Positions 1 to 64,000 of a stretch of 64,000 nucleotides of DNA are shown one piece after another; position 1 is the first letter of the stretch; each line of letters begins with the position of its first letter. Location: the NCBI GenBank assembly GCA_902789415.1, contig CADAOD010000021.1, positions 5,030 through 69,029 on the forward strand, given 5' to 3'. Under the pieces are notes generated by a model. That model searched no databases, was not told the origin of the DNA, and saw nothing but the letters and a program-made list of their open reading frames with translations. Source of the stretch: an uncultured Prevotellaceae bacterium (lineage in GTDB: Bacteria; Bacteroidota; Bacteroidia; Bacteroidales; Bacteroidaceae). Position numbers and translations under genes: made by a program.

Positions 1-1
1 C

Positions 2-328
2 GTGGGTGACATCGGTCATGCCATCGAGAAGCATTGTAAGAAATACGGCTATGGTATCGTTCGCGATCTGGCTGGACATGGCGTGGGTCTGAAATTCCAC
101 GAGGAGCCCGACGTGGAGCACTATGGACATCGTGGTACTGGTATGCTGCTGGTGCCTGGCATGGTGTTCACCATCGAGCCTATGATTAACATGGGCACCT
201 GGAAGGTGTTTATCGATGCCGACGACCCATACGGATGGGAGGTCATCTCGGAGGATGAACAGCCCAGTGCTCAGTGGGAGCATACACTGGTGATGACAGA
301 ACATGGTGTAGAGATACTGACGTACTAA
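2..328 (+). CDS. map: Methionine aminopeptidase, C-terminal part (5' truncated by window)
   Basis: GHGVG..FHEEP, FTIEPMIN and SAQWEHT metal-binding motifs. Confidence 0.92.
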   Translation: MGDIGHAIEKHCKKYGYGIVRDLAGHGVGLKFHEEPDVEHYGHRGTGMLLVPGMVFTIEPMINMGTWKVFIDADDPYGWEVISEDEQPSAQWEHTLVMTEHGVEILTY

Positions 329-329
329 G

Positions 330-1355
330 ATGAAGGATATATATATATTAGGTATAGAGAGCTCGTGTGATGATACTTCGGCAGCTGTGCTGAAGAATGG
401 TATCCTGCTGTCGAACGTTACAGCTTCGCAGGCTGTGCACGAGGCTTATGGTGGGGTGGTGCCTGAATTGGCATCGCGCGCTCACCAACAGAATGTGGTG
501 CCTGTAGTGGATCAGGCCATCAAAAAGGCTGGTATCACTAAGGAACAGTTGACGGCTATCGCCTTTACTCGTGGACCCGGACTGATGGGCTCGTTGCTGG
601 TAGGTGTTAGCTTTGCTAAAGGTTTTGCCCGCTCGTTGGGTATCCCTATGATTGATGTAAACCATCTGCAGGGACACGTGATGGCGCACTTTATCAAAGA
701 GAGCGAGGACGATGAGCATCAGCCACCATTGCCATTCCTGTGCCTGCTAGTATCAGGAGGTAACTCGCAGATTGTGAAGGTGAATGCCTACAACGATATG
801 GAGGTGCTTGGACAGACTATCGACGATGCGGCTGGTGAGGCTATCGACAAGTGTTCGAAGGTGATGGGACTGGGCTATCCCGGTGGTCCTATCATCGACC
901 GACTGGCGCGTCAGGGTAATCCTAAGGCTTATCAGTTTGCTGAGCCAAATATCCCAGGACTGGACTATAGTTTCTCGGGACTGAAGACTTCGTTCCTGTA
1001 TTCGATGCAGAAATGGGTGGCCGAGGATCCCGACTTTATCGAGAAGCATAAGGAGGATATCGCTGCCTCGTTGGAGTGGACCATTGTGGATATCCTGATG
1101 AAGAAGCTGAAGAAGGCCGTGAAGCAGACGGGTATCACGCATGTGGCTGTGGCTGGTGGTGTGAGTGCCAACAACGGACTGCGAAATGCGTTCTATGATG
1201 CCGAGAAGCGTTATGGTTGGACGATTTACATCCCGAAGTTCAGCTATACGACCGATAATGCGGCTATGATTGGTATCGTGGGCTATTATAAGTATCTGGA
1301 CAAACAGTTCTGCTCGATCGATGCGCCCGCGTTCTCGAAAGTGACGTTTAAGTAA
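330..1355 (+). CDS. tsaD: tRNA N6-threonylcarbamoyladenosine synthase TsaD
   Basis: LGIESSCDDTSAA, GGVVPELASRAH, GPGLMGSL, HLQGH, SGGNSQ, DNAAMI motifs. Confidence 0.97.
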   Translation: MKDIYILGIESSCDDTSAAVLKNGILLSNVTASQAVHEAYGGVVPELASRAHQQNVVPVVDQAIKKAGITKEQLTAIAFTRGPGLMGSLLVGVSFAKGFARSLGIPMIDVNHLQGHVMAHFIKESEDDEHQPPLPFLCLLVSGGNSQIVKVNAYNDMEVLGQTIDDAAGEAIDKCSKVMGLGYPGGPIIDRLARQGNPKAYQFAEPNIPGLDYSFSGLKTSFLYSMQKWVAEDPDFIEKHKEDIAASLEWTIVDILMKKLKKAVKQTGITHVAVAGGVSANNGLRNAFYDAEKRYGWTIYIPKFSYTTDNAAMIGIVGYYKYLDKQFCSIDAPAFSKVTFK

Positions 1356-1381
1356 TAATTAGAAAGAAAATAAAATAAAAT

Positions 1382-1897
1382 ATGGATTTTGAAAGTAAGA
1401 TTACAAGTAGAGAGATAAGTGAGATTCTTTGGGAGACGGAGAAGACGGTTGGTACTGCAGAGAGCTGTACTGGTGGTCGTATTGCCGAGGCTATCATCTC
1501 GGTGCCTGGCGCATCAAAGTATTTCAAGGGTGGCATTATTTCATATGTGAACGAGATAAAGGAGAATCTGTTGGGCGTTGATTATCAGTTGCTCGAAGAG
1601 AAAACCGCTGTATGTGAGGAAGTTGCGATTGCTATGGTAAAGGGAGCATGTAAAGCGCTGAATACCGATTATGCTATCGCTGCTACAGGTATTGCAGGTC
1701 CTACCGGCGGTACCAAAGAGATACCCGTTGGCACCATCTGGTTGGCATGTGGACGTCCCGAAAAAGTGGTAACCATGAAGTTGGAAGAAGACTATGGTCG
1801 CGACATCAATTTGGCCATTGCTACCAACCGTGCTATGGAGATGTTTTTGGAGTTCTTGAAGGAGGAAGATGCCCCCAGACCTACCCGAGAAGGTTAA
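1382..1897 (+). CDS. CinA C-terminal domain / PncC NMN deamidase
   Basis: TAESCTGG, ATGIAGPTGG..PVGTIW motifs. Confidence 0.9.
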   Translation: MDFESKITSREISEILWETEKTVGTAESCTGGRIAEAIISVPGASKYFKGGIISYVNEIKENLLGVDYQLLEEKTAVCEEVAIAMVKGACKALNTDYAIAATGIAGPTGGTKEIPVGTIWLACGRPEKVVTMKLEEDYGRDINLAIATNRAMEMFLEFLKEEDAPRPTREG

Positions 1898-2015
1898 AAA
1901 TTATTAATTCTTTGATTTTCCAGTCGTGTAATTATCTGAATCTCAATAAAATTGTGTAATTTTGCACGCTGTTTGGAATAAGTAAGTGTAAATCACAAGT
2001 AAAAAGTAGATAGAA

Positions 2016-2140
2016 ATGTCTTGAAGATTAGCGCTGCTGGTCTTCGTATGATTAATAAAGTAGGTCTGGATGCTGCCTTGAAGCAGGCTGTTGCCAAAGG
2101 ATTTGTAGACTGGAAGGACATTAAAGTGATAGGAGATTAA
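2016..2140 (+). pseudogene. rpmB: 50S ribosomal protein L28, only the C-terminal 39 codons present and out of frame with the ATG
   Basis: 2021-2140 reads [39 protein letters not shown], the Bacteroidota L28 C-terminus. It lies directly upstream of rpmG. The ATG at 2016 runs ATG TCT TGA (stop). Confidence 0.75.
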
Positions 2141-2144
2141 TATC

Positions 2145-2336
2145 ATGGCAGGAAAGAAAGCAAAAGGTAATCGTGTTCAGGTTATCCTGGAGTGCACTGA
2201 GCACAAGAATAGTGGTCTGCCCGGCACAAGCCGTTACGTTACCACCAAGAATCGTAAGAATACGCCTGAGCGTATGGAGCTGATGAAGTATAACCCAATC
2301 CTGAAGAAGATGACTCTTCACAAGGAGATTAAATAA
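2145..2336 (+). CDS. rpmG: 50S ribosomal protein L33
   Basis: [34 protein letters not shown]. Confidence 0.96.
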
Positions 2337-2348
2337 TACGACTGAAGT

Positions 2349-2504
2349 ATGGCAAAGAAAACCGTCGCTACCCTCCATGAAGGCTCAAAGGATGGTCGCG
2401 CTTACACAAAGGTAATCAAGATGGTTAAGAGCCCAAAGACTGGCGCTTACGTCTTTGATGAGCAGATGGTTCCCAACGAGGACGTTAAGGACTTTTTCAA
2501 GTAA
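2349..2504 (+). CDS. DUF4295-family small protein (51 aa, absent from ORF track)
   Basis: Manual translation MAKKTVATLHEGSKDGRAYTKVIKMVKSPKTGAYVFDEQMVPNEDVKDFFK; usual position after rpmG in Bacteroidota. Confidence 0.85.
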   Translation: MAKKTVATLHEGSKDGRAYTKVIKMVKSPKTGAYVFDEQMVPNEDVKDFFK

Positions 2505-2561
2505 ACGGCTCTTGCCGCTTACTGTCGAAGGGACGTAAGTAAATACAAAATAAAAGAAATT

Positions 2562-2595
2562 AGAGGTCGCAAGGAAATTTGCGGCCTCTTTTTTT
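2562..2595 (+). terminator. Rho-independent terminator of the rpm operon
   Basis: AGAGGTCGCAA/TTGCGGCCTCT stem followed by a T run. Confidence 0.85.
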
Positions 2596-2643
2596 GGTTG
2601 TGTCGTAAAATTTACCTATCTTTGCAATCGAAAATATTGCAAT

Positions 2644-3597
2644 ATGGGATTATTTGGATTTTTTAGTAAGGATAAAAAAGAGACGCTCGACAAGGGATTG
2701 GAGAAAACCAAAACGAGCGTGTTCGATAAACTGACTCGTGCCGTAGCCGGTAAGTCGAAGGTTGATGATGATGTATTGGATAATCTTGAAGAGGTGCTTA
2801 TCACCAGCGATGTGGGTGTAGATACCACGCTAAAGATTATTCAGCGCATCGAAGAGCGTGTGGCTCGCGATAAATATGTCAGCACTTCTGAACTTAACCG
2901 CATTCTCCGTGAGGAGATAGCCGAGCTGCTGGCCGAGAATAATTCGGATGATAACGATAATTGGGATTTGCCCACCGATCATAAGCCCTACGTTATCTTA
3001 GTAGTTGGTGTGAACGGAGTGGGTAAAACCACAACCATAGGTAAGTTGGCTTGGCAGTTCAAGCAGGCCGGCAAGAAGGTTTACTTAGGTGCTGCTGATA
3101 CATTCCGTGCAGCTGCTGTTGAGCAGTTGTGTATCTGGGGCGAGCGAGTAGGGGTGCCTGTGATTAAGCAGCAGATGGGTAGCGATCCTGCCAGTGTGGC
3201 ATTTGATACCCTACAGAGTGCCAAGGCCAATGGTGCCGACGTGGTGCTGATTGATACCGCAGGCCGACTGCACAACAAAGTGGGCTTGATGAACGAGCTG
3301 AAGAAGATTAAGGAGGTGATGAAGAAGGTGCTGCCTGAGGCTCCCGACGAGGTGATGCTGGTGCTGGATGGCTCTACCGGTCAGAACGCCTTCGAACAGG
3401 CCAAGCAGTTTGCTGCTGTGACCCAGATTACCTCGCTGGCCATCACCAAGCTTGATGGTACTGCCAAGGGCGGCGTTGTGATTGGTATTTCCGATCAGCT
3501 GAAAGTGCCCGTGAAATATATCGGACTGGGTGAGGGGATGACCGACCTCCAGTTGTTTAATAAACGTCAGTTTGTAGATTCGCTGTTCAATGAGTAA
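2644..3597 (+). CDS. ftsY: SRP receptor FtsY
   Basis: GVNGVGKTTTIGKLA, DTFRAAA, DTAGRL, TKLDGTAKGG. Confidence 0.97.
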   Translation: MGLFGFFSKDKKETLDKGLEKTKTSVFDKLTRAVAGKSKVDDDVLDNLEEVLITSDVGVDTTLKIIQRIEERVARDKYVSTSELNRILREEIAELLAENNSDDNDNWDLPTDHKPYVILVVGVNGVGKTTTIGKLAWQFKQAGKKVYLGAADTFRAAAVEQLCIWGERVGVPVIKQQMGSDPASVAFDTLQSAKANGADVVLIDTAGRLHNKVGLMNELKKIKEVMKKVLPEAPDEVMLVLDGSTGQNAFEQAKQFAAVTQITSLAITKLDGTAKGGVVIGISDQLKVPVKYIGLGEGMTDLQLFNKRQFVDSLFNE

Positions 3598-4903
3598 GAC
3601 GATAGATATCATATCTCTGGGATGCTCAAAGAATCTGGTTGACAGCGAGACTCTGATGGGCTTGATGGAGGCCAATGGCTTTCAGTGCACGCACGATAGC
3701 GACGACCCGCAGGGTGAAATCGTGGTTGTTAATACCTGTGGCTTTATCAACGATGCCAAGGAGGAGAGTATCAACACCATCCTGGAGTTTGCTCAGGCCA
3801 AGACCGAAGGTCGCATCGAGAAGCTCTTTGTGATGGGCTGCTTGTCGGAGCGTTATCTGGCTGATTTGGAAGCAGAGATTCCCGAGGTGGATGGCTGGTA
3901 CGGCAAGTTTAACTATAAGAAACTGTTGAACGACCTGAAGGGTGAGGATTATAACGCTTGCGAGGGTAGGCGCCATATCACCACTCCCCGTCATTATGCC
4001 TATATCAAGATTAGCGAGGGTTGCGATCGCCACTGTGCCTATTGCGCCATCCCGCTGATTACCGGTAAGCATCAGAGTCGCCCCATGCAGGAAATTCTCG
4101 ACGAGGTGCGTTATCTGGTTAGTCAGGGCACCAAAGAGTTTAATGTGATTGCCCAGGAGCTGACCTATTACGGTGTGGATCTTGATGGCAAGCAGCATAT
4201 CGCTGAGCTGATAGAGCAGATGGCCGATATCCCTGGCGTGGAATGGATTCGCTTGCATTATGCTTATCCCACGCACTTCCCTTGGGATTTGTTGCGCGTG
4301 ATTCGCGAAAAGCAGAATGTTTGTAAATATCTGGATATCGCACTCCAGCATGTGTCCGACCACATGCTCACCCGTATGCGTCGCCATGTGACTAAGGATG
4401 AGACTTATGAGCTTGTTCGTCGTATGCGCGAAGAGGTGCCTGGCATGCACATCCGCACCACCTTGATGGTTGGTTTCCCAGGTGAGACCGACGAGGATTT
4501 TGAGGAGCTCAAGGCCTTTGTCAAGTGGGCTCGTTTTGAGCGTATGGGTGCTTTCGCTTATTCGGAAGAGGAGGGAACCTATTCGGCCGACAACTTCGAG
4601 GATGATGTACCCGAGGATGTTAAGCAGAGCCGACTGGATAAGATTATGCGTATCCAGCAGAATATCAGTGCCGAACTCGAGGCAGAGAAAGTAGGAAAGG
4701 TATTCAAGGTGATTATCGACCGTCGCGAGGGCGATTATTATATCGGTCGTACCGAGTTCTGCTCGCCCGAGGTTGATCCCGAGGTGCTGATACCAGCTGC
4801 CGAGGCAAAACTTGCTATCGGCAATTTCTACGATGTGATGATTACCGACTCGGAAGAGTTTGATTTATATGGAACCACAATCATTAAAACATATGAACAA
4901 TAA
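3590..4903 (+). CDS. rimO: Ribosomal protein S12 methylthiotransferase
   Basis: SLGCSKNLVDSE, VNTCGFI, radical SAM EGCDRHCAYCAIP, C-terminal TRAM domain. Confidence 0.95.
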   Translation: MSKTIDIISLGCSKNLVDSETLMGLMEANGFQCTHDSDDPQGEIVVVNTCGFINDAKEESINTILEFAQAKTEGRIEKLFVMGCLSERYLADLEAEIPEVDGWYGKFNYKKLLNDLKGEDYNACEGRRHITTPRHYAYIKISEGCDRHCAYCAIPLITGKHQSRPMQEILDEVRYLVSQGTKEFNVIAQELTYYGVDLDGKQHIAELIEQMADIPGVEWIRLHYAYPTHFPWDLLRVIREKQNVCKYLDIALQHVSDHMLTRMRRHVTKDETYELVRRMREEVPGMHIRTTLMVGFPGETDEDFEELKAFVKWARFERMGAFAYSEEEGTYSADNFEDDVPEDVKQSRLDKIMRIQQNISAELEAEKVGKVFKVIIDRREGDYYIGRTEFCSPEVDPEVLIPAAEAKLAIGNFYDVMITDSEEFDLYGTTIIKTYEQ

Positions 4904-5180
4904 AGACTTTATCACAGAATTGGCACAACGCATGGGTTATTCGGCCGATGAAACCCAGCAGTTTGTGAATTGCGTAGTTGATGCCATGGGCGACCATTTC
5001 CAGGACGACGACTCGGTGCTGATACCTACCTTCGGTACATTCGAGGTTAAAAAGAAGATGGAGCGCATCATGGTTAACCCTTCTACAGGACAGCGTATGC
5101 TGGTACCCCCAAAATTGGTGCTTACATTTAAGCCAAATGTAAGTTGGAAAGAACGTGTAAAGAATGGAGGAGCTGAGTGA
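4893..5180 (+). CDS. HU-family DNA-binding protein (start moved to ATG 4893)
   Basis: [38 protein letters not shown]. Confidence 0.9.
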
Positions 5181-7333
5181 TGGGAAAGATTTCGATACAA
5201 GAATTAGCTAATGTGCTGGTTGAGCGCAGAAGAATGAACAAACGCGATGCAAGTTTGTTTGTAAGTGCTATGTTCGATATCGTACAGCAGCGACTTGAAA
5301 CCGATAAGTTGGTTAAAGTCAAAGGTCTGGGTACGTTCAAGATTATTGATGTTGAAGATCGCGAAAGCGTAAACGTAAATACCGGCGAGCGTGTGCTTAT
5401 CGAGGGTCACGGAAAAATTACTTTTGTGCCCGATGCTCTGATGAAGGAGTTGGTAAACAAGCCATTTGCCCAGTTCGAGACGGTGGTGCTGAACGATGGT
5501 GTGGATTTCGACGATGTTACAACCACATCTACAGATGAGCCCGAGCCCGAAGTGGATACAGAGCCTATCGTAGAACCCGATCCCGAACCAATTGTTGAGC
5601 CAGAACCAGAGCCTATCGTGGAGCCAGAACCAGAGCCCATCGCTGAGCCTGAACCCGAACCTGTTGTAGCGCCTGAGCCTGCTCCTGTGGTGGAGCCTGA
5701 ACCTCAAGTGAACATCGACGACAATCATGAGGCAATGCCATTGGTTGACTTTGGTGACAACGAGGAACCAGAGCCCATTGTAGCTCCTGAGCCTGTGGCT
5801 GTTCCCGAGCCTGTAGTTGAGCCCGAGCCCGTTGTTGAACCAGAGCCGGAACCTGTGGTAGAACCTGTAGCCGAGCCAGAGGATAACCCCGAGGCCGAAG
5901 CTAATGAGGTTGCGGATTTGGACGATGAGTTCGACGACGATATAGACGATGAACTTGAGGAGGAACTTAAGTTAGGTATGACTATTCGTCCTGAGACAAC
6001 AGTTCGCCCAAAGGAAGAACCAAAAGTTCTGGAAGATATCGCCGATGAAGATATTCCTGAATGGGTTATCGAGCCTTATGTTGCTTCGCCTGCCGAAGCA
6101 CCGGCAGAGCCAGCACCAGTCGTGGAGCCGGAGCCAATTGTAGCTCCAGAGCCCGAGCCTGTTGTAGAACCCGAACCAATTGTCACTCCTGAGCCCGAGC
6201 CAGTAGTAGAGCCAGAGCCAATTGTAGCTCCAGAGCCTGAGCCAATTGTCGCTCCTGAGCCTGTGGTTGAAACTCCAAAGCCTGCAATGAATTCTAATCT
6301 GCAATCGATTTTGAGTTCGTTCCAGACTATCAAGAAACCTGCTCCAGCTCCTGAACCCGAGCCTGCTCCAGAGCCAATCGTTGCTCCTGAGCCCGAGCCA
6401 ATCGTTGCTCCCGAGCCTGAGCCAGTTTATACTCCTGAGCCAGAGCCCGTTAGCCCTGTTGTAACCCAGCTCTCTGACGAGACCAAAATTACCGAGGAGT
6501 CGCTCCTTGATATGCCTGAGGATGAGCCCGAGCCAGTAGTGTTCCACGAGCCCGAGCCTGTGGTAGCTCCAGAACCAACTCCAGTAGTCGAGGAGCATAA
6601 GCTTACAGCTGATGAGGAGCTTGAGGCTGTTATTCCTGAAGAGCCCGAGAACGAGGAGCCTGAATACGAGTTTGAGTCAGCCCGTCCACGCAAGTCGGCC
6701 GGAAAATGGCTGTTGGCCTTGCTGGCATGTATCATTGGCTTAGGTTGTGGCTATCTGTTGGGTAATCATTATCCATATGCTAACTTCCTGCCTGATGAGA
6801 GCAGCGAGACCGTGATCCACGTTCAGAAGGAAGCCGCTCCTGAGGCACAGGCCGCTCCTGAGGTTGAAGCTGTAGTAGAGGAGACGCCTGCCGAAGTTGA
6901 GCAGCCAGCTGCCGAGTCTGATACCAAAGCTGCTGAAGCAAAGGCTGCCGAAGAGGCTAAGGCTGCAGAGGCTAAAGCCAAAGCAGATGCCGAAGCAAAG
7001 GCAAAAGCCGAGGCTGCTGCCAAGGCAAAGGCCGAAGCCGAAGCTAAGGCTAAGAAGGAGGCAGAGGCCAAAGCCAAAGCAGATAAGTACGATGCGATGG
7101 ACGCCAGAGTACGTCTTGGTGCCTACCGTATAGTTGGTACCGACCGCACAGTAAAGGTTAAGGAAGGCGAGAATCTTGTAAAGATTTCACGTCGTGTTTT
7201 TGGCCCCGATATGGAGTGCTATCTTGAGGTATATAATAACATCAAAGCCTCTACACCACTCAAGGTTGGTCAGGAAATCAAGATTCCAAAACTGGAGCTG
7301 AAGAAGAAAAAGAAGGCCACAACAGCCAACTAA
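5177..7333 (+). CDS. HU-domain protein with a long Pro/Glu-rich linker, one TM helix, an Ala/Lys/Glu-rich helix and a C-terminal LysM-like domain
   Basis: N-terminal [30 protein letters not shown]; (V/I)xxPEPEP repeats; [19 protein letters not shown]; [26 protein letters not shown]. Confidence 0.8.
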
Positions 7334-7477
7334 ATCAGCAAATAATGAAAAAGTTTCTTAAAACTTAGGTTTTGGGAAACTTTTTTAATATTATTTAGAC
7401 TGATAAAGTGCGGCAAAGTCCTTTAAAAAAAGTATTTTTGCAGTCAAATTTAGAAAACAATTAAAGATATAAATATT

Positions 7478-8473
7478 ATGGCAGAAGCTATTGATATCCG
7501 AGAGTTAAATATTCGGATTGAACAACAAAGCGCATTTGTAACAAATCTTGTAAGTGGAATGGACCGCGTTATCGTGGGTCAGAAACATCTTGTTGATTCG
7601 CTTTTGATAGGTTTGTTGAGTGATGGACATATTTTGCTGGAAGGTGTGCCAGGTCTGGCTAAGACTTTGGCCATTAAGACCCTTTCGCAGTTAATCGATT
7701 CAGATTATAGTCGTATTCAGTTTACCCCCGACTTGCTCCCAGCCGACGTGATCGGTACTATGATCTACTCGCAGAAGGACGAGAAGTTCCAGGTAAAGCA
7801 GGGCCCCGTGTTTGCCAACTTCGTGCTGGCCGATGAAATTAACCGTGCCCCAGCCAAGGTGCAGAGTGCACTGCTCGAGGCCATGCAGGAAAAGCAGGTT
7901 ACCATCGGTAGTCAGACTTTTAAGTTGCCAAACCCATTCCTGGTGATGGCTACACAGAACCCCATCGAGCAGGAGGGAACCTATCCTCTGCCCGAGGCAC
8001 AGGTCGATCGTTTCATGCTCAAGGTAGTGATTGATTATCCTACACTCGAGGAGGAGAAGAAGATTATCCGCGAGAATATCGCAGGCGAGATGCCTACTGT
8101 TACTCCTGTAACCACAGCCGATGAGATTCTGAAGGCTCGCAGCGTGGTTCGCGAGGTTTATATCGACGAGAAGATCGAGCAGTATATTGCCGATATCGTG
8201 TTCGCCACCCGTTATCCCGAGCGTTATGGCTTGAAGGATCTCAAGGATATGATTTCGTTTGGTGGTTCGCCTCGTGCCAGCATCAATCTGGCTAAGGCCG
8301 CTCGCGCTTATGCTTTCATTAAGCGTCGTGGCTACGTGGTTCCCGAGGATGTTCGTGCTGTGGCTCATGATGTATTGCGCCATCGTATCGGACTTACCTA
8401 CGAGGCCGAGGCCAGCAATATTACCAGCGAGGAGATTGTTTCGAAGATTATTAATAAGGTTGAAGTGCCCTGA
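7478..8473 (+). CDS. MoxR-family AAA+ ATPase
   Basis: LLEGVPGLAKT, RIQFTPDLLPAD, LADEINRAPAKVQSALLEAM, ATQNPIEQEGTYPLPEAQVDRF. Confidence 0.95.
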   Translation: MAEAIDIRELNIRIEQQSAFVTNLVSGMDRVIVGQKHLVDSLLIGLLSDGHILLEGVPGLAKTLAIKTLSQLIDSDYSRIQFTPDLLPADVIGTMIYSQKDEKFQVKQGPVFANFVLADEINRAPAKVQSALLEAMQEKQVTIGSQTFKLPNPFLVMATQNPIEQEGTYPLPEAQVDRFMLKVVIDYPTLEEEKKIIRENIAGEMPTVTPVTTADEILKARSVVREVYIDEKIEQYIADIVFATRYPERYGLKDLKDMISFGGSPRASINLAKAARAYAFIKRRGYVVPEDVRAVAHDVLRHRIGLTYEAEASNITSEEIVSKIINKVEVP

Positions 8474-9342
8474 TGGAAACCTCTGAGATCATCAAGAAAG
8501 TCCGTAAGATCGAGATCAAGACCCGCGGCTTGAGCTCAAACATCTTTGCAGGTCAGTACCACTCTGCCTTTAAGGGTAGGGGTATGGCCTTTAGCGAGGT
8601 GCGCGAGTATCAGTTCGGTGATGATGTGCGAGATATCGACTGGAATGTGACTGCTCGTTTCCATCGTCCATATGTAAAGGTGTTTGAAGAGGAGCGCGAG
8701 CTGACGGTGATGCTGTTGATCGACGTCAGCGGATCGCTTGATTTTGGCACCCAGAAGCAGATGAAGCGCGATATGGTGACCGAGATTGCTGCCACCCTTG
8801 CCTTCAGTGCTATTCAGAACAACGATAAGATTGGTGTGATATTCTTCTCGGATAAGATCGAGAAGTACATCCCGCCCAAGAAAGGCCGCAAGCATATCCT
8901 TTACATTATCCGTGAGATGCTCGACTTTAAGCCCGAGTCAACACGTACGGATATCAAGCAGGCCATTGAGTTCTTGTCGAGTGTCCAGAAACGTCGTACT
9001 ACAGCCTTTATCCTGAGCGACTTCTATGTGCGTAGCGATTTCCAGCAGTCGTTGCAGATTGCCAATCGCAAGCACGATGTGGTAGCCATCCAGGTGTACG
9101 ACCAGCGTGCACGCGAGTTGCCCGATGTGGGACTGATGAAGGTTGTTGATGCCGAAACTGGCTACGAGCAGTATGTGGATACAAGTTCCAAAAAGCTGCG
9201 CCAGGCTTACCAGAAATACTGGTTAACCCGCCAGGCACAGTTGCAGGATACTTTTAATAAGAGCAATGTAGATAACGTGAGCATAGCCACTAATCAGGAC
9301 TTTGTTAAATCGTTGCTGTTGCTATTTAAACAACGTAGTTAA
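8473..9342 (+). CDS. DUF58 (VWA-like) MoxR-associated protein
   Basis: GRGMAFSEVREYQFGDDVRDIDWNVTAR, KVFEEEREL. Confidence 0.92.
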   Translation: METSEIIKKVRKIEIKTRGLSSNIFAGQYHSAFKGRGMAFSEVREYQFGDDVRDIDWNVTARFHRPYVKVFEEERELTVMLLIDVSGSLDFGTQKQMKRDMVTEIAATLAFSAIQNNDKIGVIFFSDKIEKYIPPKKGRKHILYIIREMLDFKPESTRTDIKQAIEFLSSVQKRRTTAFILSDFYVRSDFQQSLQIANRKHDVVAIQVYDQRARELPDVGLMKVVDAETGYEQYVDTSSKKLRQAYQKYWLTRQAQLQDTFNKSNVDNVSIATNQDFVKSLLLLFKQRS

Positions 9343-10410
9343 ATGAAACGTATATTTCTTCTTATATCGCTGATTACTAATGCACTGCTGATTTCGGCAC
9401 AAGTGTCTGTCGAGGCTGAGATTGACTCGATTCAGATCTTTGTTGGTCAGCAGACTCACCTCAGGCTCACTACCCATGTGCAGCCCAATCAAAAGGTTGA
9501 GTTCCCTAAGTTTCAGCCCACACAGATGATTACACCTGGTGTCGAAGTGCTGAACTGCGAGGAGCAAACGCAGGATGGCGGCGATGGATTCGAAGCCCGC
9601 ACGATGGTGTACACACTCACCTCGTTCGACGATACCCTTTATTATCTGCCACCACTTACCGTTAAAGTGGATGGTAAGCAGTATAAGAGTAAGAGTTTGG
9701 CCCTGAAGGTGTTAACCATCGATGTGGATACCACTAAGGTCGATCAGTTCTTTGGTCCTAAGGATGTGCAGGACAACCCGTTCCTTTGGAGCGAGTGGAG
9801 CTTGCCATTCTGGTTGAGTGTGCTCATGCTGGTACTGCTGGCCCTGTGCTATTATCTGTACCTGCGTTTGCGCGACAACAAGCCCATCATCACCCATATC
9901 CGCATTGTTAAGCGTCTGCTGCCACATCAGAAGGCTATGCAGGAAATCGAGCAGATTAAGGCCGATAAGATGGTGGCTTCAGAGAACTCTAAGGAGTACT
10001 ACACCAAGCTTACCGACACCCTGCGTAAGTATATCGAGGAGCGTTACGGATTTAATGCGATGGAGATGACCAGTAGCGAGATTATCGAGCGCCTCACCGC
10101 TTCGCAGGATCAGAAGGCTCTCGACGAGTTGCGCGAGCTGTTTATGACAGCCGACCTGGTTAAGTTCGCCAAGCATTCTACACTCATTAACGAGAACGAT
10201 AAGAACCTGGTGAGCGCTATCGACTTCATCAATCAGACCAAGCTCGAGAATCAGCCTGTAGAAGAAAAGGTTAAACCACAACTCTCTGAGGAGGACCAGC
10301 GCACACAGAAGTCGCGCCGCCTGCTCAAAACCGTTATCACGCTTATCTCGGTGGTATGTGCCGGATTGTTCGGCTTTGTGGCTTACACCCTTTATCAGTT
10401 ATTGAATTAA
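9343..10410 (+). CDS. Bat-cluster membrane protein
   Basis: Signal peptide, two TM segments, YYTKLTDTLRKYIEERYG..AMEMTS..ADLVKFAK; lies between DUF58 and batA. Confidence 0.75.
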   Translation: MKRIFLLISLITNALLISAQVSVEAEIDSIQIFVGQQTHLRLTTHVQPNQKVEFPKFQPTQMITPGVEVLNCEEQTQDGGDGFEARTMVYTLTSFDDTLYYLPPLTVKVDGKQYKSKSLALKVLTIDVDTTKVDQFFGPKDVQDNPFLWSEWSLPFWLSVLMLVLLALCYYLYLRLRDNKPIITHIRIVKRLLPHQKAMQEIEQIKADKMVASENSKEYYTKLTDTLRKYIEERYGFNAMEMTSSEIIERLTASQDQKALDELRELFMTADLVKFAKHSTLINENDKNLVSAIDFINQTKLENQPVEEKVKPQLSEEDQRTQKSRRLLKTVITLISVVCAGLFGFVAYTLYQLLN

Positions 10411-10420
10411 AACAGAACAA

Positions 10421-11419
10421 ATGGAATTTGCCAATAAAGAATATCTGCTGTTGCTTCTGCTCATCATACCTTATATTATATGGTATGTGATGTACAGAAA
10501 GAAAACCGAGCCCACGCTGCGGATGAGCGATACGTTTGCCTTCCGCTATGCGCCCCGAAGCTGGAAGGTAACGTTGATGCCTCTCAGCATGCTGCTCCGA
10601 CTGCTGGTATTTGTAATGATAGTAATGGTGCTGGCTCGCCCTCAAACCCAGAACTCGTGGGATAGCAAAACCGTAGAGGGTATCGACATTATGCTGGCTA
10701 TGGACGTATCAACCAGTATGCTGGCCGAGGACTTGCGCCCAAACCGTATAGAGGCTGCCAAGCAGGTGGCTTCTGAGTTTATCATCGGTCGCCCTAACGA
10801 TAACATCGGCTTGGCCATTTTTGCTGGCGAATCGTTCACCCAGTGCCCAATGACCACCGATCATGCCTCGCTGCTGAATCTGCTGCAGAATGTGCGTACC
10901 GATATTGCCGCTCGCGGATTGATTGAGGATGGTACCGCTATCGGTATGGGACTGGCCAATGCCGTGAGCCGACTCAAGGATTCAAAGGCTAAGAGCAAGG
11001 TGGTTATCCTGCTTACCGATGGTAGTAACAACCGTGGTGATATCTCGCCATCAACAGCTGCCGAGATTGCCAAGAGCTTAGGCATCCGTGTTTATACCAT
11101 TGGTGTGGGTACCAATAAGCTGGCACCTTATCCTATGCCTGTGGCCGGTGGTGTGCAGTATGTGAATGTGCCCGTTGAGATTGATACCAAGACGCTGAGC
11201 GAGATTGCCAGCATTACTGAGGGCGATTTCTATCGCGCCACCAACACCAAGGAGCTGCGTAATATCTATAAGGAAATTGATCAGTTAGAGAAGTCGAAGC
11301 TCAACGTCAAGACCTTCAGCAAGCGTTACGAGGCCTATCAGCCTTTTGCACTTGTAGCTGTATTGGCGCTGTTGCTCGAGATTCTGCTGCGTGTAACTAT
11401 ATTTAGGAGGATACCGTAA
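10421..11419 (+). CDS. batA: BatA VWA-domain protein
   Basis: MIDAS DVSTSM, GTAIGMGLANAV, ILLTDGSNN; N-terminal TM segments. Confidence 0.9.
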   Translation: MEFANKEYLLLLLLIIPYIIWYVMYRKKTEPTLRMSDTFAFRYAPRSWKVTLMPLSMLLRLLVFVMIVMVLARPQTQNSWDSKTVEGIDIMLAMDVSTSMLAEDLRPNRIEAAKQVASEFIIGRPNDNIGLAIFAGESFTQCPMTTDHASLLNLLQNVRTDIAARGLIEDGTAIGMGLANAVSRLKDSKAKSKVVILLTDGSNNRGDISPSTAAEIAKSLGIRVYTIGVGTNKLAPYPMPVAGGVQYVNVPVEIDTKTLSEIASITEGDFYRATNTKELRNIYKEIDQLEKSKLNVKTFSKRYEAYQPFALVAVLALLLEILLRVTIFRRIP

Positions 11420-11421
11420 TT

Positions 11422-13122
11422 ATGTTTAGATTTGCTGACCCAATATATCTCTATCTTTTAGCGGTGATACCAGTGCTGGCCATCATCCGCTTTATCACGT
11501 ATCGCAATCAGAAGAAGCGGTTGCGTAAGTTTGGTGATCCCCAACTGCTGCGCTCGCTCATGCCCGACGTGTCGCGATTCCGTCCTGCTGTCAAATTCTG
11601 GATTCTGCAGGGCGCTTTGGCGTTGTTGGTGGTTATGCTGGCCCGTCCGCAATTTGGCACTAAGATCAGTAACGAGCAGCGTACCGGCATCGAGACCATT
11701 ATTGCGATGGATATCAGTAACTCTATGCTGGCCGAGGATATCACACCCAGCCGTTTGGACCGCAGTAAGATGATGGTCGAGAATCTGGTAGATCATTTCA
11801 CCAACGATAAGATTGGCTTGCTGGTATTTGCTGGCGATGCATTCGTACAGCTGCCTATCACCAGCGATTACGTATCGGCCAAGATGTTCCTGTCGAGTAT
11901 CGATCCATCCATGATGGCTACTCAGGGTACTGATATTGCCCGTGCCATCGATATGGCTACCCATAGCTTTACACAAGAGGAGGGTATCGGCAAGGCCATC
12001 ATCGTGATTACCGATGGCGAGGACCACGAGGGTGGGGCACTCGAATCTGCCAAGGCAGCTAAGGATGCCGGCATGCGTGTGTATGTGTTAGGTGTTGGTT
12101 CAACCCAAGGTGCACCTATCCCCATTCCGGGCACAGGCGATTATATGAAGGATAATACGGGCAACACGGTGATGTCGGCCCTTAACGAAGATATGTGTCG
12201 CCAGGTGGCTCAGGCCGGTGGCGGTGCCTATATCCATGTAGAGAACAACAGTGCTGCTCAGGACCAGTTGGATAACGAGCTTAACAAACTGGCTAAGAAA
12301 GAGACTACCAGCACCGTTTACAGCGAGTTCGACGAGCAGTTCCAGGCTGTGGCCATTCTGGCATTGCTGCTGCTCATTCTCGAAATCTGCATCTACGATC
12401 GTCGCAATCCGCTGCTCAAGCGTTTGTCGCTTTTCGGCTCAAAGAAGAAGGCCGCTGCTACCGTAGCTTTACTGCTGGTGGCTATCACAGCCAGCGCCCA
12501 GACCGATCGCCAGTATATCCGCGAGGGAAATAAGCAGTTCCGTGTGGGTCAGTACGATAAGGCCGAGGTGTCGTATCGTAAGGCAGTTGAAAAAAATCCC
12601 AAGAATCCACAGGCTGCCTATAACTTAGGTAATGCCCTGATGGCACAGAAGAAGGATTCGGCTGCTGTACAGCAGTTCGAGCAGGCCACCCGCATCGAGA
12701 CCAACCCACTGCGTAAGGCTGCAGCCTATCATAACATGGGTGTTATCTGTCAGACCCACAAGATGTACGGCGAGGCTATCGAGGCTTACAAGAATGCCCT
12801 GCGCCTGAATCCTAACGACGATGAAACCCGCTATAACCTGGTTCTCTGCAAGAAGCAGAAACAGAAGCAGGATAAGAACCAGCAGCAGAATCAGGACAAG
12901 AAGGACGATCAGAAGAAAGACGACCAGAAAAAGAACGATCAGAAAGATCAGAACAAAGATAAGAAAGACGACAAGCAGCAACAGCAGCAGAAGCCTCAGA
13001 TGAGTAAGGACAATGCCGAGCAACTCTTGAATGCCGCCATCCAGAACGAGAAGATGACGCAGGACAAGATGAAGAAACAGCAGCAACAGCCGCAGCGTCG
13101 TAATGTATTAAAGAATTGGTAA
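11422..13122 (+). CDS. BatB (VWA) - BatC (TPR) fusion
   Basis: DISNSM and ITDGEDHEG VWA motifs, then an internal signal-like stretch, TPRs (YNLGNAL) and a Q/K/D-rich tail ending RRNVLKNW. Confidence 0.85.
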   Translation: MFRFADPIYLYLLAVIPVLAIIRFITYRNQKKRLRKFGDPQLLRSLMPDVSRFRPAVKFWILQGALALLVVMLARPQFGTKISNEQRTGIETIIAMDISNSMLAEDITPSRLDRSKMMVENLVDHFTNDKIGLLVFAGDAFVQLPITSDYVSAKMFLSSIDPSMMATQGTDIARAIDMATHSFTQEEGIGKAIIVITDGEDHEGGALESAKAAKDAGMRVYVLGVGSTQGAPIPIPGTGDYMKDNTGNTVMSALNEDMCRQVAQAGGGAYIHVENNSAAQDQLDNELNKLAKKETTSTVYSEFDEQFQAVAILALLLLILEICIYDRRNPLLKRLSLFGSKKKAAATVALLLVAITASAQTDRQYIREGNKQFRVGQYDKAEVSYRKAVEKNPKNPQAAYNLGNALMAQKKDSAAVQQFEQATRIETNPLRKAAAYHNMGVICQTHKMYGEAIEAYKNALRLNPNDDETRYNLVLCKKQKQKQDKNQQQNQDKKDDQKKDDQKKNDQKDQNKDKKDDKQQQQQKPQMSKDNAEQLLNAAIQNEKMTQDKMKKQQQQPQRRNVLKNW

Positions 13123-15683
13123 TGAAACGTATAGCGATATTTATAGCAATGGTAATGACCACGGTTATGGCCGTGGCCCAAACATTAACAGCATCAGCAC
13201 CATCGCATGTAGCGGTGGGCGAGCAGTTCCGGTTGTCGTACACCATCAATACACAGAACGTGTCCGACTTTCGTGCTGGTAATATCCCATCCGAACTCGA
13301 GGTGCTCATTGGTCCTAACCGCTCCATGCAGTCGAGCTACCAGATGATAAATGGTCACACCTCGTCAACCTCATCTATTACCTATACTTATATAGTAGCG
13401 GCTACCAAGGGTGGTACATTTACCATTCCTGCAGCTTATGCGGTAGTAGATGGCAAGAAGATTTCCTCAAAAGCGCTTACCATCAAGGTGTCGGGCTCGG
13501 CTTCGGGCTCAGGCTCAAGCTCGCGCCAGAGTAGCGACGAAGGTGCCGAGATGCGCGATGCAGGTAGTCGTATTTCGGGAAGCGACCTGTTTATCAAGGT
13601 AAGCGCCAACAAGAAGCATGTTTACGAGCAGGAGCCCATTCTGCTCACCTATAAGGTTTACACACTGGTTCAGCTCACCCAGCTGCGTGGCGATATGCCC
13701 GACCTGAAGAGCTTCTATACCCAGGAGGTGGATCTGCCCCAGCAGAAGTCGTTCTCTATCGAGACGGTCAACGGTCGCCCATACCGTACCTGCACCTGGA
13801 GTCAGTACGTCATGTTCCCACAAACCACTGGTAAGCTGAAGATTCCAGCCATTACCTTCGAGGGTATCGTGGTGCAGCAGAATCGTAATGTAGATCCGTT
13901 CGAGGCATTCTTCAACGGTGGCTCAGGCTATGTCGAGGTAAAGAAGAAGATCGTGGCTCCAGGCATCGAGATTCAGGTAGATCCGCTGCCACAGCGTCCA
14001 GCTACCTTCTCGGGTGGAGTAGGTAAGTTCAATATCTCGGCTCAGCTCGATAAGACCGAGACTAAGGCCAACGACCCCATCACCCTGCGTGTGATTGTAA
14101 GCGGTACGGGTAACCTTAAGCTTATTAAGCAGCCTGTAGTCAACCTGCCTAAGGATTTTGATAAGTACGAGCCAAAGGTTACCGACCAGACCAAGCTGAC
14201 CACAGCCGGTATCGAGGGTTCTAAGATTTACGATATCCTGATTGTACCACGCCATCAGGGCCAGTACGATATTCCACCTGTAGAGTTTACTTATTTCGAT
14301 ACCGCCACCAAGCGTTACGAAACGGTAAAGAGCGAGGGCTTCCATCTCGATGTGGCCAAAGGGTCGGGTAGTGCTTCGGTAAGCGATTTCTCTGGTCAGG
14401 AGGATGTAGATGAGCTTAACAAGGATATCCGCTTTATCAAGACTGGCGATGCCGACCAGCACTTGACCAACGATTTCTTCTTCGGCTCAACCGCTTATTG
14501 GGTAATCATTGCTGCGCTGGTAGTAGTGTTTGTCACACTGTTTGTCATCTTCCGTCAGCGTGCCATCGACAACGCTAATGTTACCAAGATGCGTGGCAAG
14601 AAGGCCAACAAGGTTGCTACCAAGCGCTTGAAGTTAGCTGCCCGCCTGATGACCGACAACAAGCCTAACGAGTTCTACGACGAGGTACTGCGTGCCCTAT
14701 GGGGTTATGTGGGCGATAAACTCAATATCCCTGTGGCACAACTGTCGCACGATAACATCAGTCAGAAGCTGGCCGATCGTGGTGTACACCAGTCAATCAT
14801 CGATATGTTTATTGGTGCTATCGACGAGTGCGAGTTCGAGCGTTATGCCCCAGGCGATCCAAAGGGAAATATGAGTAAGGTTTACGATAAGGCCATGCTG
14901 GCCATCGAGAAGATCGAGGAGGTAATGAAGAAGGGTAGTAAGAAAGCCGCTACTTTGGTACTGTTACTGCTGTTGGCACCAATGGCAGCCAACGCAGCCA
15001 CTAAGGCCGAGGCTGATAGCGCCTATGTAAATGGCGAATACCAGACAGCCATCAAGGGCTACGAGCAGCTGCTTAAGCAGGGTGCTTCGGCCGAGCTGTA
15101 TTACAACTTGGGTAATGCCTACTATCGCACCGAGAATATCACCCGTGCCGTACTTAACTACGAGCGTGCCCTGTTGCTCTCGCCAGGCGATGCCGACATC
15201 CGTTTTAACCTGCAGTTGGCCCGCTCAAAAACCATCGATAAGATTGTGCCCGAGAGCGAGATGTTCTTCGTAACGTGGTACCGCTCGCTGGTTAACCTCA
15301 TGAGTGTAGATGGATGGGCACGTATGGCCCTTGTGTCGCTGGCCATCGTCATCGTACTGTTCCTGGTTTACCTGTTCTCGGCCCGTGTATGGATGCAGAA
15401 GTTAGGTTTCTTTGGTGGTATAGCCTTGTTGCTGCTGTTTGTGTTCAGCAATTTCTTTGCCTGGCAGCAGCGCCAGCAGTTGCTGTATCGCCAGGGTGCC
15501 ATCGTGGTAGCCCCATCGGTAGCCGTAAAGAGCACACCAGCCCAGAACGGTACCGACCTCTTTATTTTGCACGAGGGTACCAAGGTGGTCATCACCGATA
15601 GTTCGATGAAGAACTGGCGCGAGGTACGTTTGGCCGACGGTAAGAAGGGTTGGCTGGAGAGTAAGAAAATTGAAATGATCTAA
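13116..15683 (+). CDS. BatD - BatE (TPR + SH3) fusion
   Basis: BatD-type beta repeats followed by TPR (YYNLGNAYYR) and SH3 (LHEGTKV..W.EVRLADGKKGWL). Confidence 0.85.
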   Translation: MVMKRIAIFIAMVMTTVMAVAQTLTASAPSHVAVGEQFRLSYTINTQNVSDFRAGNIPSELEVLIGPNRSMQSSYQMINGHTSSTSSITYTYIVAATKGGTFTIPAAYAVVDGKKISSKALTIKVSGSASGSGSSSRQSSDEGAEMRDAGSRISGSDLFIKVSANKKHVYEQEPILLTYKVYTLVQLTQLRGDMPDLKSFYTQEVDLPQQKSFSIETVNGRPYRTCTWSQYVMFPQTTGKLKIPAITFEGIVVQQNRNVDPFEAFFNGGSGYVEVKKKIVAPGIEIQVDPLPQRPATFSGGVGKFNISAQLDKTETKANDPITLRVIVSGTGNLKLIKQPVVNLPKDFDKYEPKVTDQTKLTTAGIEGSKIYDILIVPRHQGQYDIPPVEFTYFDTATKRYETVKSEGFHLDVAKGSGSASVSDFSGQEDVDELNKDIRFIKTGDADQHLTNDFFFGSTAYWVIIAALVVVFVTLFVIFRQRAIDNANVTKMRGKKANKVATKRLKLAARLMTDNKPNEFYDEVLRALWGYVGDKLNIPVAQLSHDNISQKLADRGVHQSIIDMFIGAIDECEFERYAPGDPKGNMSKVYDKAMLAIEKIEEVMKKGSKKAATLVLLLLLAPMAANAATKAEADSAYVNGEYQTAIKGYEQLLKQGASAELYYNLGNAYYRTENITRAVLNYERALLLSPGDADIRFNLQLARSKTIDKIVPESEMFFVTWYRSLVNLMSVDGWARMALVSLAIVIVLFLVYLFSARVWMQKLGFFGGIALLLLFVFSNFFAWQQRQQLLYRQGAIVVAPSVAVKSTPAQNGTDLFILHEGTKVVITDSSMKNWREVRLADGKKGWLESKKIEMI

Positions 15684-15688
15684 GTACG

Positions 15689-16378
15689 ATGTTTGAAACG
15701 CTAATAGATTTAGATCGCGAGTTATTGTTGGCCGTTAACGGCAGCGATTCGCTGTTCCTCGACCGTTTGGTACGTTTGCTTACTAACGGTCTTACATGGA
15801 TACCGCTGTATCTGTCGCTGTTCTATATGGTCATGAAGAATAACGATAATTTCCGTCGTTTGCTGTATGTGCTGCTGGGTGCTGGGTTGTGTGTGCTGCT
15901 GGCAGGTACGGTTGATGACGAGATTGTTAAGCCCTTGGTGGCTCGTTGGCGTCCAACGCACGATCCTCAGATAGGTACACTGGTTGATATCGTGGATGGC
16001 TATCGTGGTGGTAAGTATGGCTTCTTCTCCGCCCATGCCTCAAACACCATGAGTATTGCCGTTTACTTTTGTTGGATGGTTCGTAGCCGTCGTTTGTCAA
16101 TAGCACTGGTCATCTGGTCGCTCATTAACTGCTGGACCCGCATGTACTTAGGTGTACACTTCCCAGGCGACATCCTGGTGGGCCTGTTGTGGGGCATCAC
16201 CGTAGGCACTGGTGTTTATTTCCTCTATCTTCGTATCACGCGTGGCATGTACACACCTCGTAATCTAAACCCTGCTCAATACACCACAGGCTGCTATCGC
16301 CGTCAGGACTGCAACTGGCCTGTAGGTGTGTTTGTATTCACATTAATTTTTGTATTTATTAAAGCTTGTATTATATGA
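15689..16378 (+). CDS. PAP2-family phosphatase
   Basis: K..VARWRP, FFSAHA, TRMYLGVHFPGD. Confidence 0.9.
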   Translation: MFETLIDLDRELLLAVNGSDSLFLDRLVRLLTNGLTWIPLYLSLFYMVMKNNDNFRRLLYVLLGAGLCVLLAGTVDDEIVKPLVARWRPTHDPQIGTLVDIVDGYRGGKYGFFSAHASNTMSIAVYFCWMVRSRRLSIALVIWSLINCWTRMYLGVHFPGDILVGLLWGITVGTGVYFLYLRITRGMYTPRNLNPAQYTTGCYRRQDCNWPVGVFVFTLIFVFIKACII

Positions 16379-17622
16379 ATTCCGATCCACGACATATTCG
16401 TATCAGCGATTATAACTATCCGCTGCCCGATGAGCGTATCGCTAAATTTCCTATTGCCCAGCGCGATCACTCTAAACTGTTGGTTTACCGCCAGGGCCAG
16501 GTATCGCACGATGTATTTTATAACCTGCCCGAGTATCTGCCCAAGGGTGCCTTGATGGTGTTTAATAACACCAAGGTTATCCAGGCGCGCATGCATTTCC
16601 GCAAGGATACAGGTGCCCTCATCGAGGTGTTCCTGTTAGAGCCCGCTCAGCCTTCGGATTACGAACTGATGTTCCAAACCACCGAGAAGTGCTCGTGGTA
16701 CTGTCTGGTGGGCAACCTGAAGAAATGGAAGGAAGGCACGCTGACACGTCAGGTGGAAGTGAATGGTGCTGAGTGGATTGTTAAAGCCACTCGCGGTCCT
16801 GTTCATGGCACCAGTCATCGCATTGATTTTGAGTGGGAGCCTGTAAACTCTCCACTGTCAACTGTTAACTGTCAACTGTCCTTCGCCGAGATTATCGACG
16901 CCATGGGCGAACTGCCCATTCCGCCATATTTGAACCGCGAAACCCAGGAGAGCGACAAGACCACCTACCAGACTGTTTACTCAAAAATCAAGGGTAGTGT
17001 GGCTGCACCTACTGCAGGTTTGCATTTCACCCCCGAGGTGCTGGCAGCGGTTGATGCTCACGGCATTGAGCGCGAGGAGCTCACCCTGCACGTGGGTGCC
17101 GGAACCTTTAAGCCTGTAAAGAGCGAGGAGATTCAGGGTCACGAGATGCACACCGAGTATATCTCGGTTCGTCGCGACACCATCCGCAAGCTGCTGGCTC
17201 ACGATGGCTGTGCCATTGCCGTAGGTACCACCAGCGTGCGTACCCTCGAGAGCCTGTATTATATGGGATTGAAGGTGATGCAGAACCCCGATGCTTCGGA
17301 GGACGATCTGCATGTAAACCAGTGGGAACCTTACGATACCGATACCCAGGTAAGCACCGTCGATTCGCTTACAGCCCTTGGTGCCTGGATGGATGCCCAC
17401 GGACTCGAAGTGCTGCACAGCAGTACCCAGATTATCATTGCCCCGGGCTATCAGTATCACATCGTAAAAATGCTGGTAACCAATTTCCACCAGCCACAGT
17501 CCACGCTGCTGCTCCTGGTGAGCGCCTTTGTAAAGGGCGACTGGCATAAGATCTACGATTATGCGCTGGCCAACGATTTCAGATTCCTGAGCTACGGCGA
17601 TTCATCGCTGCTCATTCCATAA
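16375..17622 (+). CDS. queA: SAM:tRNA ribosyltransferase-isomerase QueA
   Basis: FNNTKVI, PIPPYL, GSVAAPTAGLHFT, LHVGAGTF, VGTTSVRTLES, TNFHQPQSTL, FLSYGD. Confidence 0.96.
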   Translation: MNSDPRHIRISDYNYPLPDERIAKFPIAQRDHSKLLVYRQGQVSHDVFYNLPEYLPKGALMVFNNTKVIQARMHFRKDTGALIEVFLLEPAQPSDYELMFQTTEKCSWYCLVGNLKKWKEGTLTRQVEVNGAEWIVKATRGPVHGTSHRIDFEWEPVNSPLSTVNCQLSFAEIIDAMGELPIPPYLNRETQESDKTTYQTVYSKIKGSVAAPTAGLHFTPEVLAAVDAHGIEREELTLHVGAGTFKPVKSEEIQGHEMHTEYISVRRDTIRKLLAHDGCAIAVGTTSVRTLESLYYMGLKVMQNPDASEDDLHVNQWEPYDTDTQVSTVDSLTALGAWMDAHGLEVLHSSTQIIIAPGYQYHIVKMLVTNFHQPQSTLLLLVSAFVKGDWHKIYDYALANDFRFLSYGDSSLLIP

Positions 17623-17625
17623 CAC

Positions 17626-17666
17626 AAAAAAATAGGAGTTCCAATCATTTTCGGAACTCCTATTTT
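17626..17666. terminator. Bidirectional terminator between queA and the OmpH gene
   Basis: AAAATAGGAGTTCC/GGAACTCCTATTTT perfect inverted repeat. Confidence 0.85.
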
Positions 17667-17687
17667 AATTATAGAGTATTAATAATA

Positions 17688-18308
17688 TTACTTCTTCTCT
17701 TCAGCCTTCTTATCCTCGGCCTTCTCAGCAGCTGGCTTAGCTGTTGACTTGTAGCGCTTGTTCAGTCCGTTGATAACGTCCTGAGTAATATCCAGCTTCT
17801 TGTTGCCAATCAGGATGTTGTCGCCTGCCTTCGAGAGAATCAGGTCGTACTTCTTATCCTGGTTGTACGACTTCAGGAAGTTCTGCAGTGAGTCGCGCAG
17901 AGCCTCGTTGAACTTAGATGTCTCGTTGGCCAGTTCGTTCTCCAAACGTGCCTGCAACTCCTGCAGGTCGTTCTGCTGGCGCTGTATGGCGGCCTGCTGA
18001 CTGGCTGCCTGCTCGCGGCTCTGGAAACCGTTGTTGTTCAACTTCTGCTGGAAGTTAGCCATAGCAGCCTGCAGGGCGTTACCTTTCTGGTTCAGGGTGT
18101 TACGGGCATTGTTGCTCTTCTTCTGCAGGGTTACGCTGTAGTCCTTAGCAAATTTGTACTGAGTCATCAGCGAGTCAACCTCAACATAAGCAATCTTCAT
18201 ACCCTCGCCACTTGCAGCAGCGGGCTGGTCATCCATTTTAGGACTCTGGTTGTTGCACGATACCATCATAGCAGCGATGGCCAGTGCTGGAAAAATGTAC
18301 TTTTTCAT
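17688..18308 (-). CDS. OmpH/Skp-family chaperone (lipoprotein)
   Basis: Lipobox MMVSC, KIAYVEVDSL, coiled coil, YDLILSK..LDITQDVINGLN. Confidence 0.88.
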   Translation of the reverse strand: MKKYIFPALAIAAMMVSCNNQSPKMDDQPAAASGEGMKIAYVEVDSLMTQYKFAKDYSVTLQKKSNNARNTLNQKGNALQAAMANFQQKLNNNGFQSREQAASQQAAIQRQQNDLQELQARLENELANETSKFNEALRDSLQNFLKSYNQDKKYDLILSKAGDNILIGNKKLDITQDVINGLNKRYKSTAKPAAEKAEDKKAEEKK

Positions 18309-18401
18309 TTTCTGTTTTTAATTATTATTTTTTTAATTCTCAATTTTCAACTGTCAACTATCCGCTCGGCTTTGCCGCTTGGCTCTGCCAAGAACTGTCA
18401 A

Positions 18402-18608
18402 TTACTTCTCCGAGACAGCAAACGGACTTTTGGTGCGAAGCTCGCGATCCTGGTCCATCACACAGTGTATACCTCGGTCTTTCATCGCCTGCGAATCGTG
18501 GATATGCTGCGATGAGAACTCGCCGTTGCGCTTTAAAAGCACCTTTACGAGCAAAAATGCCATGCCTATAGCAATTATTAACGTGGTTATGAGTAGAGTC
18601 TCAATCAT
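18402..18608 (-). CDS. Small membrane protein
   Basis: N-terminal hydrophobic helix; co-oriented upstream of OmpH. Confidence 0.65.
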   Translation of the reverse strand: MIETLLITTLIIAIGMAFLLVKVLLKRNGEFSSQHIHDSQAMKDRGIHCVMDQDRELRTKSPFAVSEK

Positions 18609-18675
18609 TTTTTATATCTTTGCGGCTGCAAAGTTAAGCATTTTATATCGAAATCAAACAAAAAAAGCATTAATA

Positions 18676-20136
18676 ATGAATAAAAACGATTTAAAACCTG
18701 CAGTTGTGTTCGCAGAATTTGCGAAGATTAACGAAATTCCGCGTCCTTCTAAGCGCGAAGAGAAGATGATTGAGTATCTTAAGTCATGGGGCGAGAGCCA
18801 CAATTTGGATACCAAAGTAGATGAAACCGGTAATGTGATTATACGCAAGCCTGCCACCAAGGGTATGGAGAACTGCAAGACCGTTATCTTGCAGAGCCAT
18901 ATGGATATGGTGTGTGATAAGCTGGTTGATGTAGAGTTCGATTTTGACAAGGACGCTATCAAGACCTATGTAGATGGCGAGTGGCTCACCGCCGAGGGTA
19001 CCACACTGGGTGCCGACGATGGTATCGGTTGCGCCATCGAGCTGGCCATCCTGGCAAGCGACGACATTGAGCACGGTCCTATCGAGTGCGTGTTCACCCG
19101 CGACGAGGAGACTGGCTTGAGCGGTGCCGAGGGTATGAAGGCTGGTTTCATGACTGGCGATTACCTCATCAACCTCGACTCAGAGGACGAGGGCGAAATT
19201 TTTGTTTCTTGTGCCGGTGGTCGTAACACCACAGCCAAGTTCACCTTCAAGCGCCAGCAGGCCGCCCCAGGCAGCTTCTTCATGAAAGCCCAGCTCAAAG
19301 GTCTGGTTGGTGGTCACTCTGGTGACGATATCAACAAAAAGCGTGCTAACGCCATCAAGATCCTGGCTCGTTTCCTGTATCAGGAGATGAACCGTTACCA
19401 GGGCATCCAGTTGGCTCAGTTCCACAGTGGTAAGCTGCACAACGCTATCCCACGCGATGGTCAGTTCGTTATTGCCGTACCTCACGATGTAAAGGAGAAC
19501 GTAAAGGCCGATTGGAATGTGTTTGCAGCCGAGGTTGAGGACGAGTTCCACGTTACCGATACCCAGATGGTATGGAGCATGGAGAGCACCGATGCCGAGC
19601 CTGTTATCGATCCCGCTGTAGCCAAGAACTTTGTTTGGGCTGTTCAGGCAGTCGATAATGGTGTTTACGCCATCTGTCAGGACGAGGAGCTCGGCGGCAT
19701 GGTCGAGACCTCATCTAACATCGCCAGCATCCACACATCCGATGATACTATCGAGATTCTGTCGAGCCAGCGCAGTAACGTCATGTCTAACCTCGACAAT
19801 ATGTGTGCCACCATCCGTGCCGCCTTCCAGCTGGCAGGTGCCGAGGCTACATCGGGCGATGGCTATCCCGCTTGGAAGATGAAGACCAACTCAGAGCTGC
19901 AGAAGATTGTTCGCGAGAGCTACGTAAAACTGTTCGGTAAGGAGCCCGTGGTTCGTGGCATCCACGCTGGTTTGGAGTGCGGTTTGTTCTCAGAGCGCTA
20001 TCCTAACCTCGATATGGTAAGCTTCGGTCCCACATTGCGCTATGTGCATACCCCCGACGAGCGTCTGCTCATCCCAACCGTACAGATGGTATGGGATCAT
20101 CTGCTTGATGTACTTAAAAACATTCCACAGAAATGA
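18676..20136 (+). CDS. pepD: Aminoacyl-histidine dipeptidase (M20; start moved to ATG 18676)
   Basis: LQSHMDMV, GTTLGADDGIG, DEETG, IHAGLECG, VHTPDE. Confidence 0.95.
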   Translation: MNKNDLKPAVVFAEFAKINEIPRPSKREEKMIEYLKSWGESHNLDTKVDETGNVIIRKPATKGMENCKTVILQSHMDMVCDKLVDVEFDFDKDAIKTYVDGEWLTAEGTTLGADDGIGCAIELAILASDDIEHGPIECVFTRDEETGLSGAEGMKAGFMTGDYLINLDSEDEGEIFVSCAGGRNTTAKFTFKRQQAAPGSFFMKAQLKGLVGGHSGDDINKKRANAIKILARFLYQEMNRYQGIQLAQFHSGKLHNAIPRDGQFVIAVPHDVKENVKADWNVFAAEVEDEFHVTDTQMVWSMESTDAEPVIDPAVAKNFVWAVQAVDNGVYAICQDEELGGMVETSSNIASIHTSDDTIEILSSQRSNVMSNLDNMCATIRAAFQLAGAEATSGDGYPAWKMKTNSELQKIVRESYVKLFGKEPVVRGIHAGLECGLFSERYPNLDMVSFGPTLRYVHTPDERLLIPTVQMVWDHLLDVLKNIPQK

Positions 20137-20501
20137 TGCATGCGCGCGCGTACATTATAATTATAACCCTTTGCTTGGGTGTACTGCTTTTCGCCTCGTG
20201 CGGAAAGCAGTACGCCGCCGAGCAGACGGTGAAAGATTTTGTGGCTCAGAACATGCAGGATGGGGTAGAGACCTCGGGGGTTGATTTTGCTGATTTGGGC
20301 ACTACTCGACACATTACCGACTCGCTTGTGGCAAAAATGCGCAAAAATGGTGCGCAGCTGTATAAAAGCGGCATTCAGTATGCTAAAGCACCCGTTGGCG
20401 ACATGTATTATCTGAGAATGAGATACTTATACAAAGGCGACACCTTGCAAAACACCTTTTATCTCGACTCTACGCTTACCCAGGTAGTAGCGTTTAAATG
20501 A
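20133..20501 (+). CDS. Hypothetical lipoprotein
   Basis: Lipobox LFASC after a hydrophobic stretch. Confidence 0.7.
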   Translation: MMHARAYIIIITLCLGVLLFASCGKQYAAEQTVKDFVAQNMQDGVETSGVDFADLGTTRHITDSLVAKMRKNGAQLYKSGIQYAKAPVGDMYYLRMRYLYKGDTLQNTFYLDSTLTQVVAFK

Positions 20502-20610
20502 CTTTTTCGAAAAAAAGTAGGATAAAAATTTGGTGGAATCAAAAAATAGTCGTACCTTTGCACCCGCAATCGAGGAGATGCCCCAAGGTTTGGTACTCTA
20601 AGGTCCTTTT

Positions 20611-20700
20611 GGAAGGATGGGTGAGTGGCTGAAACCAGCAGTTTGCTAAACTGCCGTACGGGTTCCCGTACCGGGGGTTCGAATCCCCCTCCTTCCGCCA
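20611..20700 (+). tRNA. tRNA-Ser(GCT)
   Basis: Cloverleaf with long variable arm, anticodon loop TT-GCT-AA, GTTCGAATC T-arm, encoded CCA. Confidence 0.95.
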
Positions 20701-20736
20701 AAGGAGATCTCCGAGATTTGTCTTTGACATGCTGTT

Positions 20737-20808
20737 GGTCGATTCATCTAATGGTTAGGATACAAGATTCTCAATCTTGGCATAGGGGTTCGATTCCCCT
20801 ATCGACTA
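20737..20808 (+). tRNA. tRNA-Glu(CTC), copy 1
   Basis: Anticodon stem-loop CAAGA-TT-CTC-AA-TCTTG, GTTCGATTC T-arm. Confidence 0.93.
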
Positions 20809-20899
20809 CAACATCTTTTACATTTTGGTCGATTGAGTTTTCAACTCTATCTCCCTCGCGACTCGGCAATTCAAGTAAACTTGATTGCGCTCGCTGCTC

Positions 20900-20971
20900 G
20901 GTCGATTCATCTAATGGTTAGGATACAAGATTCTCAATCTTGGCATAGGGGTTCGATTCCCCTATCGACTA
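20900..20971 (+). tRNA. tRNA-Glu(CTC), copy 2; integration target
   Basis: Identical to copy 1 over 72 nt; 3' end duplicated at 54504-54518. Confidence 0.93.
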
Positions 20972-20972
20972 C
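20958..20972 (+). repeat. attL core
   Basis: TCCCCTATCGACTAC, same as 54504-54518. Confidence 0.9.
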
Positions 20973-20974
20973 TT

Positions 20975-20999
20975 AAAACCGCCTATTTAGGGCGGTTTT
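20975..20999 (+). terminator. Element-supplied terminator after tRNA-Glu
   Basis: AAAACCGCC/GGCGGTTTT inverted repeat. Confidence 0.8.
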
Positions 21000-21006
21000 C
21001 GCGTTT

Positions 21007-21027
21007 TTACACGCAGAATTACACGCA
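21007..21027 (+). repeat. Integrase arm-type site pair (TTACACGCA x2, 12-bp period)
   Basis: Same pair inverted at 21206-21226 and direct at 54356-54376. Confidence 0.75.
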
Positions 21028-21205
21028 GTTTTCTATATTTCACCTCTACTCAGCGAACATGATTATAGACTTTTCAAAGCAGTATAATCTCGTTTTTGGG
21101 TCTTTCAGATGACATATAATTATTATATGTAGGATTTTCGCGAATATAAAAATATGATTCTGGGTTGAACTGATGCCACGTTCAAGTTCACTATCCCCGA
21201 CATCA

Positions 21206-21226
21206 TGCGTGTAAAATTGCGTGTAA
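21206..21226 (-). repeat. Integrase arm-type site pair, inverted
   Basis: TGCGTGTAA at 21206 and 21218. Confidence 0.75.
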
Positions 21227-21656
21227 CCTGGTCTTTTCAGCAAGAAATCGACAAAATTACACTGTAATAGTGCATTTTCTTTAAAATTTTGCACTGCTTT
21301 AGTGCATTTAAGGATTACATTGTCATGGATGACATAGAATATGGCTCCGGCAGCATCATTACTCCTCCGGGCTTTCGGTTTGACCTACTGATTGTTTCAG
21401 AGGAACGCAGTTCCTCCCGTAGTTCTTTTCTTCCTTTGTCGTTTTCTTCCAAAAAGATTTTCATACATTGTCGCTTTAATACAATTTCTTCTTTCTACGT
21501 GTTCTTAATTAACAATAGAAGAAAGGGGGAAAGAAGAGTACTGAGTACCCTTCTCTTCTAAACCCCCTGCAGTAAGAGTTAGAGTACTCTTCTTGCGCGC
21601 GCGCACGAGGTTAATCGCCCTGTAAATCGGTGTTACAGCATATTTTTTGCTTCGAG

Positions 21657-21782
21657 TTTTCACTACTCGGCGCGGCATTTTCACTACTCGGCGCGGCATT
21701 TTCACTACTCGGCGCGGTGAGTTTTCACTACTCGGCGCGGCATTTTCACTACTCGGCGCGGCATTTTCACTATTCGGCGCGG
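21657..21782. repeat. Six iterons (19-bp core TTTTCACTACTCGGCGCGG, 21-bp period); candidate replication origin
   Basis: Units at 21657, 21678, 21699, 21722, 21743, 21764; no spacers; Rep-like gene nearby. Confidence 0.8.
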
Positions 21783-21826
21783 TAGTTAAATAATGTTTAT
21801 TTCTTGGATGTTAGAAATAATCTTTG

Positions 21827-22105
21827 TATCTTTGCCATCGCTTAACAGATGATAGTTCCTTCTATCCGGTAAGAGCAACAACCGTAACTGCTCAGCCTTC
21901 GGCTCGGGCTTTTTTGATGGCCAAGAGCCAGCGAGTATTGACTCGTAACATTGTGGGTAAATTGGTATAGTCAACATATAACGGCTGCCATCTCGTAGAT
22001 CAATCTGCTCTCCGGAGAAGACTACATCTGTTAAGCAACGGGATGTGCAGCCGTTTCCTTGTCACCGTACCAGCGGTACTGGTAAGCTTAACAGATGTAG
22101 CAAAA
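21827..22105 (+). promoter_or_regulatory. Promoter plus structured leader with an a / a' / a complementary triad
   Basis: -7 box TATCTTTG near 21827; GCTTAACAGATG 21840; CTACATCTGTTAAGC 22022; GCTTAACAGATGTAG 22086; hairpin plus T6 at 21890-21915. Confidence 0.65.
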
Positions 22106-22636
22106 ATGGAACAAAGAAAGAGCGTAGAGGATTTGAAAGATTTAGAGTCTTTCGAGAAAAAAGTCCTACAAGATGTTGAAAAACAAAAAAGAGAAGAAGC
22201 GAAGAATTACCTGAGACTTCTCACAAAAGGTGCAGAAAGTATATGGGCATGGTGGCACCCGTCATGTCTGACCAGCGAATTTCTGACGATACTCCCCCAA
22301 AAAGATTTCGCGGACGGAGGCACCATGTTCCCGTTTGGGATCGTGTGGCCTTCTGGTATGGCTATAAATTTGGTTAAGTTATCCCAGTTCATTGATTATT
22401 GCAAAAAAAGATTTGGTTCTGATGCCTCGATAGCCAACGGTTTCATTTGGAGAGAAAATGGCAGGATGTGCTACGTGTGGTATTTAAATGCTGGCATGCT
22501 TAACGGGTTGTCTGAACTTATCAAGAAAGCAGCAAAGATATATTCCCTTCCTATTACTCAAGAGTCAAATCAATGCCATAGTCTATCAGAGAAATCGAAA
22601 AGATGCAAAATAGTGGATTTAGATAAGGTAGTATAA
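22106..22636 (+). CDS. Hypothetical protein (start moved to ATG 22106), candidate element regulator
   Basis: ORF preceded by A-rich AAAAATG directly after the antisense target; no family recognised. Confidence 0.7.
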   Translation: MEQRKSVEDLKDLESFEKKVLQDVEKQKREEAKNYLRLLTKGAESIWAWWHPSCLTSEFLTILPQKDFADGGTMFPFGIVWPSGMAINLVKLSQFIDYCKKRFGSDASIANGFIWRENGRMCYVWYLNAGMLNGLSELIKKAAKIYSLPITQESNQCHSLSEKSKRCKIVDLDKVV

Positions 22637-22695
22637 AATGCAATTTTTCAGCAAGCAGAGCCCTGAAATGCCCATTTTACGGGCTGGAAAAATCG

Positions 22696-22762
22696 TAAAT
22701 GTGTTAAATCAAGACAAAGTTTTGAATTTTTATGGCGGTCAAAAATGTATTTCCGATCTTTG
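22696..22762 (+). promoter_or_regulatory. Conserved 20-bp box plus -7 promoter element (copy 1)
   Basis: TAAATGTGTTAAATCAAGAC 22696-22715; GATCTTTG at 22755. Confidence 0.75.
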
Positions 22763-22790
22763 CCTTAGAATTAATTAAAAAGGTGATAAA

Positions 22791-23153
22791 ATGGATACAC
22801 TACAGCAAATAACGAAGGACACTCCTGTTGCAATGATGACCTATGGTCAGCTGCAGGATCATCTTACAGAGCATCTTACAGAGCATTTTATGAAGAATCT
22901 CTTCCCACCTCCTCTCCTTGAAATCCTGGCTAAGTACACGGAAATAGAAGAGAAGAACACGAAGCGATATGAGTATGGTGTAGGCGGAATAAAGAGATTG
23001 TTCCATTGCAGCTACCCTACGGCCCACAAACTAAAAGAAACGATTCTCAAACCTGCTATTCATCAGCAAGGACGTGTGGTTCTGGTCGATGTTGATCTCG
23101 CTCTTAAACTGTTCAGAGAAGCGAAAACGGTTAACAGCATAAAAGATTTATAG
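22791..23153 (+). CDS. DUF3853-like excisionase/HTH protein
   Basis: VAMMTYGQLQ..YEYGVGGIKRLFHCSYPTAHKLK..AIHQQGRVVLVDVDLALKLF. Confidence 0.75.
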   Translation: MDTLQQITKDTPVAMMTYGQLQDHLTEHLTEHFMKNLFPPPLLEILAKYTEIEEKNTKRYEYGVGGIKRLFHCSYPTAHKLKETILKPAIHQQGRVVLVDVDLALKLFREAKTVNSIKDL

Positions 23154-23155
23154 GT

Positions 23156-24676
23156 ATGTCAAATATACAGCTATATCAAGACATGACTACTCTTTCCAAT
23201 ATTTTTCTCCGCCGAATAAGAGTTCCGACCGAGAAGAGTCTTGGTAAATTGTCGTCAGCTTTGTTGGATATTTTTATCGAGCACTATAAGGACAAAAAAG
23301 ATGAACTACTAAGTCTTCGAGAAAAAAAGATGCCAGAGGTCAATAGATTTCTCACCTTAAAAGTTACATTTGGAGATTTACATTTTGCGGCCGATAAAAA
23401 TTTACCACGAGCAAAAGATTACATAGAATCATATATACTTAAAATTACCGAATGCCCATGCATTATATGGGATGACAAAAAGCAAAAATACAAGACTCTT
23501 CCATTATTGAAAGCTGCTGATGTCGATTTAGAAGGGTATTGTAAAATAACTTTTAATGATGTCCTTCTTGAGCACTTACTTCCCAAAAGCGAGTACGGTG
23601 CCTATGAGCCTGAAATAATAAAAGAATTACAGAAGAAAAATATGTACGCAGGCTATATATATCAAGAGGCATGTAGCTGGGAAAATCTTTATAATCACGG
23701 TAGGAACCCCTTCTTTATCTGGACTCTTTCTGACATTCGAAAGAAATTCAGTTTTGATGAGATAATTATTTGTGAAGATGGAACAAAAATTAAAGTCACG
23801 GAACCAAAAAAGAAGATGAGGATAGATAATCTACTTGGCAAAGTCCTTAATCCAGCGATAAAGAACATAAACGACTTATATGATCAAGGAAAAATTAGAT
23901 TTTGGATTGGTGTAAGTTGTAGTTACACTGGCGAGAAAAAAACAGGTCGTTCTCCTAAGAACTGTTTTCGGTTTGAAATTCATAAGGAGAAGAAAAACAA
24001 CAACATAGAATCCTTTCAGTCTGCTGTTCAACAAGAAATACAATTTGACGAATGTATCATTCTGGATAATGTATATATGATTCATAATATATTGAAAGGG
24101 AAAAAAGTTCCTCAGTCAAAAATCGATAAGATAATTGGTCAAATTAAAGAAAGGGAAACAGCGGACAATAATTACAGTGAGCAAGTCCTTTCGAAAATAA
24201 GAACGGTCGACAGCAAACACGGCGATAAAGGCGACAAAGAATGGTGGTATATTATAGGTGCTGTACTCTGGAGAGAGTTTCATCTTGGTGTTCCTGGGAA
24301 AAAAGAACTGCAATCCATGACAAGCGGTTGGCCGGACACCATCGACGAAAAGATTAAGTTGATGCAGAAAAGCTGGGAGATCTGTGATAAAGCCATACGA
24401 GAATACCCTCATCTTAATCTAACCCAAGAAAAGGTGATAAGTATTCTGGGCAATGAGTTCAGGGAGTACTGTATAAAATCAAATCCCCCCAAAACTCTGC
24501 GAAACTGGGATGATGCAACATCATTATTTTACACTTTACTGGGCAAACCTTATTTTAACGAAAAATTGAATCATGGAACAGGGAATAATCAAACAACAGA
24601 CACAGGCCAGTCTGACACAGCTTCGAACAGAGCTGATGACTATTTTAAACGCCGAGGAAGTCAGAGAATCTTATAA
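23156..24676 (+). CDS. Replication initiator (Rep_3-like winged-helix N-terminus) with C-terminal extension
   Basis: Rep-type spacing (KITFNDVLLEHLL..Y....IIKELQKKNMYAGYIYQ..WTLSDIRKKF..VLNPAIKNIN); iterons upstream; dnaB downstream. Confidence 0.65.
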   Translation: MSNIQLYQDMTTLSNIFLRRIRVPTEKSLGKLSSALLDIFIEHYKDKKDELLSLREKKMPEVNRFLTLKVTFGDLHFAADKNLPRAKDYIESYILKITECPCIIWDDKKQKYKTLPLLKAADVDLEGYCKITFNDVLLEHLLPKSEYGAYEPEIIKELQKKNMYAGYIYQEACSWENLYNHGRNPFFIWTLSDIRKKFSFDEIIICEDGTKIKVTEPKKKMRIDNLLGKVLNPAIKNINDLYDQGKIRFWIGVSCSYTGEKKTGRSPKNCFRFEIHKEKKNNNIESFQSAVQQEIQFDECIILDNVYMIHNILKGKKVPQSKIDKIIGQIKERETADNNYSEQVLSKIRTVDSKHGDKGDKEWWYIIGAVLWREFHLGVPGKKELQSMTSGWPDTIDEKIKLMQKSWEICDKAIREYPHLNLTQEKVISILGNEFREYCIKSNPPKTLRNWDDATSLFYTLLGKPYFNEKLNHGTGNNQTTDTGQSDTASNRADDYFKRRGSQRIL

Positions 24677-25361
24677 TGACGAAGATTCTTTAATTAGATC
24701 TTTCTCACCATTATGCCATTATGACATCATCAAAAATGAGCATAATGTATGGTTCGGCGCATATCCTACCTTAGTTACAATTAACAATGTTTACCCCGAG
24801 ACCGCTGAGCGTCTTGTAAACATAATGCTGGAGGACTTGGAAATATATATATGTGCTAACAAAAAATTTGATGAAACACAGTATATTCAATTATCACAAA
24901 TAATAGTATCCGAGTTTTACTTTCTAAAAATTTCGGAGTTAATTTTATTTTTTTGGCGCGTAAAAAGTGGACACTATGGTAAGTTCTACGGTCAGATTGA
25001 TCCGCTCAATCTTATCGAATGGTTGAGGAACTTCGTGTATGAGTATAGGTGGAATGCTATTAACGCAGATATTCAGAAAATAGAAGACGCCTATGAACAA
25101 TGGCATAGTCAGAATGTAGTTAAAGATCGCAACTTAGGTCATGAACTGCCTAACATCATGAAGGCAATAAGTGACAAAGCCACCGAAGAAAATGCAGAAG
25201 ACACAGAAAACCCAGATTTGGTGCAGGAATCTGCCTTAGCCTTAGTAAATAACACGGCAAACCTTAGTCCGGAAGATTTGATGGAAGTCTGTAGGGTATG
25301 GAAAGCCAGACATGGATGCAATCCATATGAATTTGTAACAAAGAATAAGAAGGAGGGTTAA
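24573..25361 (+). CDS. Phage-type replication-associated protein (DUF6633-like); possible helicase loader
   Basis: LKISELILFFWRVKSGHYGKFYGQIDPL recalled from Bacteroidota phage replication modules; lies between Rep and DnaB. Confidence 0.55.
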   Translation: MEQGIIKQQTQASLTQLRTELMTILNAEEVRESYNDEDSLIRSFSPLCHYDIIKNEHNVWFGAYPTLVTINNVYPETAERLVNIMLEDLEIYICANKKFDETQYIQLSQIIVSEFYFLKISELILFFWRVKSGHYGKFYGQIDPLNLIEWLRNFVYEYRWNAINADIQKIEDAYEQWHSQNVVKDRNLGHELPNIMKAISDKATEENAEDTENPDLVQESALALVNNTANLSPEDLMEVCRVWKARHGCNPYEFVTKNKKEG

Positions 25362-25363
25362 AT

Positions 25364-26848
25364 ATGCCACAGAACAACAATAATAGAAGTAGATATAACC
25401 AGCGGCAGGTTGAACAAAATAATCGTGATTATGTCATGCCACAAGCGACGGATATAGAGAAAGCCGTACTTGGTGCTCAAATGATAGACAAGGATGCCAA
25501 TGCCACTTTTGCCAAATTAACGAAAAATGAGCCGGTCTATTATGAGCCCCGCAATCAGATGATTCAAGATGCCATTGATACACTTGCGAGGGATGGACAC
25601 CCCATCGATGTATGGACGGTTGTCAATCAATTGAGTAGCATGGGTAATCTGGAAGAGGTTGGCGGTCCTGGCTATGTGACGGAACTATCAAGTAAGGTCG
25701 CATCTTCATCTACAATTAAATACCACACTTTAGTGCTCCTCGAAAAATACAAAAAACGCCGGTTAATAACGAACGGAATTACCTTGCAAAATAAAGGATA
25801 TGATAACACCATCTTGGCTGATGAATTATTGTGCGAAGCAGATTCCGACCTTCAAGCCATCCGTAATATACAACTCGGCGAAGAAATAAAGGACTTAAAG
25901 GTTAGCATCAAGGAGGCCGTAGAAGAGATACAAGCAGCAGCTTCAAACCCAGACGGGATAACAGGCATTGCATCATTTATAAGCCTGGATGCGAAAACAT
26001 CTGGCTTTCAAGATTCCGATTTGGTCATTGTCGCTGCCCGTCCTGCAATGGGTAAGACCTCCTTCGCTTTGACAACAATAAAGAAGATTGCGGTAATTCA
26101 GAAAATTCCAACGGCTTTCTTCTCGCTCGAAATGTCTGCTGTACAACTAACCAAGCGTCTTATTTCTGACGTTGCCTCTGTTCCTGGACAGACCATCCTT
26201 CACGGACAACTAAGCTGCGACGAATGGGACAGACTGGATAAAACTCTAACACCATTGATTGATGCACCTTTGTATATAGACGATACTCCCGGACTGACCA
26301 TCGGCGAGTTCCGCGCTAAGGCAAAAAGGCTCGTAAAGGAAAAAGGAGTAAAAATTATCTTTGTTGATTATCTTCAAATGATGCACTATGGTGCTAAGAA
26401 CTTCAGTACTCGACAGGAAGAGGTGAGCAACATATGTGAATCACTTAAAAACATCGCGAAAGAGCTGAATGTACCAATTATAGCCTTAGCTCAACTCAAC
26501 CGTGGCGTAGAGAACCGTGAGGGTCTGGATGGCAAACGCCCACGTCTTAGTGACTTGCGAGAATCAGGAAGTATAGAGCAAGCTGCCGACTTGGTAATGT
26601 TCATTCATCGCCCTGAATACTACCATATATACCAGGACGAGAACGGCAGAGACCTGCGCGGTATGGCACAGATTATCATCGCTAAGCATCGCAAGGGTGC
26701 CACCGGCGACGTACTCTTGTCATTCAAAGGTGAGTTCACGCGATTCGAGGATCCGGAAGAAAACACTCTTAACAGTCCCCATCAGTCAACACAGAAGCCA
26801 GCTGACAATGAGACCACCTATCAGGAAGGTGGACCGACTCCCTTCTAA
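25364..26848 (+). CDS. dnaB: Replicative DNA helicase
   Basis: AARPAMGKTSF, FSLEMS, IFVDYLQMM, LAQLNR, SDLRESGSIEQAAD, IIAKHRKG. Confidence 0.95.
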   Translation: MPQNNNNRSRYNQRQVEQNNRDYVMPQATDIEKAVLGAQMIDKDANATFAKLTKNEPVYYEPRNQMIQDAIDTLARDGHPIDVWTVVNQLSSMGNLEEVGGPGYVTELSSKVASSSTIKYHTLVLLEKYKKRRLITNGITLQNKGYDNTILADELLCEADSDLQAIRNIQLGEEIKDLKVSIKEAVEEIQAAASNPDGITGIASFISLDAKTSGFQDSDLVIVAARPAMGKTSFALTTIKKIAVIQKIPTAFFSLEMSAVQLTKRLISDVASVPGQTILHGQLSCDEWDRLDKTLTPLIDAPLYIDDTPGLTIGEFRAKAKRLVKEKGVKIIFVDYLQMMHYGAKNFSTRQEEVSNICESLKNIAKELNVPIIALAQLNRGVENREGLDGKRPRLSDLRESGSIEQAADLVMFIHRPEYYHIYQDENGRDLRGMAQIIIAKHRKGATGDVLLSFKGEFTRFEDPEENTLNSPHQSTQKPADNETTYQEGGPTPF

Positions 26849-26952
26849 GTAATAATGCTCTCATCTCACATCTGAGGGTGTAGGCATGAGAGCATCTTAT
26901 TATATATAATGTGTACATTATTACATCGTAAACAAGTAAATATATTAGAGTT

Positions 26953-27621
26953 ATGAAACGAAGTGTCAAAGTTATTACGACCTCCATCAAGGGAGGTGTG
27001 GGCAAGACCCAGATTTGTGCTACACAAGCATTGTACATGGTGGAGAAAGGCATACCTGTTAAGGTGATAGATGCCGACATCCAACAGTCGTTATCCCGTC
27101 ACCGCCAGCGTGACCTCGAAGTCCACCCGGACGAATGGATTCCCTATAGTGTCGATTTCCTGAACACTACAGACATTAACATGGTTAAGGCTGGCATGGA
27201 GATGATTTCTTCACTACCCTGCTGCTTTCTGATTGACTGCCCAGGTAATATCAGTGACCAGGCACTCAGCGTTATCTACAGGGCAGCAGACTATGCCGTT
27301 ATACCCTTTGAACTGAATGCTGATAGTGTTGACGCAACAGTTATGTTTGCAGAGGTGTTCAAAGCAAACTTCTCGGCTAAGATGTACTTTGTTCCCAACA
27401 AGGTTTCACCTATTTATGAGAAGCGTGGCGAGGTGCGCAAAGCCCGTGAAGATGCCGAAGCAGCTCTTGGCAAACTTGGCATAGTAACGCCAGACATCAA
27501 GATGACAACCCATCTGAACGGGTATTCAACTCTCGAGCTGTTAGACAGAGATAAGCGCAGACATATCCTTGACGCTTTTCATCCTATCGTCGAACCAATT
27601 TGGAAAGTTTATAACCGCTAA
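26953..27621 (+). CDS. parA: ParA-family ATPase
   Basis: Deviant Walker A KGGVGKT, IDADIQ, IDCPG. Confidence 0.88.
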   Translation: MKRSVKVITTSIKGGVGKTQICATQALYMVEKGIPVKVIDADIQQSLSRHRQRDLEVHPDEWIPYSVDFLNTTDINMVKAGMEMISSLPCCFLIDCPGNISDQALSVIYRAADYAVIPFELNADSVDATVMFAEVFKANFSAKMYFVPNKVSPIYEKRGEVRKAREDAEAALGKLGIVTPDIKMTTHLNGYSTLELLDRDKRRHILDAFHPIVEPIWKVYNR

Positions 27622-27632
27622 ATATTAAAGCT

Positions 27633-27959
27633 ATGGCAACAAAAAGAAGAATAGAGAACATCGCTAATGATGTCGATTTGACAGGTGCCTTTCTGAAGAA
27701 AACAGAGAAAGACCAAACCGTCAACAACACCAAGAATCCAGGAACCACCACCCCTGATGGGAGCTGGGTACGTGCAACCTTCATCTGTTCAAAAGAACTT
27801 GTGGACAAAATCAAGTTCATCGCAGAAGAGGAGAATTTCAGCATTCGAGAAGTCGTTGAGAAATCATTCAGCAATACTATTAGCCGTTACGAGACTAAGA
27901 AAGGAAAGAAGATAGTTATCAAGTCCAAGAAGAGAAAGGACATTGATAGCATCATCTGA
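27633..27959 (+). CDS. Small ParA partner (ribbon-helix-helix like)
   Basis: WVRATFICSKELVDKIKFIA strand-helix-helix pattern directly after parA. Confidence 0.65.
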   Translation: MATKRRIENIANDVDLTGAFLKKTEKDQTVNNTKNPGTTTPDGSWVRATFICSKELVDKIKFIAEEENFSIREVVEKSFSNTISRYETKKGKKIVIKSKKRKDIDSII

Positions 27960-27978
27960 ACGCCATGATTTATGCTCG

Positions 27979-28012
27979 ATGCCAGGGTGCTGTGAAGTAC
28001 TCTGGCATTTTT
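27979..28012 (+). terminator. Terminator of the rep/par operon
   Basis: ATGCCAGGGTGC/GTACTCTGGCAT stem plus T run. Confidence 0.75.
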
Positions 28013-28044
28013 CCAGTTCAAGGCATTTATTCAGAAAAAAATCG

Positions 28045-28111
28045 TAAATGTGTTAAATCAAGAGGAACTTTCTCTTGAATTTGTACACTTTGGGGAATAA
28101 ATGTATCTTTG
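28045..28111 (+). promoter_or_regulatory. Conserved box plus -7 promoter element (copy 2)
   Basis: TAAATGTGTTAAATCAAGA 28045-28063; TATCTTTG at 28104. Confidence 0.75.
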
Positions 28112-28148
28112 CTGCAAATAGAAAGAATATGTTAAATATTTAACCATA

Positions 28149-30170
28149 TTGAAAGTTATGTCAGAACCGAGAAATAAGCAAATCTTTCAAGATTTAGAAT
28201 ATGTCTTTGACAGGTATTACAGGGAGAATATCGCCCCTGTGGTCAAGGGTCAGATGGACTACCTCAAGAAGAAGCAGTCCGAGGAATACGTGCGTATGCT
28301 TGATAGCCGTCCTGTTGCTCCTGGCCAGTCTGGTATGATGCATGCCTCCATGGTTGCTCAGGAGGCCCATCTTGTGGGCGAGTGGAATAGCAAGACCTCC
28401 GACGACCTCCTGAAGATGGTTGACGGTAAGCTTGGTAAAAACAAGAATCTTCAGCATGACTTTGAGGTGTTTGTTGATGCCTGGCGCTTGACTGCCGTAA
28501 AGGAGATGGGGAAGCAGCGTTATGCTGAGCTTTCCGCAAAGTGTCCTTCCAAGGATCTTGCTAAAGAGTTCATTTCTAACCGTTTTATGCAGTTGGAACT
28601 TGAACAGCTTGCCAAAGCACAGGTTCCCAAGTCCTCCTTGGAGTATATTATGAAGAAAGGCTTTGGTGATTCATTCCCAGCCTTTCTTTCTGGCATGTCC
28701 ATGCCGGAAGGTCAACATGACCATATAATCAAGAATCTCGCAGAGAAGATGTATGATCCAAGTTCTGCAGAGAAGCTTGCTGCCTATACTACCACCTTCG
28801 TTGCCGATACCGCTACCACTGGTGGCTATGGTTCATGGACGAAAGCGGGTGTCTGGCTTGGTTTCGAGGTTCTCGCCCGTTCTGGTTTGGCATTATTAGA
28901 TGACAATACGACTTTCGATCAAGTCTTGGGAAAGGAGTTATATGGAGACGAGAACGCCTTTGCTTCTATTCGGTCTAATGGCAAGAAGGTAAAAGTCGCT
29001 CAGTCAGAGATCGTTCACGCTGTCAATGACTGCCTAAACAAGCCCATGACTATTCCTGAGTACCGGCCTCTTTACAGTCCTTCATGGCAAAAGGCGCGTT
29101 GTGACGAGCTAACAAATGCAGCTGGAGGTGACGCTTCTCTTCACATGGAAAATGTGCTTTCTGTATCAAGGAAGTATGGATTGAAACCCTCTGCCGTCTC
29201 TAACGTGCCAGGATGGATGTTTCAGAAGAGCCAGCAACAGTGTATTGAATTAAGCAGCTATTTTCTTTCTACTGCCTTAACCATGCAGCGTAGCAAGATG
29301 AAGATGCAGACTATTAACGGCCAGAAGTTTACTTTTGACGAGATTATTCAGAGAGCATATGACTATGCCCGTGCTGCCGATCAGATGCAGAAACAGGCAG
29401 AGAAACCCCAGGTGCAGACTGCATCAGTTGCCGTTTCTTCTCAGCAGGCTACTGCACAAAGTCAGGAACAACGTCAGTATCAGCCACAAGTCCAGCAACA
29501 GCAATATGCCGTACAGCAGCAGTATCAGCAGGGACAGCCTTTGCCCCAGCAGATGCAGCAATCTGCTGTTAACTACCAGACAGAAGGTATGAATGGCTGG
29601 CATAGTATGATGAGCCAGTTAGGTCTATCAAATATGGGAGATATCGGTCATAACCTTGGTTATGTCATTGCCATGTTGCCTGATATGCTTGTTGGTATGC
29701 TGACGGGTAAGAGTAGTAGTCTTCGTCTGAATGATAATCTTCTGCCTTTCGGTGCCATCTTTGCTGGAATGTTTGTAAAGAATCCGCTTTTGAAGATGCT
29801 TCTGATTGGTCTTGGTGGTGCCAATATCCTTAACAAGGCAGGTCACAATCTCTTGGAGAACTCTGGAGTCCAGACTTCCCAGCAGCGTCCAAAGCAGTAC
29901 GTCCAGCATAAAGACGAATTACTTTCCGAGCGCATTGAGCAGCCTGCCATGAAGGGCAATGCCCTTTTAGCCACTATAGACCATAAGCCCTGTGTTATCT
30001 ATATCGACGAGCAGAGTGCCGATGCCTACTATCAGGGTAAGCTCCCTCTTAACGTTCTCTGTAATGCTGTTCTGAGGAAGTATGATGAACAACAGTCTGC
30101 TGTCAGAGATAATTATGACCGTAGTGTTTCACAAGGTCAGGAACGGCAACAGACTCTCGGAATTAAATAG
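28149..30170 (+). CDS. Conjugative-element-associated hypothetical protein with a Gln-rich linker
   Basis: GEWNSKT, GMLTGK..L..NLLPFGAIFAGMFVKNPLLKMLLIGLGGANILNKAG recalled from Prevotella conjugative elements; function unknown. Confidence 0.7.
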   Translation: MKVMSEPRNKQIFQDLEYVFDRYYRENIAPVVKGQMDYLKKKQSEEYVRMLDSRPVAPGQSGMMHASMVAQEAHLVGEWNSKTSDDLLKMVDGKLGKNKNLQHDFEVFVDAWRLTAVKEMGKQRYAELSAKCPSKDLAKEFISNRFMQLELEQLAKAQVPKSSLEYIMKKGFGDSFPAFLSGMSMPEGQHDHIIKNLAEKMYDPSSAEKLAAYTTTFVADTATTGGYGSWTKAGVWLGFEVLARSGLALLDDNTTFDQVLGKELYGDENAFASIRSNGKKVKVAQSEIVHAVNDCLNKPMTIPEYRPLYSPSWQKARCDELTNAAGGDASLHMENVLSVSRKYGLKPSAVSNVPGWMFQKSQQQCIELSSYFLSTALTMQRSKMKMQTINGQKFTFDEIIQRAYDYARAADQMQKQAEKPQVQTASVAVSSQQATAQSQEQRQYQPQVQQQQYAVQQQYQQGQPLPQQMQQSAVNYQTEGMNGWHSMMSQLGLSNMGDIGHNLGYVIAMLPDMLVGMLTGKSSSLRLNDNLLPFGAIFAGMFVKNPLLKMLLIGLGGANILNKAGHNLLENSGVQTSQQRPKQYVQHKDELLSERIEQPAMKGNALLATIDHKPCVIYIDEQSADAYYQGKLPLNVLCNAVLRKYDEQQSAVRDNYDRSVSQGQERQQTLGIK

Positions 30171-30173
30171 ACA

Positions 30174-30218
30174 TGACATATTGCTACTCCTTATTTAGGG
30201 GTAGCGATATGTCTTTTT
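30174..30218 (+). terminator. Terminator
   Basis: GACATATTGCTACTCC/GGGGTAGCGATATGTC plus T run. Confidence 0.8.
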
Positions 30219-30299
30219 ATTGATGCATAAAAATATGGAATAAGCTTTTTCTCATTCTGCTTTTCTCTTGATTAAGACAATTTAAGACGATGAAATTTC

Positions 30300-30366
30300 T
30301 AAATGTGTTAAATCAAGACAAAGTTTTGAATATTTTATCGCGTGTGTTATATAAAAGATAACTTTG
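30300..30366 (+). promoter_or_regulatory. Conserved box plus -7 promoter element (copy 3)
   Basis: TAAATGTGTTAAATCAAGAC 30300-30319; TAACTTTG at 30359. Confidence 0.75.
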
Positions 30367-30404
30367 TCAGAAACAGGAAAATATTAAACTAAAATAAATA
30401 AATT

Positions 30405-31256
30405 ATGTCAGTAGGTTTATTTGCAAAATTAGCGAAAGAGGCAGCTCCGATATTAGAAAACCAATCGGCGCTAAAGGCTGCTGGTAAGGTTGCTAAATAT
30501 GGTGGGATTACCCTTGGAGTAGGTGGTTTCGGAATCTATCATATGATTACCGGCAAGGGTCTTGTTGACGTTGCTGGTAATACCATCCTTGGTGAAGAGT
30601 ATGAGAAGGAAGGCCTTGCAGGTGTTGTAAAGAAGAAAGCCACTGGTACCGCTGGAGCCGACAAAGGTCTTGTAGAAGGTGTTACGGATGCTGCAATGGG
30701 TGCAGGCACCTATCAGAAGATTGGCGATACTGCCGATCAGGTAGTTGACTCAGTAGGTAACGGTGTTCGAGCCGCCCGTGATGCAGCAGGAAATCTTATT
30801 TCCGGTGCTGCCGGAGCTGTTCAGGGTATGGCTGGCGGTGGTCAGCAGCAGCCGACGTATGCCGATCCCAATACAGGCTATGTTCCCCAGCAGACAATGA
30901 TGAATGGCGGTGCAAGTCAGTTTACAGGCATGTTCAACAGCGTTCCTCAGATGATAGGTAATATGACAGGCAGCAATGTCACATTGACAAATCTTGCAGG
31001 TCTTATTGCCTCTGCTTACATGATGATGGGGCCTTTTGGTTGGATGGGTAAGATTGCCAGTCTGTTGACAGGTAATATGGCATTGAAGTCCATGCGCCAG
31101 CAGCCTGCATATGCGATGCCCCAGCAGGGCTATTACCCCCAGATGCAGCAGGGCTATTACCCCCAGATGCAGCAGCCCTATTACCCTGCTGCTCAACCAT
31201 CTCCGCAGCAGCAACAGGAAGACAATAATCCCGTTTATCGTTCAAGACATCTATAA
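30405..31256 (+). CDS. Gly/Ala-rich putative membrane protein with QQGYYPQM repeats
   Basis: ORF track; hydrophobic Gly-rich segments; 24-bp tandem repeat at 31122-31186. Confidence 0.7.
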   Translation: MSVGLFAKLAKEAAPILENQSALKAAGKVAKYGGITLGVGGFGIYHMITGKGLVDVAGNTILGEEYEKEGLAGVVKKKATGTAGADKGLVEGVTDAAMGAGTYQKIGDTADQVVDSVGNGVRAARDAAGNLISGAAGAVQGMAGGGQQQPTYADPNTGYVPQQTMMNGGASQFTGMFNSVPQMIGNMTGSNVTLTNLAGLIASAYMMMGPFGWMGKIASLLTGNMALKSMRQQPAYAMPQQGYYPQMQQGYYPQMQQPYYPAAQPSPQQQQEDNNPVYRSRHL

Positions 31257-31266
31257 TTTGAATACT

Positions 31267-32046
31267 ATGAACTCTATAAGATTATATAGTTTCTTCATTC
31301 TTTTCTCTGTGTCATTACTTTCGCACGGACAGATGACCTATAACCACGATCCTGTGGTGATGAACCAGTTCATGAAGGCTGAGATCGGTTCCGGTACCCT
31401 TGGTGCAGGTTATTTTTATGCAGAACAGGTTTATTATGGTCAACTGCACAAAGGATATCGTAATATGGCCAATAATCCAGCCAATAATAAGCTTGCCAGC
31501 AGAACGTTGACCTATGCCGAAGTCTTAAAGCAGGAAAATTATGCTCTTCAGATAAAGGACTCCTTAGAGAAACGTGCTGAGATAGAACTCCTGAACATGG
31601 CAGATCGTCAGCTTGATGTAGAGTGGTTGGTAGAGAAAGAAAAGATTGAACGTCAGCAAGCCATATTCAAAAAGAGCATCCAGGATATTGTCTATTACGG
31701 TGGAACATCCTCTGATAAGACAAACTGGACAACCATTTATAATATGGTCCAGGAAAGTCTTGATGCTGCCCACGATGCTTATATGCCCAATAGCCAGCGT
31801 AAGGCTGTTTATCTGCTCCTTTATAAGGACTTGTGCACTTACAATACCACTCTTAATGAATGTAAGGCAAAGTGGTGGGCAGCCCGTTCCGTCCGCAATA
31901 ACGAAGGTGTTTCGCAGAAATTTACCAAGAATCGCTCCATGATATCTGATTGTTATGGACGTTGGAAGCTGGCATGGGCAGGTAAGAAGGGTAACGCCGG
32001 TGGCGTTCCTGGTAGTGGTGCCATCGGTATTGATGCTGGTAAATGA
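31267..32046 (+). CDS. Secreted conjugation-associated protein, DUF5045-like (start moved to ATG 31267)
   Basis: Signal peptide; TYNHD..KRAEIELLNMADRQLDVEW..DAYMPNSQRK. Confidence 0.65.
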   Translation: MNSIRLYSFFILFSVSLLSHGQMTYNHDPVVMNQFMKAEIGSGTLGAGYFYAEQVYYGQLHKGYRNMANNPANNKLASRTLTYAEVLKQENYALQIKDSLEKRAEIELLNMADRQLDVEWLVEKEKIERQQAIFKKSIQDIVYYGGTSSDKTNWTTIYNMVQESLDAAHDAYMPNSQRKAVYLLLYKDLCTYNTTLNECKAKWWAARSVRNNEGVSQKFTKNRSMISDCYGRWKLAWAGKKGNAGGVPGSGAIGIDAGK

Positions 32047-32062
32047 TACAAAAGAATATAAT

Positions 32063-32755
32063 ATGAAACAATTCCTTTACATATTGATTTTGTTTTCTTT
32101 GTGTCTGACTGCAACGGCCCAGACTGTTTCTGAGACAAATGGCACTCAGATAGCTGCTATCAGAGGTCTCGGCGGAAAAATCAGCAAGGAGATATCTAAG
32201 CAGACTACTTCACAGACCAAGACGGACCTGTTGGCAGGTGCCATCGGTACGGAGTTCCTGGCCATCAAAGGCTGGGAAGGAAAGTATAACTCATATCTGA
32301 AGACGGCACAGGGTTATGCAGAGGGCCTGAAAGGGGCTGTTACGCTCTATGCCGAAGGGGTGACAACGCTTCGTCATCTGTATGAGATAACGAAGGCCAT
32401 CAAGAATAACCCCCAAGGGGTGATGGCTACCGTGTCGATGAACAACCTCTATGCCGAGACAGCAGCAGAGCTGATTAAGGTATATAACGTTCTGAAATAC
32501 ACAATAGCCGTAGGCGGTAAGACAAACATGCTGACAGGCGCAGAGCGTACCGAGCTGTTATGGGAAATCAATGACAGCATGCAGGACTTTAACCGGAAGC
32601 TTCGCCAGCTGGCTCTCAGTATCGCATACTATAACATGACGGATGTCTGGAACAGGGCGACAACAGGACTGATAGAGCGGAACCACGGCGAGATAGCCCG
32701 TCAGGCCTACGGGCGGTGGGTAAGAGCACAGACGGCATATAAGAACCTTCAATAA
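32063..32755 (+). CDS. Secreted helical conjugation-associated protein (start moved to ATG 32063)
   Basis: Signal peptide; WEGKYNSYLKTAQGYA..NPQG....SMNNLY..NMLTGAER recalled from Prevotella tra regions. Confidence 0.65.
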   Translation: MKQFLYILILFSLCLTATAQTVSETNGTQIAAIRGLGGKISKEISKQTTSQTKTDLLAGAIGTEFLAIKGWEGKYNSYLKTAQGYAEGLKGAVTLYAEGVTTLRHLYEITKAIKNNPQGVMATVSMNNLYAETAAELIKVYNVLKYTIAVGGKTNMLTGAERTELLWEINDSMQDFNRKLRQLALSIAYYNMTDVWNRATTGLIERNHGEIARQAYGRWVRAQTAYKNLQ

Positions 32756-32761
32756 AATATT

Positions 32762-33847
32762 ATGGCAAAGAAAAATATAATTGCAACAGACCAAGACACC
32801 CAAGAATTAAAGAAAAAAGTGAAGACAGAGAATAAGGGTGATGTCGAGCAACCAAAGATTTACCAAACGGACATGATGGTAAATAATGGTGGTGGCAAGC
32901 GATTAGCCACTATCAGCGAGGAGGCAGTGCTTCGTACCCAGAATCTCAATGTTGCCACCATTACTTCTCATAAAGGAGATGGACATACCTTTGAGATTAG
33001 CAATATGAGTGTTGAATCTGCCATGGAGGATCTTGACAGGGCGTGTAATTATCGTACTGGTGGACAATATTCCGATGACATCAAAGCGTTATTGAATGAC
33101 AAATATCTACTCCATGCGCTGGTGGACGGACAGGATGTCCAGATGGTTATATCAAAGGAAGATCATGACCGTTTCCTTAAAGCTAACGAAGAGAACCGCC
33201 TTGAAATCGTCCGTCAGATTCTTGACATAGATCCTGGTCATATTAAAAGAGGTCAAGATGTTGAAAATCTGGTAGTTCAGGTTAAATCTACAGACGGGAA
33301 ATTATCTACGTCTCACCATGTCTTTGACGATGAAGGGTTACGTCGTTATGAAAATGAACTGGGACACAAACTTATACCGCCCAAGCCACAAATAATTGAG
33401 GATGCAAAGACAAGCATCCAAAAACAAGAGAATGATTATAAATTGACTATTATCTTGGACGGTAAAGTCTATAACGCCACAATGACACAGCAGCAGCACG
33501 ACAAAATGATGGCCTTGGATGATCGTCAGAAAGTCAACTTCCTCCAAAAGCTGTTGCCGGAAGCAAACATCAAAGGACAGTCAACCGACACACAACAAGC
33601 CATCCTGCAAACTCTGAATAACTCCCTCTATAATATACAGCCTAAAGCAGAGGTATATGCCTCGGCTACGCAAAGCCAAGGTAATCAGCGGACTGCGCCC
33701 AATGTTCAAGAAAGACTATCCGAAAACCAATCTCTTAATTCATCCCTTCACACAAACCTGTCAGAGATGACTGCAGCCTGCTTTGAACAGTTAGACAGAG
33801 ACAGCCAGGAGATTGCCCAGTCAGAACATAGAGGTCTTAGCATGTAA
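32762..33847 (+). CDS. Conjugative-element-associated hypothetical protein
   Basis: EEAVLRTQNLNVATITSH.GDGHTF..MEDLDRAC, with an internal duplicated domain (ISKEDHDRFL / MTQQQHDKMM). Confidence 0.65.
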   Translation: MAKKNIIATDQDTQELKKKVKTENKGDVEQPKIYQTDMMVNNGGGKRLATISEEAVLRTQNLNVATITSHKGDGHTFEISNMSVESAMEDLDRACNYRTGGQYSDDIKALLNDKYLLHALVDGQDVQMVISKEDHDRFLKANEENRLEIVRQILDIDPGHIKRGQDVENLVVQVKSTDGKLSTSHHVFDDEGLRRYENELGHKLIPPKPQIIEDAKTSIQKQENDYKLTIILDGKVYNATMTQQQHDKMMALDDRQKVNFLQKLLPEANIKGQSTDTQQAILQTLNNSLYNIQPKAEVYASATQSQGNQRTAPNVQERLSENQSLNSSLHTNLSEMTAACFEQLDRDSQEIAQSEHRGLSM

Positions 33848-33849
33848 TT

Positions 33850-35076
33850 ATGGTACACCCTGACAACATATCAAGCAAACCAGATTTCAGAGTGATTATA
33901 GCTGGAGGACGTGACTTCAATGACTACGCTCTTCTCAAAGCCAAATGTGACAACATATTGGCTGAGAAAACGGCTACACATCGGATAGTCATCGTGTCTG
34001 GAGCTGCCAGAGGTGCTGACAGCCTCGGTGAACGGTATGCCCGTGAACATGGCTATACTCTCGACTCTCACCCTGCCGACTGGAATACTCACGGAAAATC
34101 TGCCGGATATGTTAGAAACGCTCAGATGGCAAACAGTGCCGATGCCCTGATAGCATTCTGGGACGGTCATAGTCGAGGAACCAAGCATATGATTGACACA
34201 TCAGTCAGAAATGGGCTGTCAGTGAGAACAATATTATACGCAAATCAGATAACAAAGAATAATATGGAAGTAAAACAACAATCACACTCCGATATAGACT
34301 ATCTTATAGATGAAGACAAGAACGAAGTTATTGTCGAAGCGGATGAAATAGAAACCGATGAATTATGTAGCATCGGTAAAGCAATGGGAGGACAATTAAG
34401 TACGACAAAGAATGGTCGCATCATGTTTACGTTTAATACGCTGCAAGAAGGTCACCATTTTGGTTCGACTATGGTAGAACTTGCCAAGGCCAGAGCCATC
34501 GGAAATAAGAATCTCGCCGATAAAATTCTTGAAAAGGCGTATTCCTCCAATAATCAAAGCTCACATTCTTCCCAGGATACAGAATTGGAATCGTTAAAAA
34601 ACAAGGTGAGTCAGTACGCTATCGAGCATATAACTGGTAAGGGTTCGCACAGTGGCATAGCCTGGTTCCGCGACTCCTTCAATGAGTACTGCGATGCGAT
34701 AGGTGCCAACGAGTACGATCCCGATGACCTAAGTTTTGAAATTGAAGATCTCGTAGATAACATAAAAAAAGCCCCATGGGTGGCTGAAATAGCAGGCAAA
34801 CCAACAGATAAACGCACTACGGCTGACATTGACCGTGTTGTCAAAGATTTCATCTGCGAATATTGGCTGATGCAACCGGAAGAGGTAACCACCAAGAATG
34901 TTGCCGACGTCCTGAAAGTTGCAGATCCACTCAGCCACCGTCATCTTGTAGGACAGAAGATAGCCATCGATTGCATCCATGCGCTCAACCAGGAGCAGTT
35001 ACAGCAACTCGATGCTGTTCTGCGAGATCTCGAGAAAAATCCCAACCTCGGCAAAACAAACGAATTAAAAATATAG
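33850..35076 (+). CDS. SLOG-superfamily (DUF2493/YspA-like) domain fused to an uncharacterised C-terminal region
   Basis: RVIIAGGRDF, VSGAARGAD..GERYA, DW..HGKSAGYVRNAQM..ADALIAFWDG.SRGT.HMI. Confidence 0.85.
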   Translation: MVHPDNISSKPDFRVIIAGGRDFNDYALLKAKCDNILAEKTATHRIVIVSGAARGADSLGERYAREHGYTLDSHPADWNTHGKSAGYVRNAQMANSADALIAFWDGHSRGTKHMIDTSVRNGLSVRTILYANQITKNNMEVKQQSHSDIDYLIDEDKNEVIVEADEIETDELCSIGKAMGGQLSTTKNGRIMFTFNTLQEGHHFGSTMVELAKARAIGNKNLADKILEKAYSSNNQSSHSSQDTELESLKNKVSQYAIEHITGKGSHSGIAWFRDSFNEYCDAIGANEYDPDDLSFEIEDLVDNIKKAPWVAEIAGKPTDKRTTADIDRVVKDFICEYWLMQPEEVTTKNVADVLKVADPLSHRHLVGQKIAIDCIHALNQEQLQQLDAVLRDLEKNPNLGKTNELKI

Positions 35077-35098
35077 GTTTATAATAAGTGTATAAATT

Positions 35099-35797
35099 AT
35101 GAAGAAAATAGTGTTATTTATAATGCTAATGCTGCCGATGGCAGTCATGGCACAGAAGGATGTAACGACGTTCTTGGGTATTCCTGTTGATGGCACCAAA
35201 GATGCCATGATTCACAAACTTGCCCAGAAAGGATTCAAGAAAGCTCCATATGGCAAAGAATATGATATGACGGGTGAGTTTAATGGGGAAAAAGTAGAAC
35301 TTAACATCGTTACATACAAGAATAAGGTCTGGAGAATCGCCGTTGCCGATAAAACAATACGACCAGAATCTGACATAAGAATTAGATTCAATAACTTGGT
35401 AGATCAATTCGACACCAACAACAAATATATACCTGTAAATTTCGGCCAGCAAAATTTTAAGATTCAGTTTGACGAAAATATTTCTTATGAAATGATGGTG
35501 AATAATAAACGTTACCAAGCTGCATATTATCAGATAGTTGACGTCAGCAAAATAGACACGCTGGAAATCCAAAACAGTATTCTCCAGACCCTGATAAAGA
35601 AATACGGAGAATCAGCAGTTGAGAAGAAGGAAACTGCAGTGGTAACAGAAGCCCAGAAATTGGCAATTGAACATTATACCGATATCCTGGACCATAAACA
35701 TGTCTGGTTTATGATTAACCGGCAAGGTTATAATAATTACAGCATATTTTTATATTATGACAACGAGTATAACCACTTTTCCAACGAGGATTTATAA
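35099..35797 (+). CDS. Hypothetical secreted protein
   Basis: Signal peptide MKKIVLFIMLMLPMAVMAQ; TFLGIPVDGT. Confidence 0.7.
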   Translation: MKKIVLFIMLMLPMAVMAQKDVTTFLGIPVDGTKDAMIHKLAQKGFKKAPYGKEYDMTGEFNGEKVELNIVTYKNKVWRIAVADKTIRPESDIRIRFNNLVDQFDTNNKYIPVNFGQQNFKIQFDENISYEMMVNNKRYQAAYYQIVDVSKIDTLEIQNSILQTLIKKYGESAVEKKETAVVTEAQKLAIEHYTDILDHKHVWFMINRQGYNNYSIFLYYDNEYNHFSNEDL

Positions 35798-35805
35798 TCA
35801 TTATT

Positions 35806-36258
35806 ATGGAAGTATACGAAAACTATGTGCGTAGCATAGAAGTAACAACATCTGACTGGCTTGTCTTCTACGAAGAAATCAAAAATCATATCGTATCGAC
35901 AATCGAAAAGAATGTCGGGAAGGGTAAGATTGAAAAGATTAATTTGGGAATAGACTTTCATGACCACCCCCTTCTTGAAATCACCGTTTTGTTGACATGG
36001 GGTAATGATGGGTGTAAACCTAATGAAGAAGTGAAGAAACAGGTTTATGGACTTCTGACAGAATTACATATTCATTATAAAAACGGATGGAGAGATTATA
36101 GAGCAAAAGATTATTATAATTACCCGCATTCTACATCGGAAATCAAAGGTGTCTTAAGTATGTGTCCCGATGAAATTGAATATGCCATCCTGAAGGAGAA
36201 AGGATATATTCAAATTGAAAATAAAACGGAATTAAAAACAAGTTTTTTAAGAAGATAA
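35806..36258 (+). CDS. Hypothetical protein
   Basis: 150-aa ORF in a tightly packed operon. Confidence 0.6.
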   Translation: MEVYENYVRSIEVTTSDWLVFYEEIKNHIVSTIEKNVGKGKIEKINLGIDFHDHPLLEITVLLTWGNDGCKPNEEVKKQVYGLLTELHIHYKNGWRDYRAKDYYNYPHSTSEIKGVLSMCPDEIEYAILKEKGYIQIENKTELKTSFLRR

Positions 36259-36262
36259 TATT

Positions 36263-37279
36263 ATGATAGTAAAGGACAAACATTTTAATGCAGCACTTTT
36301 CGCTGGTAATTTAAATGACGGCATCCGAGATTTGGACGCTGCCGACGTACCTACTTTGAAAGAACTTTCAAAGATTGAGGACCATTATGTTAATGTGCTG
36401 AATATTCATGACGTCACATGTTCGAGGCGGTTTAATCCTATTCAACACAAGTATATTCCAACCCTTCAGGATGCTCTTATCCTTTCAGAAAGGATAACAA
36501 GCACATTTTGGAATGAAGAGGATTGTATGCCCAGATATTTTCAGCTCTACAAGGAAATATCGTCTGACATCCTTGCCGCTTGCATATGGTTTTTCGTAAA
36601 CTACAAAAAAATGCCATACGACAAAGATAGAAGACAGCTATACCCTGAATACTGCAAGGACATCGAGACGGGTAACATGAAGCCGACTGGTCGAGTATTT
36701 GACTCAGAAGCGAATATGATTCCCACAACACCAGACTATTGGCTCGGGAAATACTCCGACTTACCACATATTCTTTCCTTCCTGTGTCATGACTATAGTG
36801 AAATCATTGATATTCTTAAGACAGTTCCAGAAATTTATCCATTAATTACACCACTTATATCCAGCTGGCAGGACAAGACTATGGATCTGGTTGAATTGTT
36901 TACCATACCTCTCAGGACAATGTTAAACAAATTCTGTACTCCGGAGGCCTACTGGGTATTTCATCGTGACGGCGATGATTTCGACCTGAGAAGGAACGAA
37001 AACCTTCTTATCATAAACTGTCGCGAAGGATATGAGAAGGCTATGAATATGATGTCGATTCTTGTTACAGGGAAAGTTCCCGAACAGAGAATTATGGAGA
37101 TAAGCAACAAATATCCTTGGCGCGATACCATAATTGGAAATTTGACAGCCAAAATCTATGATTTTCGCCCTTACGAAACGAAGGAGAAAGTTCTTCTCGA
37201 AAACATGGAAAATGTTAACAGAGATGTGAACAATCTTATTTGTGAAATTCAGCAAGTATACAAATTTTTATATAAATAG
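36263..37279 (+). CDS. Stand-alone all-alpha-domain homologue of a VirD4/TraG-type coupling protein
   Basis: SRRFNPIQ.KYI, LAACIWFFVNY, KPTG.V.D, YWLGKYSDLPHILSFL, YWVFHRDGDDFDL match the recalled Prevotella T4CP core; no Walker A, Walker B or TM segments. Confidence 0.7.
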   Translation: MIVKDKHFNAALFAGNLNDGIRDLDAADVPTLKELSKIEDHYVNVLNIHDVTCSRRFNPIQHKYIPTLQDALILSERITSTFWNEEDCMPRYFQLYKEISSDILAACIWFFVNYKKMPYDKDRRQLYPEYCKDIETGNMKPTGRVFDSEANMIPTTPDYWLGKYSDLPHILSFLCHDYSEIIDILKTVPEIYPLITPLISSWQDKTMDLVELFTIPLRTMLNKFCTPEAYWVFHRDGDDFDLRRNENLLIINCREGYEKAMNMMSILVTGKVPEQRIMEISNKYPWRDTIIGNLTAKIYDFRPYETKEKVLLENMENVNRDVNNLICEIQQVYKFLYK

Positions 37280-37282
37280 ACC

Positions 37283-37603
37283 ATGTACATCATATGGATT
37301 CTTATAGTAGGTGCTGCAATTAGTGGAGTCATAGAAGGCTTTACCAAAGCTCGTCGCAAAAGAAATCAACGCAGGGAGTATGAGAAATACAAATATAATC
37401 CTTATACGACTCGTGGCTTTAATACATTATATGTATTTGAATCGAACGGTTCTTTCTGTGTGAGTGGCGATCCAGAATATTATCTACATTCTTCCCCAGA
37501 AGAAGATTTTGAACTTCCGATAGATTTACCTCCAGATGAATACCATGAATCAGCTGATGTGTGCACGGATGAGGAAGAAATAAGCTCCATCAAATATAAA
37601 TAA
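37283..37603 (+). CDS. Small single-TM hypothetical protein
   Basis: MYIIWILIVGAAISGV followed by a basic stretch. Confidence 0.6.
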   Translation: MYIIWILIVGAAISGVIEGFTKARRKRNQRREYEKYKYNPYTTRGFNTLYVFESNGSFCVSGDPEYYLHSSPEEDFELPIDLPPDEYHESADVCTDEEEISSIKYK

Positions 37604-37605
37604 GT

Positions 37606-37911
37606 ATGACTGACAGCAAGCGACTCTCTATATATAACAGGTATCACGGTCACTGTGCTTACTGTGGTCAGTACATGAAGCAAAAGAACATGACTGTTGA
37701 TCATTTGATACCTCAAAGCAAAGGCGGAGGCAACAACATTGAGAACCTAATGCCGTGTTGCAAGAGTTGTAACAGCATGAAAGCTGCTGACAGTCTGGAG
37801 GTATTTCGTCTCCGTTTCTTCTGGGGCACCCTGCATCCATCGGAACTGTCAACATATGACAATATGATCTCGGTCATGAAAAAGAAAAATTTCTATTTTG
37901 AGACAGAATAA
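37606..37911 (+). CDS. HNH endonuclease
   Basis: CAYCG..TVDHLIPQSKGGGNNIENLMPCCKSCNSMK. Confidence 0.92.
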   Translation: MTDSKRLSIYNRYHGHCAYCGQYMKQKNMTVDHLIPQSKGGGNNIENLMPCCKSCNSMKAADSLEVFRLRFFWGTLHPSELSTYDNMISVMKKKNFYFETE

Positions 37912-37928
37912 CAAGCAATATTATAGCG

Positions 37929-38297
37929 ATGGGAAGAATGGCAAAATGGCGTAAAGATGAAAAGATGTACACCACATTGATTGACCTCATGCGGAAATAT
38001 CTTAGTCATTACAACACCCCGAACATTGACTGTCAACTGAAGGATCAGTTTAACAGTTACTTTGCTTGGCATGAAAACAACTTGGAGGGTGGACACATCG
38101 AGAGCTTTGGCGGACCAGCAGGGAGCCTGCAGAATCGTTATATTCTTGCAGGGAAGCTCGCCCTCGATGCCCCAAGGTGCCTTCCTGGTCCTTCTGACTG
38201 GATGAAGCCCGGACGTCTGGCATCCCTCATAAAAAAGCTCAGGGACATCGCCTATGATATTGATTTAAGGAGCACGGAAATTGTTCGCAAAGTATAA
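37929..38297 (+). CDS. Hypothetical protein
   Basis: 122-aa ORF, last gene of the operon. Confidence 0.55.
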   Translation: MGRMAKWRKDEKMYTTLIDLMRKYLSHYNTPNIDCQLKDQFNSYFAWHENNLEGGHIESFGGPAGSLQNRYILAGKLALDAPRCLPGPSDWMKPGRLASLIKKLRDIAYDIDLRSTEIVRKV

Positions 38298-38371
38298 TCT
38301 TTTATTGAATGTTTCTGAAAAAAAATAGAAGAATCCTTTGGTCATTTGAATTATTCTTCGTACCTTTGCAC

Positions 38372-38557
38372 CATAAGACAAACGGACAGCAGTGTGAAAG
38401 GTCGCGATAGTGGCGTAATGTGAGGCACCTGTCTGCTGTTGGTTCCTGGACATGAGCATGGTAACTGGCTCACTTCTTTGCAGGGTAAAGTCCAGACGAT
38501 TTCAGAAGAACTGAAGGGAAAGACCACAGAGATCCACGGGATTTCTGTGGTCTTTTT
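38372..38557 (+). ncRNA. Candidate ~185-nt structured small RNA or terminated leader
   Basis: Consensus promoter TTTG(38337)-N20-TACCTTTG(38361); several stems; 17-bp terminator hairpin 38519-38557. Confidence 0.6.
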
Positions 38558-38678
38558 GCGTGTATACCCCAGTGGTGCGTAGCGGCCCACGGTGAAAAAA
38601 TAAAATAATAGTCATGCCATCTCGGCTCCGGGTGTCCGCTACCACCCGTCCGGGGTGGCTAACTAATTTTTTATAGTT

Positions 38679-39140
38679 ATGAGAAAATCAAAGTTCAGAA
38701 TCATAACCAAAAAGGAACTTCGGGAAGTAACTGAACGTTTCTTTGGAGAGTGTGTATTTGTCTATAACCATGAACACAAATGGATACACGTTTATGTGAA
38801 AGAGCCTGTTGTTACAGCTAAAACATTCAAGAAGTGGCTCAAAGAATGTTTCGGCGAATATCTTACCCAAAATCTTCCTTGGCATCCCCTTGATAATGAG
38901 AAGAAAGAAGACCAGGCGAAACGACTGGGTTTCTCTGAATGGGAGCCTGGTGAATATTACAAGTTAGGCCGAAAGATAGAAGAGAAAGATGCCAACTTTA
39001 TGATTGACCAGTGGTCTGACTGGGCAACAGAACTTCACAAACGGTCCGTTATCTATCTTTCGAAAGAAATTGTAGAAAGCTGTATCAAGGAGTACCGTAT
39101 AAAGGCTCAGAAAGATATGATTGATAGACTCTGGGACTGA
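38679..39140 (+). CDS. Hypothetical protein
   Basis: 153-aa ORF with A/T-rich translation initiation region. Confidence 0.6.
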   Translation: MRKSKFRIITKKELREVTERFFGECVFVYNHEHKWIHVYVKEPVVTAKTFKKWLKECFGEYLTQNLPWHPLDNEKKEDQAKRLGFSEWEPGEYYKLGRKIEEKDANFMIDQWSDWATELHKRSVIYLSKEIVESCIKEYRIKAQKDMIDRLWD

Positions 39141-39267
39141 TAGAATAGAGAGTAAAAACATAGGGATTTCCCTTTGATATATAGGGATATTCCATTGATA
39201 ATCAGGAATTTATTATGTATCTTTGCAATAAAGAACAGAAGTATTAACCAATTTAAAACTAACAATT

Positions 39268-39801
39268 ATGAAAAAGAGTATTTTTCTGAATTTGATGACA
39301 GTAGCCATGATGGCTGCTATGTGTGTAACCTTTACAGCCTGTGGCGGTGATGACGGTGACAGCACGCCAGGTAAGCCAGACGGTCCGTCAGGACAAACAG
39401 GCAGCACAGAGTATGTAACCCCGTGTCTGGACTTTGGCAGCTCTATAGCACATGTGAAGGAGTATATGTCCGGCACCATCTGGCAGCTGAACGAGAACAG
39501 TAACGACGCTGTTCTGCTCTACATGAACAACCAGGCGACGACAGTGGTAAACTACATGTTCATCAACTCTAAGCTTCACATGACAACTGTTACCTATAAC
39601 GGCGGCGGTGAGAGCAAGGCAAATGCCTTCAAAGCGGAGATAGAGAAATTGTATGGCGTGACGATGACGCGCGAAAATGACCCCGACAACCCTGCCCAGT
39701 TCTCATATCATTGTACGGTAACCGTCAACCAGAAGAGCGTTGTTATCATGATGACCTGCTACGCACAAGGAATCAACATCCTTTATAGTTTGCCAGATTG
39801 A
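39268..39801 (+). CDS. Hypothetical lipoprotein
   Basis: Lipobox TFTAC-GGDD; promoter TATCTTTG near 39219. Confidence 0.75.
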   Translation: MKKSIFLNLMTVAMMAAMCVTFTACGGDDGDSTPGKPDGPSGQTGSTEYVTPCLDFGSSIAHVKEYMSGTIWQLNENSNDAVLLYMNNQATTVVNYMFINSKLHMTTVTYNGGGESKANAFKAEIEKLYGVTMTRENDPDNPAQFSYHCTVTVNQKSVVIMMTCYAQGINILYSLPD

Positions 39802-39920
39802 GACATGAAGAATGACAATATGAGCAGGCGTGACAATGAGCATGATGCCGACTACCTGCGACACCTCGACGAAGTGCTGCAGGAAGAGGAACAAGCACAC
39901 ACAGACTATCTCGACTGATT

Positions 39921-40118
39921 ATGGATGCCAACTACTATAGCAGCTATCTGAAGGTATATCTTACCGATGCCGGTGATGCCCGAAAGGATGATGAAGACTT
40001 CATCAGTTCCAGGGCCGATGCAGCATCAGAAGAGTATGAGGTGCAGCGCCGTGCCGGTGCTCCACCCCCATGTGCCCAGGAAATGGCAATGTCAGTCCTG
40101 ATGGTAGGGTTAGAATAG
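39921..40118 (+). CDS. DUF1896-like small protein
   Basis: YYSSYLKVYL..FISSRADAASEEYE....G.....AQEMAMSVLMVGL pattern of Bacteroidota conjugative elements. Confidence 0.7.
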   Translation: MDANYYSSYLKVYLTDAGDARKDDEDFISSRADAASEEYEVQRRAGAPPPCAQEMAMSVLMVGLE

Positions 40119-40127
40119 CGATCTTTG

Positions 40128-41297
40128 AAACACTGAGATATAGCCTGGCATGCGGCACTTGAGCGATGGGGTTACGCTATTAAGTTAAGTGTTCTGTGAT
40201 TCCATGAGCGTAGCGGTGCCAGGCCCTTATATCGCCGAAGGACTGGATAACGGTTACTGCACCTATTTCTTCTGGAGCATGACTCCGTTTGTGATGGATG
40301 CAGGTTAAGACGTCGAGCTTAGGGGGCGTTCATACGAACGAGCATCTATGACCAGTGAAGGCGATTACTACTGGAGGTTATGCTGTCATTGTCATTATAG
40401 GATTGAATTGCATTAGCAAGGTCTCTCCGCGACGCAGCATATACCTCCATTTTGGGACTTGCGGAGGGGTTCGTCAACAACTGCCCCTGTATGACCATCC
40501 CATGAGCGAGCGGTGCCAGGTTCCTATGGGGAATGTCGGCACTTGAGCCTCCTTTTTGGTGAGCGTTGCGATTCCCCGTCATGGGAAAAGCGGGTGAGAG
40601 TCCCGCACAAGGGGAATGGCAGTTGCTTTGAAAGGTGATCCCACACCCGGTACGACGATTCCCCGTTCTTCTTGGAGGGTTGCGCCAGAGCGTCAAGGGC
40701 GTAAGGAGTGGGGCAAGTACATCACTCGCTGAGAGGCCCCTCCATCTACTGGAGAGTGCAGTATAGGTATTCACAGGTGCTACGGCACGTCTGCGAGGGT
40801 CTGAGGCAAACGCCGATAACGACTGGAAAAACGGCTCTCCATTCTTCTGGGAGTCATTGCCATTATAGGATAGAATTGCATCCGCAAGGTCTTTCCGCGG
40901 CGCTCCCATCTTCTCAGGACGGATGTAATAGTCCTGAAGCTGCACACTGCCGGGTGGAGTAGTTCCCTGCATCCGGGTTCTTCCACTGAAGACAAGCCAG
41001 ACAGGAGTGCAGCATTTTTGGAAACGCCATGTACGCCTCGGCGGAATCGGACTGCCGTCGATCTTGGGTTTCCATCGGGAGGATATTCACGGGAACTGTG
41101 TCCGTGCAGAAGTGCCTCCCGACCTATTGGAGAGTGCGGATATAGGCGAATCCGGGTGCTTCAATGGCACGTCTGGGTGTCCCTGAGATAGCATCAATAA
41201 TGGGTGGAAAAACGGCTCTCCAATCTACTGAGCTGCTGCCGTTGGCTACGCGATTAGGTTCGTGTTCTGTAGTTCGACGGTGGCAGTGTTTTTTTTG
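40128..41297 (+). ncRNA. Candidate large modular structured RNA (or RNA-motif array)
   Basis: No credible ORF; duplicated motifs with compensatory changes; G-U pairs favour the + strand; ends in a hairpin plus T8 at 41235-41296. Confidence 0.6.
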
Positions 41298-41455
41298 ACT
41301 CTGTGCTTTTTGGACAGGACGTCGGCGAATCTGCAAGGGGTGCTGCTCGATGGGAGGAACCCTTTCCAATTCTTTCCAATTCTTGCAAAATTGGAAAGAA
41401 TTATATATATTGGGCGCAGTCCGCTATTACCGATTCCAGAGAGAATAAAGACTTG

Positions 41456-41546
41456 TTAACAATTATCAGCCGCTGGCTGGGAATTATAAAAATATGTAAA
41501 AGAACTGTTGAAAAGTTGTTTTACATTAACTTTTTCGTAACTTTGC
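41456..41546 (+). promoter_or_regulatory. 91-bp promoter cassette, copy 1
   Basis: 85/91 identical to 42681-42771; ends in a TAnnTTTG box. Confidence 0.8.
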
Positions 41547-41604
41547 ACTCAAAGAACGTGGACTTGATGCTCCACAACCATTGTATATTCAAATATTTGA
41601 TAAA

Positions 41605-42285
41605 ATGAAACATGTACTTTTATTATTAGTGTTTTTTGCCATTCCTGCTATCAGTATTGCCCAGGGAGCAGATGATTTCTTCACCAGTCCTGAATTTAAG
41701 GCAGACATTCAAGAGTACAACAAGACAACGAAAGGCAGTAACAAGAAGCGTTGCCAGATGTTGATGAAGTTAGAAAATCATATGAACGATGAAGGTGAAA
41801 TCCAATATCAGTACGTGTTTCATGCCAAGGACACCCTGAATAGAGCACAGCTCATGGAGATTGTCAAGCGATGGGCCAAGACGAATTATAAGAATCTTGA
41901 GAAATCGACTATCAGCGAGACGGACAGTACCGCTGAATATACAGGCTATTTTATGAATGTCGGTCAGGTTATGGGTGCTTTTAAGGCCGTCATCATCAAT
42001 GCAATTTCGTATGTCCTCATCGAAGCCAAGGCCGACAGGATTAGAGTGACGGCTACCGTCAGACACTACTCCCTGGCACAGGGAAGTGTTTCCGGTGCCA
42101 AGACTGCCCTAACCTTACCAAAAGATGTTTATCCATATGCTGATTCATCTAATCAAAGTACCTATGCTCAGGCATATATTAACTGTCACTATAATCTTAT
42201 AACAACAGTTGCCGGTATTCTGATGTATCTTAACAAGAATTACCCTTCTTTCCCTGCTAAGGAAAAGAAGAATGATGATTGGTGA
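41605..42285 (+). CDS. Secreted DUF4468-like protein (start moved to ATG 41605)
   Basis: Signal peptide; YQYVF..LNRAQLMEIVKRWA..IEAKADRIRVT. Confidence 0.6.
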   Translation: MKHVLLLLVFFAIPAISIAQGADDFFTSPEFKADIQEYNKTTKGSNKKRCQMLMKLENHMNDEGEIQYQYVFHAKDTLNRAQLMEIVKRWAKTNYKNLEKSTISETDSTAEYTGYFMNVGQVMGAFKAVIINAISYVLIEAKADRIRVTATVRHYSLAQGSVSGAKTALTLPKDVYPYADSSNQSTYAQAYINCHYNLITTVAGILMYLNKNYPSFPAKEKKNDDW

Positions 42286-42328
42286 TTAGACCGCTAAGTC
42301 ATTATACGAGGCTGAAACTGCCTATTTC

Positions 42329-42360
42329 AGGTGTCGCATCATATCGATGCGGCACCTTTT
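42329..42360 (+). terminator. Terminator
   Basis: AGGTGTCGCATC/GATGCGGCACCT plus T run. Confidence 0.8.
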
Positions 42361-42680
42361 CTTTGAAATATAACAGGTTATCTTGCCTATTTGGGTAAGA
42401 TTATCTTACCCATGTACCCTGTATCAGATCAGCCTACTAAAATATAAGGTGCTCCTTGTATTTTACATCAATTTTGATGTATTTGAAGGTGTAAAGATAT
42501 TTTATTTCGCCCGATTTTAGGGGGATATAACTACCTCACCTGCAGTCTGTTTCGCGTTCTACGGGCTTTATATGAGGTCATTTTCTCCGTCGACATCGGT
42601 AAAATGCCCGTTTCGGCAAAATACTTGACAATATTCAGTTGGCGTATCTTTTACCGATGCAGGAAAGGAATTTGTACCTA

Positions 42681-42771
42681 TTAACAGTTATCAGCCACTG
42701 GCTGGGAATTATAAAAATATGTAAAAGAACTGTTGAAAAGATGTTTTGCATTATCTTTTTCGTACCTTTGC
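42681..42771 (+). promoter_or_regulatory. 91-bp promoter cassette, copy 2
   Basis: Direct repeat of 41456-41546; ends in TACCTTTG. Confidence 0.8.
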
Positions 42772-42793
42772 TGTCAGATAATAACTCTCAGCA

Positions 42794-45562
42794 ATGAAAT
42801 CAGACAAACAAATCGCCAAAGATGCTGCTGAATTTGCAGACCGTTGGCAGGGAGAAGGGTACGAAAAAGGTCAAAGCCAGATGTTTTGGAGTGACCTTCT
42901 GACGAAAGTTTATGGGATAGAAGATCTTACGTCTTTCGTCCGTTTCGAGGAACAGGTGAAGAGTGATATATCAACCACCAACTTCATCGATGTTCGTATT
43001 CCATCAACGAAGGTGTTCATAGAGCAGAAGTCCATCAACAAAGACCTACGTGCTCCCATCAGGCAAAGTGACGGTAATTTCCTGACACCATTTCAGCAGG
43101 TGAAGAGGTATGCCAACGATGTAAGCTATTCACAGCGTCCACGTTGGATAATTACCTGCAATTTCAAAGAGTTCCTGGTCTATGACATGGAACAGCCGAA
43201 CAGCGAGCCAGAAAGTATTTTACTGAAAGACCTCGGTACCGATTATTATCGTCTGAAGTTCCTCGTCGATGAAAAGAGCGAGCATATCAGCAAGGAGATG
43301 GAGGTTTCAATGGCAGCGGGAGAAATTGTAGGACGTATCTACGATGCGCTGCTGAAGCAATATGATGACAATTCACCAGAAGCTCTGCGATGGCTGAATA
43401 TCCTTTGTGTCCGCATTGTGTTCTGTCTGTATGCTGAGGATGCTGGCATCTTCAGCCGAGACCAATTCCATAACTATCTGGCGAAATTTGACGCAGAAGG
43501 AATGCGGCAAGCACTACTGCAGTTATTCCAAACGCTGAACACAAAGGAAGGTAACAGGAGCAAATTCTTACGAGACGACCTGAAAGCATTCCCATATACC
43601 AATGGAGGATTGTTTGCTGCTGAAATCGAGATACCTCAGTTTACGGATGAGCTGCGTAAGGTTTTATTGCATAATGCCAGTCTCGATTTCGATTGGAGCA
43701 AGATATCCCCCACCATCTTTGGAGCCGTTTTTGAATCGACATTGAACCCGGAAACGAGACGTGCAGGAGGTATGCACTACACCAGTATTGAGAATATTCA
43801 TAAAGTCATTGATGCCCTATTCCTGAATACACTCAGGAAGGAGTTCGAGACCATTCTTGAAGAGAAAGTAGAGAAGACCAGGAACAGGCTGCTTGATGCC
43901 TTTCAAGACAAGCTGGCCAGTCTGGTTTTCTTCGATCCCGCTTGTGGCTCCGGCAACTTCCTGACGGAAACATACCTAAGTCTGCGCCGTCTGGAGAATG
44001 ACGTCATTCGTGCCAGATATCACGGACAGGCATTTATTGGTTTTGAAGATAATTCGCCCATCAAGGTAAGTATAAGCCAGTTCTACGGCATAGAGATAAA
44101 CGACTTTGCCGTGACAGTGGCCACCACTGCCCTTTGGATTAGTGAGGCCCAGATGTTGGCTGAGACAGAGAAGATTATTGACTTTAATGATGACTTCCTT
44201 CCACTAAAGACCTACACGAATATTACGGAAGGTAATGCCCTACGCATAGAATGGAAGGATGTAGTTCCTGTAGAGCGACTGTCATATATCATCGGCAATC
44301 CTCCATTTGTTGGCCATCAATGGCGCAATGAGACGCAGCAGGAGGACATGAATCTTGTATTCGCAGATGCAAAGAAACATGGGAAACTTGACTACGTAGC
44401 TTGTTGGTATAAAAAAGCAGCTGATTTAATGCAGAACACACACATCAAATGTGCTTTCGTTTCAACAAACAGTATAACACAAGGTGAAAGTGTGGCGGCA
44501 TTGTGGGAATTGCTTTTTGGGCAGTTTTATGTGGAAATTCAGTTCGCTTATCGAACATTCAACTGGACAAGTGAGGCTTCTCTTAAAGCAGCCGTGCATT
44601 GTGTCATTATAGGTTTTACATGTTACCACGATAAGGAGCAGAAGATTCTTTTTGATAACGACAAGCTATCTTATGTTGAGCATATCAATGGATATCTCTT
44701 AGCGGCTCCCGACATCTTCATTCAGTCAAGAGGGAAACCCCTCAATGCTGATTTACCCATTATGAGCAAAGGAAGTCAGCCAACAGATGGAGGAAATCTG
44801 ATTCTGTCGGTAGAGGAGCGTGAGGAACTAATAAAAGCCTTTCCTGATGCTGAAGTTTTCGTCAAACGTTACATGGGAAGCGATGAGTTTATAAATAACA
44901 AGTATAGATATTGCTTATGGCTAAAGGGGGTCGCACCATCTGATTATAGGAAGATTTCCCCAGTTATGGAACGTTTAAAGAAGGTTGCTGAGACAAGATC
45001 CAAGAGTCCAACGGCATCGGTGAGACGCGATGCAGATATTCCCATGCTATTCACTCAGATTCGACAACCCGAAAGTAATTACCTTGCTGTTCCTGAAGTT
45101 TCTTCACAACGTCGTAGGTATATTCCTATAGGATATATGTCACCAGATGTCATATCGAGTAGTAAACTTATTCTGATTCCCGATGCTTCCATTTACATGT
45201 TTGGCGTGATGACGTCTAATGTTCACATGGCATGGATGCGTGTTGTTTGTGGGCGTTTGAAAAGCGATTATAGCTATTCTCCAGCCGTTTACAACAACTT
45301 CCCATGGCCATCACCCACGGATGAACAGAAAGTAAAGATTGAGCAGACTGCGCAAGCTATACTCGATGCCCGTGCGCTTTATCCGGAAAGCAGTTTGGCA
45401 GATCTCTATGACGAAGTGGCTATGCCACCAGAGCTGCGAAAAGCGCACCAGGCTAACGACCGTGCCGTCATGGAGGCCTATGGATGGAAAGCTGACAGGA
45501 ATTTCACTGAAAGCGTTTGTGTGGCTGAACTATTCAAGCTATACCAGAATTTGGCAAAATGA
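42794..45562 (+). CDS. MmeI-like (Type IIL/IIG) fused restriction endonuclease - N6-adenine methyltransferase
   Basis: N-terminal nuclease (FIDV..VFIEQKS), GMHYT, FDPACGSGNFL, IGNPPF, C-terminal TRD (H.AW.R.VCGRLKSDY.YS...YNNFPWP). Confidence 0.9.
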   Translation: MKSDKQIAKDAAEFADRWQGEGYEKGQSQMFWSDLLTKVYGIEDLTSFVRFEEQVKSDISTTNFIDVRIPSTKVFIEQKSINKDLRAPIRQSDGNFLTPFQQVKRYANDVSYSQRPRWIITCNFKEFLVYDMEQPNSEPESILLKDLGTDYYRLKFLVDEKSEHISKEMEVSMAAGEIVGRIYDALLKQYDDNSPEALRWLNILCVRIVFCLYAEDAGIFSRDQFHNYLAKFDAEGMRQALLQLFQTLNTKEGNRSKFLRDDLKAFPYTNGGLFAAEIEIPQFTDELRKVLLHNASLDFDWSKISPTIFGAVFESTLNPETRRAGGMHYTSIENIHKVIDALFLNTLRKEFETILEEKVEKTRNRLLDAFQDKLASLVFFDPACGSGNFLTETYLSLRRLENDVIRARYHGQAFIGFEDNSPIKVSISQFYGIEINDFAVTVATTALWISEAQMLAETEKIIDFNDDFLPLKTYTNITEGNALRIEWKDVVPVERLSYIIGNPPFVGHQWRNETQQEDMNLVFADAKKHGKLDYVACWYKKAADLMQNTHIKCAFVSTNSITQGESVAALWELLFGQFYVEIQFAYRTFNWTSEASLKAAVHCVIIGFTCYHDKEQKILFDNDKLSYVEHINGYLLAAPDIFIQSRGKPLNADLPIMSKGSQPTDGGNLILSVEEREELIKAFPDAEVFVKRYMGSDEFINNKYRYCLWLKGVAPSDYRKISPVMERLKKVAETRSKSPTASVRRDADIPMLFTQIRQPESNYLAVPEVSSQRRRYIPIGYMSPDVISSSKLILIPDASIYMFGVMTSNVHMAWMRVVCGRLKSDYSYSPAVYNNFPWPSPTDEQKVKIEQTAQAILDARALYPESSLADLYDEVAMPPELRKAHQANDRAVMEAYGWKADRNFTESVCVAELFKLYQNLAK

Positions 45563-45669
45563 ATATCTATACTTTGTATAAGAGTTGCCCCACATCACGT
45601 GAGACAACTCTTTTTTTATTTTATAATTTTTATATAGAATATCTGCATCGGTAAATAATAGTGGCATGT

Positions 45670-47631
45670 TCATCTTTTTTTTGTCGTTTTCTGGCTCTGT
45701 GACGAAGATCTGCGAGGTAAGAACATGTTGAACATATTCTGCCACCATCTATACTTGTCATCGCTATCCTTGGGCAGTTCATTATTTTCCCCACCACCGA
45801 CACCCGTACTCTGCATAGCAGAGAGTATCATGCCAAGATATCCCTTCACTACATTATCCCTGACTTCTGAATAGATATTATTTTTGTATGGCGTATACCC
45901 CTCTATCTCGTTAATAAGATGCCGCGACATCAATTCCAGGGTAGGCAGATGTAAGATATCCATTTTTTCTTCATAACCTCGAGCGACTATACCCTTTGCT
46001 ATCCCAATTATATTTTCTTCGAGTATTTCTTTGCGCGAGAAAGGATCCTTGAACATATTCTCAAATATATTTCTTGCATTCTCAATATCATCAAGACACT
46101 TTTCGTGTATTGTCGGCTCGGTCTGTACTGGGGTATGATGATGAGCAGGACGCGTAGAAACCGGCTTCTGAGTGACCATAGGAGTCGGTTTGATAATCTG
46201 CTTCTTTTTCTTTCCCATAGCGACATAATTAGCATATGCTACAGCGGCATCAGCAGTCTTTTCGGCTTCTTTTCTATCACCATTATCATTTTCGTAGATA
46301 GCTTTATCCAACAAATATAAGGCTTTTTCTCTTGCTTCTTCAACCGTCATTTCCAGATCATCAAGGTTAGGTGAATATATACCATTGGTTGAGACATAAT
46401 TTCTATCGCATTCCTCTATAATATACTCTGCTAATTCATAATCCCGAATAGTACTACGATCAAATGGCTCTTCATCGAGATATGCCATTTCGTCATCTGG
46501 TATCTTTTCTGATTGGATGACATCTACTGTATGGGCGGCTTCATTTGAAGATATGACAGTTCCTTTCTCCTGTCCTTTTCTCCATTCTGGATTAAGAAGC
46601 TGCTCCAATGGCATAATATCACTGCCCTTGAATACAATTTTCTTATTATTATCAACTATAGTGTAGCCTTTGACTTCACCGTCCCACTTCGAGAACACTA
46701 CAGACAGTCCGAATTTCGCTTTCAATTCCTCCAGGAACTGCTTAAACTGTGCCTTTCTGATACCCTTGATGTCTTCACCCAAGGCGTTCTGGCCATCGAA
46801 AGCAGCCCCCTTTACACCCTTCTTACTGTCAGTAGCAGTATGCTTTTTCCCCTTCTTTGTCTTCACGACTTCCGGGTCATCCACCAGGTAGTCCATCGAC
46901 CTGCGCCGGTGGTCAAGTATGATACCTTTAAGCTGCTTGATACGATCCTTCTCGTTATCTTTATTCTTGCCTGTTGCTTCTATCTGGTTATTTATTTCTT
47001 CATCGGTAAAGTTAGTAAGAACCTCTTGAGCACGCCTTACGTGTACCACGCCGAGTTCACTATTGTAGTATGACTGACGATATCCTACAGCGCGTAGTAG
47101 ATTAAGAAACTGTTCCCTCGACTCGAACTTATATTTCAGTAGATTCTCCAGCTTATCTTTTTTGTTATACCCTAACAATTTATCGAGTATGCGCCGGGCT
47201 TTTATGCCCTCGCAGTAATTGTCTATCCATTCTCCTGTAGTCTTGTTAACTGTCACCGTGGCACTATGTATATGGTAATGACCAGAGTCAAGATGCCCCC
47301 AGAACACCATTGGTTGTCCTGCATATCCCATATCTTCAAGCACCTTGATCCCCAGTTCCAACAATCGTTGTTTATCCTCTTCTGTCGGCTTTCCGGGCAG
47401 GGAAAACATCGTATGTTTCTGTGGGTGCACTACCTGAGGATTACGGTCGGCTATCTTCTTTAAATACCTACTTAGCACTACCGGAGAATGTATATTATAC
47501 TTCTCCAGCTCACCGAAATTCTTCATTCCGAGGAATATCGCTTTACCCTCTGCTACCTTCTTCTCGTTGTAGAAACAGGCCGCGAAAGTAGTAGCATCAT
47601 TCCCCAATATTTTCACGTTTGCTCTATCCAT
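45670..47631 (-). CDS. MOBP-type relaxase
   Basis: Motif I ACFYNEKKV; motif III VFWGHLDSGHYHIHS. Confidence 0.88.
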   Translation of the reverse strand: MDRANVKILGNDATTFAACFYNEKKVAEGKAIFLGMKNFGELEKYNIHSPVVLSRYLKKIADRNPQVVHPQKHTMFSLPGKPTEEDKQRLLELGIKVLEDMGYAGQPMVFWGHLDSGHYHIHSATVTVNKTTGEWIDNYCEGIKARRILDKLLGYNKKDKLENLLKYKFESREQFLNLLRAVGYRQSYYNSELGVVHVRRAQEVLTNFTDEEINNQIEATGKNKDNEKDRIKQLKGIILDHRRRSMDYLVDDPEVVKTKKGKKHTATDSKKGVKGAAFDGQNALGEDIKGIRKAQFKQFLEELKAKFGLSVVFSKWDGEVKGYTIVDNNKKIVFKGSDIMPLEQLLNPEWRKGQEKGTVISSNEAAHTVDVIQSEKIPDDEMAYLDEEPFDRSTIRDYELAEYIIEECDRNYVSTNGIYSPNLDDLEMTVEEAREKALYLLDKAIYENDNGDRKEAEKTADAAVAYANYVAMGKKKKQIIKPTPMVTQKPVSTRPAHHHTPVQTEPTIHEKCLDDIENARNIFENMFKDPFSRKEILEENIIGIAKGIVARGYEEKMDILHLPTLELMSRHLINEIEGYTPYKNNIYSEVRDNVVKGYLGMILSAMQSTGVGGGENNELPKDSDDKYRWWQNMFNMFLPRRSSSQSQKTTKKR

Positions 47632-47633
47632 TG

Positions 47634-48332
47634 TTACTCCTCTTCTTTATTATATCTACTTTCAAGTTCATCTATTAACAGATAAACAGGCAGCTCGCCA
47701 TAACCATCAACATTCCCACTGATATAGTCCTGTAAAGCTCGTAAAAGTTGTCCTACTTTCACTTTAAAATTTCCTACAGGAGGGAATACCAGGCATCTGG
47801 TAAGCAGCTCATCTTCCTTTAAAAGAATATCCGAAATAGCGTTTTTATCGTTCACTACAGTTTCTTTATATTCCCTTATAAGAGTTCGTATAGATGCCAT
47901 ATTTTCAAGGGTGCCATCCCTGAACTGTAGCAATTCTCGACGTTGTTCTGATACCTCCGTTCCGTTTTCCTCAGCCTTCAACATCAGCAGATTTATCTTC
48001 TTCGCTATCTGGTTGACGTTGTTTCCGAGGCGGTTAATCTCTTCTATTATTCGCCTGAAGTCTGCTTCGAAGGTCGCGAGAACCATACGGTTATCAGCGA
48101 TACATTTTACCAGAGAGTCAGCATCTTTAAGACTCACTCCGACGCCATCATCCATGTGGTTTACTGCGTACCTTATCATATTACTAAGGGAGTATTTGGG
48201 CTTGCCGAAACCGTTCATAGATCTCGCAACCCATTTCCCCTTATCCCTTTCACGAAGGTGTATCTGGTTATCATTTCTCTTCTTTCCAGATACCCTTACC
48301 GGCTTCATTTTTTTGTCTTCCATCATCATCAA
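47634..48332 (-). CDS. MobC-like relaxosome accessory protein
   Basis: EINRLGNNVNQIAKKIN motif; directly upstream of the relaxase. Confidence 0.85.
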   Translation of the reverse strand: MMMMEDKKMKPVRVSGKKRNDNQIHLRERDKGKWVARSMNGFGKPKYSLSNMIRYAVNHMDDGVGVSLKDADSLVKCIADNRMVLATFEADFRRIIEEINRLGNNVNQIAKKINLLMLKAEENGTEVSEQRRELLQFRDGTLENMASIRTLIREYKETVVNDKNAISDILLKEDELLTRCLVFPPVGNFKVKVGQLLRALQDYISGNVDGYGELPVYLLIDELESRYNKEEE

Positions 48333-48365
48333 TATTAAAAAAATGAGTAATACATTATGTTTGAA

Positions 48366-48396
48366 GTGCCCGACTAAGAGGGCACGTTACCCCTGC
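48366..48396 (+). other. Candidate oriT/nic
   Basis: Inverted repeat GTGCCC/GGGCAC followed by TTACCCCTG^C, resembling the MOBP YATCCTG^Y nic; upstream of mobC. Confidence 0.5.
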
Positions 48397-48511
48397 AAGG
48401 GCGGGATGGGAAGGTGTACATAATGGCATCGTTAGAGGCCGTTGTGTACCACCTGCCACTTCCCGCCTACTTCTGGAAATTCTGGCAACGCCGGATTTCC
48501 TTGAAGTACTG

Positions 48512-48660
48512 CAAAGATACGTAGTAGCTTTGTGGTTGCCGAAATTCGGCAAACATTCGTCTTGATTTAACACATTTAAGACGGCGAAAATTCTAAATGA
48601 GTTAAATCAAGACAAAGTATGTGTTTTTTTAGGGTATCTGAAAGATTTTTTCGACCTTCG
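48512..48660. promoter_or_regulatory. Divergent promoters with an inverted pair of the conserved box (copies 4 and 5)
   Basis: Reverse box 48559-48578 with TATCTTTG (minus) at 48519-48512; forward box 48594-48613 with GACCTTCG at 48653. Confidence 0.75.
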
Positions 48661-48727
48661 CAGAAAAGAAAAAACGGGCCGACTGTACGGCCATAATATA
48701 TTAAAGTATAACATAAATATTATAGAC

Positions 48728-49789
48728 ATGGAAGAAATGAAAATAGAGATACCTTGCAATCGTAAGGTTCGCGAGTACACAACTCGCCAGGTGAAAGCTT
48801 TAACTGGCTTGACAGTAAGCCGTGCATACGAGCTGTTGAGAGAGACTGGCAGCTTACCGGTTAACGAGAGTTCCGACGTCATCAAGCGAGGTCGACAACT
48901 CTTGAAGTTGATTAACTCCTTCAAGTTCCCGTCATCAATTCCTGTCCGACCGGTTGATGATCGCCACATGTGGCAGTTCCGGGAGAGATGGGCCAAGTAT
49001 TTACAAGGTCAGCTCGATAAGGTTGTGGGGTCATCGAAGCCAGTTTATCTTGTCGATGAAGTGAACAAACAATTAAAGCGGCGGAAGTCGAACATCACAT
49101 GCATACGCATACATCTTATGTGGTATCTTGATGTGTATGGTGAAGACAATATGACACCAGAAAGTATTGCTACCGCCATCATCAAGTTTGGCGTGAGTGA
49201 CTGGAGTCAAGTACAGCCGCTTGTCAACAATTCAAAGTATAGCCTCGTTCTGGCTGGCGACGTTGACAACATAGACCAGGAAGAGTTTGCGCAGATGGTC
49301 GAGTTCATTTGGTTAGTTCCCAAGCCGAAGATTCAGGATGACTTATTGTCGAAGTTTGAGAATGACATCAAGGTCATGCAAGAATTTTACAAGTTGTGGG
49401 AGTCCTCACCAACGACCTATGACTACAAGAAGATTTTCGAAGAATATGTATGTCGCCTGCAGACTTTACCTCCTTCAAAGAAAAGGGTATCACTGAAGAA
49501 AGAAGTTGATATTGAGTCACGTTCTGGCGTTGAGGAAGACAGAACTGTGACACGTTACAATGAAGTGATAAGTTTTCTCCAGGATCTCACCGGTGGTGAT
49601 TACTTTGCAAAAAAAAGAATAGAGGAACGAGACGAGTCCGTCCGATCTTTCTGCAAACTCTCGAACTTCGACGAGTGTTTTAACGACGTTAAAGCTGCTG
49701 TTACGCACTCTGAAGTACGATATCCAACGACTACCGCGATAGGGCTGATGGAACAGCATGTAAAGAACAATGGGATTATTTTGAAATAG
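48728..49789 (+). CDS. Hypothetical protein, possible N-terminal HTH
   Basis: 353-aa ORF; TRQVKALTGLTVSRAYELL suggests an HTH (weak). Confidence 0.6.
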   Translation: MEEMKIEIPCNRKVREYTTRQVKALTGLTVSRAYELLRETGSLPVNESSDVIKRGRQLLKLINSFKFPSSIPVRPVDDRHMWQFRERWAKYLQGQLDKVVGSSKPVYLVDEVNKQLKRRKSNITCIRIHLMWYLDVYGEDNMTPESIATAIIKFGVSDWSQVQPLVNNSKYSLVLAGDVDNIDQEEFAQMVEFIWLVPKPKIQDDLLSKFENDIKVMQEFYKLWESSPTTYDYKKIFEEYVCRLQTLPPSKKRVSLKKEVDIESRSGVEEDRTVTRYNEVISFLQDLTGGDYFAKKRIEERDESVRSFCKLSNFDECFNDVKAAVTHSEVRYPTTTAIGLMEQHVKNNGIILK

Positions 49790-49804
49790 TTAAAATATGA
49801 TAGT

Positions 49805-50077
49805 ATGGCAGCAAAAGATTATGTAATAGTAACAGGATGGCAGAACGCCTACCTGGCAAAGAAAAAGAAGCCCACCAAGAAAGGGCCACAGACAATGAGT
49901 ATGGATCGCCGTCCCATCACAGAGGGCGAAATGATTGGACTCTTCGAGTTCTACCTTCGCAAATGGTGTGAGGAACACGAGGGTGAAGATACGGTAGTCA
50001 TCTCCAACAGCGACGGTAAGAAGATTTTCGAGGCGACACTGTTGGATAAGGAACCGGAAGCTGGAGAAAATGACTGA
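49805..50077 (+). CDS. Small hypothetical protein
   Basis: 90-aa ORF directly after 48728-49789. Confidence 0.6.
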   Translation: MAAKDYVIVTGWQNAYLAKKKKPTKKGPQTMSMDRRPITEGEMIGLFEFYLRKWCEEHEGEDTVVISNSDGKKIFEATLLDKEPEAGEND

Positions 50078-50191
50078 CGGCAAGCGATAGGCTATCCTTC
50101 TATCATGGCATCATGAGATAACCGATGAAGGCGAGATCAGCCAGTAGTGCAGCACTGGTCACCCAGAGTAGTACTATGTTCAATGTCCTGT

Positions 50192-50485
50192 TCATATCTT
50201 CGACAATTTAAACGGCACGATTCCGAAGGTAGCCATCCTCAGAACTGGAGCCTTGGCTTCCGGGACAAAGTGAATTAACTTGAAGTAAACATCCCGTCCA
50301 TCCTTGCGGTCAGCAGCACAGCAAGGATGGCGGTCATAGACGGCACCTGAGCAAGCACCACCGGTAAGGGTAGCAAAGGCACAGTCCTTGCACCCGTCAC
50401 CGGCAACGGTAATCACCTTTGCACCATCGATCGAGTCTATCCAGACCTCGCCAACTGCACGTTCTTGTCCGTAGTTCGTAATCAT
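50192..50485 (-). CDS. Small Cys-rich hypothetical protein
   Basis: CKDCAF..C..HPCC..RKDGRDVYF, phage-like Cys cluster. Confidence 0.55.
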   Translation of the reverse strand: MITNYGQERAVGEVWIDSIDGAKVITVAGDGCKDCAFATLTGGACSGAVYDRHPCCAADRKDGRDVYFKLIHFVPEAKAPVLRMATFGIVPFKLSKI

Positions 50486-50608
50486 GACTTGCGGGTTTTG
50501 AAGTTTTTCAGATAAACATTCTTGATGAAGGCATTGAAGCCGAAGCAGTAGGTGGCGATAGATGCGCCAACAAGAATAAGTTCAAAATCAGTTAGATGTC
50601 CCATAACA

Positions 50609-50833
50609 CTAATATTCAATTTTAGATGTTGCTACTTCATAAATGCTACTGTCAGCCAGTTTGACGTATTCACGTCCTGCCAGAGCTGCCAGACGGCTCT
50701 GTTGTTCCATACTCTCGTAACCCGTCTCAATCCGTCGCTGCATCTTGTCGATGGCGCGGTCGAGATCTTCCTTTACGCTGTCGAGTGTGCGCTGCACCTC
50801 CTTCAGCTTCTCTATATACTCTTCTGGTGTCAT
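50609..50833 (-). CDS. Small coiled-coil hypothetical protein
   Basis: 74-aa helical ORF. Confidence 0.55.
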   Translation of the reverse strand: MTPEEYIEKLKEVQRTLDSVKEDLDRAIDKMQRRIETGYESMEQQSRLAALAGREYVKLADSSIYEVATSKIEY

Positions 50834-51010
50834 ACTCTCTACGCCTGTTTCTATCCCGTCGGCTGCGGTTTTGGTGAATATTGTTTGTGACGCTGTTGTT
50901 TTGAGTTATCGGCTGAGAGGAGTTTTAGATCTTTCTTCCTTAAATCTTTTCTTACCTGAGTCAGCCGTGTGTTTCAAAATTTTCAGTCGTCATCGACTTC
51001 GTATCGCTTT

Positions 51011-51202
51011 GAGTCTTTTTCCTTGCTGGTATCAAAGTAGCAGACACCAAGGGAACTAAGCCAAGAAATTCTGCGAGAAATTTCGCGGAATACCCAGATT
51101 GTGCGCAATCTGCGGAAGGCTGCCGTGATAATTTCTCCCAGAACGTAGCTTGTTTATTGGTATGGCCCCGGTCTGCACTACCTTTGCAAGGGAAAACGGC
51201 TC
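51011..51202. promoter_or_regulatory. Long fold-back element 1 (candidate ssDNA promoter)
   Basis: Nested complementary arms; TACCTTTG at 51179 pairs with CAAAG-TAG at 51033-51040. Confidence 0.6.
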
Positions 51203-51366
51203 ATCAGAAAGCGATATGAACCTATGAGGTGAAAATAACACACGGACAGGACGAAGGTAAGCCAGAAAAGATTTGCATCACCGCGTAGCGGCTTGCACAG
51301 TTTACTGTGGTTCATGTGTGATACTTCCTGATTCTCTTTGGCGGCAACGCCCCAATCTAAGCCCAC

Positions 51367-51401
51367 AAAAAACTGGAACCTGACATTTGCCAGGCTCCAG
51401 C
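51367..51401 (-). terminator. Terminator after ssb
   Basis: CTGGAGCCTGGCA/TGTCAGGTTCCAG plus T6 on the minus strand. Confidence 0.75.
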
Positions 51402-51423
51402 TGTAGGTTATAGGAAGGAGGCC

Positions 51424-51771
51424 TTACGCCTCCTGAGTCTCTTTCTTCTCAATCTTCTCGATGGCTGTAGCCTTCCAGACGATGGTCTGATGTTCCTTCT
51501 CGTCCTTGCCGACGTACTGGTTGACCTCGAAGAATCCTTCGATCTTGACGAGAGTGCCTTTCTTCAGCAGGTCCAGCTTCGGGCTGTCAGCCTTGGTGCC
51601 TACCTCGATGTTCTGCAGGGCAGAGATCTTCTTCTCGTTGCCGTCCTTGTCCTTCTTGGTGGTACGGATGGAGAGTGGGAACCGTGCGAAAGCACTGCCG
51701 TTGTTGTTCTTTACTACGTTAGCGTCCATTGCTACGAAACCAGTCACTGTGAAATTGTTGTTAGTTGCCAT
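51424..51771 (-). CDS. ssb: Single-stranded DNA-binding protein (start moved to ATG 51771)
   Basis: NNFTVTGFVAMDA..ARFPLS..LLKKGTLVKIEG OB-fold pattern. Confidence 0.8.
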   Translation of the reverse strand: MATNNNFTVTGFVAMDANVVKNNNGSAFARFPLSIRTTKKDKDGNEKKISALQNIEVGTKADSPKLDLLKKGTLVKIEGFFEVNQYVGKDEKEHQTIVWKATAIEKIEKKETQEA

Positions 51772-51839
51772 AATCTTTAATTTTAAAGGGTTTAACTTAT
51801 AATTTTTACGTGCAATACAGAGCCAACAAGAAACAGTCA

Positions 51840-51996
51840 TGCAAAGACAAGGAATTACAAGCAAATTTTGCGGAATACCCCATTTTCTTTAGGCGTGCCG
51901 TTAAGAAGAAAATGCGGAAGGCTGCTGGAAAATTTGAGCAGGAATAAGGAGCCGTGCGACTGGTACTTGACGAATGACGCTTGGGCTACCTTTGCA
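51840..51996. promoter_or_regulatory. Long fold-back element 2 (candidate ssDNA promoter for ssb)
   Basis: Shares GCGGAATACCC, CGGAAGGCTGC and CTACCTTTGCAA with element 1; TGCAAAG/CTTTGCA arms. Confidence 0.55.
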
Positions 51997-52913
51997 AAGG
52001 AAAAATATGAGTGCAGACCCGCCCAGAAAAGGAAAGAGGCAACCCATAACAACAATCAGTGACGCATCACAGCATAATGGATGCAGTAGGCCCATGAAGA
52101 ACACCAGGCATCCGTAGTGAGGTTTCCCCGTCAGTACGACCAACGAACCAAGGACAGGAAGAATCAGCAACAAAGAAGAGCACAGTCCGCTATCAGGAAC
52201 GTCCACCATGCCTGACGGCGCTGGAACAGAGAAAGAAGAAAAGCTGTCAAGTTCCAAAGGATGAGTCAAACAACAAGGCGAGAGTGACAATTAGAGAGGA
52301 ACACCTTTGTCTGCAAGGCAGCAACATGATTGAGAGCCGAAGGAAGAGAGTACCAGAGGTTAGGGATTCATCCCGTCGTGGAAGCCGGATAGAAATGTCT
52401 GGTTGAGTTTTTCCATGGTGAAGTAATAAAAGCGTCCTGTTCACTATTATATCTTCAGGACGTTCATGTCATTCTCTGGCGAACCAGCAGGGAGCCTGTC
52501 AGCGTTCGGCGGCAACCAAGCAGGCACACGTACAGCTGATGGTGGTTCTCCAAGCTCCATGAGCTGCCGAGAATGAACAGCAGCCGTGCATGATGCCTGT
52601 GCCAAGCGCGGACGGATGCCGACAAGTGACCAGTGCCGAGAGTGAGAACATGACATATAGTTATTATTTGTCAGATATGAGCAAATAATTATTGTATTAA
52701 ATACAGAAAGGTAATATCGTTTTTGTCGTGCGAGCTTTACGAGGTAAACAAGATTTCATGTAAACCTTATCCACATATGCTAATGTTTACATTGAAAACA
52801 CATAAACATTTATTCATTGTACGCATATTTAATATGTACGCACGTGTACATATTATATTTAGTTTACATGGTTACATGTCAATAAGTTGTTGTTGTTTAC
52901 ATATGGGGAACTT

Positions 52914-54263
52914 CTATTGCTTGTCAAACAATAACATTGCATCCTCTTTAGCCTTGTCAGCTATTTCAATGTATGGTTTCATGGCCGAATAATCGCTGTG
53001 TCCTGTCCATTTCATCACTATCTGAGGGGCGATGCCAAGCATCAGAGCGTTACAGATGAAGGTTCTACGTCCTGCATGAGTGGACATCAGCTGATACTTA
53101 GCATAGACTTCGTCTACACGTTGGCTGCCACGATAATAAGTGACAGGAATAGCCTCGTTAAAGCCAACAATCTCAGCCATCTCCTTCAGATAGTCATTCA
53201 TTCGCTGGTTGCTGATAACAGGAAGGACCTTATCATACGGAAAATTATCCTTTCGGTATTTGTTCAAGATAGCTTTGGCATACTTGTTCAATTCGATCTT
53301 CAAGGAGTCACCGGTTTTTACGGTCGTTATTTGAATATAGCCAGGGAAAAGATTGCTTCGCTTTAGGTTTTCGACGTCAGAATAACGTAAAGAAGTGAAA
53401 CAGCAGAAGCAGAACACATCCCTAACACGTTCAAGAGTGGACTTTTCAAGCCCCACACGCTTCTCGTATTCATATCCGTGGACATCGACAAGGGTCAGCT
53501 TCGTTCCGACGTCAGGAAAGCTAAATTCATAGAGCTTCATCAGTTCGTCCCAATCCAGGAAGACGATAGGTTTCTTAGTCTTCTGAAGTTTTGGCCTAAA
53601 ATTGGCCTTTATGGACGTGTAACCTTTATTTTCTGCCCACCGGATGAAGTATCGCAGACGGCTTGTGTATTTTTCAATCGTAGAATTACGTAGAAACTTT
53701 ACCTCACGAAGAAAATCTACAAAGTACGTAGTTCCATCTTCGTTAAAATAATCGATGGAGGTTACATGTTTATAGTCAAAGAAATCAGTCATGTGCTTCT
53801 GGAACGACTTCATACTTTTGCTCGTTGCCAAACGCCAGCTATTTTTGTCTTTCTGTTCTTCCAAGAAATCTGACAACCGTTTTCTGATGTCATCTGGTAG
53901 TTCTTCTTTCTCTTCAGTTGTTTCTACCTTCTGCTTTTTGAAGTTCTCGTTATAGATGCTTTTCAGGTCACCCACAGTCTGACCATTTCTCCGTAGTTCG
54001 TCCTCATATTCACTAAAAAAGCTATCTATACGTTTCAACTTACTGTTTAACTCGCGGGCAGTAAGAGAACCTATCATCACTGGTTTACCAGCGTATGAAA
54101 GTAGAATTCTCTGAGTGTCCTGATTCCAGTACTCAGGTTTTATAGAGAAACCTGCAGTCGTGGTGAGGCGCTTGCCTTGAATACAGATAGCACATCTCAC
54201 TGTAACGTCGCCATCTCCACGCTTCTTCTCTCTGGTTTTATCTAAGAAAAATCTGACTGACAT
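52914..54263 (-). CDS. Tyrosine integrase
   Basis: Arm-binding N-terminus; SLRYSD, TVKT, HAGRRTF, WTGHS..MKPY catalytic R-K-H-R-H-Y. Confidence 0.95.
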   Translation of the reverse strand: MSVRFFLDKTREKKRGDGDVTVRCAICIQGKRLTTTAGFSIKPEYWNQDTQRILLSYAGKPVMIGSLTARELNSKLKRIDSFFSEYEDELRRNGQTVGDLKSIYNENFKKQKVETTEEKEELPDDIRKRLSDFLEEQKDKNSWRLATSKSMKSFQKHMTDFFDYKHVTSIDYFNEDGTTYFVDFLREVKFLRNSTIEKYTSRLRYFIRWAENKGYTSIKANFRPKLQKTKKPIVFLDWDELMKLYEFSFPDVGTKLTLVDVHGYEYEKRVGLEKSTLERVRDVFCFCCFTSLRYSDVENLKRSNLFPGYIQITTVKTGDSLKIELNKYAKAILNKYRKDNFPYDKVLPVISNQRMNDYLKEMAEIVGFNEAIPVTYYRGSQRVDEVYAKYQLMSTHAGRRTFICNALMLGIAPQIVMKWTGHSDYSAMKPYIEIADKAKEDAMLLFDKQ

Positions 54264-54355
54264 TGTTTTTGGGGCTTATAATTTGCATATTTCACCGATA
54301 ATTCATACCTTTGCAGCAGTCATTGAGGTGACTAAGCTGGCATCGGTGTTTGAAT

Positions 54356-54376
54356 TTACACGCAAAATTACACGCA
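54356..54376 (+). repeat. Integrase arm-type site pair overlapping the int -7 box
   Basis: TTACACGCA at 54356 and 54368; TAATTTTG on the minus strand at 54370-54363. Confidence 0.7.
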
Positions 54377-54503
54377 TTTTTCGAAATATGCAAGTTTTTA
54401 GCCAGTTTTAATCAGTTATTTTAAATTTATTTAATTAACTGAATATTAGTAATTTAGGAAAAGAGGCTTTAATGTGGTTCGAAATTAGACCCTCCTTGGA
54501 GAG

Positions 54504-54518
54504 TCCCCTATCGACTAC
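54504..54518 (+). repeat. attR core
   Basis: tRNA-Glu 3' end TCCCCTATCGACTAC followed by a terminator-like hairpin at 54524-54554. Confidence 0.9.
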
Positions 54519-54774
54519 AACTCAAGAGCTTCCGTTTTCACGGGAGTTTTTTTTATTCCCTAAAACTAAGTTTTGTATGATGTTTCCCGAAGTACATAAC
54601 AGCGCACAGCTCACCGAGCTAATTAGCAGCATAGGTTTCACACCTTATTTATATAGGTGAAATGGTGTAGAAATAACAAATTGTGGCAGAAATCGCAAAA
54701 TTTCTGCCATTTTATTTGTTTATTTCACAAAAAAGCTATACTTTTGCAGTCGTAAACAATAAAACGAAAGAATT

Positions 54775-54852
54775 ATGTCACAGTTGAATAGTTATTTTTA
54801 CGGTTATTACTTTTACTTTGCAGGGCACTGTGAAGCGGGAAGTTGCGTATAA
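54775..54852 (+). CDS. Tyr/Phe-rich leader peptide (25 aa)
   Basis: MSQLNSYFYGYYFYFAGHCEAGSCV; 5 Tyr + 3 Phe within 9 codons. Confidence 0.85.
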   Translation: MSQLNSYFYGYYFYFAGHCEAGSCV

Positions 54853-54927
54853 TATTCAACTTATGACAATGGAAGATAAAACAACAAGGTCCCGCTTCAC
54901 AAACAAGTGATAGCGGGACTTGTTTTT
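54829..54927 (+). promoter_or_regulatory. Transcription attenuator of the aromatic amino-acid operon
   Basis: TGTGAAGCGGGA (54829) is complementary to TCCCGCTTCACA (54890), which is the 5' arm of terminator 54883-54927. Confidence 0.85.
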
Positions 54928-54970
54928 AACGAGATAATTAAGAATTGAGAATTAAGAGACGAGATAAAGG

Positions 54971-55813
54971 ATGAAGAGAATTGCAATACAAGGATTAATC
55001 GGGTCGTTCCACGATATCGCGGCACACCTTTACTTCGAGGGAGAACAGATACAGTTGATTTGCTGCTCAACCTTCGAACAGGTGTTTGAGGAGATGAAGA
55101 AGGATCCTACCGCCATAGGTATGCTGGCTATCGAGAATACGATTGCGGGCAGCTTGCTGCACAACTACGAGTTGCTGCGCGATAGCGGTACAGCCATCGT
55201 GGGCGAGCATAAGCTGCACATCACGCACAGTATCTGCTGTTTGCCTGAGGATGATTGGGACACCATCACCGAGGTACACTCGCACCCCGTAGCCCTGATG
55301 CAGTGCCGCAACTTCCTGGCACAGCACCCACAGCTTAAGAATGTGGAGGCCGAGGATACCGCTGGTAGTGCCAAGATGATAGCCGAGGGCAAGAAGCGCG
55401 GATGGGCAGCCATCTGTCATGCCGAGGCTGCCAAGCTGTACGGACTGAAGGTGCTTGAGGACCATATTGAGGACAATAAGCATAACTTTACCCGATTCCT
55501 GGTAGTGAGCAATCCTAACAAGGCCGATATGATGCGTCCGCTTACCGAGACCAATAAGAGCAGCATGGTATTCTCGCTGCCTCACGAGCAGGGCTCGCTG
55601 GCACACGTACTGGCCATTCTGTCGTTCTATCACATCAATCTTACCAAAATACAGAGTCTGCCCATCATCGGCAAGGAGTGGGAGTACCTGTTTTACGTAG
55701 ATGTGATGTACGAGGATTTTACACGATACCGTCAGGCTGTGGATGCCATTATCCCGCTGACAAAAGCTTTAAAAATTTTAGGAGAATATAAAGACGGCAA
55801 ACAAACGAATTGA
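54971..55813 (+). CDS. pheA: Prephenate dehydratase with ACT domain
   Basis: IAIQGLIGSFH, IENTIAGS, SHPVALMQC, NFTRFLV, NLTKIQSLP. Confidence 0.93.
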   Translation: MKRIAIQGLIGSFHDIAAHLYFEGEQIQLICCSTFEQVFEEMKKDPTAIGMLAIENTIAGSLLHNYELLRDSGTAIVGEHKLHITHSICCLPEDDWDTITEVHSHPVALMQCRNFLAQHPQLKNVEAEDTAGSAKMIAEGKKRGWAAICHAEAAKLYGLKVLEDHIEDNKHNFTRFLVVSNPNKADMMRPLTETNKSSMVFSLPHEQGSLAHVLAILSFYHINLTKIQSLPIIGKEWEYLFYVDVMYEDFTRYRQAVDAIIPLTKALKILGEYKDGKQTN

Positions 55814-56985
55814 GCATTATGATACAACCAGCAGATAGATTAAGTTTGGTACAGGAGTACTACTTTAGTAGGAAACTGAAGGAGGTGGCGCAGATGAACG
55901 CCGAGGGTAAGGATATCATCTCATTGGCTATCGGTAGTCCCGACATGCCACCATCGGAGCGCACCATTAACACACTATGCGAGGTGGCTAAGCAGCCCGA
56001 TGCACACGGCTACCAGATAACAGTGGGTACACCCGAACTGCGCGAGGCGATGGCCAACTTCTACAAGCGTTGGTACAACGTGGAGCTTGACTGGAAGACC
56101 GAGGTGCTGCCACTGATTGGTTCGAAGGAGGGTATATTGCACGTAACCCTGGCCTTTGTAAACCCTGGCGACGAGGTGCTGGTGCCCAATCCCGGCTATC
56201 CCACCTACACATCGCTCAGCAAGATTTTAGGTGCTAAAATCGTGAACTACAACCTGCGTGAAGACAACGGTTGGCAGCCCGATTTCGATGAGTTGGAGAA
56301 GATGGACCTGAGCCGAGTAAAGCTGATGTGGACCAACTATCCCAATATGCCTACAGGTGGACGTGCCCGTATGGAAACCTACGAGCGACTGGTGAAATTT
56401 GCCCAGGATCACAATATTGTGGTGGTGAACGATAACCCTTACTCGTTTATCCTGAGCGAAGAGCACTTGAGCATTATGCAGGTGCCAGGCGCCAAGGACT
56501 GCTGTATTGAGTTTAACTCGATGTCGAAGAGTCATAACATGCCAGGTTGGCGTGTGGGTATGTGTCTCTCGAACCCACAGTTTATCCAGTGGATACTGAA
56601 GGTGCAGAGCAACATTGAGAGTGGCACTTTCCGTGGCATACAGTTGGCTGCTGCCGAGGCGCTGAACAACAACGAAGAGGCTTGGCATCGCGAGTTCAAC
56701 ATTGATAACTACAAGCGTCGCCGCCAGTGGGCCGAGAAGATTATGGATGTATTAGGTTGTACCTACGATAAGAACCAGGTGGGTATGTTCCTGTGGGGAA
56801 AGATTCCTGCTGACATCCAGAACGTTGAGGACCTGACAGAGCGTGTGCTGCACGAGGCTCGCGTGTTTATCACCCCAGGTTTTATCTTTGGTAGCAACGG
56901 CGAGCGTTACATCCGCATCTCGCTCTGTGCCAAGGAGGAGAAAATCAAAGCCGCCCTGGAGCGCATCGAGAAAATAATTAGATAA
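55810..56985 (+). CDS. Class I/II PLP aminotransferase
   Basis: NYPNMPTG, DNPY, SMSKSHNMPGWRVG. Confidence 0.92.
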   Translation: MSIMIQPADRLSLVQEYYFSRKLKEVAQMNAEGKDIISLAIGSPDMPPSERTINTLCEVAKQPDAHGYQITVGTPELREAMANFYKRWYNVELDWKTEVLPLIGSKEGILHVTLAFVNPGDEVLVPNPGYPTYTSLSKILGAKIVNYNLREDNGWQPDFDELEKMDLSRVKLMWTNYPNMPTGGRARMETYERLVKFAQDHNIVVVNDNPYSFILSEEHLSIMQVPGAKDCCIEFNSMSKSHNMPGWRVGMCLSNPQFIQWILKVQSNIESGTFRGIQLAAAEALNNNEEAWHREFNIDNYKRRRQWAEKIMDVLGCTYDKNQVGMFLWGKIPADIQNVEDLTERVLHEARVFITPGFIFGSNGERYIRISLCAKEEKIKAALERIEKIIR

Positions 56986-57018
56986 AAAGAACAGAAGAAA
57001 CATAAAAAAATTTACGAT

Positions 57019-58083
57019 ATGGAATTAGAATTATCACCATTGAATTTACCAAGTGACAACGAACGTCCCTTTGTGATTGCAGGACCTTGTAGTGCTGAGA
57101 CCGAGGAACAAGTGATGACAACCGCTAAGCAGCTGGCTATGAAGGGCTGCCACAACTTCCGCGCTGGTGTGTGGAAACCCCGTACCAAGCCCGGTGGCTT
57201 TGAAGGTCATGGCGAGCCCGCTCTGGTATGGCTGGAGCAGGTAAAGAAGGAAACCAAGATGCTGGTATCTACCGAGGTGGCTACACCTGAGCACGTAGAG
57301 TTGTGCCTGAAGCACGGTGTAGATATCCTGTGGATTGGTGCCCGTACATCGGCCAACCCCTTTGCCATGCAGGCTATTGCCGACTCGCTGAAGGGTGTGG
57401 ATATCCCCGTGTTTGTAAAGAACCCCGTGAACCCCGATCTGGAGCTTTGGATTGGTGCCTTGGAGCGTATCAACCAGGCTGGCGTAAAGCGTCTGGGAGC
57501 TATCCATCGTGGTTTCTCAAGCTACGAACAAAAGATTTACCGTAACGCACCTATGTGGCAGATTCCTATCGAGTTACGTCGCCGTATTCCTGAGCTGCCT
57601 ATCATCAGCGACCCAAGTCACATTGGTGGTCGCCGCGAGCTGATTGCACCTCTGTGCCAGCAGGCTATGGACCTTGGTTTCGACGGTCTGATTGTGGAGA
57701 GCCACTGCGATCCTGACAAGGCTTGGAGCGATGCCAAGCAGCAGGTAACACCAGATGTACTTGACTACATTCTGAGCTTGTTGGTTATCCGCGACGAGAA
57801 GACCACTACCGAGGGTATCACCCAGTTGCGTAAGCAGATTGACGAGCTTGACAACCAGTTGATGGAGCTGTTGGCAAAGCGCATGCGCGTGTGCCGTGAG
57901 ATTGGTCAGTACAAGAAGGAGCACAACATGACGGTACTACAGGCCAACCGCTACAACGAAATTCTGAACAAGCGTGGTGCCCAGGGCTCGCTGTGCGGTA
58001 TGGACCCAGAGTTTGTAGCACACGTATTCGAGAATATCCACGAAGAGAGCGTTCGCCAGCAGATTGAAATAATAAATAAGTAA
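57019..58083 (+). CDS. Bifunctional DAHP synthase / chorismate mutase
   Basis: IAGPCSAE, RAGVWKPRT, WIGAR, DPSH; C-terminal CM domain LRKQIDELD. Confidence 0.93.
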   Translation: MELELSPLNLPSDNERPFVIAGPCSAETEEQVMTTAKQLAMKGCHNFRAGVWKPRTKPGGFEGHGEPALVWLEQVKKETKMLVSTEVATPEHVELCLKHGVDILWIGARTSANPFAMQAIADSLKGVDIPVFVKNPVNPDLELWIGALERINQAGVKRLGAIHRGFSSYEQKIYRNAPMWQIPIELRRRIPELPIISDPSHIGGRRELIAPLCQQAMDLGFDGLIVESHCDPDKAWSDAKQQVTPDVLDYILSLLVIRDEKTTTEGITQLRKQIDELDNQLMELLAKRMRVCREIGQYKKEHNMTVLQANRYNEILNKRGAQGSLCGMDPEFVAHVFENIHEESVRQQIEIINK

Positions 58084-58105
58084 TTCGTGCCAAAATAAAA
58101 AAGCA

Positions 58106-58900
58106 ATGAAAATATTAGTAATGGGTGCAGGAAAGATGGGATCGTTCTTCATCGACCTGCTGAGTTTTGACAACGAAGTGGCTGTGTTTGAGCGCGATCC
58201 CAAACGCATGCGATTTACATACAACTGTCAGCGTTTTACCACCTACGATGAGATAAAGGAATTTAAGCCCGAACTGCTCATCAATGCGGTAACGCTGAAG
58301 TACACCATACCCGTGTTTAAAGAGGTGATACCTTACCTGCCTAAGGAGTGCATTATCAGCGATATTGCCAGCGTAAAGACCGACCTGAAGGAGTTTTACG
58401 AGCAGACAGGCATGCGCTACGTTTCTACACACCCCATGTTTGGTCCTACCTTTGCCAACCTGCAACAGTTGAGCGAGGAGAATGCCATCATTATCCAGGA
58501 GGGCGACACACTGGGACGCTGCTTCTTTAAGGATTTGTACAGCAAGTTAGGCTTGAACATCTACGAGTACACCTTCGAGGAGCACGATAAAACAGTGGCT
58601 TACTCGCTGAGTATTCCATTCGTATCAACGTTTGTGTTTGCCGCTGTGATGAAGCATCAGGATGCACCAGGTACCACTTTTAAGCGCCACATGCGTATAG
58701 CCAAAGGTGTGCTGAACGAGGACGACTACCTGCTGCAGGAAATCTTGTTCAACCCCTACACGCACGACCAGGTGGCACAGATTCGTACCGAGCTGAAGGA
58801 GCTGCTGGAGATTATCGACAATAAGGATGCCGATGGTATGGGTCGGTATCTTACCAAAATTCGAAATAACGTAAGGCGCGACATCGAGATTAAACGCTGA
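58106..58900 (+). CDS. Prephenate dehydrogenase
   Basis: GAGKMG Rossmann fold, DIASVK, THPMFGP. Confidence 0.9.
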   Translation: MKILVMGAGKMGSFFIDLLSFDNEVAVFERDPKRMRFTYNCQRFTTYDEIKEFKPELLINAVTLKYTIPVFKEVIPYLPKECIISDIASVKTDLKEFYEQTGMRYVSTHPMFGPTFANLQQLSEENAIIIQEGDTLGRCFFKDLYSKLGLNIYEYTFEEHDKTVAYSLSIPFVSTFVFAAVMKHQDAPGTTFKRHMRIAKGVLNEDDYLLQEILFNPYTHDQVAQIRTELKELLEIIDNKDADGMGRYLTKIRNNVRRDIEIKR

Positions 58901-59017
58901 TACTTTTTTATCAGTTTCGAATATCTGTTGGTAAGATTGACAGAAAAATAAAACGAAAGTTTGCAGGCTGTGATTCTTTTTTGTATTTTTGCGCAAAAAT
59001 CAGAATCACAGCTTTTT

Positions 59018-62000
59018 ATGAAGTATCTTGCAACCTTTTTATCGTGTATCAACTTGTGTGCTGTAGCTGCACCACAAGGCAATGATTACACGCGTGGCAT
59101 CGGACGTTATCCGGGTGCCCCCAGTGAGTATTATGCACCTGCACTGAGTTGGGTGGATAATGGTAATAAACTTACAAATGTGGCTCGCCATCGTGCGGCT
59201 TGGGCATCGTCGACTATCGATTACAACCTGACAGCGCACTTAGTAACTGATGGTATCTGCGACACGGCCGAACCCATCATGCTGAAGGTATCGACCCAGG
59301 ATGGGGTGCTGCCCCGAAAGGAGGCAGAGTGGGCCATTGATGGTGGTATCTACTCGAAGAACATCCTGATGGGCGAGAAGACCTGGCTGCAGTACGACTA
59401 CAGTGGCGCTATGAAGATAAAAGCCGCCGGGGTGCGTGTGGCAGGTATGATGGCCTATAACGACCAGTTGGCTACCGAGGGCTACAGCATTCGTTGCGAG
59501 GCTTCGGAAAATGGCAAGGACTGGCGTGTGGTTGGCGAGCTGAAGGGCGACAAACTGCCAGGCAAACCACTGTATTATAAGTTGCATTCCGACCCTAATA
59601 AGCAGACCGAGGAGAGTCTGTTGCCAGCCCGCCAGTTAGACGAGATTATCAAATTCAAGACGCCTGTAAACACCCAGCACCTGCGTGTGGTAATGGATAT
59701 GACGGGTGCAGCCCACTGGGACGTGTACGAGTTGCAGTTCCAGAATGCCATTGGCGAGTACGTAGAGCTGTTGCCATCGCAGCAGTTCAGCAGCGTGTGG
59801 ATGAGCGATGGTGGTGGCGAGCAATGGATATACACCGATTTGGGTAAGAGTCTGCCCATCCAGCAAATCCAGTTGGATTGGCTATATGCCCCCAAAAAAG
59901 GCATCATCCAGATATCCGACGATGCCCAAACCTGGAAGAACATCGCAGATATAAATATTCAATCTTCAATTTTCCGCTCCAGCTTTGCTGGCTTGCAAGG
60001 CAAGAATCTTCAATGTAAAGCCCGCTACGTGCGCTTACTGCTGCAGGAGCCTGGCGAGGCTGGTTGCTATGCCCTGCGCGAGATGGAGGTGCTATCAAAC
60101 CAGAAGCAGGTTTACACCCCGCATGCGTTGGCTGGCATGAAGAACGGACGCTACGAGTTGAGTGGCGGCCTGTGGCAGTTGCAGCGTGCATCGGAGGTGG
60201 ATGCCCGTGGCGAAAAGATTGCATCGGCCGACTATGATAGCCGTAGTTGGGTGCCCGCTACTGTGCCTGGTACCGTATTAGCTTCGTATATGAACATTGG
60301 CGCTGTGCCCGATCCGAACTATGCCGACGATGTGAATCAGATTTCGGAATCGTACTTCCGCTCTAACTTCTGGTATCGCAACGAGTTCGAGGTAAATAGT
60401 ATCGACGGCGAGCAGCAGTGGCTGAACTTTGATGGCATTAACTGGAAGGCAAACGTATATCTTAACGGTCAGCGCTTAGGGCGTATCGAGGGCGCCTTTT
60501 TGCGTGGCAAGTTCAACGTTACCGGACTTCTGCGTAAGGGTAAGAACTACCTGGCAGTAGAAGTGGAGTGCAACAAGTACTTTGGTGCCGTAAAGGAGAA
60601 GGACCGCAATACCACCCAGCTGAATGGTGGACTGCTTGGTGCCGATAATCCTACTTTCCACGCTACGATTGGTTGGGACTGGATTACCACCGTGCGTGGT
60701 CGCGAGGTGGGTATCTGGAACGAGGTTTATCTCACCTCTACTGGTAATGTTACTGTGAGCGATCCATACGTGAACACCAAGTTGGCTGCCGACGGAAAGA
60801 CAGCCAGTGTTAAGCCCGCTGTGTTTGTACGTAACAACGATAACAAGCCTGTTACCGGTACCCTGAAGGGCTGGATTGGCGACGTGAAGTTCGAGAAGCA
60901 GCTCACACTGCCAGCTAATACTGAGCAGGAGGTAAGCTTCTGTCCGCATTGCAACAAGCAGTTGACGAGCAGCGACTTTAAGTTGTGGTGGCCTAATGGC
61001 TATGGCGAGCCTTATCTGTACCAGGCTGGCTTTACCTTTACACCCGATAACGGCCAGGCTACCACCATTAACTATCAGGCTGGTATCCGCGAGATGAAGT
61101 ACGAGGGACTGAAGGATTCGCTCATCATGTATATCAATGGTCGCCGCTTTATTCCATTAGGTGGTAACTGGGGATTTGACGAGCATAACCTCTTATATCG
61201 CTCGCGTGAGTACGATATTGCTGTGGGCTACCACAAGCAGATGAACTGCACCATGATACGTAACTGGGTGGGCCAGATTGGCGACGAGGCTTTCTACGAG
61301 GCTTGCGATAAGCATGGTATCATGGTATGGCAGGACTTCTGGTTGGCTAACCCTGCCGACGGACCTGATCCTCACGACGATGTGCTGTTCCTGAGCAATG
61401 CGCAGGATTATCTGCGCCGTATCCGCAGTCATGCCAGCATTGGTATCTGGGTAGGACGTAACGAGGGATTCCCTCCCGAGGCTATCGATCGTAAGTTGCG
61501 CGAGTATGTACACACCCTGTCGCCTGGATTGGAGTTTATCTCAAGCTCGGCCGATGATGGTGTAACGGGTCACGGTCCGTACTGGGCACTGCCTATGAAG
61601 GAGTACTTTGCGCGTCAGAGTGGAAAGATTCACACCGAGCGTGGTATGCCTAACGTGATGAATATCGAGAGTTTGAAGCGTACGTTGAGTCCCGATTCGC
61701 TCTGGCCACAGAGTGTACAGTGGGGTATGCACGATTACACCCTGTTAGGTGCCCAGCGTGCCCGCGAGTTTAACGGACTGGTTGAAGAGGGACTTGGCAA
61801 GGCTACCAGTGCCGAGGAGTTTACCCGTTGGGCTCAGCTTATTAACTACAACGGCTATCGTGGCATGTACGAGAGTACCAGCAAAAGTAGGGCAGGACTG
61901 CTCATCTGGATGAGTCATGCTTGCTGGCCATCGATGGTTTGGCAGACTTACGATTACTATTTCGAACCCACAGCGGCTTACTTTGGTGTGAAGAAGGCTT

Positions 62001-62578
62001 GCGAGCCCTTGCACATACAGTATAATGCCCTGACCGACAGCGTTGAGGTGGTGAACCACTCGGCAGGCAACGTATTAGGCATCACCGCTACCGTAGCTGT
62101 TTACAATTTGGATGGTAAGAAGGTGCGCCAGCAGAAACTTCGACTGAATAGCAACGAGGATACTACCAAGGCTATCCTGAAGTTAGCTAAATTGCAGCCA
62201 CAGGCACCATCGGATGTATGGTTCTTGCGTTTGACACTGGCCGATAAACGTGGTGTGATTTCGGAGAACGAGTATATCATGGGCAAAGAGGAGAACAATT
62301 TCCGTGCCCTGAATACGCTGCCAAAACCTGCGTTGCAGCAGAACGTAAAGATAACGGGTACCAAGGCTGTTGTAACGCTGAAGAACGTGGGTAAGAGCGT
62401 AGCACCATTCCTGCGCATCAATCTGAAGGGTGCCGATGCCGAGCAGATTCTGCCGGTTATCTACAGCGATAACTACTTTACCTTGATGCCTGGCGAACAG
62501 AAGGTGGTTACCATCGAATGGAAAGCCGAAGATAGTAGAGGGCAGGCGCCTGTGATTGAGGTTAAGCCGATTAATTAA
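59018..62578 (+). CDS. GH2 glycoside hydrolase (beta-mannosidase/exo-glucosaminidase-like) with discoidin domains (start moved to ATG 59018)
   Basis: Signal peptide; FDGINWKANVYLNG, GGNWG, MIRNWVG, GIMVWQDF, SHASIGIWVGRNE, HTERG. Confidence 0.85.
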   Translation: MKYLATFLSCINLCAVAAPQGNDYTRGIGRYPGAPSEYYAPALSWVDNGNKLTNVARHRAAWASSTIDYNLTAHLVTDGICDTAEPIMLKVSTQDGVLPRKEAEWAIDGGIYSKNILMGEKTWLQYDYSGAMKIKAAGVRVAGMMAYNDQLATEGYSIRCEASENGKDWRVVGELKGDKLPGKPLYYKLHSDPNKQTEESLLPARQLDEIIKFKTPVNTQHLRVVMDMTGAAHWDVYELQFQNAIGEYVELLPSQQFSSVWMSDGGGEQWIYTDLGKSLPIQQIQLDWLYAPKKGIIQISDDAQTWKNIADINIQSSIFRSSFAGLQGKNLQCKARYVRLLLQEPGEAGCYALREMEVLSNQKQVYTPHALAGMKNGRYELSGGLWQLQRASEVDARGEKIASADYDSRSWVPATVPGTVLASYMNIGAVPDPNYADDVNQISESYFRSNFWYRNEFEVNSIDGEQQWLNFDGINWKANVYLNGQRLGRIEGAFLRGKFNVTGLLRKGKNYLAVEVECNKYFGAVKEKDRNTTQLNGGLLGADNPTFHATIGWDWITTVRGREVGIWNEVYLTSTGNVTVSDPYVNTKLAADGKTASVKPAVFVRNNDNKPVTGTLKGWIGDVKFEKQLTLPANTEQEVSFCPHCNKQLTSSDFKLWWPNGYGEPYLYQAGFTFTPDNGQATTINYQAGIREMKYEGLKDSLIMYINGRRFIPLGGNWGFDEHNLLYRSREYDIAVGYHKQMNCTMIRNWVGQIGDEAFYEACDKHGIMVWQDFWLANPADGPDPHDDVLFLSNAQDYLRRIRSHASIGIWVGRNEGFPPEAIDRKLREYVHTLSPGLEFISSSADDGVTGHGPYWALPMKEYFARQSGKIHTERGMPNVMNIESLKRTLSPDSLWPQSVQWGMHDYTLLGAQRAREFNGLVEEGLGKATSAEEFTRWAQLINYNGYRGMYESTSKSRAGLLIWMSHACWPSMVWQTYDYYFEPTAAYFGVKKACEPLHIQYNALTDSVEVVNHSAGNVLGITATVAVYNLDGKKVRQQKLRLNSNEDTTKAILKLAKLQPQAPSDVWFLRLTLADKRGVISENEYIMGKEENNFRALNTLPKPALQQNVKITGTKAVVTLKNVGKSVAPFLRINLKGADAEQILPVIYSDNYFTLMPGEQKVVTIEWKAEDSRGQAPVIEVKPIN

Positions 62579-62589
62579 AGTCGATAAAT

Positions 62590-62632
62590 AAAAAAGAAAT
62601 CTCCTCCAGTTTGCTTGGAGGAGATTTTTTTT
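62590..62632. terminator. Bidirectional terminator
   Basis: AAATCTCCTCCA/TGGAGGAGATTT flanked by A and T runs. Confidence 0.85.
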
Positions 62633-62635
62633 GTG

Positions 62636-64000
62636 TTAGAACTGCCAGCGACTGGGTAGCTGTCGCTCGGGCCATAGGTGCTTGGCGTATTTGTAGTTGT
62701 ACTTCTCGAAGAGTGAAGTGAATCGTGTAAGGCGCTCCTTAAAGGCCTCGTAATTCTTTTGCTCGGGCTGTGTCCAAAGCACTTCGGCTAAGGCCGACAT
62801 GCGGGGCAGTGCCTGATATTCAACCATTCCCTCGGTAAAGATATACTCGGTCCAGATATTTGCCTGTCCGCCCAGGATATGCTTGCGAGCTTCGGCAGGA
62901 ATGCTATCGGGAGCGGGATCGAGCGAGTAAACCTTTTCTACAGGAATATAGCCGCTGCAGCGACTGGGCTCGTGCTCGGGCTCCTGACTTTGCTGGTAGT
63001 CGAAGTAAACATGCGTTGTAGGCGACATTACCACGTCGTGACCTGTCTTGGCTGCCTGTGCTCCAGGGGCGGTGCCGCGCCACGACATAATCATGGCATC
63101 GGCCGGACTGCCTTCCAGAATCTCGTCCCAACCCAATACACGGCGGTGATGAGCGGTGATGAAATCGAACACACGTTTGGTAAAGTAACCTTGGTAGGTA
63201 GTGCCGCTCAGGTTGAGTGCATTGCATTTTGCGCAGTGCTCCCACTTCTCGGTAGGTGCCTCGTCGCCACCGATATGAATCACCTCGGATGGGAAGATGT
63301 CCATAATCTCAGCCAGTACACCCTCTACAAACTCGTAAACCTTAGGATTACCTACGCACAGCACATCCTTATAAACACCCCAATAATGGCCCACCTGGTA
63401 AGGACCGCCTGTGCAGCCCAGTTCGGGATAACAAGTCAGTGCTGCCAGCATGTGTCCGGGCATGTCGATCTCAGGAACTACGGTGATGTGACGCTGCTGA
63501 GCGTATTTTACAATGTCGCGAGCCTCCTGCTGGGTGTAGAATCCACCATGGGGGATGCCATCATCCAAATCGGAGTTTGTGCCTAAAGTGGTACCCGAAC
63601 GCTGCGAACCGATGGTGGTGAGTTCGGGATACTTTTTGATTTCGATACGCCAACCCTGATCGTCGGTAAGATGCCAGTGGAAGGTGTTCATGTTGTGCAT
63701 GGCTAGCAGGTCGATGAACTTCTTCACAAAATCCACGCTCCAGAAGTGGCGCGAGCAGTCGAGATGCATGCCTCGCCACGAGAATCGGGGTGTGTCCGTG
63801 ATGGTGGCTGCAGGCAGACTGGCTCCTGTGTGCTTGCCGCACTTGCAGGCGATAGGCAACGACTTGCGCAGGGTCTGGATGCCATAGAACACACCAGCAG
63901 CGGTGCCGCCCTGGATGGTAACACCCTTCTGGTTGATGGTCATCACGTAACCCTCGGTAGCAGTAACCTTAGGCGATACGGCCAACTCGATATAGCGCAC
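62636..64000 (-). CDS. GH20 beta-N-acetylhexosaminidase (5' truncated by window)
   Basis: RGMHLDCSRHF, HWHLTDDQGWR, PEIDMPGH, HIGGDE, GGQANIWTEY. Confidence 0.95.
   Translation of the reverse strand: MRYIELAVSPKVTATEGYVMTINQKGVTIQGGTAAGVFYGIQTLRKSLPIACKCGKHTGASLPAATITDTPRFSWRGMHLDCSRHFWSVDFVKKFIDLLAMHNMNTFHWHLTDDQGWRIEIKKYPELTTIGSQRSGTTLGTNSDLDDGIPHGGFYTQQEARDIVKYAQQRHITVVPEIDMPGHMLAALTCYPELGCTGGPYQVGHYWGVYKDVLCVGNPKVYEFVEGVLAEIMDIFPSEVIHIGGDEAPTEKWEHCAKCNALNLSGTTYQGYFTKRVFDFITAHHRRVLGWDEILEGSPADAMIMSWRGTAPGAQAAKTGHDVVMSPTTHVYFDYQQSQEPEHEPSRCSGYIPVEKVYSLDPAPDSIPAEARKHILGGQANIWTEYIFTEGMVEYQALPRMSALAEVLWTQPEQKNYEAFKERLTRFTSLFEKYNYKYAKHLWPERQLPSRWQF

Follow-up and report, generated by a model that had tools for sequence, protein, structure and literature searches.

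C4/CI-type RNA immunity has so far been known from Proteobacteria and the phages that infect them (Rfam C4, 'Proteobacteria, phages'; PMC2864571), and the immunity mechanism has been described for satellite P4 (PMC4825925, PMC3632133). The immI region of P1 and P7 (a1 b1 - c4 - a2 b2 - icd - ant) encodes, in the sense direction, an antisense RNA that has complementary sites up- and downstream of it in the same transcript and blocks the translation of a small first ORF via the downstream site. In the work of Citron & Schuster of 1990 on P1 and P7 (cited in PMC8201110), heteroimmune relatives reportedly differ by matched changes in RNA and target; the classically known C4 specificities are those of P1 and P7 only. 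The P4 and C4 RNAs consist of a closing stem and two hairpins and recognize their targets in a bipartite manner, through a hairpin loop and the junction (GUGAGAA..UUCACAGG), and the 5′ end of P1 C4 is made by RNase P. In Salmonella Gifsy-1, a promoter-proximal terminated sRNA, IsrK/STnc1160, has a read-through isoform, which includes a C4-like RNA with complementarity to the sRNA (PMC4825925). The copy-control RNAs of pT181, pIP501 and ColIb-P9/R1 are likewise small structured RNAs with exposed seeds, which control the leader of a rep operon and determine incompatibility, but they are countertranscripts from the opposite strand, so that their complementarity to the target is automatic.

The window analysed here is a stretch of 64,000 nt from an uncultured Prevotellaceae bacterium. 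Its orf176, which the earlier note had taken for the first gene of an element, indeed lies first inside the left end of a ~33.6-kb element integrated in tRNA-Glu, and its leader holds a cassette that is C4/CI-like by layout, with a differing fold and mode of recognition (Table 1). The cassette is a previously undescribed Bacteroidota counterpart of the P1 and P4 antisense-RNA immunity systems; a full-text literature search found no description of such a system in Bacteroidota. It is a real regulator, and probably one of RNA-based immunity or incompatibility, organized like P4 seqA-CI-seqC and P1 a1-C4-a2 at the left end of an integrative mobilizable element.

Table 1. Features of the orf176 leader and its first gene, in positions of the window
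Feature	Position	Strand	Sequence	Remarks
Leader promoter (candidate)	21803-21834	+	cTTG; TAtcTTTG	cTTG at 21803-21806; -7 box at 21827-21834
a1, upstream target site	21840-21851	+	GCTTAACAGATG	Sequence read; with a bulged A and then UAG (21853-21855) can extend to 21855
Hairpin H1	21851-21866	+	GATAG / CTATC, loop TTCCTT	MFE folds; covers a1 3′ end
Hairpin H2	21873-21893	+	GAGCA / TGCTC	MFE folds
T1, intrinsic-terminator-like hairpin	21890-21909, T6 at 21910-21915	+	GCTCAGCC-TTC-GGCT(C)GGGC	Also detected by terminator scan
Two small spacer hairpins between T1 and core	21919-21945	+	GGC-CAAGA-GCC; CGAGT-ATTG-ACTCG	21919-21929 and 21932-21945
Core antisense RNA domain	21981-22054	+		MFE -32.6 kcal/mol
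Closing arms	21980 and 22047	+	AACGGCTGC and GCAGCCGTT	Sequence read
P1, closing stem	21981-21996 with 22038-22054	+		16 bp: 8 bp, bulged U22046, 8 bp
P2	21997-22000 with 22026-22029	+
P3 hairpin	22004-22021	+
a′, recognition sequence	22022-22036	+	CTACATCTGTTAAGC	Spans internal loop, P2 3′ arm and seed bulge
Hypervariable seed	22030-22037	+	GUUAAGCA	Unpaired 8-nt bulge
U-rich tail	22055-22062	+	TTTCCTTG	Directly 3′ of closing stem; UUUCYYUGU in relatives; conserved in alignments A1 and A2
Hairpin H4, between core and a2	22064-22083	+	ACCGTACC-AGC-GGTACTGGT	MFE fold
a2, downstream target site	22086-22100	+	GCTTAACAGATGTAG	-20 to -6 relative to start codon
orf176, first gene of element	22106-22636	+		Start ATG 22106; 176 aa

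All coordinates of the triad given by the earlier note, together with those of the closing arms and of the hairpin with its T6, proved exact on re-reading of the sequence. a2 is complementary to a′ at 15 of 15 positions and is followed directly by CAAAA and the ATG at 22106; the transcript is predicted to begin with a1, whose 5′ half is unpaired and whose 3′ end is part of H1. With one mismatch at most, the a1 12-mer occurs four times in the window, where 0.40 occurrences are expected; three of these copies are exact and fall in a stretch of 260 bp, and 0 of 100 shuffles reach four. The leader folds with a z-score of -3.4. The 12-mer count, the fold z-score and, above all, the conserved concerted changes described below exclude a chance origin of the triad.

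Related cassettes number 107, from rumen and gut Prevotella/Bacteroidales metagenomes, and represent 68 distinct leaders with 48 different site sequences, across which the scaffold is conserved and a1, a′ and a2 vary together. Conservation of the triad was one of the two points on which the earlier note had staked its reading, and the triad is conserved over these 68 leaders: a2 matches a′ perfectly over at least 13 nt in 67 of them, ending in all 67 at 3–6 nt before the ATG, and a1 has a perfect match of 11 nt or more in 64; between types, the mean match is 6 nt. The single a2 deviation (leader L052) is a G·U pair. Pairing amounts to 98.1% for a1:a′ and 99.5% for a2:a′, in both cases with double compensatory changes in 11 of the 15 pairs and with observed values that none of 500 shuffles reached, the slid controls for these pair counts giving 30–60% paired. 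An ascertainment-independent set of cassettes, found via the a1-side H2 motif alone and with enough flank (n=25), has the core and a perfect a2 in 25 of 25, an a1 match of at least 12 nt in 23 and an interrupted a1 in 2. The proposal of a P4-CI/P1-C4-like triad gating the first gene is thus upheld by 48 site variants with matching a1, a′ and a2, by the compensatory pairs and by the match to the P4 architecture.

At the 5′ side, both boxes of the promoter listed in the earlier note are read in the sequence, cTTG standing at the distance from the Bacteroidetes-type -7 box that is expected for a -33 element, and TAnnTTTG stands 4–6 nt upstream of a1 in all related leaders; we take this motif to be a promoter from established knowledge of Bacteroides promoters. 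Transcription is predicted to start at about 21839–21841, the first bases of a1. The two hairpins that follow are retained as pairings: in class-2 relatives the H1 arms become AGUGG/CCACU and similar, 100% paired with three of five pairs covarying, and H2 takes the form GAGCG or GGGCG/CGCTC. H2 shares bases of its 3′ arm with the 5′ arm of T1 and so is a possible antiterminator; when the a1–T1 segments of 48 leaders were folded in silico, blocking a1 did not shift the T1/H2 balance consistently. A hairpin followed by U5–8 occupies the T1 position in nearly all leaders and, if used, T1 would terminate an RNA of ~75 nt with a1 at its 5′ end; its counterpart in P4 is the terminator of the isrK/seqA RNA. 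The spacer hairpins covary among relatives too (GCCGUCACGGC; CGGGU..ACCCG), which indicates that the spacer works as RNA and makes T1 read-through the most likely route to the core. A promoter of the core's own was considered at TAAATTGG (21958–21965), which looks like a -7 box, but was rejected because it adjoins hairpins that covary as RNA and because class-2 leaders have only ~25 nt from the U-run to the core. Leaders turn up in RNA libraries as assembled metatranscriptome contigs (Logan), which can contain DNA; the leader and orf176 of a close relative are covered continuously across T1, and no processed or small species is seen in these contigs. One metatranscriptome contig has an adapter junction at 21855, an observation too thin to interpret.

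The core has an identical architecture in all 39 distinct variants folded and in 24 of the 25 independently found ones. The arms of P2 covary, the 5′ arm changing along with the middle of a′, and P1 shows both a compensatory and a G·U variant (CAUC/GAUG to CUUC/GAAG and to CUUC/GGAG); the outer 7 bp of P1 are invariant and hence uninformative. A covariance model built here, CM R1, scores 103.5 bits on the plus strand versus 29 bits on the minus strand. RNAalifold on the MAFFT alignment gave P1 only, because the interior of the alignment is misaligned, and per-sequence folds were used instead. A weak match of the model elsewhere (L102, 7474–7548), tried as a second cassette, is a plain perfect hairpin. 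Downstream of the core, the U-rich tail may be the 3′ end of the core RNA or a second attenuator, and relatives retain a hairpin at the position of H4 with other sequences (CCGGCGGAACCGG, CCAGTGCGGTTCGCTGG, CCACGAGGTACGTGG).

Covariation at the a sites proceeds with almost no G·U intermediates, a pattern that a DNA-level constraint would yield as well. The sites might then serve an element-specific DNA-binding protein as operators, or function in recombination or replication by the iterons, with incidental RNA folds, as their exact direct and inverted copies and their position ~55 bp to the right of six iterons would allow. Such a role is nevertheless most improbable. The strands that pair with a1 in H1 and with a′ in P2 covary too, and the covariation of these site-masking hairpins, together with the G·U intermediates of the closing stem, indicates that selection acts on RNA, as does the strong strand asymmetry of the covariance model. 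Moreover, the distance from a2 to the start codon is fixed at 3–6 nt whichever gene follows, iteron type and site type assort independently, and no co-varying DNA-binding protein is evident.

In the MFE fold of the whole leader, a′ pairs with a2 in cis as a 15-bp helix, so that a trans-acting RNA is not strictly required. The leader could be a purely cis-acting switch, in which a′ pairs within one transcript either with a2 (start closed, OFF) or with a1 (a2 free, ON) and neither a diffusible processed RNA nor immunity is involved; a1, being transcribed first, could capture a′, and the assembled metatranscriptome contigs reveal no separate RNA species directly. We judge this unlikely, since a cis structure does not need dozens of orthogonal sequences on a conserved scaffold and since T1, between a1 and a′, would often place the two on separate molecules. 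In addition, cassettes sharing a genome or contig always differ in specificity, as avoidance of cross-talk in trans predicts: one Prevotella MAG (as binned) holds three cassettes of three specificities, two of which are one seed base apart, with that base altered in each of a1, a′ and a2, and one IMG/VR contig holds two cassettes of different specificity. The layout also copies that of P4, where trans action is established (PMC4825925), and an immunity or incompatibility RNA that acts in trans is the reading preferred here.

As to the known RNA families, Rfam finds in P4, used as a positive control, isrK (the seqA RNA with its terminator) and then, 107 nt downstream, C4 (CI) with a score of 74.9 bits; the seqC site overlaps the SD of the first ORF. 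The Rfam C4 search suggested by the earlier note returned no match for the window, the leader or six related loci. At gathering level (45 bits for C4) the whole window gave three tRNAs only and no C4, and permissive scans of 21400–22400 (E≤10) and of the six related loci (E≤1) gave neither C4 nor isrK and noise only, namely mir families and BTnc005, whose 26.8 bits fall short of the threshold of 174.8. Membership in C4 (RF01695) or isrK (RF01394) as sequence or covariance-model families is thereby rejected, and the cassette is '-like' rather than a family member. CM R1 in turn does not detect P4; as the Rfam models and CM R1 each miss the other system, homology to the known systems is undetectable.

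The likeness to P4 lies in the same-strand order of a promoter, a short RNA with an upstream target and a hairpin/U-run, ~60–100 nt, an antisense RNA of ~75–87 nt with a closing stem of 16–17 bp, and a downstream target at the first ORF of a replication operon, with recognition by an unpaired strand just 5′ of the 3′ arm of the closing stem, on an integrative element with its own replicon. As in the C4/CI class, the antisense RNA is on the same strand as its targets and inside the leader of the operon to be controlled, with complementary targets on both sides of it (the site being single and contiguous, not bipartite), a downstream target that overlaps the translation-initiation region of the first ORF, and matched RNA and target changes in 48 variants, which presumably correspond to immunity groups. 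The isrK/seqA-like layout is also present and conserved, consisting of a1, predicted to be 5′-terminal, two hairpins and T1 with U6, ~75 nt altogether, without a match to the isrK model. The promoter-proximal terminated sRNA and read-through isoform of IsrK have proposed equivalents here in a1/T1 and the core; IsrK activates its own long isoform and binds Hfq, which is not known from Bacteroidota. In contrast to the copy-control countertranscripts, the Prevotella regulator shares the strand of its targets, so its complementarity must be kept by selection at three separate sites, the hallmark of C4/CI.

Differences accompany this common layout. Parts of the C4-like fold are present (the 16-bp closing stem and the 8-nt unpaired 3′ strand), but the C4 fold of a closing stem enclosing two hairpins is absent: in each of the 39 + 24 folded variants the stem encloses a single arm (P2-P3), and one contiguous site of 12–19 nt, which must open P2, replaces the bipartite recognition. 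Phage P1 has two site pairs, a and b, whereas one site in at least 48 variants is found here. The downstream target of P4 covers the SD, whereas the Prevotella leader has no SD and its A-rich region from -20 to -6 is covered. The host is a member of the Bacteroidota instead of the Enterobacteria, and the element has relaxase/MobC.

The cassette would operate as follows. Transcription from the Bacteroidetes promoter would begin at a1, and T1 probably stops many transcripts, giving the ~75-nt RNA; read-through transcripts would comprise the two spacer hairpins, the very stable core, H4, a2 and orf176, with the core presumably processed out or persisting through its stability. The seed GUUAAGCA, exposed by the core, would start pairing, which would spread through P2 into a 15-bp duplex with a2. 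This duplex would block translation of orf176, much as the downstream site does in P1/P7, and expression of the downstream genes (DUF3853 protein, Rep, DnaB and ParA) directly or by polarity. Bacteroidetes are without functional SD interactions, and their initiation is tuned by mRNA structure (PMC3155529, PMC6847099); since ribosomes that do not use Shine-Dalgarno pairing need an unstructured initiation region, a duplex at a2 should block translation. Besides its effect in cis, the core would act in trans wherever a transcript has the same site, so that a resident element would silence both itself and an incoming element of the same type, and the hypervariable seed would set many orthogonal specificity groups.

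For a1, the second target, the most likely role would be to tie the abundance of the core to termination or read-through at T1, in a P4-like autoregulatory loop; alternatively, the a1 RNA would titrate the core. A rival reading makes the short a1 RNA the main trans regulator, an anti-antisense or activator like Salmonella IsrK: by pairing with a′, whether in the long transcript or in the core, it would release a2 and switch on the first gene, and the cassette would be an activation or threshold device and not a repressor. The predicted 5′-terminal position of a1 in a terminated ~75-nt RNA with an unpaired seed is a typical design of trans-acting sRNAs, and IsrK, its enterobacterial counterpart, acts in trans to switch on translation of the longer, read-through form of its own transcript (PMC4825925). 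However, P4 seqA is needed for establishing repression and not for relieving it (PMC3632133), and a2 is usually complementary over a longer stretch than a1, and we therefore hold such an activator to be quite improbable. With it, only the a1 arm would change sign while the triad stayed of the same kind, and it is compatible with the main model of a core RNA that silences the first gene.

A wider interpretation can be offered tentatively, as a possibility. The three RNAs (an a1 RNA with a 5′ seed, the antisense RNA of the core, and the site a2 on the mRNA) might form a circuit in which a hypervariable seed of 7–8 nt is the barcode for dozens of mutually orthogonal exclusion or incompatibility groups, into which the integrative elements and possible phages that compete in rumen and gut Prevotella would fall. 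This would be RNA-only discrimination of self from non-self on SD-less mRNAs, evolved independently of enterobacterial C4/CI, with new specificities arising via single-base changes fixed at three sites. The cassette extends the C4/CI principle to Bacteroidota, whose ribosomes ignore the SD, and to elements not recognizable as phages: the gene content of the present element includes no recognizable phage genes, and PHROGs and Pfam searches of two class-2 loci found no phage functions, though IMG/VR lists the contigs as viral. Its ~50 natural variants, identical in scaffold and different in seed, are a test bed for the evolution of antisense specificity, for the ways in which members of a mobile-element family evade or make use of one another in rumen and gut, and for the blocking of translation on SD-less mRNAs; they are also potentially orthogonal RNA regulators for the engineering of Prevotella and Bacteroides.

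The orf176 protein has 34 homologs at 61–94% identity, all metagenomic, no match in Pfam, PHROG or NCBIfam, and a poor AF2 model (pLDDT 52); a search with it for related loci in genome contigs returned none. The earlier note had it as a possible activator of the 59-bp boxes. Iterons and Rep genes flank the leader. Unrelated first genes follow the same leader in other cassettes; the first genes overall are those of the orf176 family, of membrane proteins of 73–115 aa and others, and many class-2 cassettes precede a first ORF of 73 aa. An alternative ORF from ATG 22043 (197 aa) begins inside the RNA domain, the real start being ATG 22106; gene callers place the start of the first ORF inside the RNA, which leads to a systematic annotation error at this locus in these elements.

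A sequence check finds every element that the earlier note had listed at its position in the leader of orf176, the first gene of the mobile element. Two target sites, a1 (upstream) and a2 (downstream), flank the terminator-like hairpin T1 and the core, a stem-closed antisense RNA domain (21981-22054) that contains the complementary recognition sequence a'. From the spacing of the promoter, transcription is predicted to begin at the first bases of a1. With up to one mismatch, the site 12-mer occurs four times in the 64 kb vs 0.40 expected, the three exact occurrences lying inside one 260-bp stretch, and the leader folds better than shuffled sequence (z = -3.4). A covariance model of the core, CM R1, scores 103.5 bits on the plus strand against 29 on the minus strand and detects a single copy across the whole window.

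Features of the orf176 leader and its element (window positions)
Feature	Position	Sequence or remark
12-bp inverted repeat	21531-42 / 21583-94	precedes iterons
(CG)n palindrome	21592-21609	precedes iterons
Six iterons, 21-23 bp	21654-21785	TTTTCACTACTCGGCGCGGCA
Leader promoter, Bacteroidetes-type	21827-34	TAtcTTTG; cTTG 20 nt upstream
a1	21840-51	GCTTAACAGATG
T1 hairpin + T6	21890-21915	GCTCAGCC/GGCT(C)GGGC
Closing arms of core	21980 and 22047	AACGGCTGC and GCAGCCGTT
a'	22022-36	CTACATCTGTTAAGC
a2	22086-22100	GCTTAACAGATGTAG; complementary to a' 15/15; 5 nt before ATG 22106
orf176	22106-22636	first gene of element
Tyrosine integrase gene	52914-54263	minus strand

In related loci the three sites change in concert. 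Contigs with orf176 homologues carry the same leader on a little-changed scaffold in three site versions (GCTTAACAGATG, GCGATAAGATG and GCTTGAAAGATG), each a joint change of a1, a' and a2. A gapped pattern on the closing stem retrieved 7 loci from assembled genomes (MAGs of Prevotella and Bacteroidales), 43 from metagenomes (mainly of the rumen, some of the human gut) and 9 from IMG/VR, and the a1-side motif alone, the hairpin H2 (whose 3' arm overlaps T1), yielded 32 further loci in IMG/VR. All of the latter with enough flank had the core and a perfect a2; a1 matched over 12 nt or more in 23 of 25 and was interrupted in two. Since the core was always present though searched from the a1 side, this set is independent of the core definition. 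The overall tally is 107 cores, 68 distinct leaders and 48 distinct a2 sequences. Among the 68 leaders, a2 is perfect over at least 13 nt in 67 (the sole exception being a single G·U) and a1 over at least 11 nt in 64 (three others have one mismatch, the fourth a 9-nt match), and a' matches leaders of other types over a mean of 6 nt. The gap from a2 to the ATG is 3-6 nt in every case. When 14 diverse leaders are aligned with MAFFT, pairing reaches 98.1% for a1:a' and 99.5% for a':a2, and in each duplex 11 of 15 pairs carry two-sided changes; none of 500 shuffles reached the observed values, and slid registers were 30-60% paired. The cassette (leader with a1, core and a2 before the first gene) occurs widely among Prevotella/Bacteroidales elements of the rumen and gut, and its natural specificity repertoire is unusually rich.

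The core takes the same fold in all 39 + 24 variants; it comprises a 16-bp closing stem (P1) with one bulged U, a 4-5-bp inner helix (P2) and, at the inner end, a terminal hairpin (P3). The hypervariable part of a' coincides exactly with an unpaired 7-8-nt bulge on the 3' side, and the middle part of a' covaries with the 5' arm of P2 (AGAU/AUCU, GAAC/GUUC, AAAAC/GUUUU, AACAU/AUGUU and others). Among the cassettes retrieved from the a1 side, variants of the inner closing stem replace CAUC/GAUG with CUUC/GAAG or, with a G·U pair, CUUC/GGAG. H1, a hairpin upstream of T1, contains the 3' end of a1, with which its opposite arm covaries (100% paired, three of five pairs covarying), and the unpaired 5' half of a1 (GCUUAAC) is complementary to the unpaired core bulge (GUUAAGC). 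Fast seed pairing and subsequent strand invasion usually rely on complementary unpaired stretches of this kind. One feature of the data, that G·U intermediates are almost absent from the a-site duplexes, would also be predicted by constraint on the sites as DNA rather than RNA. Evidence against such a constraint, and for one on the RNA, comes from the strand asymmetry, the constant a2-ATG distance and the fact that H1, P2 and P1 covary. Two hairpins between T1 and the core covary too, so that the ~270-nt leader as a whole behaves like a single structured transcript. The simplest route to the core is read-through of T1. In class-2 cassettes, relatives with changed hairpin arms in the leader, the core follows the U-run after only ~25 nt, too short a distance to accommodate a separate promoter. 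Assembled metatranscriptome contigs place such leaders in RNA libraries, one relative being covered continuously from 21855 to 22591. Directly after the closing stem there is always a U-rich tract, UUUCYYUGU (window 22055-22062 and equivalents), which could be a second attenuator or mark the 3' end of the core RNA. A perfect ~30-bp hairpin in a related locus (L102 7474-7548; CACGGCTGCCGTTTCGCAAACC ... GGTTTGCGAAACGGCAGCCGTG) matches CM R1 weakly (28 bits), sharing the ends CGGCTGCC/GGCAGCCG with the core stem and none of the core interior.

The best-supported reading is that a same-strand antisense RNA covers -20 to -6 and would thereby block translation initiation of the first gene; in Bacteroidetes, secondary structure near the start tunes initiation (PMC3155529, PMC6847099). 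Two arguments suggest that the core RNA acts in trans: many orthogonal seeds sit on a constant scaffold, a diversity for which we found no cis-only reason, and cassettes in one genome or contig differ in specificity. The human-gut Prevotella MAG MGYG-HGUT-04462 has three cassettes on three contigs (L024, L081 and L083) with near-identical scaffolds and first genes and three different seeds, L081 and L083 being one base apart (AAGC vs AACC), altered at a1, a' and a2. Likewise, the 44-kb IMG/VR contig UViG_3300013414_001147, classed as viral, has two cassettes (L074 and L085) of specificities GGAATTAAGAACGATG and GCTACAAAGAACGATG. The core RNA is presumably processed and stable. The role of a1 is the least certain part of the mechanism: by analogy with phage P4 it would couple core abundance to T1 termination, or, as for IsrK, the core could be titrated by the terminated a1 RNA. 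Blocking a1 in silico did not consistently shift the balance of T1 and H2.

The earlier note had read the triad as P4-CI/P1-C4-like and suggested an Rfam search. An Rfam scan of P4 (X51522), our positive control, gave isrK at 8692-8615, the seqA-bearing short RNA with a terminal hairpin and U6, and C4, the CI RNA, at 8507-8420, 107 nt downstream. In the P4 sequence, seqA is GUGAGAA..UUCACAGG; in the CI RNA, a hairpin loop carries CCUGUGAA and an unpaired 3' junction carries UUCUCAC; and seqC is again GUGAGAA..UUCACAGG, overlapping the AGGAGG ahead of the first ATG. CI is processed from the leader and pairs with seqA and seqC, preventing expression of the replication operon, and P1, P7 and N15 use structurally similar systems (PMC4825925, PMC3632133). 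The order of parts and the logic are the same in the Prevotella cassette, which in this sense works like C4/CI. However, it matches neither Rfam C4 nor isrK even at E<=10, so that membership of the C4 family is rejected, and the sequences are unrelated, the core model having no match to P4 at E<=1. The P4 C4 RNA has two hairpins, whereas the Prevotella core has one enclosed arm; the P4 site is bipartite and the Prevotella site contiguous; and seqC lies on a Shine-Dalgarno sequence (AGGAGG), whereas the target here is an initiation region lacking one. Within the library searched, no paper was found that describes such a cassette system in Bacteroidota.

Family searches returned no assignment for orf176, its AlphaFold model (pLDDT 52) is too poor for use, and its 34 homologues are all metagenomic. 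Gene callers give a 197-aa form (protein cluster P0001) whose start, ATG 22043, falls within the conserved RNA domain, whereas homologues of 172-176 aa start after a2. As ATG 22043 is part of the invariant GGGAUGUG of the core, the 21 N-terminal codons of the longer form (22043-22105) are almost certainly untranslated. Unrelated first genes stand behind the same leader (members of the orf176 family, genes for proteins of 73-115 aa that have a membrane helix at the C-terminus, and others), and the leader is often upstream of HTH-Rep-ParA or Rep-DnaB-ParA modules, which suggests that what is gated is entry into the replication/activation programme of the element rather than one given protein. 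In class-2 cassettes (for example L028, L030, L036, L039, L042, L046 and L057), the product of the gene right after a2 is a protein of 73-115 aa (MQQTIQ...) that has a hydrophobic helix at the C-terminus and matches no Pfam or PHROG family; these genes recall the small first ORFs icd and kil behind C4/CI in P1 and P4.

The 3' 15-18 nt of tRNA-Glu(CTC) (20795-20812, 20958-20972) recur at 54504-54521, just beyond the tyrosine integrase gene. This repeat marks the limits of a ~33.6-kb integrative mobilizable element, with the leader at its left end. The tRNA itself is present in two 100% identical copies 163 bp apart (20737-20972), a duplication that may be the scar of an earlier integration. The region 21531-21785 is probably the replication origin of the element. 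Relatives differ markedly in their iterons and also in the initiator, which is either a 506-517-aa protein without Pfam match or a 367-375-aa Rep3; both features assort independently of a-site type. The element encodes a DUF3853 protein, a 506-aa putative initiator, DnaB, ParA, an MmeI-type restriction-modification enzyme, a relaxase and MobC; no phage functions were recognised in it. A ~45-70-bp box with the core TAAATGTGTTAAATCAAGACAAAGTTT occurs in four copies (22662-22733, 28025-28071, 30266-30337 and 48560-48631), each upstream of a gene block and the first in the gap that separates the orf176 stop from the DUF3853 gene; these boxes may serve as promoters or operators specific to the element. 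ORF 41581-42285, immediately upstream of the MmeI-type gene, has a 106-nt direct repeat on either side (41451-41556 and 42676-42781, 89% identical).

Follow-up and report, generated by a model that had tools for sequence, protein, structure and literature searches.

The master activators AcaCD of IncC plasmids and SetCD of SXT/R391 elements act through a box that precedes many transfer operons, and the SGI1 and MGI islands carry the box of their helper. NBU-type mobilisable elements, too, respond to helper regulators. To our knowledge, CTnDOT is essentially the only Bacteroidota element whose control of gene transfer has been worked out in detail, helper–satellite cross-talk in the phylum has been shown only for NBU/CTn pairs, and no such regulatory system has been described in Prevotella, the dominant rumen genus. 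In CTnDOT, RteC binds 50–70 nt upstream of the promoter of the excision operon and activates it, and Xis2c/Xis2d act upstream of the tra and mob promoters (PMC3809561).

Five copies of one box in an integrated element

We analysed a 64-kb stretch of Prevotellaceae DNA (the window), in which an integrated element is bounded by direct repeats of a tRNA 3' end, at 20955–20975 and 54501–54521. The element and its genes are as follows.

20955–54521: integrated element, ~33.5 kb, at the 3' end of tRNA-Glu (direct repeats, tRNAs, lower GC, Pfam integrase domains)
22043–22636, + strand: w22043, an ORF of 197 aa, probably 176 aa from 22106, directly upstream of box 1 and not box-driven
22791–27959, + strand: operon 1, encoding a DUF3853 HTH protein (Xis-like), a 506-aa ORF, DUF6633, DnaB, ParA and a 108-aa RHH-like protein (Pfam, PHROGs, relatives)
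28149–30170, + strand: gene 2, a 673-aa protein without known family, kept and box-driven in relatives
30405–38297, + strand: operon 3, 11 ORFs, most without assigned function
45670–48332, − strand: mob operon, MobC/NikA-like accessory protein (47634–48332) and MobA/VirD2-type relaxase (45670–47631), by Pfam
48728–50077, + strand: operon 5, a 353-aa protein (unannotated family, HTH-like N-terminus), then a 90-aa ORF
52914–54263, − strand: integrase (Pfam domains)

The 506-aa ORF of operon 1 occupies the position of the Rep3 initiator in relatives. Operon 3 includes DUF5045, a YspA/SLOG protein, an HNH nuclease and a 338-aa protein that partly matches the Bacteroides coupling protein MobC. A separate iteron array lies at 21633–21804.

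Five copies of TAAATG(T/A)GTTAAATCAAGA are present in the 64 kb, as compared to ~0.01 expected by chance (shuffles, ≤2 mismatches), and a search of the whole window at ≤3 mismatches, with its ~30 kb of flanking chromosome, gave no others. Boxes start at 22696, 28045, 30300 and 48594 on the + strand, and the fifth copy occupies 48560–48578 on the − strand; four are identical, and the one at 48594 differs by an A at position 7. In all five window promoters (5/5) a −7-like octamer starts exactly 59 bp from the start of the box, i.e. at +59.

22693–22714, + strand: box 1 (TCG + TAAATGTGTTAAATCAAGA), no clear distal arm; kept at the orthologous place in relatives L243–L251
22755–22762, + strand: −7 box GATCTTTG of promoter 1; ATG of the DUF3853 gene 28 nt downstream
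28011–28063, + strand: box 2 (28045–28063) with a weak distal arm (28011–28029, ~11/19), 15-nt spacer
28104–28111, + strand: −7 box TATCTTTG of promoter 2
30266–30318, + strand: box 3 (30300–30318) with degenerate inverted arm TCTTGATTAAGACAATTTA (30266–30284, 14/19), 15-nt spacer
30359–30366, + strand: −7 box TAACTTTG of promoter 3
48512–48519, − strand: −7 box TATCTTTG of the leftward mob promoter, octamer start 48519
48556–48616: full dyad of box 4 (− strand, 48560–48578) and box 5 (+ strand, 48594–48612), 15-nt spacer
48653–48660, + strand: −7 box GACCTTCG of the rightward promoter, the weakest of the five

A preliminary description of this DNA had reported the five boxes, −7 boxes 59 bp downstream at 22755, 28104, 30359, 48653 and 48519 (−), and a dyad at three of the boxes; its box coordinates are correct to the base, the 59-bp spacing is exact at each of these positions, and the distal arm (CATTTA/AATTTA-N15-TAAATG) accompanies the boxes at 28045, 30300 and 48594 but not the one at 22696. 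The dyad partner is an entire inverted arm, perfect at 48560–48578 and, by hand count, matching at 14/19 positions at 30266–30284 and at ~11/19 at 28011–28029. Beyond the 20 bp of the box, conservation extends to T at −3, C at −2 and an A-rich stretch at −8 to −4 upstream, and to C(A/T)(A/T)(A/T)GTTT downstream. The full dyad at 48556–48616 separates the divergent mob operon and ORF 48728; it is identical in relatives L255/L256 and takes a variant form in L253/L254/L257.

The box is fixed upstream of predicted sigma-A promoters of mobile elements

The consensus of Bacteroidota sigma-A (sigma-ABfr) promoters is TTTG at −33 and TAnnTTTG at −7 (PMC7366714). When 185,579 species genomes were scanned with the 19-mer alone as the query, NNNNTT(T/C)G was found at exactly +59 in 42/44 distinct Prevotellaceae/Bacteroidales sites, with none at +58 or +60, and in 0/81 of the remaining sites, nearly all of which are chance matches in other taxa; the fixed spacing proposed from this one element thus holds across Prevotellaceae elements. 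Together with metagenome contigs, rumen Prevotellaceae MAGs yielded 193 distinct promoters of the same layout, of which those from the genome scan alone are free of bias as to spacing, the metagenome sample having been picked with the +59 constraint.

The layout consists of a box of 19–22 bp, ~16 bp, TT(TG) as the −33 element, ~20 bp, and TAnCTTTG as the −7 element. The core GTTAAATCAAGA is almost invariant across the 193 sites, completely so at positions 7–11, 17 and 18, and T−3 and C−2 are conserved. The −7 element of a sigma-ABfr promoter lies at +59 to +66, which read T (160 of 193 sites), A (139), n, C (133), T, T, T, G, followed by C. The −33 element is also recognisable, with T at +35 in 166/193 and at +36 in 168/193 sites and TTTG located ~19–21 bp before the −7 box; among the 44 unbiased genome-scan sites, TTTG starts at +35 or +36 in 13. 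As the box ends at +18, it is ~16 bp away from the −33 TT at +35/36 and does not overlap the core promoter. With the −7 box positioned by its consensus definition, the box would fall at ~−70 to −52, with its centre near −61. The ATG is mostly 18–46 nt, and most commonly ~30 nt, downstream of the −7 box, in agreement with the 5' UTR lengths of B. thetaiotaomicron (modal 23 nt, median 32 nt; PMC7366714).

The 40 nt between the box and the −7 box show almost no conservation across the 193 sites; taken with the fixed spacing, this points to selection on geometry rather than recent duplication. With a relaxed box pattern, a gap of 40 nt was seen at 167 sites, as compared to 0–2 sites for each other gap within 35–45 nt. 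The distal arm behaves in the same way: it matches at ≥12/19 positions with a spacer of exactly 15 nt at 95/193 sites, and with any other spacer at 0–1 sites. Readings of the dyad as an RNA hairpin or an ssDNA promoter were rejected, since the second arm is missing in half of the sites and −33/−7 elements are fixed downstream.

Genes headed by the box include an HTH_17 Xis-like gene with integrase, DUF3853, NikA/MobC-like proteins, Mob_Pre and MobA relaxases, DUF4099, topoisomerase III, an M23 peptidase, cargo genes, rep/DnaB/ParA, and a tra operon (TraE-like, DUF4134, TraG P-loop). Carriers range from conjugative elements and small NBU-like mobilisable elements to the plasmid-like island described here, and every box locus with examined genes lies in a mobile-element context. 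The box pattern gave 0 matches in 2.9 million viral contigs (IMG/VR), the dyad none among PLSDB plasmids or GenBank phages, and we found no description of the core motif in the searchable literature. We regard the box and its constant distance to the −7 box as a genuine promoter module under selection, which stands at the head of most backbone operons and amounts in effect to a regulon; the element-wide regulon put forward in the preliminary description is borne out in this respect, and the module recurs in many other Prevotellaceae elements.

The best dyad is located at a likely place for an oriT, in the gap that separates the mob operon from the divergent gene next to it, and besides a replication module the element has ParA with a small RHH-like protein. 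The boxes could thus be read as oriT/relaxosome, centromere or replication sites for MobC-like, RHH/ParA or Rep proteins, with the proximity of promoters being incidental. This we regard as hardly probable at all: elements without such proteins have the box ahead of xis-int, tra, topoisomerase, peptidase and cargo genes, the −7 spacing is exact at ~190 sites, RHH and ParA are 96% and 92% identical between the window and locus L239 while the boxes differ at 6/19 positions, and the iteron array at 21633–21804 is separate.

A proposed regulator acting in trans

We consider it fairly likely that the box is the operator of a dedicated trans-acting regulator that activates the backbone operons together and is shared between elements. 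Motif, rigid geometry, distribution and gene targets are observed directly, and from these we infer that a protein binds the box, that it activates and that it acts in trans. The box would be a cis-acting operator fixed at one distance onto the ordinary Bacteroidota sigma-A promoters of backbone operons. A dedicated sequence-specific protein would bind the asymmetric arm TC(G/T)-TAAAnnn-GTTAAATCAAGA, often cooperatively, together with the inverted second arm across the 15-nt spacer; from ~−70 to −52, centred near −61, it would contact RNA polymerase and turn transcription on, so that the excision, replication/partition, mobilisation and transfer operons fire together. The regulator would be supplied in trans, probably by a conjugative helper element and less likely by the host, and unrelated elements in one cell would then answer the same signal. 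The preliminary description had left the choice between an activator encoded by the element and one supplied by a helper; the presence of the box in small mobilisable elements fits the helper option, whereas the ORFs named there found no support (see below).

Expression speaks for the opposite sign of control. In assembled rumen metatranscriptome contigs, operons behind a box show next to no coverage, in contrast to genes of this element that have no box (w22043 is covered at a depth of 14–16); the RNA runs containing the element are available as assembled contigs only, at a depth of 0–10. The box may therefore be the operator of a global repressor silencing the backbone operons, with derepression, or entry into a repressor-free cell, firing all of them. 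KorB/KorA of IncP plasmids and the negative-feedback networks of IncW plasmids are precedents, the core −33/−7 elements are fairly near consensus, and a repressor acting on its own promoter accounts more readily for fully box-driven elements than does an activator encoded by the element itself. On the other side, the box ends ~16 bp upstream of −33 and leaves the core promoter free, and at ~190 sites spacing is exact to the bp and orientation strict, which is typical of factors touching RNA polymerase. Furthermore, the neighbourhood analysis gave no protein family common to all box-bearing elements, and the first genes, HTH_17 and DUF3853, swap between otherwise identical elements with the box unchanged. 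We therefore regard repression as unlikely and retain activation in trans as the working model.

Box variants and tandem arrays

Box sequences change in a concerted manner within an element: L239–242 carry the variant AAAACGTGTTAAATTACGA at both promoters, and L253/254/257 carry GTTAATTCAAGA in both arms. Several specificity classes of the box imply several regulators. Moreover, unrelated genes are preceded by arrays of two to three promoters in tandem whose boxes all belong to different variants, as expected for several cognate regulators in trans. Tentatively, we propose that there are at least four box classes, each with its own trans regulator (most likely on conjugative elements), which may couple the excision and transfer of unrelated ICEs, NBU-like mobilisable elements and integrative plasmids to one another, with tandem arrays letting one gene listen to several helpers. 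The concerted variants could also point to an element-encoded rather than a helper-encoded factor. In small NBU-like elements and in the L253-type element all sampled operons seem, from gene order, to be box-headed, and no candidate regulator gene common to these elements was detected.

The variant classes also bear on the possibility that the box is a site for a host IHF/HU-like architectural protein, or a UP-like element, which by DNA bending or polymerase recruitment would give a strong constitutive promoter cassette exchanged by elements. CTnDOT does need an IHF/HU-like Bacteroides host factor, otherwise unrelated elements of one host family use the same box, and the asymmetric arm contains AATCAA, in which we read a likeness to WATCAA, one part of the consensus for E. 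coli IHF. The remainder of that consensus does not fit, however, and a 12-nt almost invariant core is far more specific than usual architectural sites. The ~30 kb of chromosome in the window has no box, the examined loci are all in mobile elements, concerted variant classes and multi-variant arrays are hard to explain by one conserved host protein, and box-driven genes are poorly expressed in situ. Such a cassette is decidedly improbable, and dedicated regulators remain our preferred explanation.

Search for the regulator

The preliminary description had named two ORFs, starting at 22106 (22043 in our annotation) and 48728, as candidate regulators. Neither was upheld: w22043, w48728 and w38679 had no match in Pfam, NCBIfam, PHROGs or PDB sequence searches. 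The AlphaFold model of w22043 is poor (pLDDT 56), with only a non-significant LAGLIDADG-like Foldseek match (E ~0.1, TM 0.28); that of w48728 is good (pLDDT 81.5) and had no PDB match by Foldseek. The w22043 family (31 members) is always positioned directly upstream of a box 1-type site but gave no clear co-variation with box type: homologues at 63–76% identity have the standard box, and the variant box occurs in the 61% clade only. The HTH-like helix of w48728 shows no co-variation with box type, and none was detected for MobC-like proteins.

In L239 the box is altered, yet the DUF3853 protein is 92% identical, with no change in its HTH region, and the RHH protein 96% identical; both were therefore rejected as specificity determinants; in L251 an HTH_17 protein takes the place of DUF3853 and the boxes are unchanged. 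Neighbourhood statistics over 1318 ORFs from ~160 loci gave no frequent family consistently outside box operons except cargo lipoprotein, SSB and similar. No transcription-factor family was detected by Pfam among the representatives of neighbourhood families.

Comparison with known systems

The box provides a cheap computational marker of mobile-element backbones and promoters in rumen metagenomes, and the 53-bp dyad a direct handle for finding the master regulator. It also gives a testable model of helper–satellite cross-talk, and its rigid geometry could make it of use as an inducible promoter in genetic work with Prevotella and Bacteroides.

As in the KorB/KorA system of IncP-1 plasmids, where some operator copies are promoter-fixed, the box is repeated at replication, partition and transfer promoters. 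KorB, however, is a ParB-type repressor of a 13-bp palindrome, whereas the box arm is asymmetric and oriented; no ParB domain was found by Pfam among the window ORFs, the ParA partner here being the 108-aa RHH-like protein. With the class I marbox of MarA/SoxS/Rob the box shares an asymmetric site of ~20 bp, constrained orientation and distance and, with the −7 box positioned by consensus, a centre in the −60s. Marboxes differ in being degenerate and chromosomal, and no AraC-family protein was detected by Pfam among the element ORFs scanned.

The AcaCD/SetCD parallel drawn in the preliminary description stands as an analogy only. The likeness lies in one box ahead of transfer, excision and mobilisation operons and in satellites, with family-specific variants; AcaCD and SetCD are, however, FlhDC-family activators of Gammaproteobacteria working with sigma-70 from a box overlapping −35 (class II), and no FlhC/FlhD-family match was obtained with Pfam or NCBIfam among the window ORFs scanned.

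By analogy, the closest functional parallel would be RteC of CTnDOT. Pfam detected no RteC-family protein among 30 window ORFs and the scanned representatives of neighbouring families, and in the CTnDOT cascade the proteins and sites differ from promoter to promoter, whereas here there is one box, with few variants, at one exact distance. The two systems nevertheless share phylum and promoter type, upstream sites control the xis operon, tra and mob in CTnDOT as the box would here, the box would be located much like the RteC site (~−70 to −52 when the −7 box is positioned by consensus), and the box targets, an Xis-like HTH protein, topoisomerase III (Exc-like), tra and mob, resemble those of CTnDOT.

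Five promoters of an integrated element carry a box at a fixed distance

A bovine rumen metagenome is the source of the window, and the boxes sit inside an integrated element of ~33.5 kb. While only 0.01 matches to TAAATGWGTTAAATCAAGA are expected in shuffled sequence, the window contains five, and no further box copies were found across the 64 kb with three mismatches allowed. This pattern scan returned exactly the five coordinates of the preliminary description. The spacing that it had reported was likewise seen in all five cases: when the five regions are aligned without gaps, the -7 promoter element, an octamer of the form TAnCTT(T/C)G, begins precisely 59 bp past the box start. Conservation exceeds the originally described 20 bp, with T-3, C-2 and an A-rich run ahead of the box and C(A/T)(A/T)(A/T)GTTT behind it. 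The CATTTA-N15-TAAATG dyad noted earlier at 28045, 30300 and 48594 is present at each, and is the inner edge of a full inverted box copy.

Boxes, inverted arms and element ends
22696, plus strand: box; inverted arm absent
28045, plus strand: box; weak inverted arm at 28011-28029
30300, plus strand: box; degenerate inverted arm at 30266-30284 (14/19 match, by our own count)
48560-48578, minus strand, and 48594-48612, plus strand: boxes of the divergent mob and ORF 48728 promoters, forming the arms of a perfect dyad
20955-20975 and 54501-54521: element ends, a repeat of the tRNA-Glu 3' end
Right end of the element: tyrosine integrase

Of two identical tRNA-Glu genes, the second carries the insertion site at its 3' end, and the 18-21-nt tRNA-end repeat recurs at 54501-54521. 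Close to each element end are arm-type repeats, TTACACGCA-N5-TTACACGCA (tRNA/repeat region at 20737-20972, 21006-21038, 21205-21226, 54355-54387 and 54501-54521), which are probably integrase arm sites. An iteron-like array at 21633-21804 (6-7 tandem copies of a 21-23-bp unit, TTTTCACTACTCGGCGCGGCA), directly left of ORF 22043 and the rep/DnaB/ParA operon, is probably an origin of replication, and the island thus resembles an integrative plasmid. In relatives, a Rep3-family initiator occupies the place of the window's 506-aa ORF.

Box-headed units of the element
DUF3853 HTH protein, 506-aa ORF, DUF6633, DnaB, ParA and an RHH-like 108-aa protein
A 673-aa protein without known family
Eleven genes, mostly unannotated, including DUF5045, a SLOG protein, an HNH nuclease and a partial match to the Bacteroides MobC coupling protein
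A MobC/NikA-like protein and a MobA/VirD2 relaxase
A 353-aa unannotated protein and a 90-aa ORF

Together these units make up ~19 kb of the 33.5-kb element; ORF 22043, ORF 38679, a lipoprotein, an MmeI-type restriction-modification gene, SSB and the integrase have no box. The lipoprotein gene (39268-39801) is covered in rumen metatranscriptome contigs at a depth of 830-1230, versus 0-10 elsewhere in the element; its homologues adjoin boxes in 14 loci and are almost never box-driven. A 106-bp direct repeat (41451-41556 and 42676-42781, 89% identical) brackets a segment upstream of the restriction-modification gene (42794-45562), the second copy stopping just 5' of it. With its other internal repeats (40385-40435/40853-40903 and 40816-40849/41197-41230), this region looks like rearranged cargo. 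Furthermore, ORF 37929 (37929-38297) shares a small unannotated domain with the middle of the SLOG protein (33850-35076, residues 241-282) and with 114-116-aa ORFs that follow xis/int in small mobilisable, NBU-like elements (loci L044 and L088); the protein carrying it is widespread, box-driven and of unannotated function.

The geometry recurs in rumen Prevotellaceae and Bacteroidales MAGs

A scan of 185,579 species, each represented by a single genome, with the 19-mer alone yielded at least 118 loci, ~33 of them in rumen Prevotellaceae or Bacteroidales MAGs. The remainder are mostly chance matches, and one conserved Pelagibacteraceae coding stretch accounts for most of the non-Bacteroidales ones (L003, L006, L007 and ~35 more loci), so that in 596 Gb the 19-mer alone is not specific. 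Among the genome-scan matches listed, NNNNTT(T/C)G is found exactly at +59, counted from the box start, in 42 of 44 distinct Bacteroidales sites and never at +58 or +60, versus 0 of 81 other sites (~0.6 expected by chance). Since the Bacteroidales loci have only scattered segments of 70-85% identity in common with the window, these sites are independent. Metagenomes searched with TAAAnnnGTTAAATCAAGA-N44-TTTG added at least 120 loci; the same pattern had no match among 2.9 million viral contigs, nor did the dyad in PLSDB plasmids or GenBank phages.

Pooling both scans gave at least 193 distinct promoters. Over the 193 sites, box positions 7-18, GTTAAATCAAGA, are nearly invariant, and positions 7-11, 17 and 18 fully so, although at positions 9-11 the site filter itself had required TAA. 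T-3, C-2 and TAAA (positions 0-3) are strongly conserved and positions 4-6 vary. The promoter follows as a -33 element (T's at +35/+36) and a -7 element (TAnCTTTGC at +59), and the 40 nt separating box from -7 box carry almost no information. A relaxed box pattern gave 167 sites at the 40-nt gap against 0-2 at other gaps from 35 to 45 nt, a count biased by the spacing built into the metagenome query, from which the genome-scan subset is free. In 95 of the 193, a distal arm, the inverted second box copy (at least 12/19 match), lies exactly 15 nt from the box, against 0-1 with any other spacer. The first ATG mostly lies 18-46 nt past the -7 box, most commonly at ~30 nt. As read from sequence, these distances and the promoter elements agree with the mapped 5' UTRs of B. 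thetaiotaomicron (modal 23 nt, median 32 nt) and with the published sigma-ABfr consensus (PMC7366714). The box is, on this predicted architecture, a family-wide promoter module.

Boxes head the operons of mobile elements

We clustered the first genes 3' of the boxes and ran Pfam on cluster representatives.

Box targets in other loci
Two HTH_17 excisionase-like families, usually followed by integrase, DUF5906 primase-helicase and a toprim protein, in small NBU-like elements
DUF3853; DUF4099; topoisomerase III; N6 methylase; SSB
NikA/MobC-like accessory proteins; Mob_Pre and MobA relaxase operons
M23 peptidase with glucosaminidase; OmpA-like proteins; lipoproteins
A tra operon with DUF4134 (TraE-like) and a TraG P-loop ATPase

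The ORF 48728 family is the first gene behind the box in 11 of 17 loci. Many boxes can lie on one contig: CAMUYR010000005 has at least eight box-bearing 8-kb blocks, CAMAHD010000001 at least four. Taken with the targets, this indicates that the box is a marker of operon heads in elements of three kinds, conjugative, mobilisable and plasmid-like, whose gene content otherwise has little in common. In two distinct conjugative elements (L078 on CAMAHD010000001 and L082 on CAMUYR010000005), a DnaN-like gene, judged by eye to encode a putative sliding clamp, lies directly upstream of, and divergent from, the box-driven tra operon.

Box variants suggest several regulators

Relatives of the window element, located via homologues of ORF 22043, keep boxes at three orthologous promoters. 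In the related loci L239-242 both sampled promoters carry AAAACGTGTTAAATTACGA, with a -7 box that remains at +59 and a 15-nt spacer to a degenerate arm, and in L253/254/257 each of the two mob-dyad arms carries GTTAATTCAAGA. Additional box classes are GTTAAAATACGA, GTTAAATCAGGA and GTTAAATCGGGA. Furthermore, in four loci (L055, with its array at 2494-2765, L170, L137 and L233) two or three entire promoter cassettes follow one another in tandem, 90-110 bp apart, before unrelated genes, each cassette with its own box class (for example GTTAAAATACGA, GTTAATTCAAGA and GTTAAATCAAGA). Concerted change within elements and multi-class arrays argue for several putative cognate, sequence-specific regulators reading the classes, rather than one conserved host protein. 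That the box is a host architectural site appears improbable.

The preliminary description had proposed an activator either supplied by a helper ICE or encoded by the element, with two candidate ORFs, and neither candidate gained support. ORF 22043, which probably begins at 22106, is one of 31 unannotated family members, which without exception sit immediately left of box 1; rumen metatranscriptome contigs cover this ORF but not the adjoining box operon. Homologues of 63-76% identity occur with the standard box and only the 61% clade with a variant. The structure model is poor and gave no significant fold match. ORF 48728 gave a good model and no fold match; its N-terminus is, in our own reading, HTH-like, and the putative recognition helix does not track box type.

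Two further proteins are unlikely binders: between the window and L239, whose boxes differ at 6/19 positions, DUF3853 is 92% and the RHH protein 96% identical, and in L251 an HTH_17 protein replaces DUF3853 with the boxes unchanged. No regulator-like family both frequent and never box-driven emerged over 1318 neighbourhood ORFs. In small NBU-like and L253-type elements all sampled operons are apparently behind boxes, as judged from gene order, which makes supply of the putative regulator in trans the simplest reading.

An activator site is the favoured reading

With the -7 box placed per consensus, the box would span about -70 to -52, with its centre near -61. The arm is asymmetric and keeps one orientation toward the promoter at a fixed distance, with the second arm at a fixed spacer, a signature suggesting a factor that would touch RNA polymerase from the upstream box position. 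RteC activates the CTnDOT excision operon from the -50 to -70 region (PMC3809561). This predicted coincidence, together with the polymerase-contact signature, favours an activator, and we consider it somewhat probable that the box is an activator's operator. The main rival, a global repressor site, seems rather unlikely. That the boxes are relaxosome or partition sites is very improbable.

Comparison with known systems

The motif was not found in the searchable literature. Tests for membership of known families failed: the box lies clear of the -33 element, and no FlhDC-like, RteC-like or ParB-like protein was found among the window ORFs scanned. The comparison with AcaCD and SetCD drawn in the preliminary description is one by analogy only. 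With ~190 promoters in a lower-bound sample, exact geometry, specificity classes and promoter arrays, the box offers a good entry into the regulation of transfer in rumen Prevotella. Functionally, it belongs to the same kind of system as the AcaCD and SetCD regulons with their satellites, and as RteC and Xis2c/2d in CTnDOT.

What the first reader, a model, noticed from the sequence alone, without database searches (positions are those of the whole stretch)
28149..33847. Selective subset of conjugation-associated genes without a T4SS core
Seen: five tra-region-like genes (673, 283, 259, 230 and 361 aa; two with signal peptides) behind two of the conserved boxes. I recognise no VirB4/TraG ATPase, TraJ/K/M/N or intact T4CP anywhere between the att sites. 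Together with relaxase, oriT, replicon and the AAD-only protein, the inference is a satellite that remodels a helper Prevotella T4SS with its own subunits, as SGI1 does with IncC TraN/H/G, rather than a decayed ICE. The ORFs are intact and have terminators.
Basis: partly seen in the sequence, partly recalled or inferred. Interest (0 to 1): 0.62.

Follow-up and report, generated by a model that had tools for sequence, protein, structure and literature searches.

The report
Mobilizable element carrying borrowed conjugation-machine genes
A 33.5-kb mobile island of a rumen Prevotella-type bacterium cannot build its own DNA-transfer machine. It still keeps, under selection, its own versions of four accessory genes of that machine, behind the same control box that precedes the machine genes of related self-transmissible elements. 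It therefore probably tunes a helper's machine, a trick so far known from Salmonella island SGI1.

Summary
Five intact ORFs (673/670, 283, 259, 230 and 361 aa) lie at 28149-33847 inside an att-flanked 33.5-kb element at tRNA-Glu. The element has an integrase, a replicon and a relaxase, but no VirB4, motor T4CP or TraJ/K/M/N.

- **Tra-operon homologues.** Three genes (w673, w283, w259 = DUF5045) are homologues (45-78% aa) of conserved members of an 18-gene tra operon. That operon is found in Prevotella plasmid pE2-28 and in rumen ICEs.
- **w230.** It is a remote paralogue of the gene next to DUF5045 in those operons. It shares their signal peptide and C-terminal 'RW' tail.
- **w361.** It has no tra counterpart and is deleted in close relatives.
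- **Shared control box.** Both promoters carry a 19-bp box that also precedes the element's rep and mob operons and the tra operons of the related ICEs.
- **Selection and recurrence.** All five genes are under purifying selection (dN/dS 0.06-0.33), and indels are in frame. The w259+w230 pair recurs on other backbones with no T4SS core gene on the available contigs. Element and ICE copies interleave in the tree.

A decayed ICE is therefore unlikely. An SGI1-like satellite that adds its own parts to a helper's T4SS is the best reading, but incorporation, the helper's identity and the benefit are inferred. No fold or family assigns a biochemical role.

The parts
20955..20972 (+). attL: 3' end of the second tRNA-Glu(ctc), repeated at attR
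   Evidence: repeat family D7
28045..28063 (+). 19-bp regulatory box 1 (TAAATGTGTTAAATCAAGA). It is followed by the dyad TCAAGAG-N7-CTCTTGA and by the -7 element TATCTTTG at 28104-28111.
28149..30170 (+). w673 (probable start ATG 28158, 670 aa). Layout: conserved all-alpha N domain (~410 aa), Q-rich disordered linker, conserved Gly/Met-rich hydrophobic hairpin, small beta+alpha C domain. It is a homologue of the last conserved gene of the ICE/plasmid tra operon.
30175..30213 (+). intrinsic terminator after w673 (17-bp stem plus T run)
30300..30318 (+). 19-bp regulatory box 2; -7 element TAACTTTG at 30359-30366
30405..31256 (+). w283: Gly/Ala-rich and Q/Y/P-rich protein without a signal peptide. 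It is a homologue of the tra-operon gene that directly precedes the M23 peptidase gene.
31267..32046 (+). w259: DUF5045 (PF16464) exported all-alpha protein with an RW tail. It is an orthologue of the T4SS-operon gene that lies between virB4-p898-p285a and traJ.
32063..32755 (+). w230: exported all-alpha protein with an RW tail, from a large family (>=350 clusters at 50% identity). It is a remote homologue of the T4SS-operon gene p285a/p245.
32762..33847 (+). w361: sparsely distributed hydrophilic protein of variable presence. It shares only a short motif with the genes at the same module position elsewhere.
22696..22714 (+). same box in front of the DUF3853/rep/DnaB/ParA operon
48560..48612 (.). 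two divergent copies of the box (48560-48578 minus strand, 48594-48612 plus strand) in front of the mob operon and of ORF 48728
36263..37279 (+). motor-less T4CP paralogue (AAD-only). A 38%-identical homologue directly follows the w673 homologue in ICE L014.
45670..48332 (-). relaxase (653 aa) and MobC/NikA-like accessory protein (232 aa)
52914..54263 (-). tyrosine integrase
54501..54521 (+). attR repeat of the tRNA-Glu 3' end

Best explanation
The block is the mating-apparatus accessory module of an integrative mobilizable element (IME), about 20973-54521. The element can excise, replicate and nick its own oriT, but it cannot build a type IV secretion system.

Shown:
- w673, w283 and w259 are diverged copies of conserved genes of the tra operon of a family of Prevotella/Bacteroidales conjugative plasmids and ICEs. 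These encode a Bacteroidota-type (MPF_B) T4SS in which virB4 is followed by p898, p285a and DUF5045.
- w230 belongs to the same exported, helical, 'RW-tailed' group as those three post-virB4 genes.
- All five genes are intact and under purifying selection.
- Both transcription units start behind the same 19-bp box plus Bacteroidota promoter. The same arrangement precedes the element's rep and mob operons and the tra operons of the related rumen ICEs.

Inferred:
- One activator, encoded by the ICE or by the element, switches on helper T4SS genes and the element's genes together.
- The element's exported proteins (w259, w230) and membrane-associated proteins (w673, w283) then enter or dock on the helper's machine, in place of or beside the helper's own versions.
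- This biases the machine towards transfer of the element, by substrate choice together with the motor-less T4CP paralogue, by escape from exclusion, or by recipient contact.
- w361 is an optional add-on.

This is the logic by which SGI1 uses IncC plasmids, here with unrelated proteins in another phylum.
For: - **Core absence.** Pfam/NCBIfam scans of all element ORFs found no T4SS core gene. BLASTP of all element ORFs against the ICE L006/L014 matched only w673, w283, w259 and w338.
- **DUF5045 synteny.** All 80 genome loci have T4SS-operon neighbours, and 67 show VirB4. The order is VirB4-p898-p285a-DUF5045-TraJ-K-L-M-N.
- **Complete plasmid.** pE2-28 carries the whole operon, ending in w283h-M23-p94-w673h. 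The same order holds in four divergent ICE lineages.
- **w230 link.** hhalign gives p233 versus p285a 94% probability and w230 versus p285a 83%. The RW tail is present in 88-96% of members of the five families and in 0% of seven control families.
- **Box.** Five copies lie in the window against 0.02 expected. The same box, at the same distance from a TAnnTTTG promoter, precedes the tra operon in L003, L006, L016-L018, L102-L104 and L107. It also precedes module genes in L008, L098, L099, L101 and L109. It is absent from pE2-28 and from the gut Bacteroides ICE loci.
- **Selection.** dN/dS is 0.06-0.33 for all five genes. Variants in four bovine metagenome runs differ only by substitutions and in-frame indels.
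- **Recurrence.** Modules containing w259+w230, with no T4SS core gene on the contig, occur on other backbones (L008-10, L098, L099, L101, L109).
- **Exchange.** Element and ICE copies of DUF5045 interleave in the tree, with at least 3 switches. The window's copy is sister to an ICE copy with support 98/95.
- **Transcription.** Bovine metatranscriptome contigs cover parts of w673-w230.
Against: - No helper ICE could be sought in the window's own genome, because the genome search was shut. Laying an ICE tra operon on the runs that hold the element gave only conserved fragments.
- No protein could be assigned a T4SS role. There were no Pfam/NCBIfam names beyond DUF5045 and no PDB fold match.
- Parts are dispensable in close relatives. 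w361 is a 10-codon stub in L096/L097. w673 is deleted and w283 is an 87-aa stub in L109.
- The box could be served by an activator that each element encodes for itself, without cross-talk.
- Most contigs with no T4SS core gene are short (7-22 kb), so a distant T4SS on those other elements cannot be excluded.
- RNA coverage is low, and DNA carry-over is possible.
Confidence: 0.55

Rival explanations
1. Interference or exclusion. The element's diverged copies of T4SS accessory proteins act against conjugative elements. They could be dominant-negative subunits that lower the helper's own transfer (fertility inhibition), or exclusion factors that block entry of related ICEs into the host.
For: The homology, co-regulation and selection data are the same as for the main reading. 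Exported and membrane locations fit exclusion proteins. Variable gene content among close relatives and repeated exchange with ICE lineages fit an arms race. SGI1-family islands also inhibit their helpers (abstract of bioRxiv 10.1101/2025.04.21.649884).
Against: The genes sit in the same regulon as the element's own rep and mob operons, so they are made when the element itself prepares to transfer. An exclusion function would usually be expressed constitutively in the resident cell. Four or five genes is many for exclusion.
Confidence: 0.2
2. The genes are a cargo or establishment module not tied to the donor's T4SS. Envelope-acting proteins would be expressed in the new host after entry, or would serve cell-surface functions unrelated to DNA transfer, and would merely travel with mobile elements.
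For: In the ICEs and in gut-type modules, the w283-M23-w673 genes lie next to polyvalent ArdC/MutS_I proteins, SSB and cell-wall hydrolases, which are typical early or establishment genes. The w230 family is very large (524 clusters). It gives a weak profile hit to a helical pore-forming protein, XaxA (E 0.03).
Against: In pE2-28 and the ICEs the genes are contiguous with, and partly overlap, traN-side genes of the tra operon. DUF5045 lies in the middle of the operon in 80 of 80 loci. In the window the block is about 15-20 kb from the relaxase/oriT region, so it is not in the leading region.
Confidence: 0.15
3. The block is a remnant of a decayed ICE: left-over tra genes that survived deletion of the T4SS core and have no present function.
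For: Gene loss does occur in relatives. L003 shows a tra operon that stops after traJ.
Against: All five ORFs are intact, with dN/dS 0.06-0.33 and only in-frame indels. The gene order differs from every ICE: w673-w283-w259-w230, against DUF5045 mid-operon and w283...w673 at the operon's end. The parts have different nearest ICE lineages. w673 is 77% identical to the L102 type, while w283 and w259 are 76-78% identical to the L006/L016 type. Each unit has its own box promoter. The same pair recurs on unrelated backbones. Close relatives have no tra operon.
Confidence: 0.05

Closest known systems
[quoted passage not shown]
   Same: Both are integrated mobilizable islands with their own integrase, replicon and mobilization functions and no T4SS core. 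Both encode diverged copies of a few helper mating-apparatus genes. In both, the island's promoters carry the same regulatory box as the helper's tra genes (AcaCD/SgaCD boxes in SGI1).
   Different: The phylum differs (Bacteroidota) and so does the T4SS class (MPF_B-like rather than MPF_F). The proteins are unrelated to TraN, TraH or TraG, and none has an assigned role. The regulator is unknown. Substitution of subunits and helper dependence are not demonstrated here.
Bacteroides mobilizable elements (NBU1/NBU2, Tn4555, Tn4399) mobilized by CTnDOT-type conjugative transposons (own knowledge; PMC5704250 for IMEs in general)
   Same: These are integrated elements of Bacteroidales with an integrase and a relaxase/oriT that rely on a co-resident conjugative element's T4SS.
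   Different: To my knowledge those elements carry no tra-operon homologues. This one carries three or four, plus a motor-less T4CP paralogue, a replicon with iterons and DnaB/ParA, and a shared box regulon.
MPF_B T4SS of CTnDOT (traA-traQ; Guglielmini et al. 2014, PMC4027160)
   Same: The ICE/plasmid operons that hold the homologues have DUF4134 (TraE-like), DUF4133 (TraF-like), VirB4 (TraG), TraJ, TraK (NCBIfam TIGR03781 above cut-off), TraM and TraN in the CTnDOT order. DUF5045 sits directly before traJ, the position that TraI takes in CTnDOT. PMC4027160 proposes TraI as VirB5-like.
   Different: The TraH/TraI positions are filled by p898, p285a and DUF5045, which match no named Tra family. 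The operon also ends with w283h-M23-p94-w673h, genes not described for CTnDOT.
tra operon of plasmid pE2-28 of Prevotella sp. E2-28 (NZ_CP091789.1)
   Same: It contains homologues of w259 (annotated 'DUF5045 domain-containing protein'), w283 and w673 within one 18-gene operon.
   Different: It is a complete conjugative system on a 205-kb plasmid. It has no w230/p233-type gene and no 19-bp box in the 40 kb examined.

Membership tests
Pfam DUF5045 (PF16464), for w259 | Match to the family HMM above the gathering score | tested here: met
   41.9 bits against a cut-off of 29.9, E 1.3e-10, profile positions 4-84 of 85
Tra-operon component of the DUF5045-type Bacteroidales T4SS (w259, w283, w673) | Homologues occupy a fixed place in operons that hold VirB4, TraJ, TraK, TraM and TraN | tested here: met
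   DUF5045: 80 of 80 genome loci have T4SS neighbours and 67 show VirB4. w283h and w673h flank the M23 peptidase gene at the operon's end in pE2-28, L006/L014, L102-104, L110 and L111.
Tra-operon component of the DUF5045-type Bacteroidales T4SS (w230) | Detectable homology to an operon member | tested here: inconclusive
   No BLAST hit. hhalign gives 83% probability for w230 versus p285a and 94% for its paralogue p233 versus p285a. Signal peptide and RW tail are shared. The top 150 hits of the HMMER profile search are all w230/p233-type.
Tra-operon component of the DUF5045-type Bacteroidales T4SS (w361) | Homologue present in a tra operon | tested here: not met
   Only 4 database clusters. There is no hit in any ICE locus. 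Similarity to the genes at the same module position in L098/L101 is only 25-26%.
VirB5/TraC-type minor pilin (w259, w230) | Sec signal, about 220-260 aa, all-alpha | tested here: met
VirB5/TraC-type minor pilin (w259, w230) | Gene lies after virB4 and before the virB6 analogue | tested here: met
   This is true of the ICE orthologues of w259 (directly before traJ) and of p285a. It is not true in the window itself.
VirB5/TraC-type minor pilin (w259, w230) | Sequence or fold similarity to solved VirB5-family structures | tested here: not met
   There was no PDB sequence hit. Foldseek found no match with E<1 for the w259 model. That model is only moderate (pLDDT 71, pTM 0.41), so the test is weak.
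SGI1-like T4SS-reshaping mobilizable island | Integrated, with own integrase, att sites and relaxase, and without a T4SS core | tested here: met
SGI1-like T4SS-reshaping mobilizable island | Encodes homologues of subunits of the helper-type mating apparatus | tested here: met
   w673, w283 and w259 are 45-78% identical to ICE tra-operon genes
SGI1-like T4SS-reshaping mobilizable island | Island promoters carry the regulatory site of the helper's tra genes | tested here: met
   An identical 16-19-bp box with the same promoter geometry lies before the element's operons and before ICE tra operons. Binding by a common regulator is not testable here.
SGI1-like T4SS-reshaping mobilizable island | A helper element is co-resident and needed for transfer; island subunits replace helper subunits | not testable with these tools
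   The genome search and the fetch from genomes were shut. The read laying test was uninformative. This needs mating assays.
Decayed ICE remnant | Frameshifts or stop codons, relaxed selection, and close relatives with the full operon | tested here: not met
   ORFs are intact. dN/dS is 0.06-0.33. Indels are in frame. L096, L097 and L109 have no tra operon.

The most novel reading that the evidence does not exclude
Rumen Prevotella carry a two-tier conjugation system. ICEs and plasmids supply the T4SS core. A diverse population of satellite elements carries interchangeable 'RW-tailed' exported proteins (DUF5045, w230/p233), membrane proteins (w283, w673) and a motor-less coupling-protein paralogue. 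All are wired to the ICEs' tra promoter box. These proteins re-fit the helper's machine and decide which DNA is sent, or to which recipient. This would be a Bacteroidota counterpart of SGI1-IncC built from undescribed protein families. The RW-tail proteins would be the functional equivalent of VirB5-type tip or contact proteins, or a membrane-inserting translocon.
Probability: 0.35. Interest if true: 0.78.

Novelty: new variant of a known kind. Interest (0 to 1): 0.66.

Why it matters
Mobilizable elements are usually seen as passive users of a helper's transfer machine. SGI1 is the main studied exception. A second, independent case in Bacteroidota would suggest that supplying one's own machine parts, behind the helper's own control box, is a general strategy of satellites.

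Bacteroidota is the phylum that dominates gut and rumen gene exchange. The finding also does three practical things:
- It names four uncharacterised protein families (DUF5045, w230/p233, w283, w673) as conserved parts of a widespread Bacteroidales T4SS whose architecture is hardly studied.
- It points to a shared C-terminal RW tail as a likely docking signal.
- It gives a defined cis element (the 19-bp box) with which the regulation of transfer in rumen Prevotella can be tested.

Tried and rejected
- **Family libraries.** Pfam, NCBIfam, PHROGs and PADLOC gave nothing for w673, w283, w230 or w361.
- **PDB sequence searches.** Single sequences and profiles gave no significant hit. The XaxA hit (E 0.03) is kept only as a lead.
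- **Structure models.** AlphaFold models of w259 and w673 were searched with Foldseek against the PDB. No match had E<0.01.
- **Literature.** 'DUF5045' occurs in no paper of the library. The 2025 T4SS nomenclature review does not treat Bacteroidota systems.
- **Helper co-residence.** The genome tools were shut. L102 laid on four runs gave only conserved fragments.
- **P. massiliensis 'plasmid 38'.** I first read OY726012.1 as a 162-kb T4SS-less carrier of a related module. Its large ORFs are chromosomal (PFOR, LptD, glycoside hydrolases), so it is a mislabelled chromosomal contig and says nothing about T4SS absence.
- **Word share of 0.76.** I first read the ~0.76 share in many DNA runs as absence of w361. 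Laying the contigs showed w361 present and the deficit due to SNPs.
- **Earlier notes.** Searches by sequence and by words found nothing on this family.


Full report
**1. What is there**

The window holds an element bounded by the 3' end of the second tRNA-Glu(ctc) (20955-20972) and its 20/21-nt repeat at 54501-54521. G+C drops from about 0.50 in the flanks to 0.38-0.45 inside.

Inside the element lie, in order:
- iterons (21633-21804);
- a DUF3853 protein, a 506-aa Rep-like protein, a DUF6633 protein, DnaB and ParA;
- the five ORFs of the finding;
- a SLOG/YspA protein;
- a motor-less T4CP paralogue (36263-37279);
- an HNH protein;
- an MmeI-type restriction-modification enzyme;
- a relaxase with a MobC/NikA-like partner;
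- SSB;
- a tyrosine integrase.

The five ORFs have exactly the reported sizes. Alignment with 28 homologues suggests that w673 starts at ATG 28158, which gives 670 aa.

No ORF matches VirB4, TraJ/K/M/N or a full T4CP, either by profile or by BLASTP against complete ICE tra operons.

**2. Where the five genes come from**

*w259.* It is a DUF5045 protein. Database homologues with long contigs lie inside Bacteroidota T4SS operons.

A scan of one genome per species found 267 relatives. In all 80 loci kept, the gene has T4SS-operon neighbours, and 67 show VirB4. The 13 without VirB4 are cut short upstream. The order is constant: DUF4134 x2, DUF4133, VirB4, a ~850-900-aa protein (p898), a ~245-285-aa protein (p285a), DUF5045, TraJ, TraK, TraL, TraM, TraN. 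NCBIfam confirms TraK above its cut-off and TraJ weakly. p898 and p285a have no named family.

*w283 and w673.* In the rumen ICEs (L006/L014/L016; L017/L102-104; L110; L111) and in the complete plasmid pE2-28 of a cultured Prevotella, the operon continues after TraN. It runs p170-180, a DUF1566/p247 lipoprotein, a w283 homologue, an M23 peptidase, a ~90-aa protein and a w673 homologue. Several of these genes overlap at stop and start. Identities to the window proteins:

| Window protein | Nearest ICE lineage | aa identity | Other lineages |
|---|---|---|---|
| w259 | L014/L016 | 76% | - |
| w283 | L015/L016 | 76-78% | - |
| w673 | L102 type | 77% | 54% to L014/L015; 33-36% to L111/L112 |

Thus three of the five genes are bona fide tra-operon genes, and their nearest ICE lineages differ. 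The block is therefore a mosaic.

In ICE L014, the gene right after the w673 homologue is a 38%-identical homologue of the window's motor-less T4CP paralogue.

*w230.* It has no BLAST match in those ICE spans. Its family, with its paralogue p233, is large: 524 clusters at E<=1e-3. Profile-profile comparison links it to p285a, the gene just upstream of DUF5045. The probability is 94% for p233 over about 200 columns and 83% for w230.

All five families (p898, p285a, DUF5045, w230, p233) share an N-terminal signal sequence and a C-terminal '..RW(K/R)..' tail. The tail is present in 88-96% of members, in none of seven control families from the same operons, and in 16% of all ORF products.

*w361.* It has only four database clusters and no tra counterpart.

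**3. The module without a T4SS core recurs and is selected**

Close relatives of the element keep the same backbone and have no tra genes.
- L096 and L097 have ParA through w230 at 97-100% identity. Here w361 is reduced to a 10-codon stub by a clean in-frame deletion.
- L109 has ParA at 95% and w259 at 100%. Here w673 was removed by recombination between the two boxes, and w283 is an in-frame 87-aa stub.

More distant modules sit on other backbones:
- L008-10: w283h-p161-w259h-w230h-p233-TPR-glucosaminidase/M23, next to a different relaxase.
- L098 and L101: the same, with a 405- or 554-aa w361-like gene. L098 also carries DnaB, ParA and SLOG genes.
- L099: p505-TraJ-w259h-w230h.

The invariant pair is w259+w230. 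No T4SS core gene was found on these contigs, but they are only 7-22 kb long.

Pairwise dN/dS is 0.06-0.33 for every gene. For w230 against L109 it is 0.10 at dS 0.62, and for w361 against L109 it is 0.18.

Contigs from four independent bovine studies carry all five genes at 95-100% identity. The only length changes are in frame: 45 nt in the w673 linker, and 21 nt and 3 nt in the w283 repeat.

In a DUF5045 tree, element and ICE copies interleave, and the well-supported branches force at least three switches. The window's copy is sister to the L014/L016 ICE copy with support 98/95.

Two bovine metatranscriptomes contain contigs at >=99% identity over parts of w673, w283, w259 and w230. Depth is low, and DNA carry-over cannot be excluded.

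**4. The box**

TAAATGTGTTAAATCAAGA occurs five times in the window against 0.02 expected. The copies lie before the rep operon, w673, w283, the mob operon and ORF 48728. Each lies about 40-45 nt upstream of a TAnnTTTG -7 element.

The same box with the same geometry precedes three kinds of gene elsewhere:
- the first gene of the tra operon in L003, L006, L016, L017, L018, L102-104 and L107;
- the giant polyvalent-protein gene in L014 and L110;
- the module genes of the other elements (L008, L098, L099, L101, L109, L019).

It is absent from pE2-28, from L111/L112 and from the gut Bacteroides ICE loci. It therefore marks one rumen clade of ICEs together with their presumed satellites.

This is the strongest hint of a functional tie. 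The element's replication, mobilization and tra-like genes share a cis signal with the T4SS genes of the conjugative elements from which the tra-like genes were drawn.

**5. What the proteins are**

No biochemical role can be assigned.
- **w259.** The model is all-alpha (pLDDT 71). Foldseek found no PDB match with E<1.
- **w673.** It has a confidently modelled all-alpha N domain (pLDDT 80-95). This is followed by a disordered Q-rich linker, a conserved Gly/Met-rich hydrophobic hairpin (low confidence) and a small beta+alpha C domain. No fold match was found.
- **w230.** The family profile gives a marginal hit to the helical pore-former XaxA (E 0.03 over about 160 residues). I keep this only as a lead.

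By position, DUF5045 sits directly before traJ, where TraI sits in the CTnDOT order. Guglielmini et al. (PMC4027160) proposed TraI as a VirB5-like minor pilin. Membership in the VirB5 family was tested here and not met.

**6. Mechanism and rivals**

*Shown:*
- a mobilizable element with no T4SS core;
- tra-derived genes kept by selection;
- a box shared with ICE tra promoters;
- repeated exchange of these genes with ICEs.

*Inferred:*
- The genes are co-induced with a helper T4SS.
- The exported RW-tail proteins and the two membrane-associated proteins are incorporated into or dock on that T4SS.
- The result benefits the element's transfer, perhaps together with the motor-less T4CP paralogue.

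I give this reading about 0.55. The rivals are interference or exclusion against ICEs (0.2), an establishment or cargo role independent of the donor T4SS (0.15), and a decayed ICE (0.05). The last is contradicted by gene order, mosaic origin, own promoters, selection and recurrence.

**7. Comparison and novelty**

The logic matches SGI1 and IncC plasmids, where the island carries its own TraN/TraH/TraG and AcaCD boxes (PMC5389848, PMC8373056). The phylum, the T4SS class, the protein families and the regulator are all different.

To my knowledge, Bacteroides mobilizable elements such as NBU1 and Tn4555 carry no tra homologues. I found no description of DUF5045 or of this operon architecture in the searchable literature.

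I therefore rate this a new variant of a known kind. Interest is 0.66: the comparative evidence is coherent, but function and helper dependence remain untested.

Noticed in passing
window 21633-21804: Eight tandem 21-23-bp iterons (TTTTCACTACTCGGCGCGGC) lie just inside attL, upstream of the first element gene. This is a probable oriV of the element's replicon.
   Followed up: no
L014 13093-14178 (ENA ERZ11466831 NODE_105): A full ICE also encodes a motor-less T4CP (AAD-only) paralogue, 38% identical to window 36263-37279. It lies directly after the w673 homologue. So the AAD-only protein is not peculiar to satellites and may work together with w673.
   Followed up: partly
L014 15662-20822; L110 12134 onward: A giant polyvalent protein gene (7075 aa in L014, with helicase, MutS_I, ART-PolyVal and other domains; 4681 aa in L110) follows the tra operon of the rumen ICEs. 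It has its own copy of the 19-bp box.
   Followed up: no
L003 1-14967 (ENA ERZ28655743 scaffold_1133): Behind the box lies a tra operon that stops after traJ (TraE x2, TraF, VirB4, p914, p282, DUF5045, TraJ-like 341 aa). It is followed directly by HTH, NikA and relaxase genes. No TraK-N is seen on the stretch examined. This is possibly another kind of partial system.
   Followed up: no
C-termini of p898, p285a, DUF5045, w230 and p233 families (e.g. window 31990-32010 and 32710-32730): These families share a C-terminal '(Y/L/R)(G/E/R)RW(K/R/L)(R/L/N)' tail. It is limited to the exported helical proteins encoded after virB4 and to their copies on the satellite elements. It may be a docking or sorting signal.
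   Followed up: partly
window 29470-29520 and 31122-31210: The Q-rich linker of w673 and the QQGYYPQM repeat of w283 vary between strains by in-frame indels (45, 21 and 3 nt). w283 contains a perfect 24-nt tandem duplication at 31122-31169.
   Followed up: partly
L113-L116 (OY726012.1, 'plasmid 38' of Phocaeicola massiliensis): This record, labelled a circular 162-kb plasmid, carries PFOR, LptD and many glycoside hydrolases, so it looks like a chromosomal contig. Next to erm(G) it holds a gut-type module: w361-like, toprim, bPH, w230h, p233h, w283h, M23, w673h, polyvalent ArdC/MutS_I, hydrolase, SSB. The same module is on IMG/VR contigs L118 and L120.
   Followed up: partly
window 33850-35076: The SLOG/YspA-domain gene (408 aa) starts 3 nt after the w361 stop and belongs to the same transcription unit. 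In L098 its homologue has its own copy of the box, so it too belongs to the regulon.
   Followed up: no
P0120-P0125 in alignment A3: Several w673 homologues are recombinants. Their N domain is like the L014 type, while their linker and C part are nearly identical to the window type. This shows domain-wise exchange within the family.
   Followed up: no
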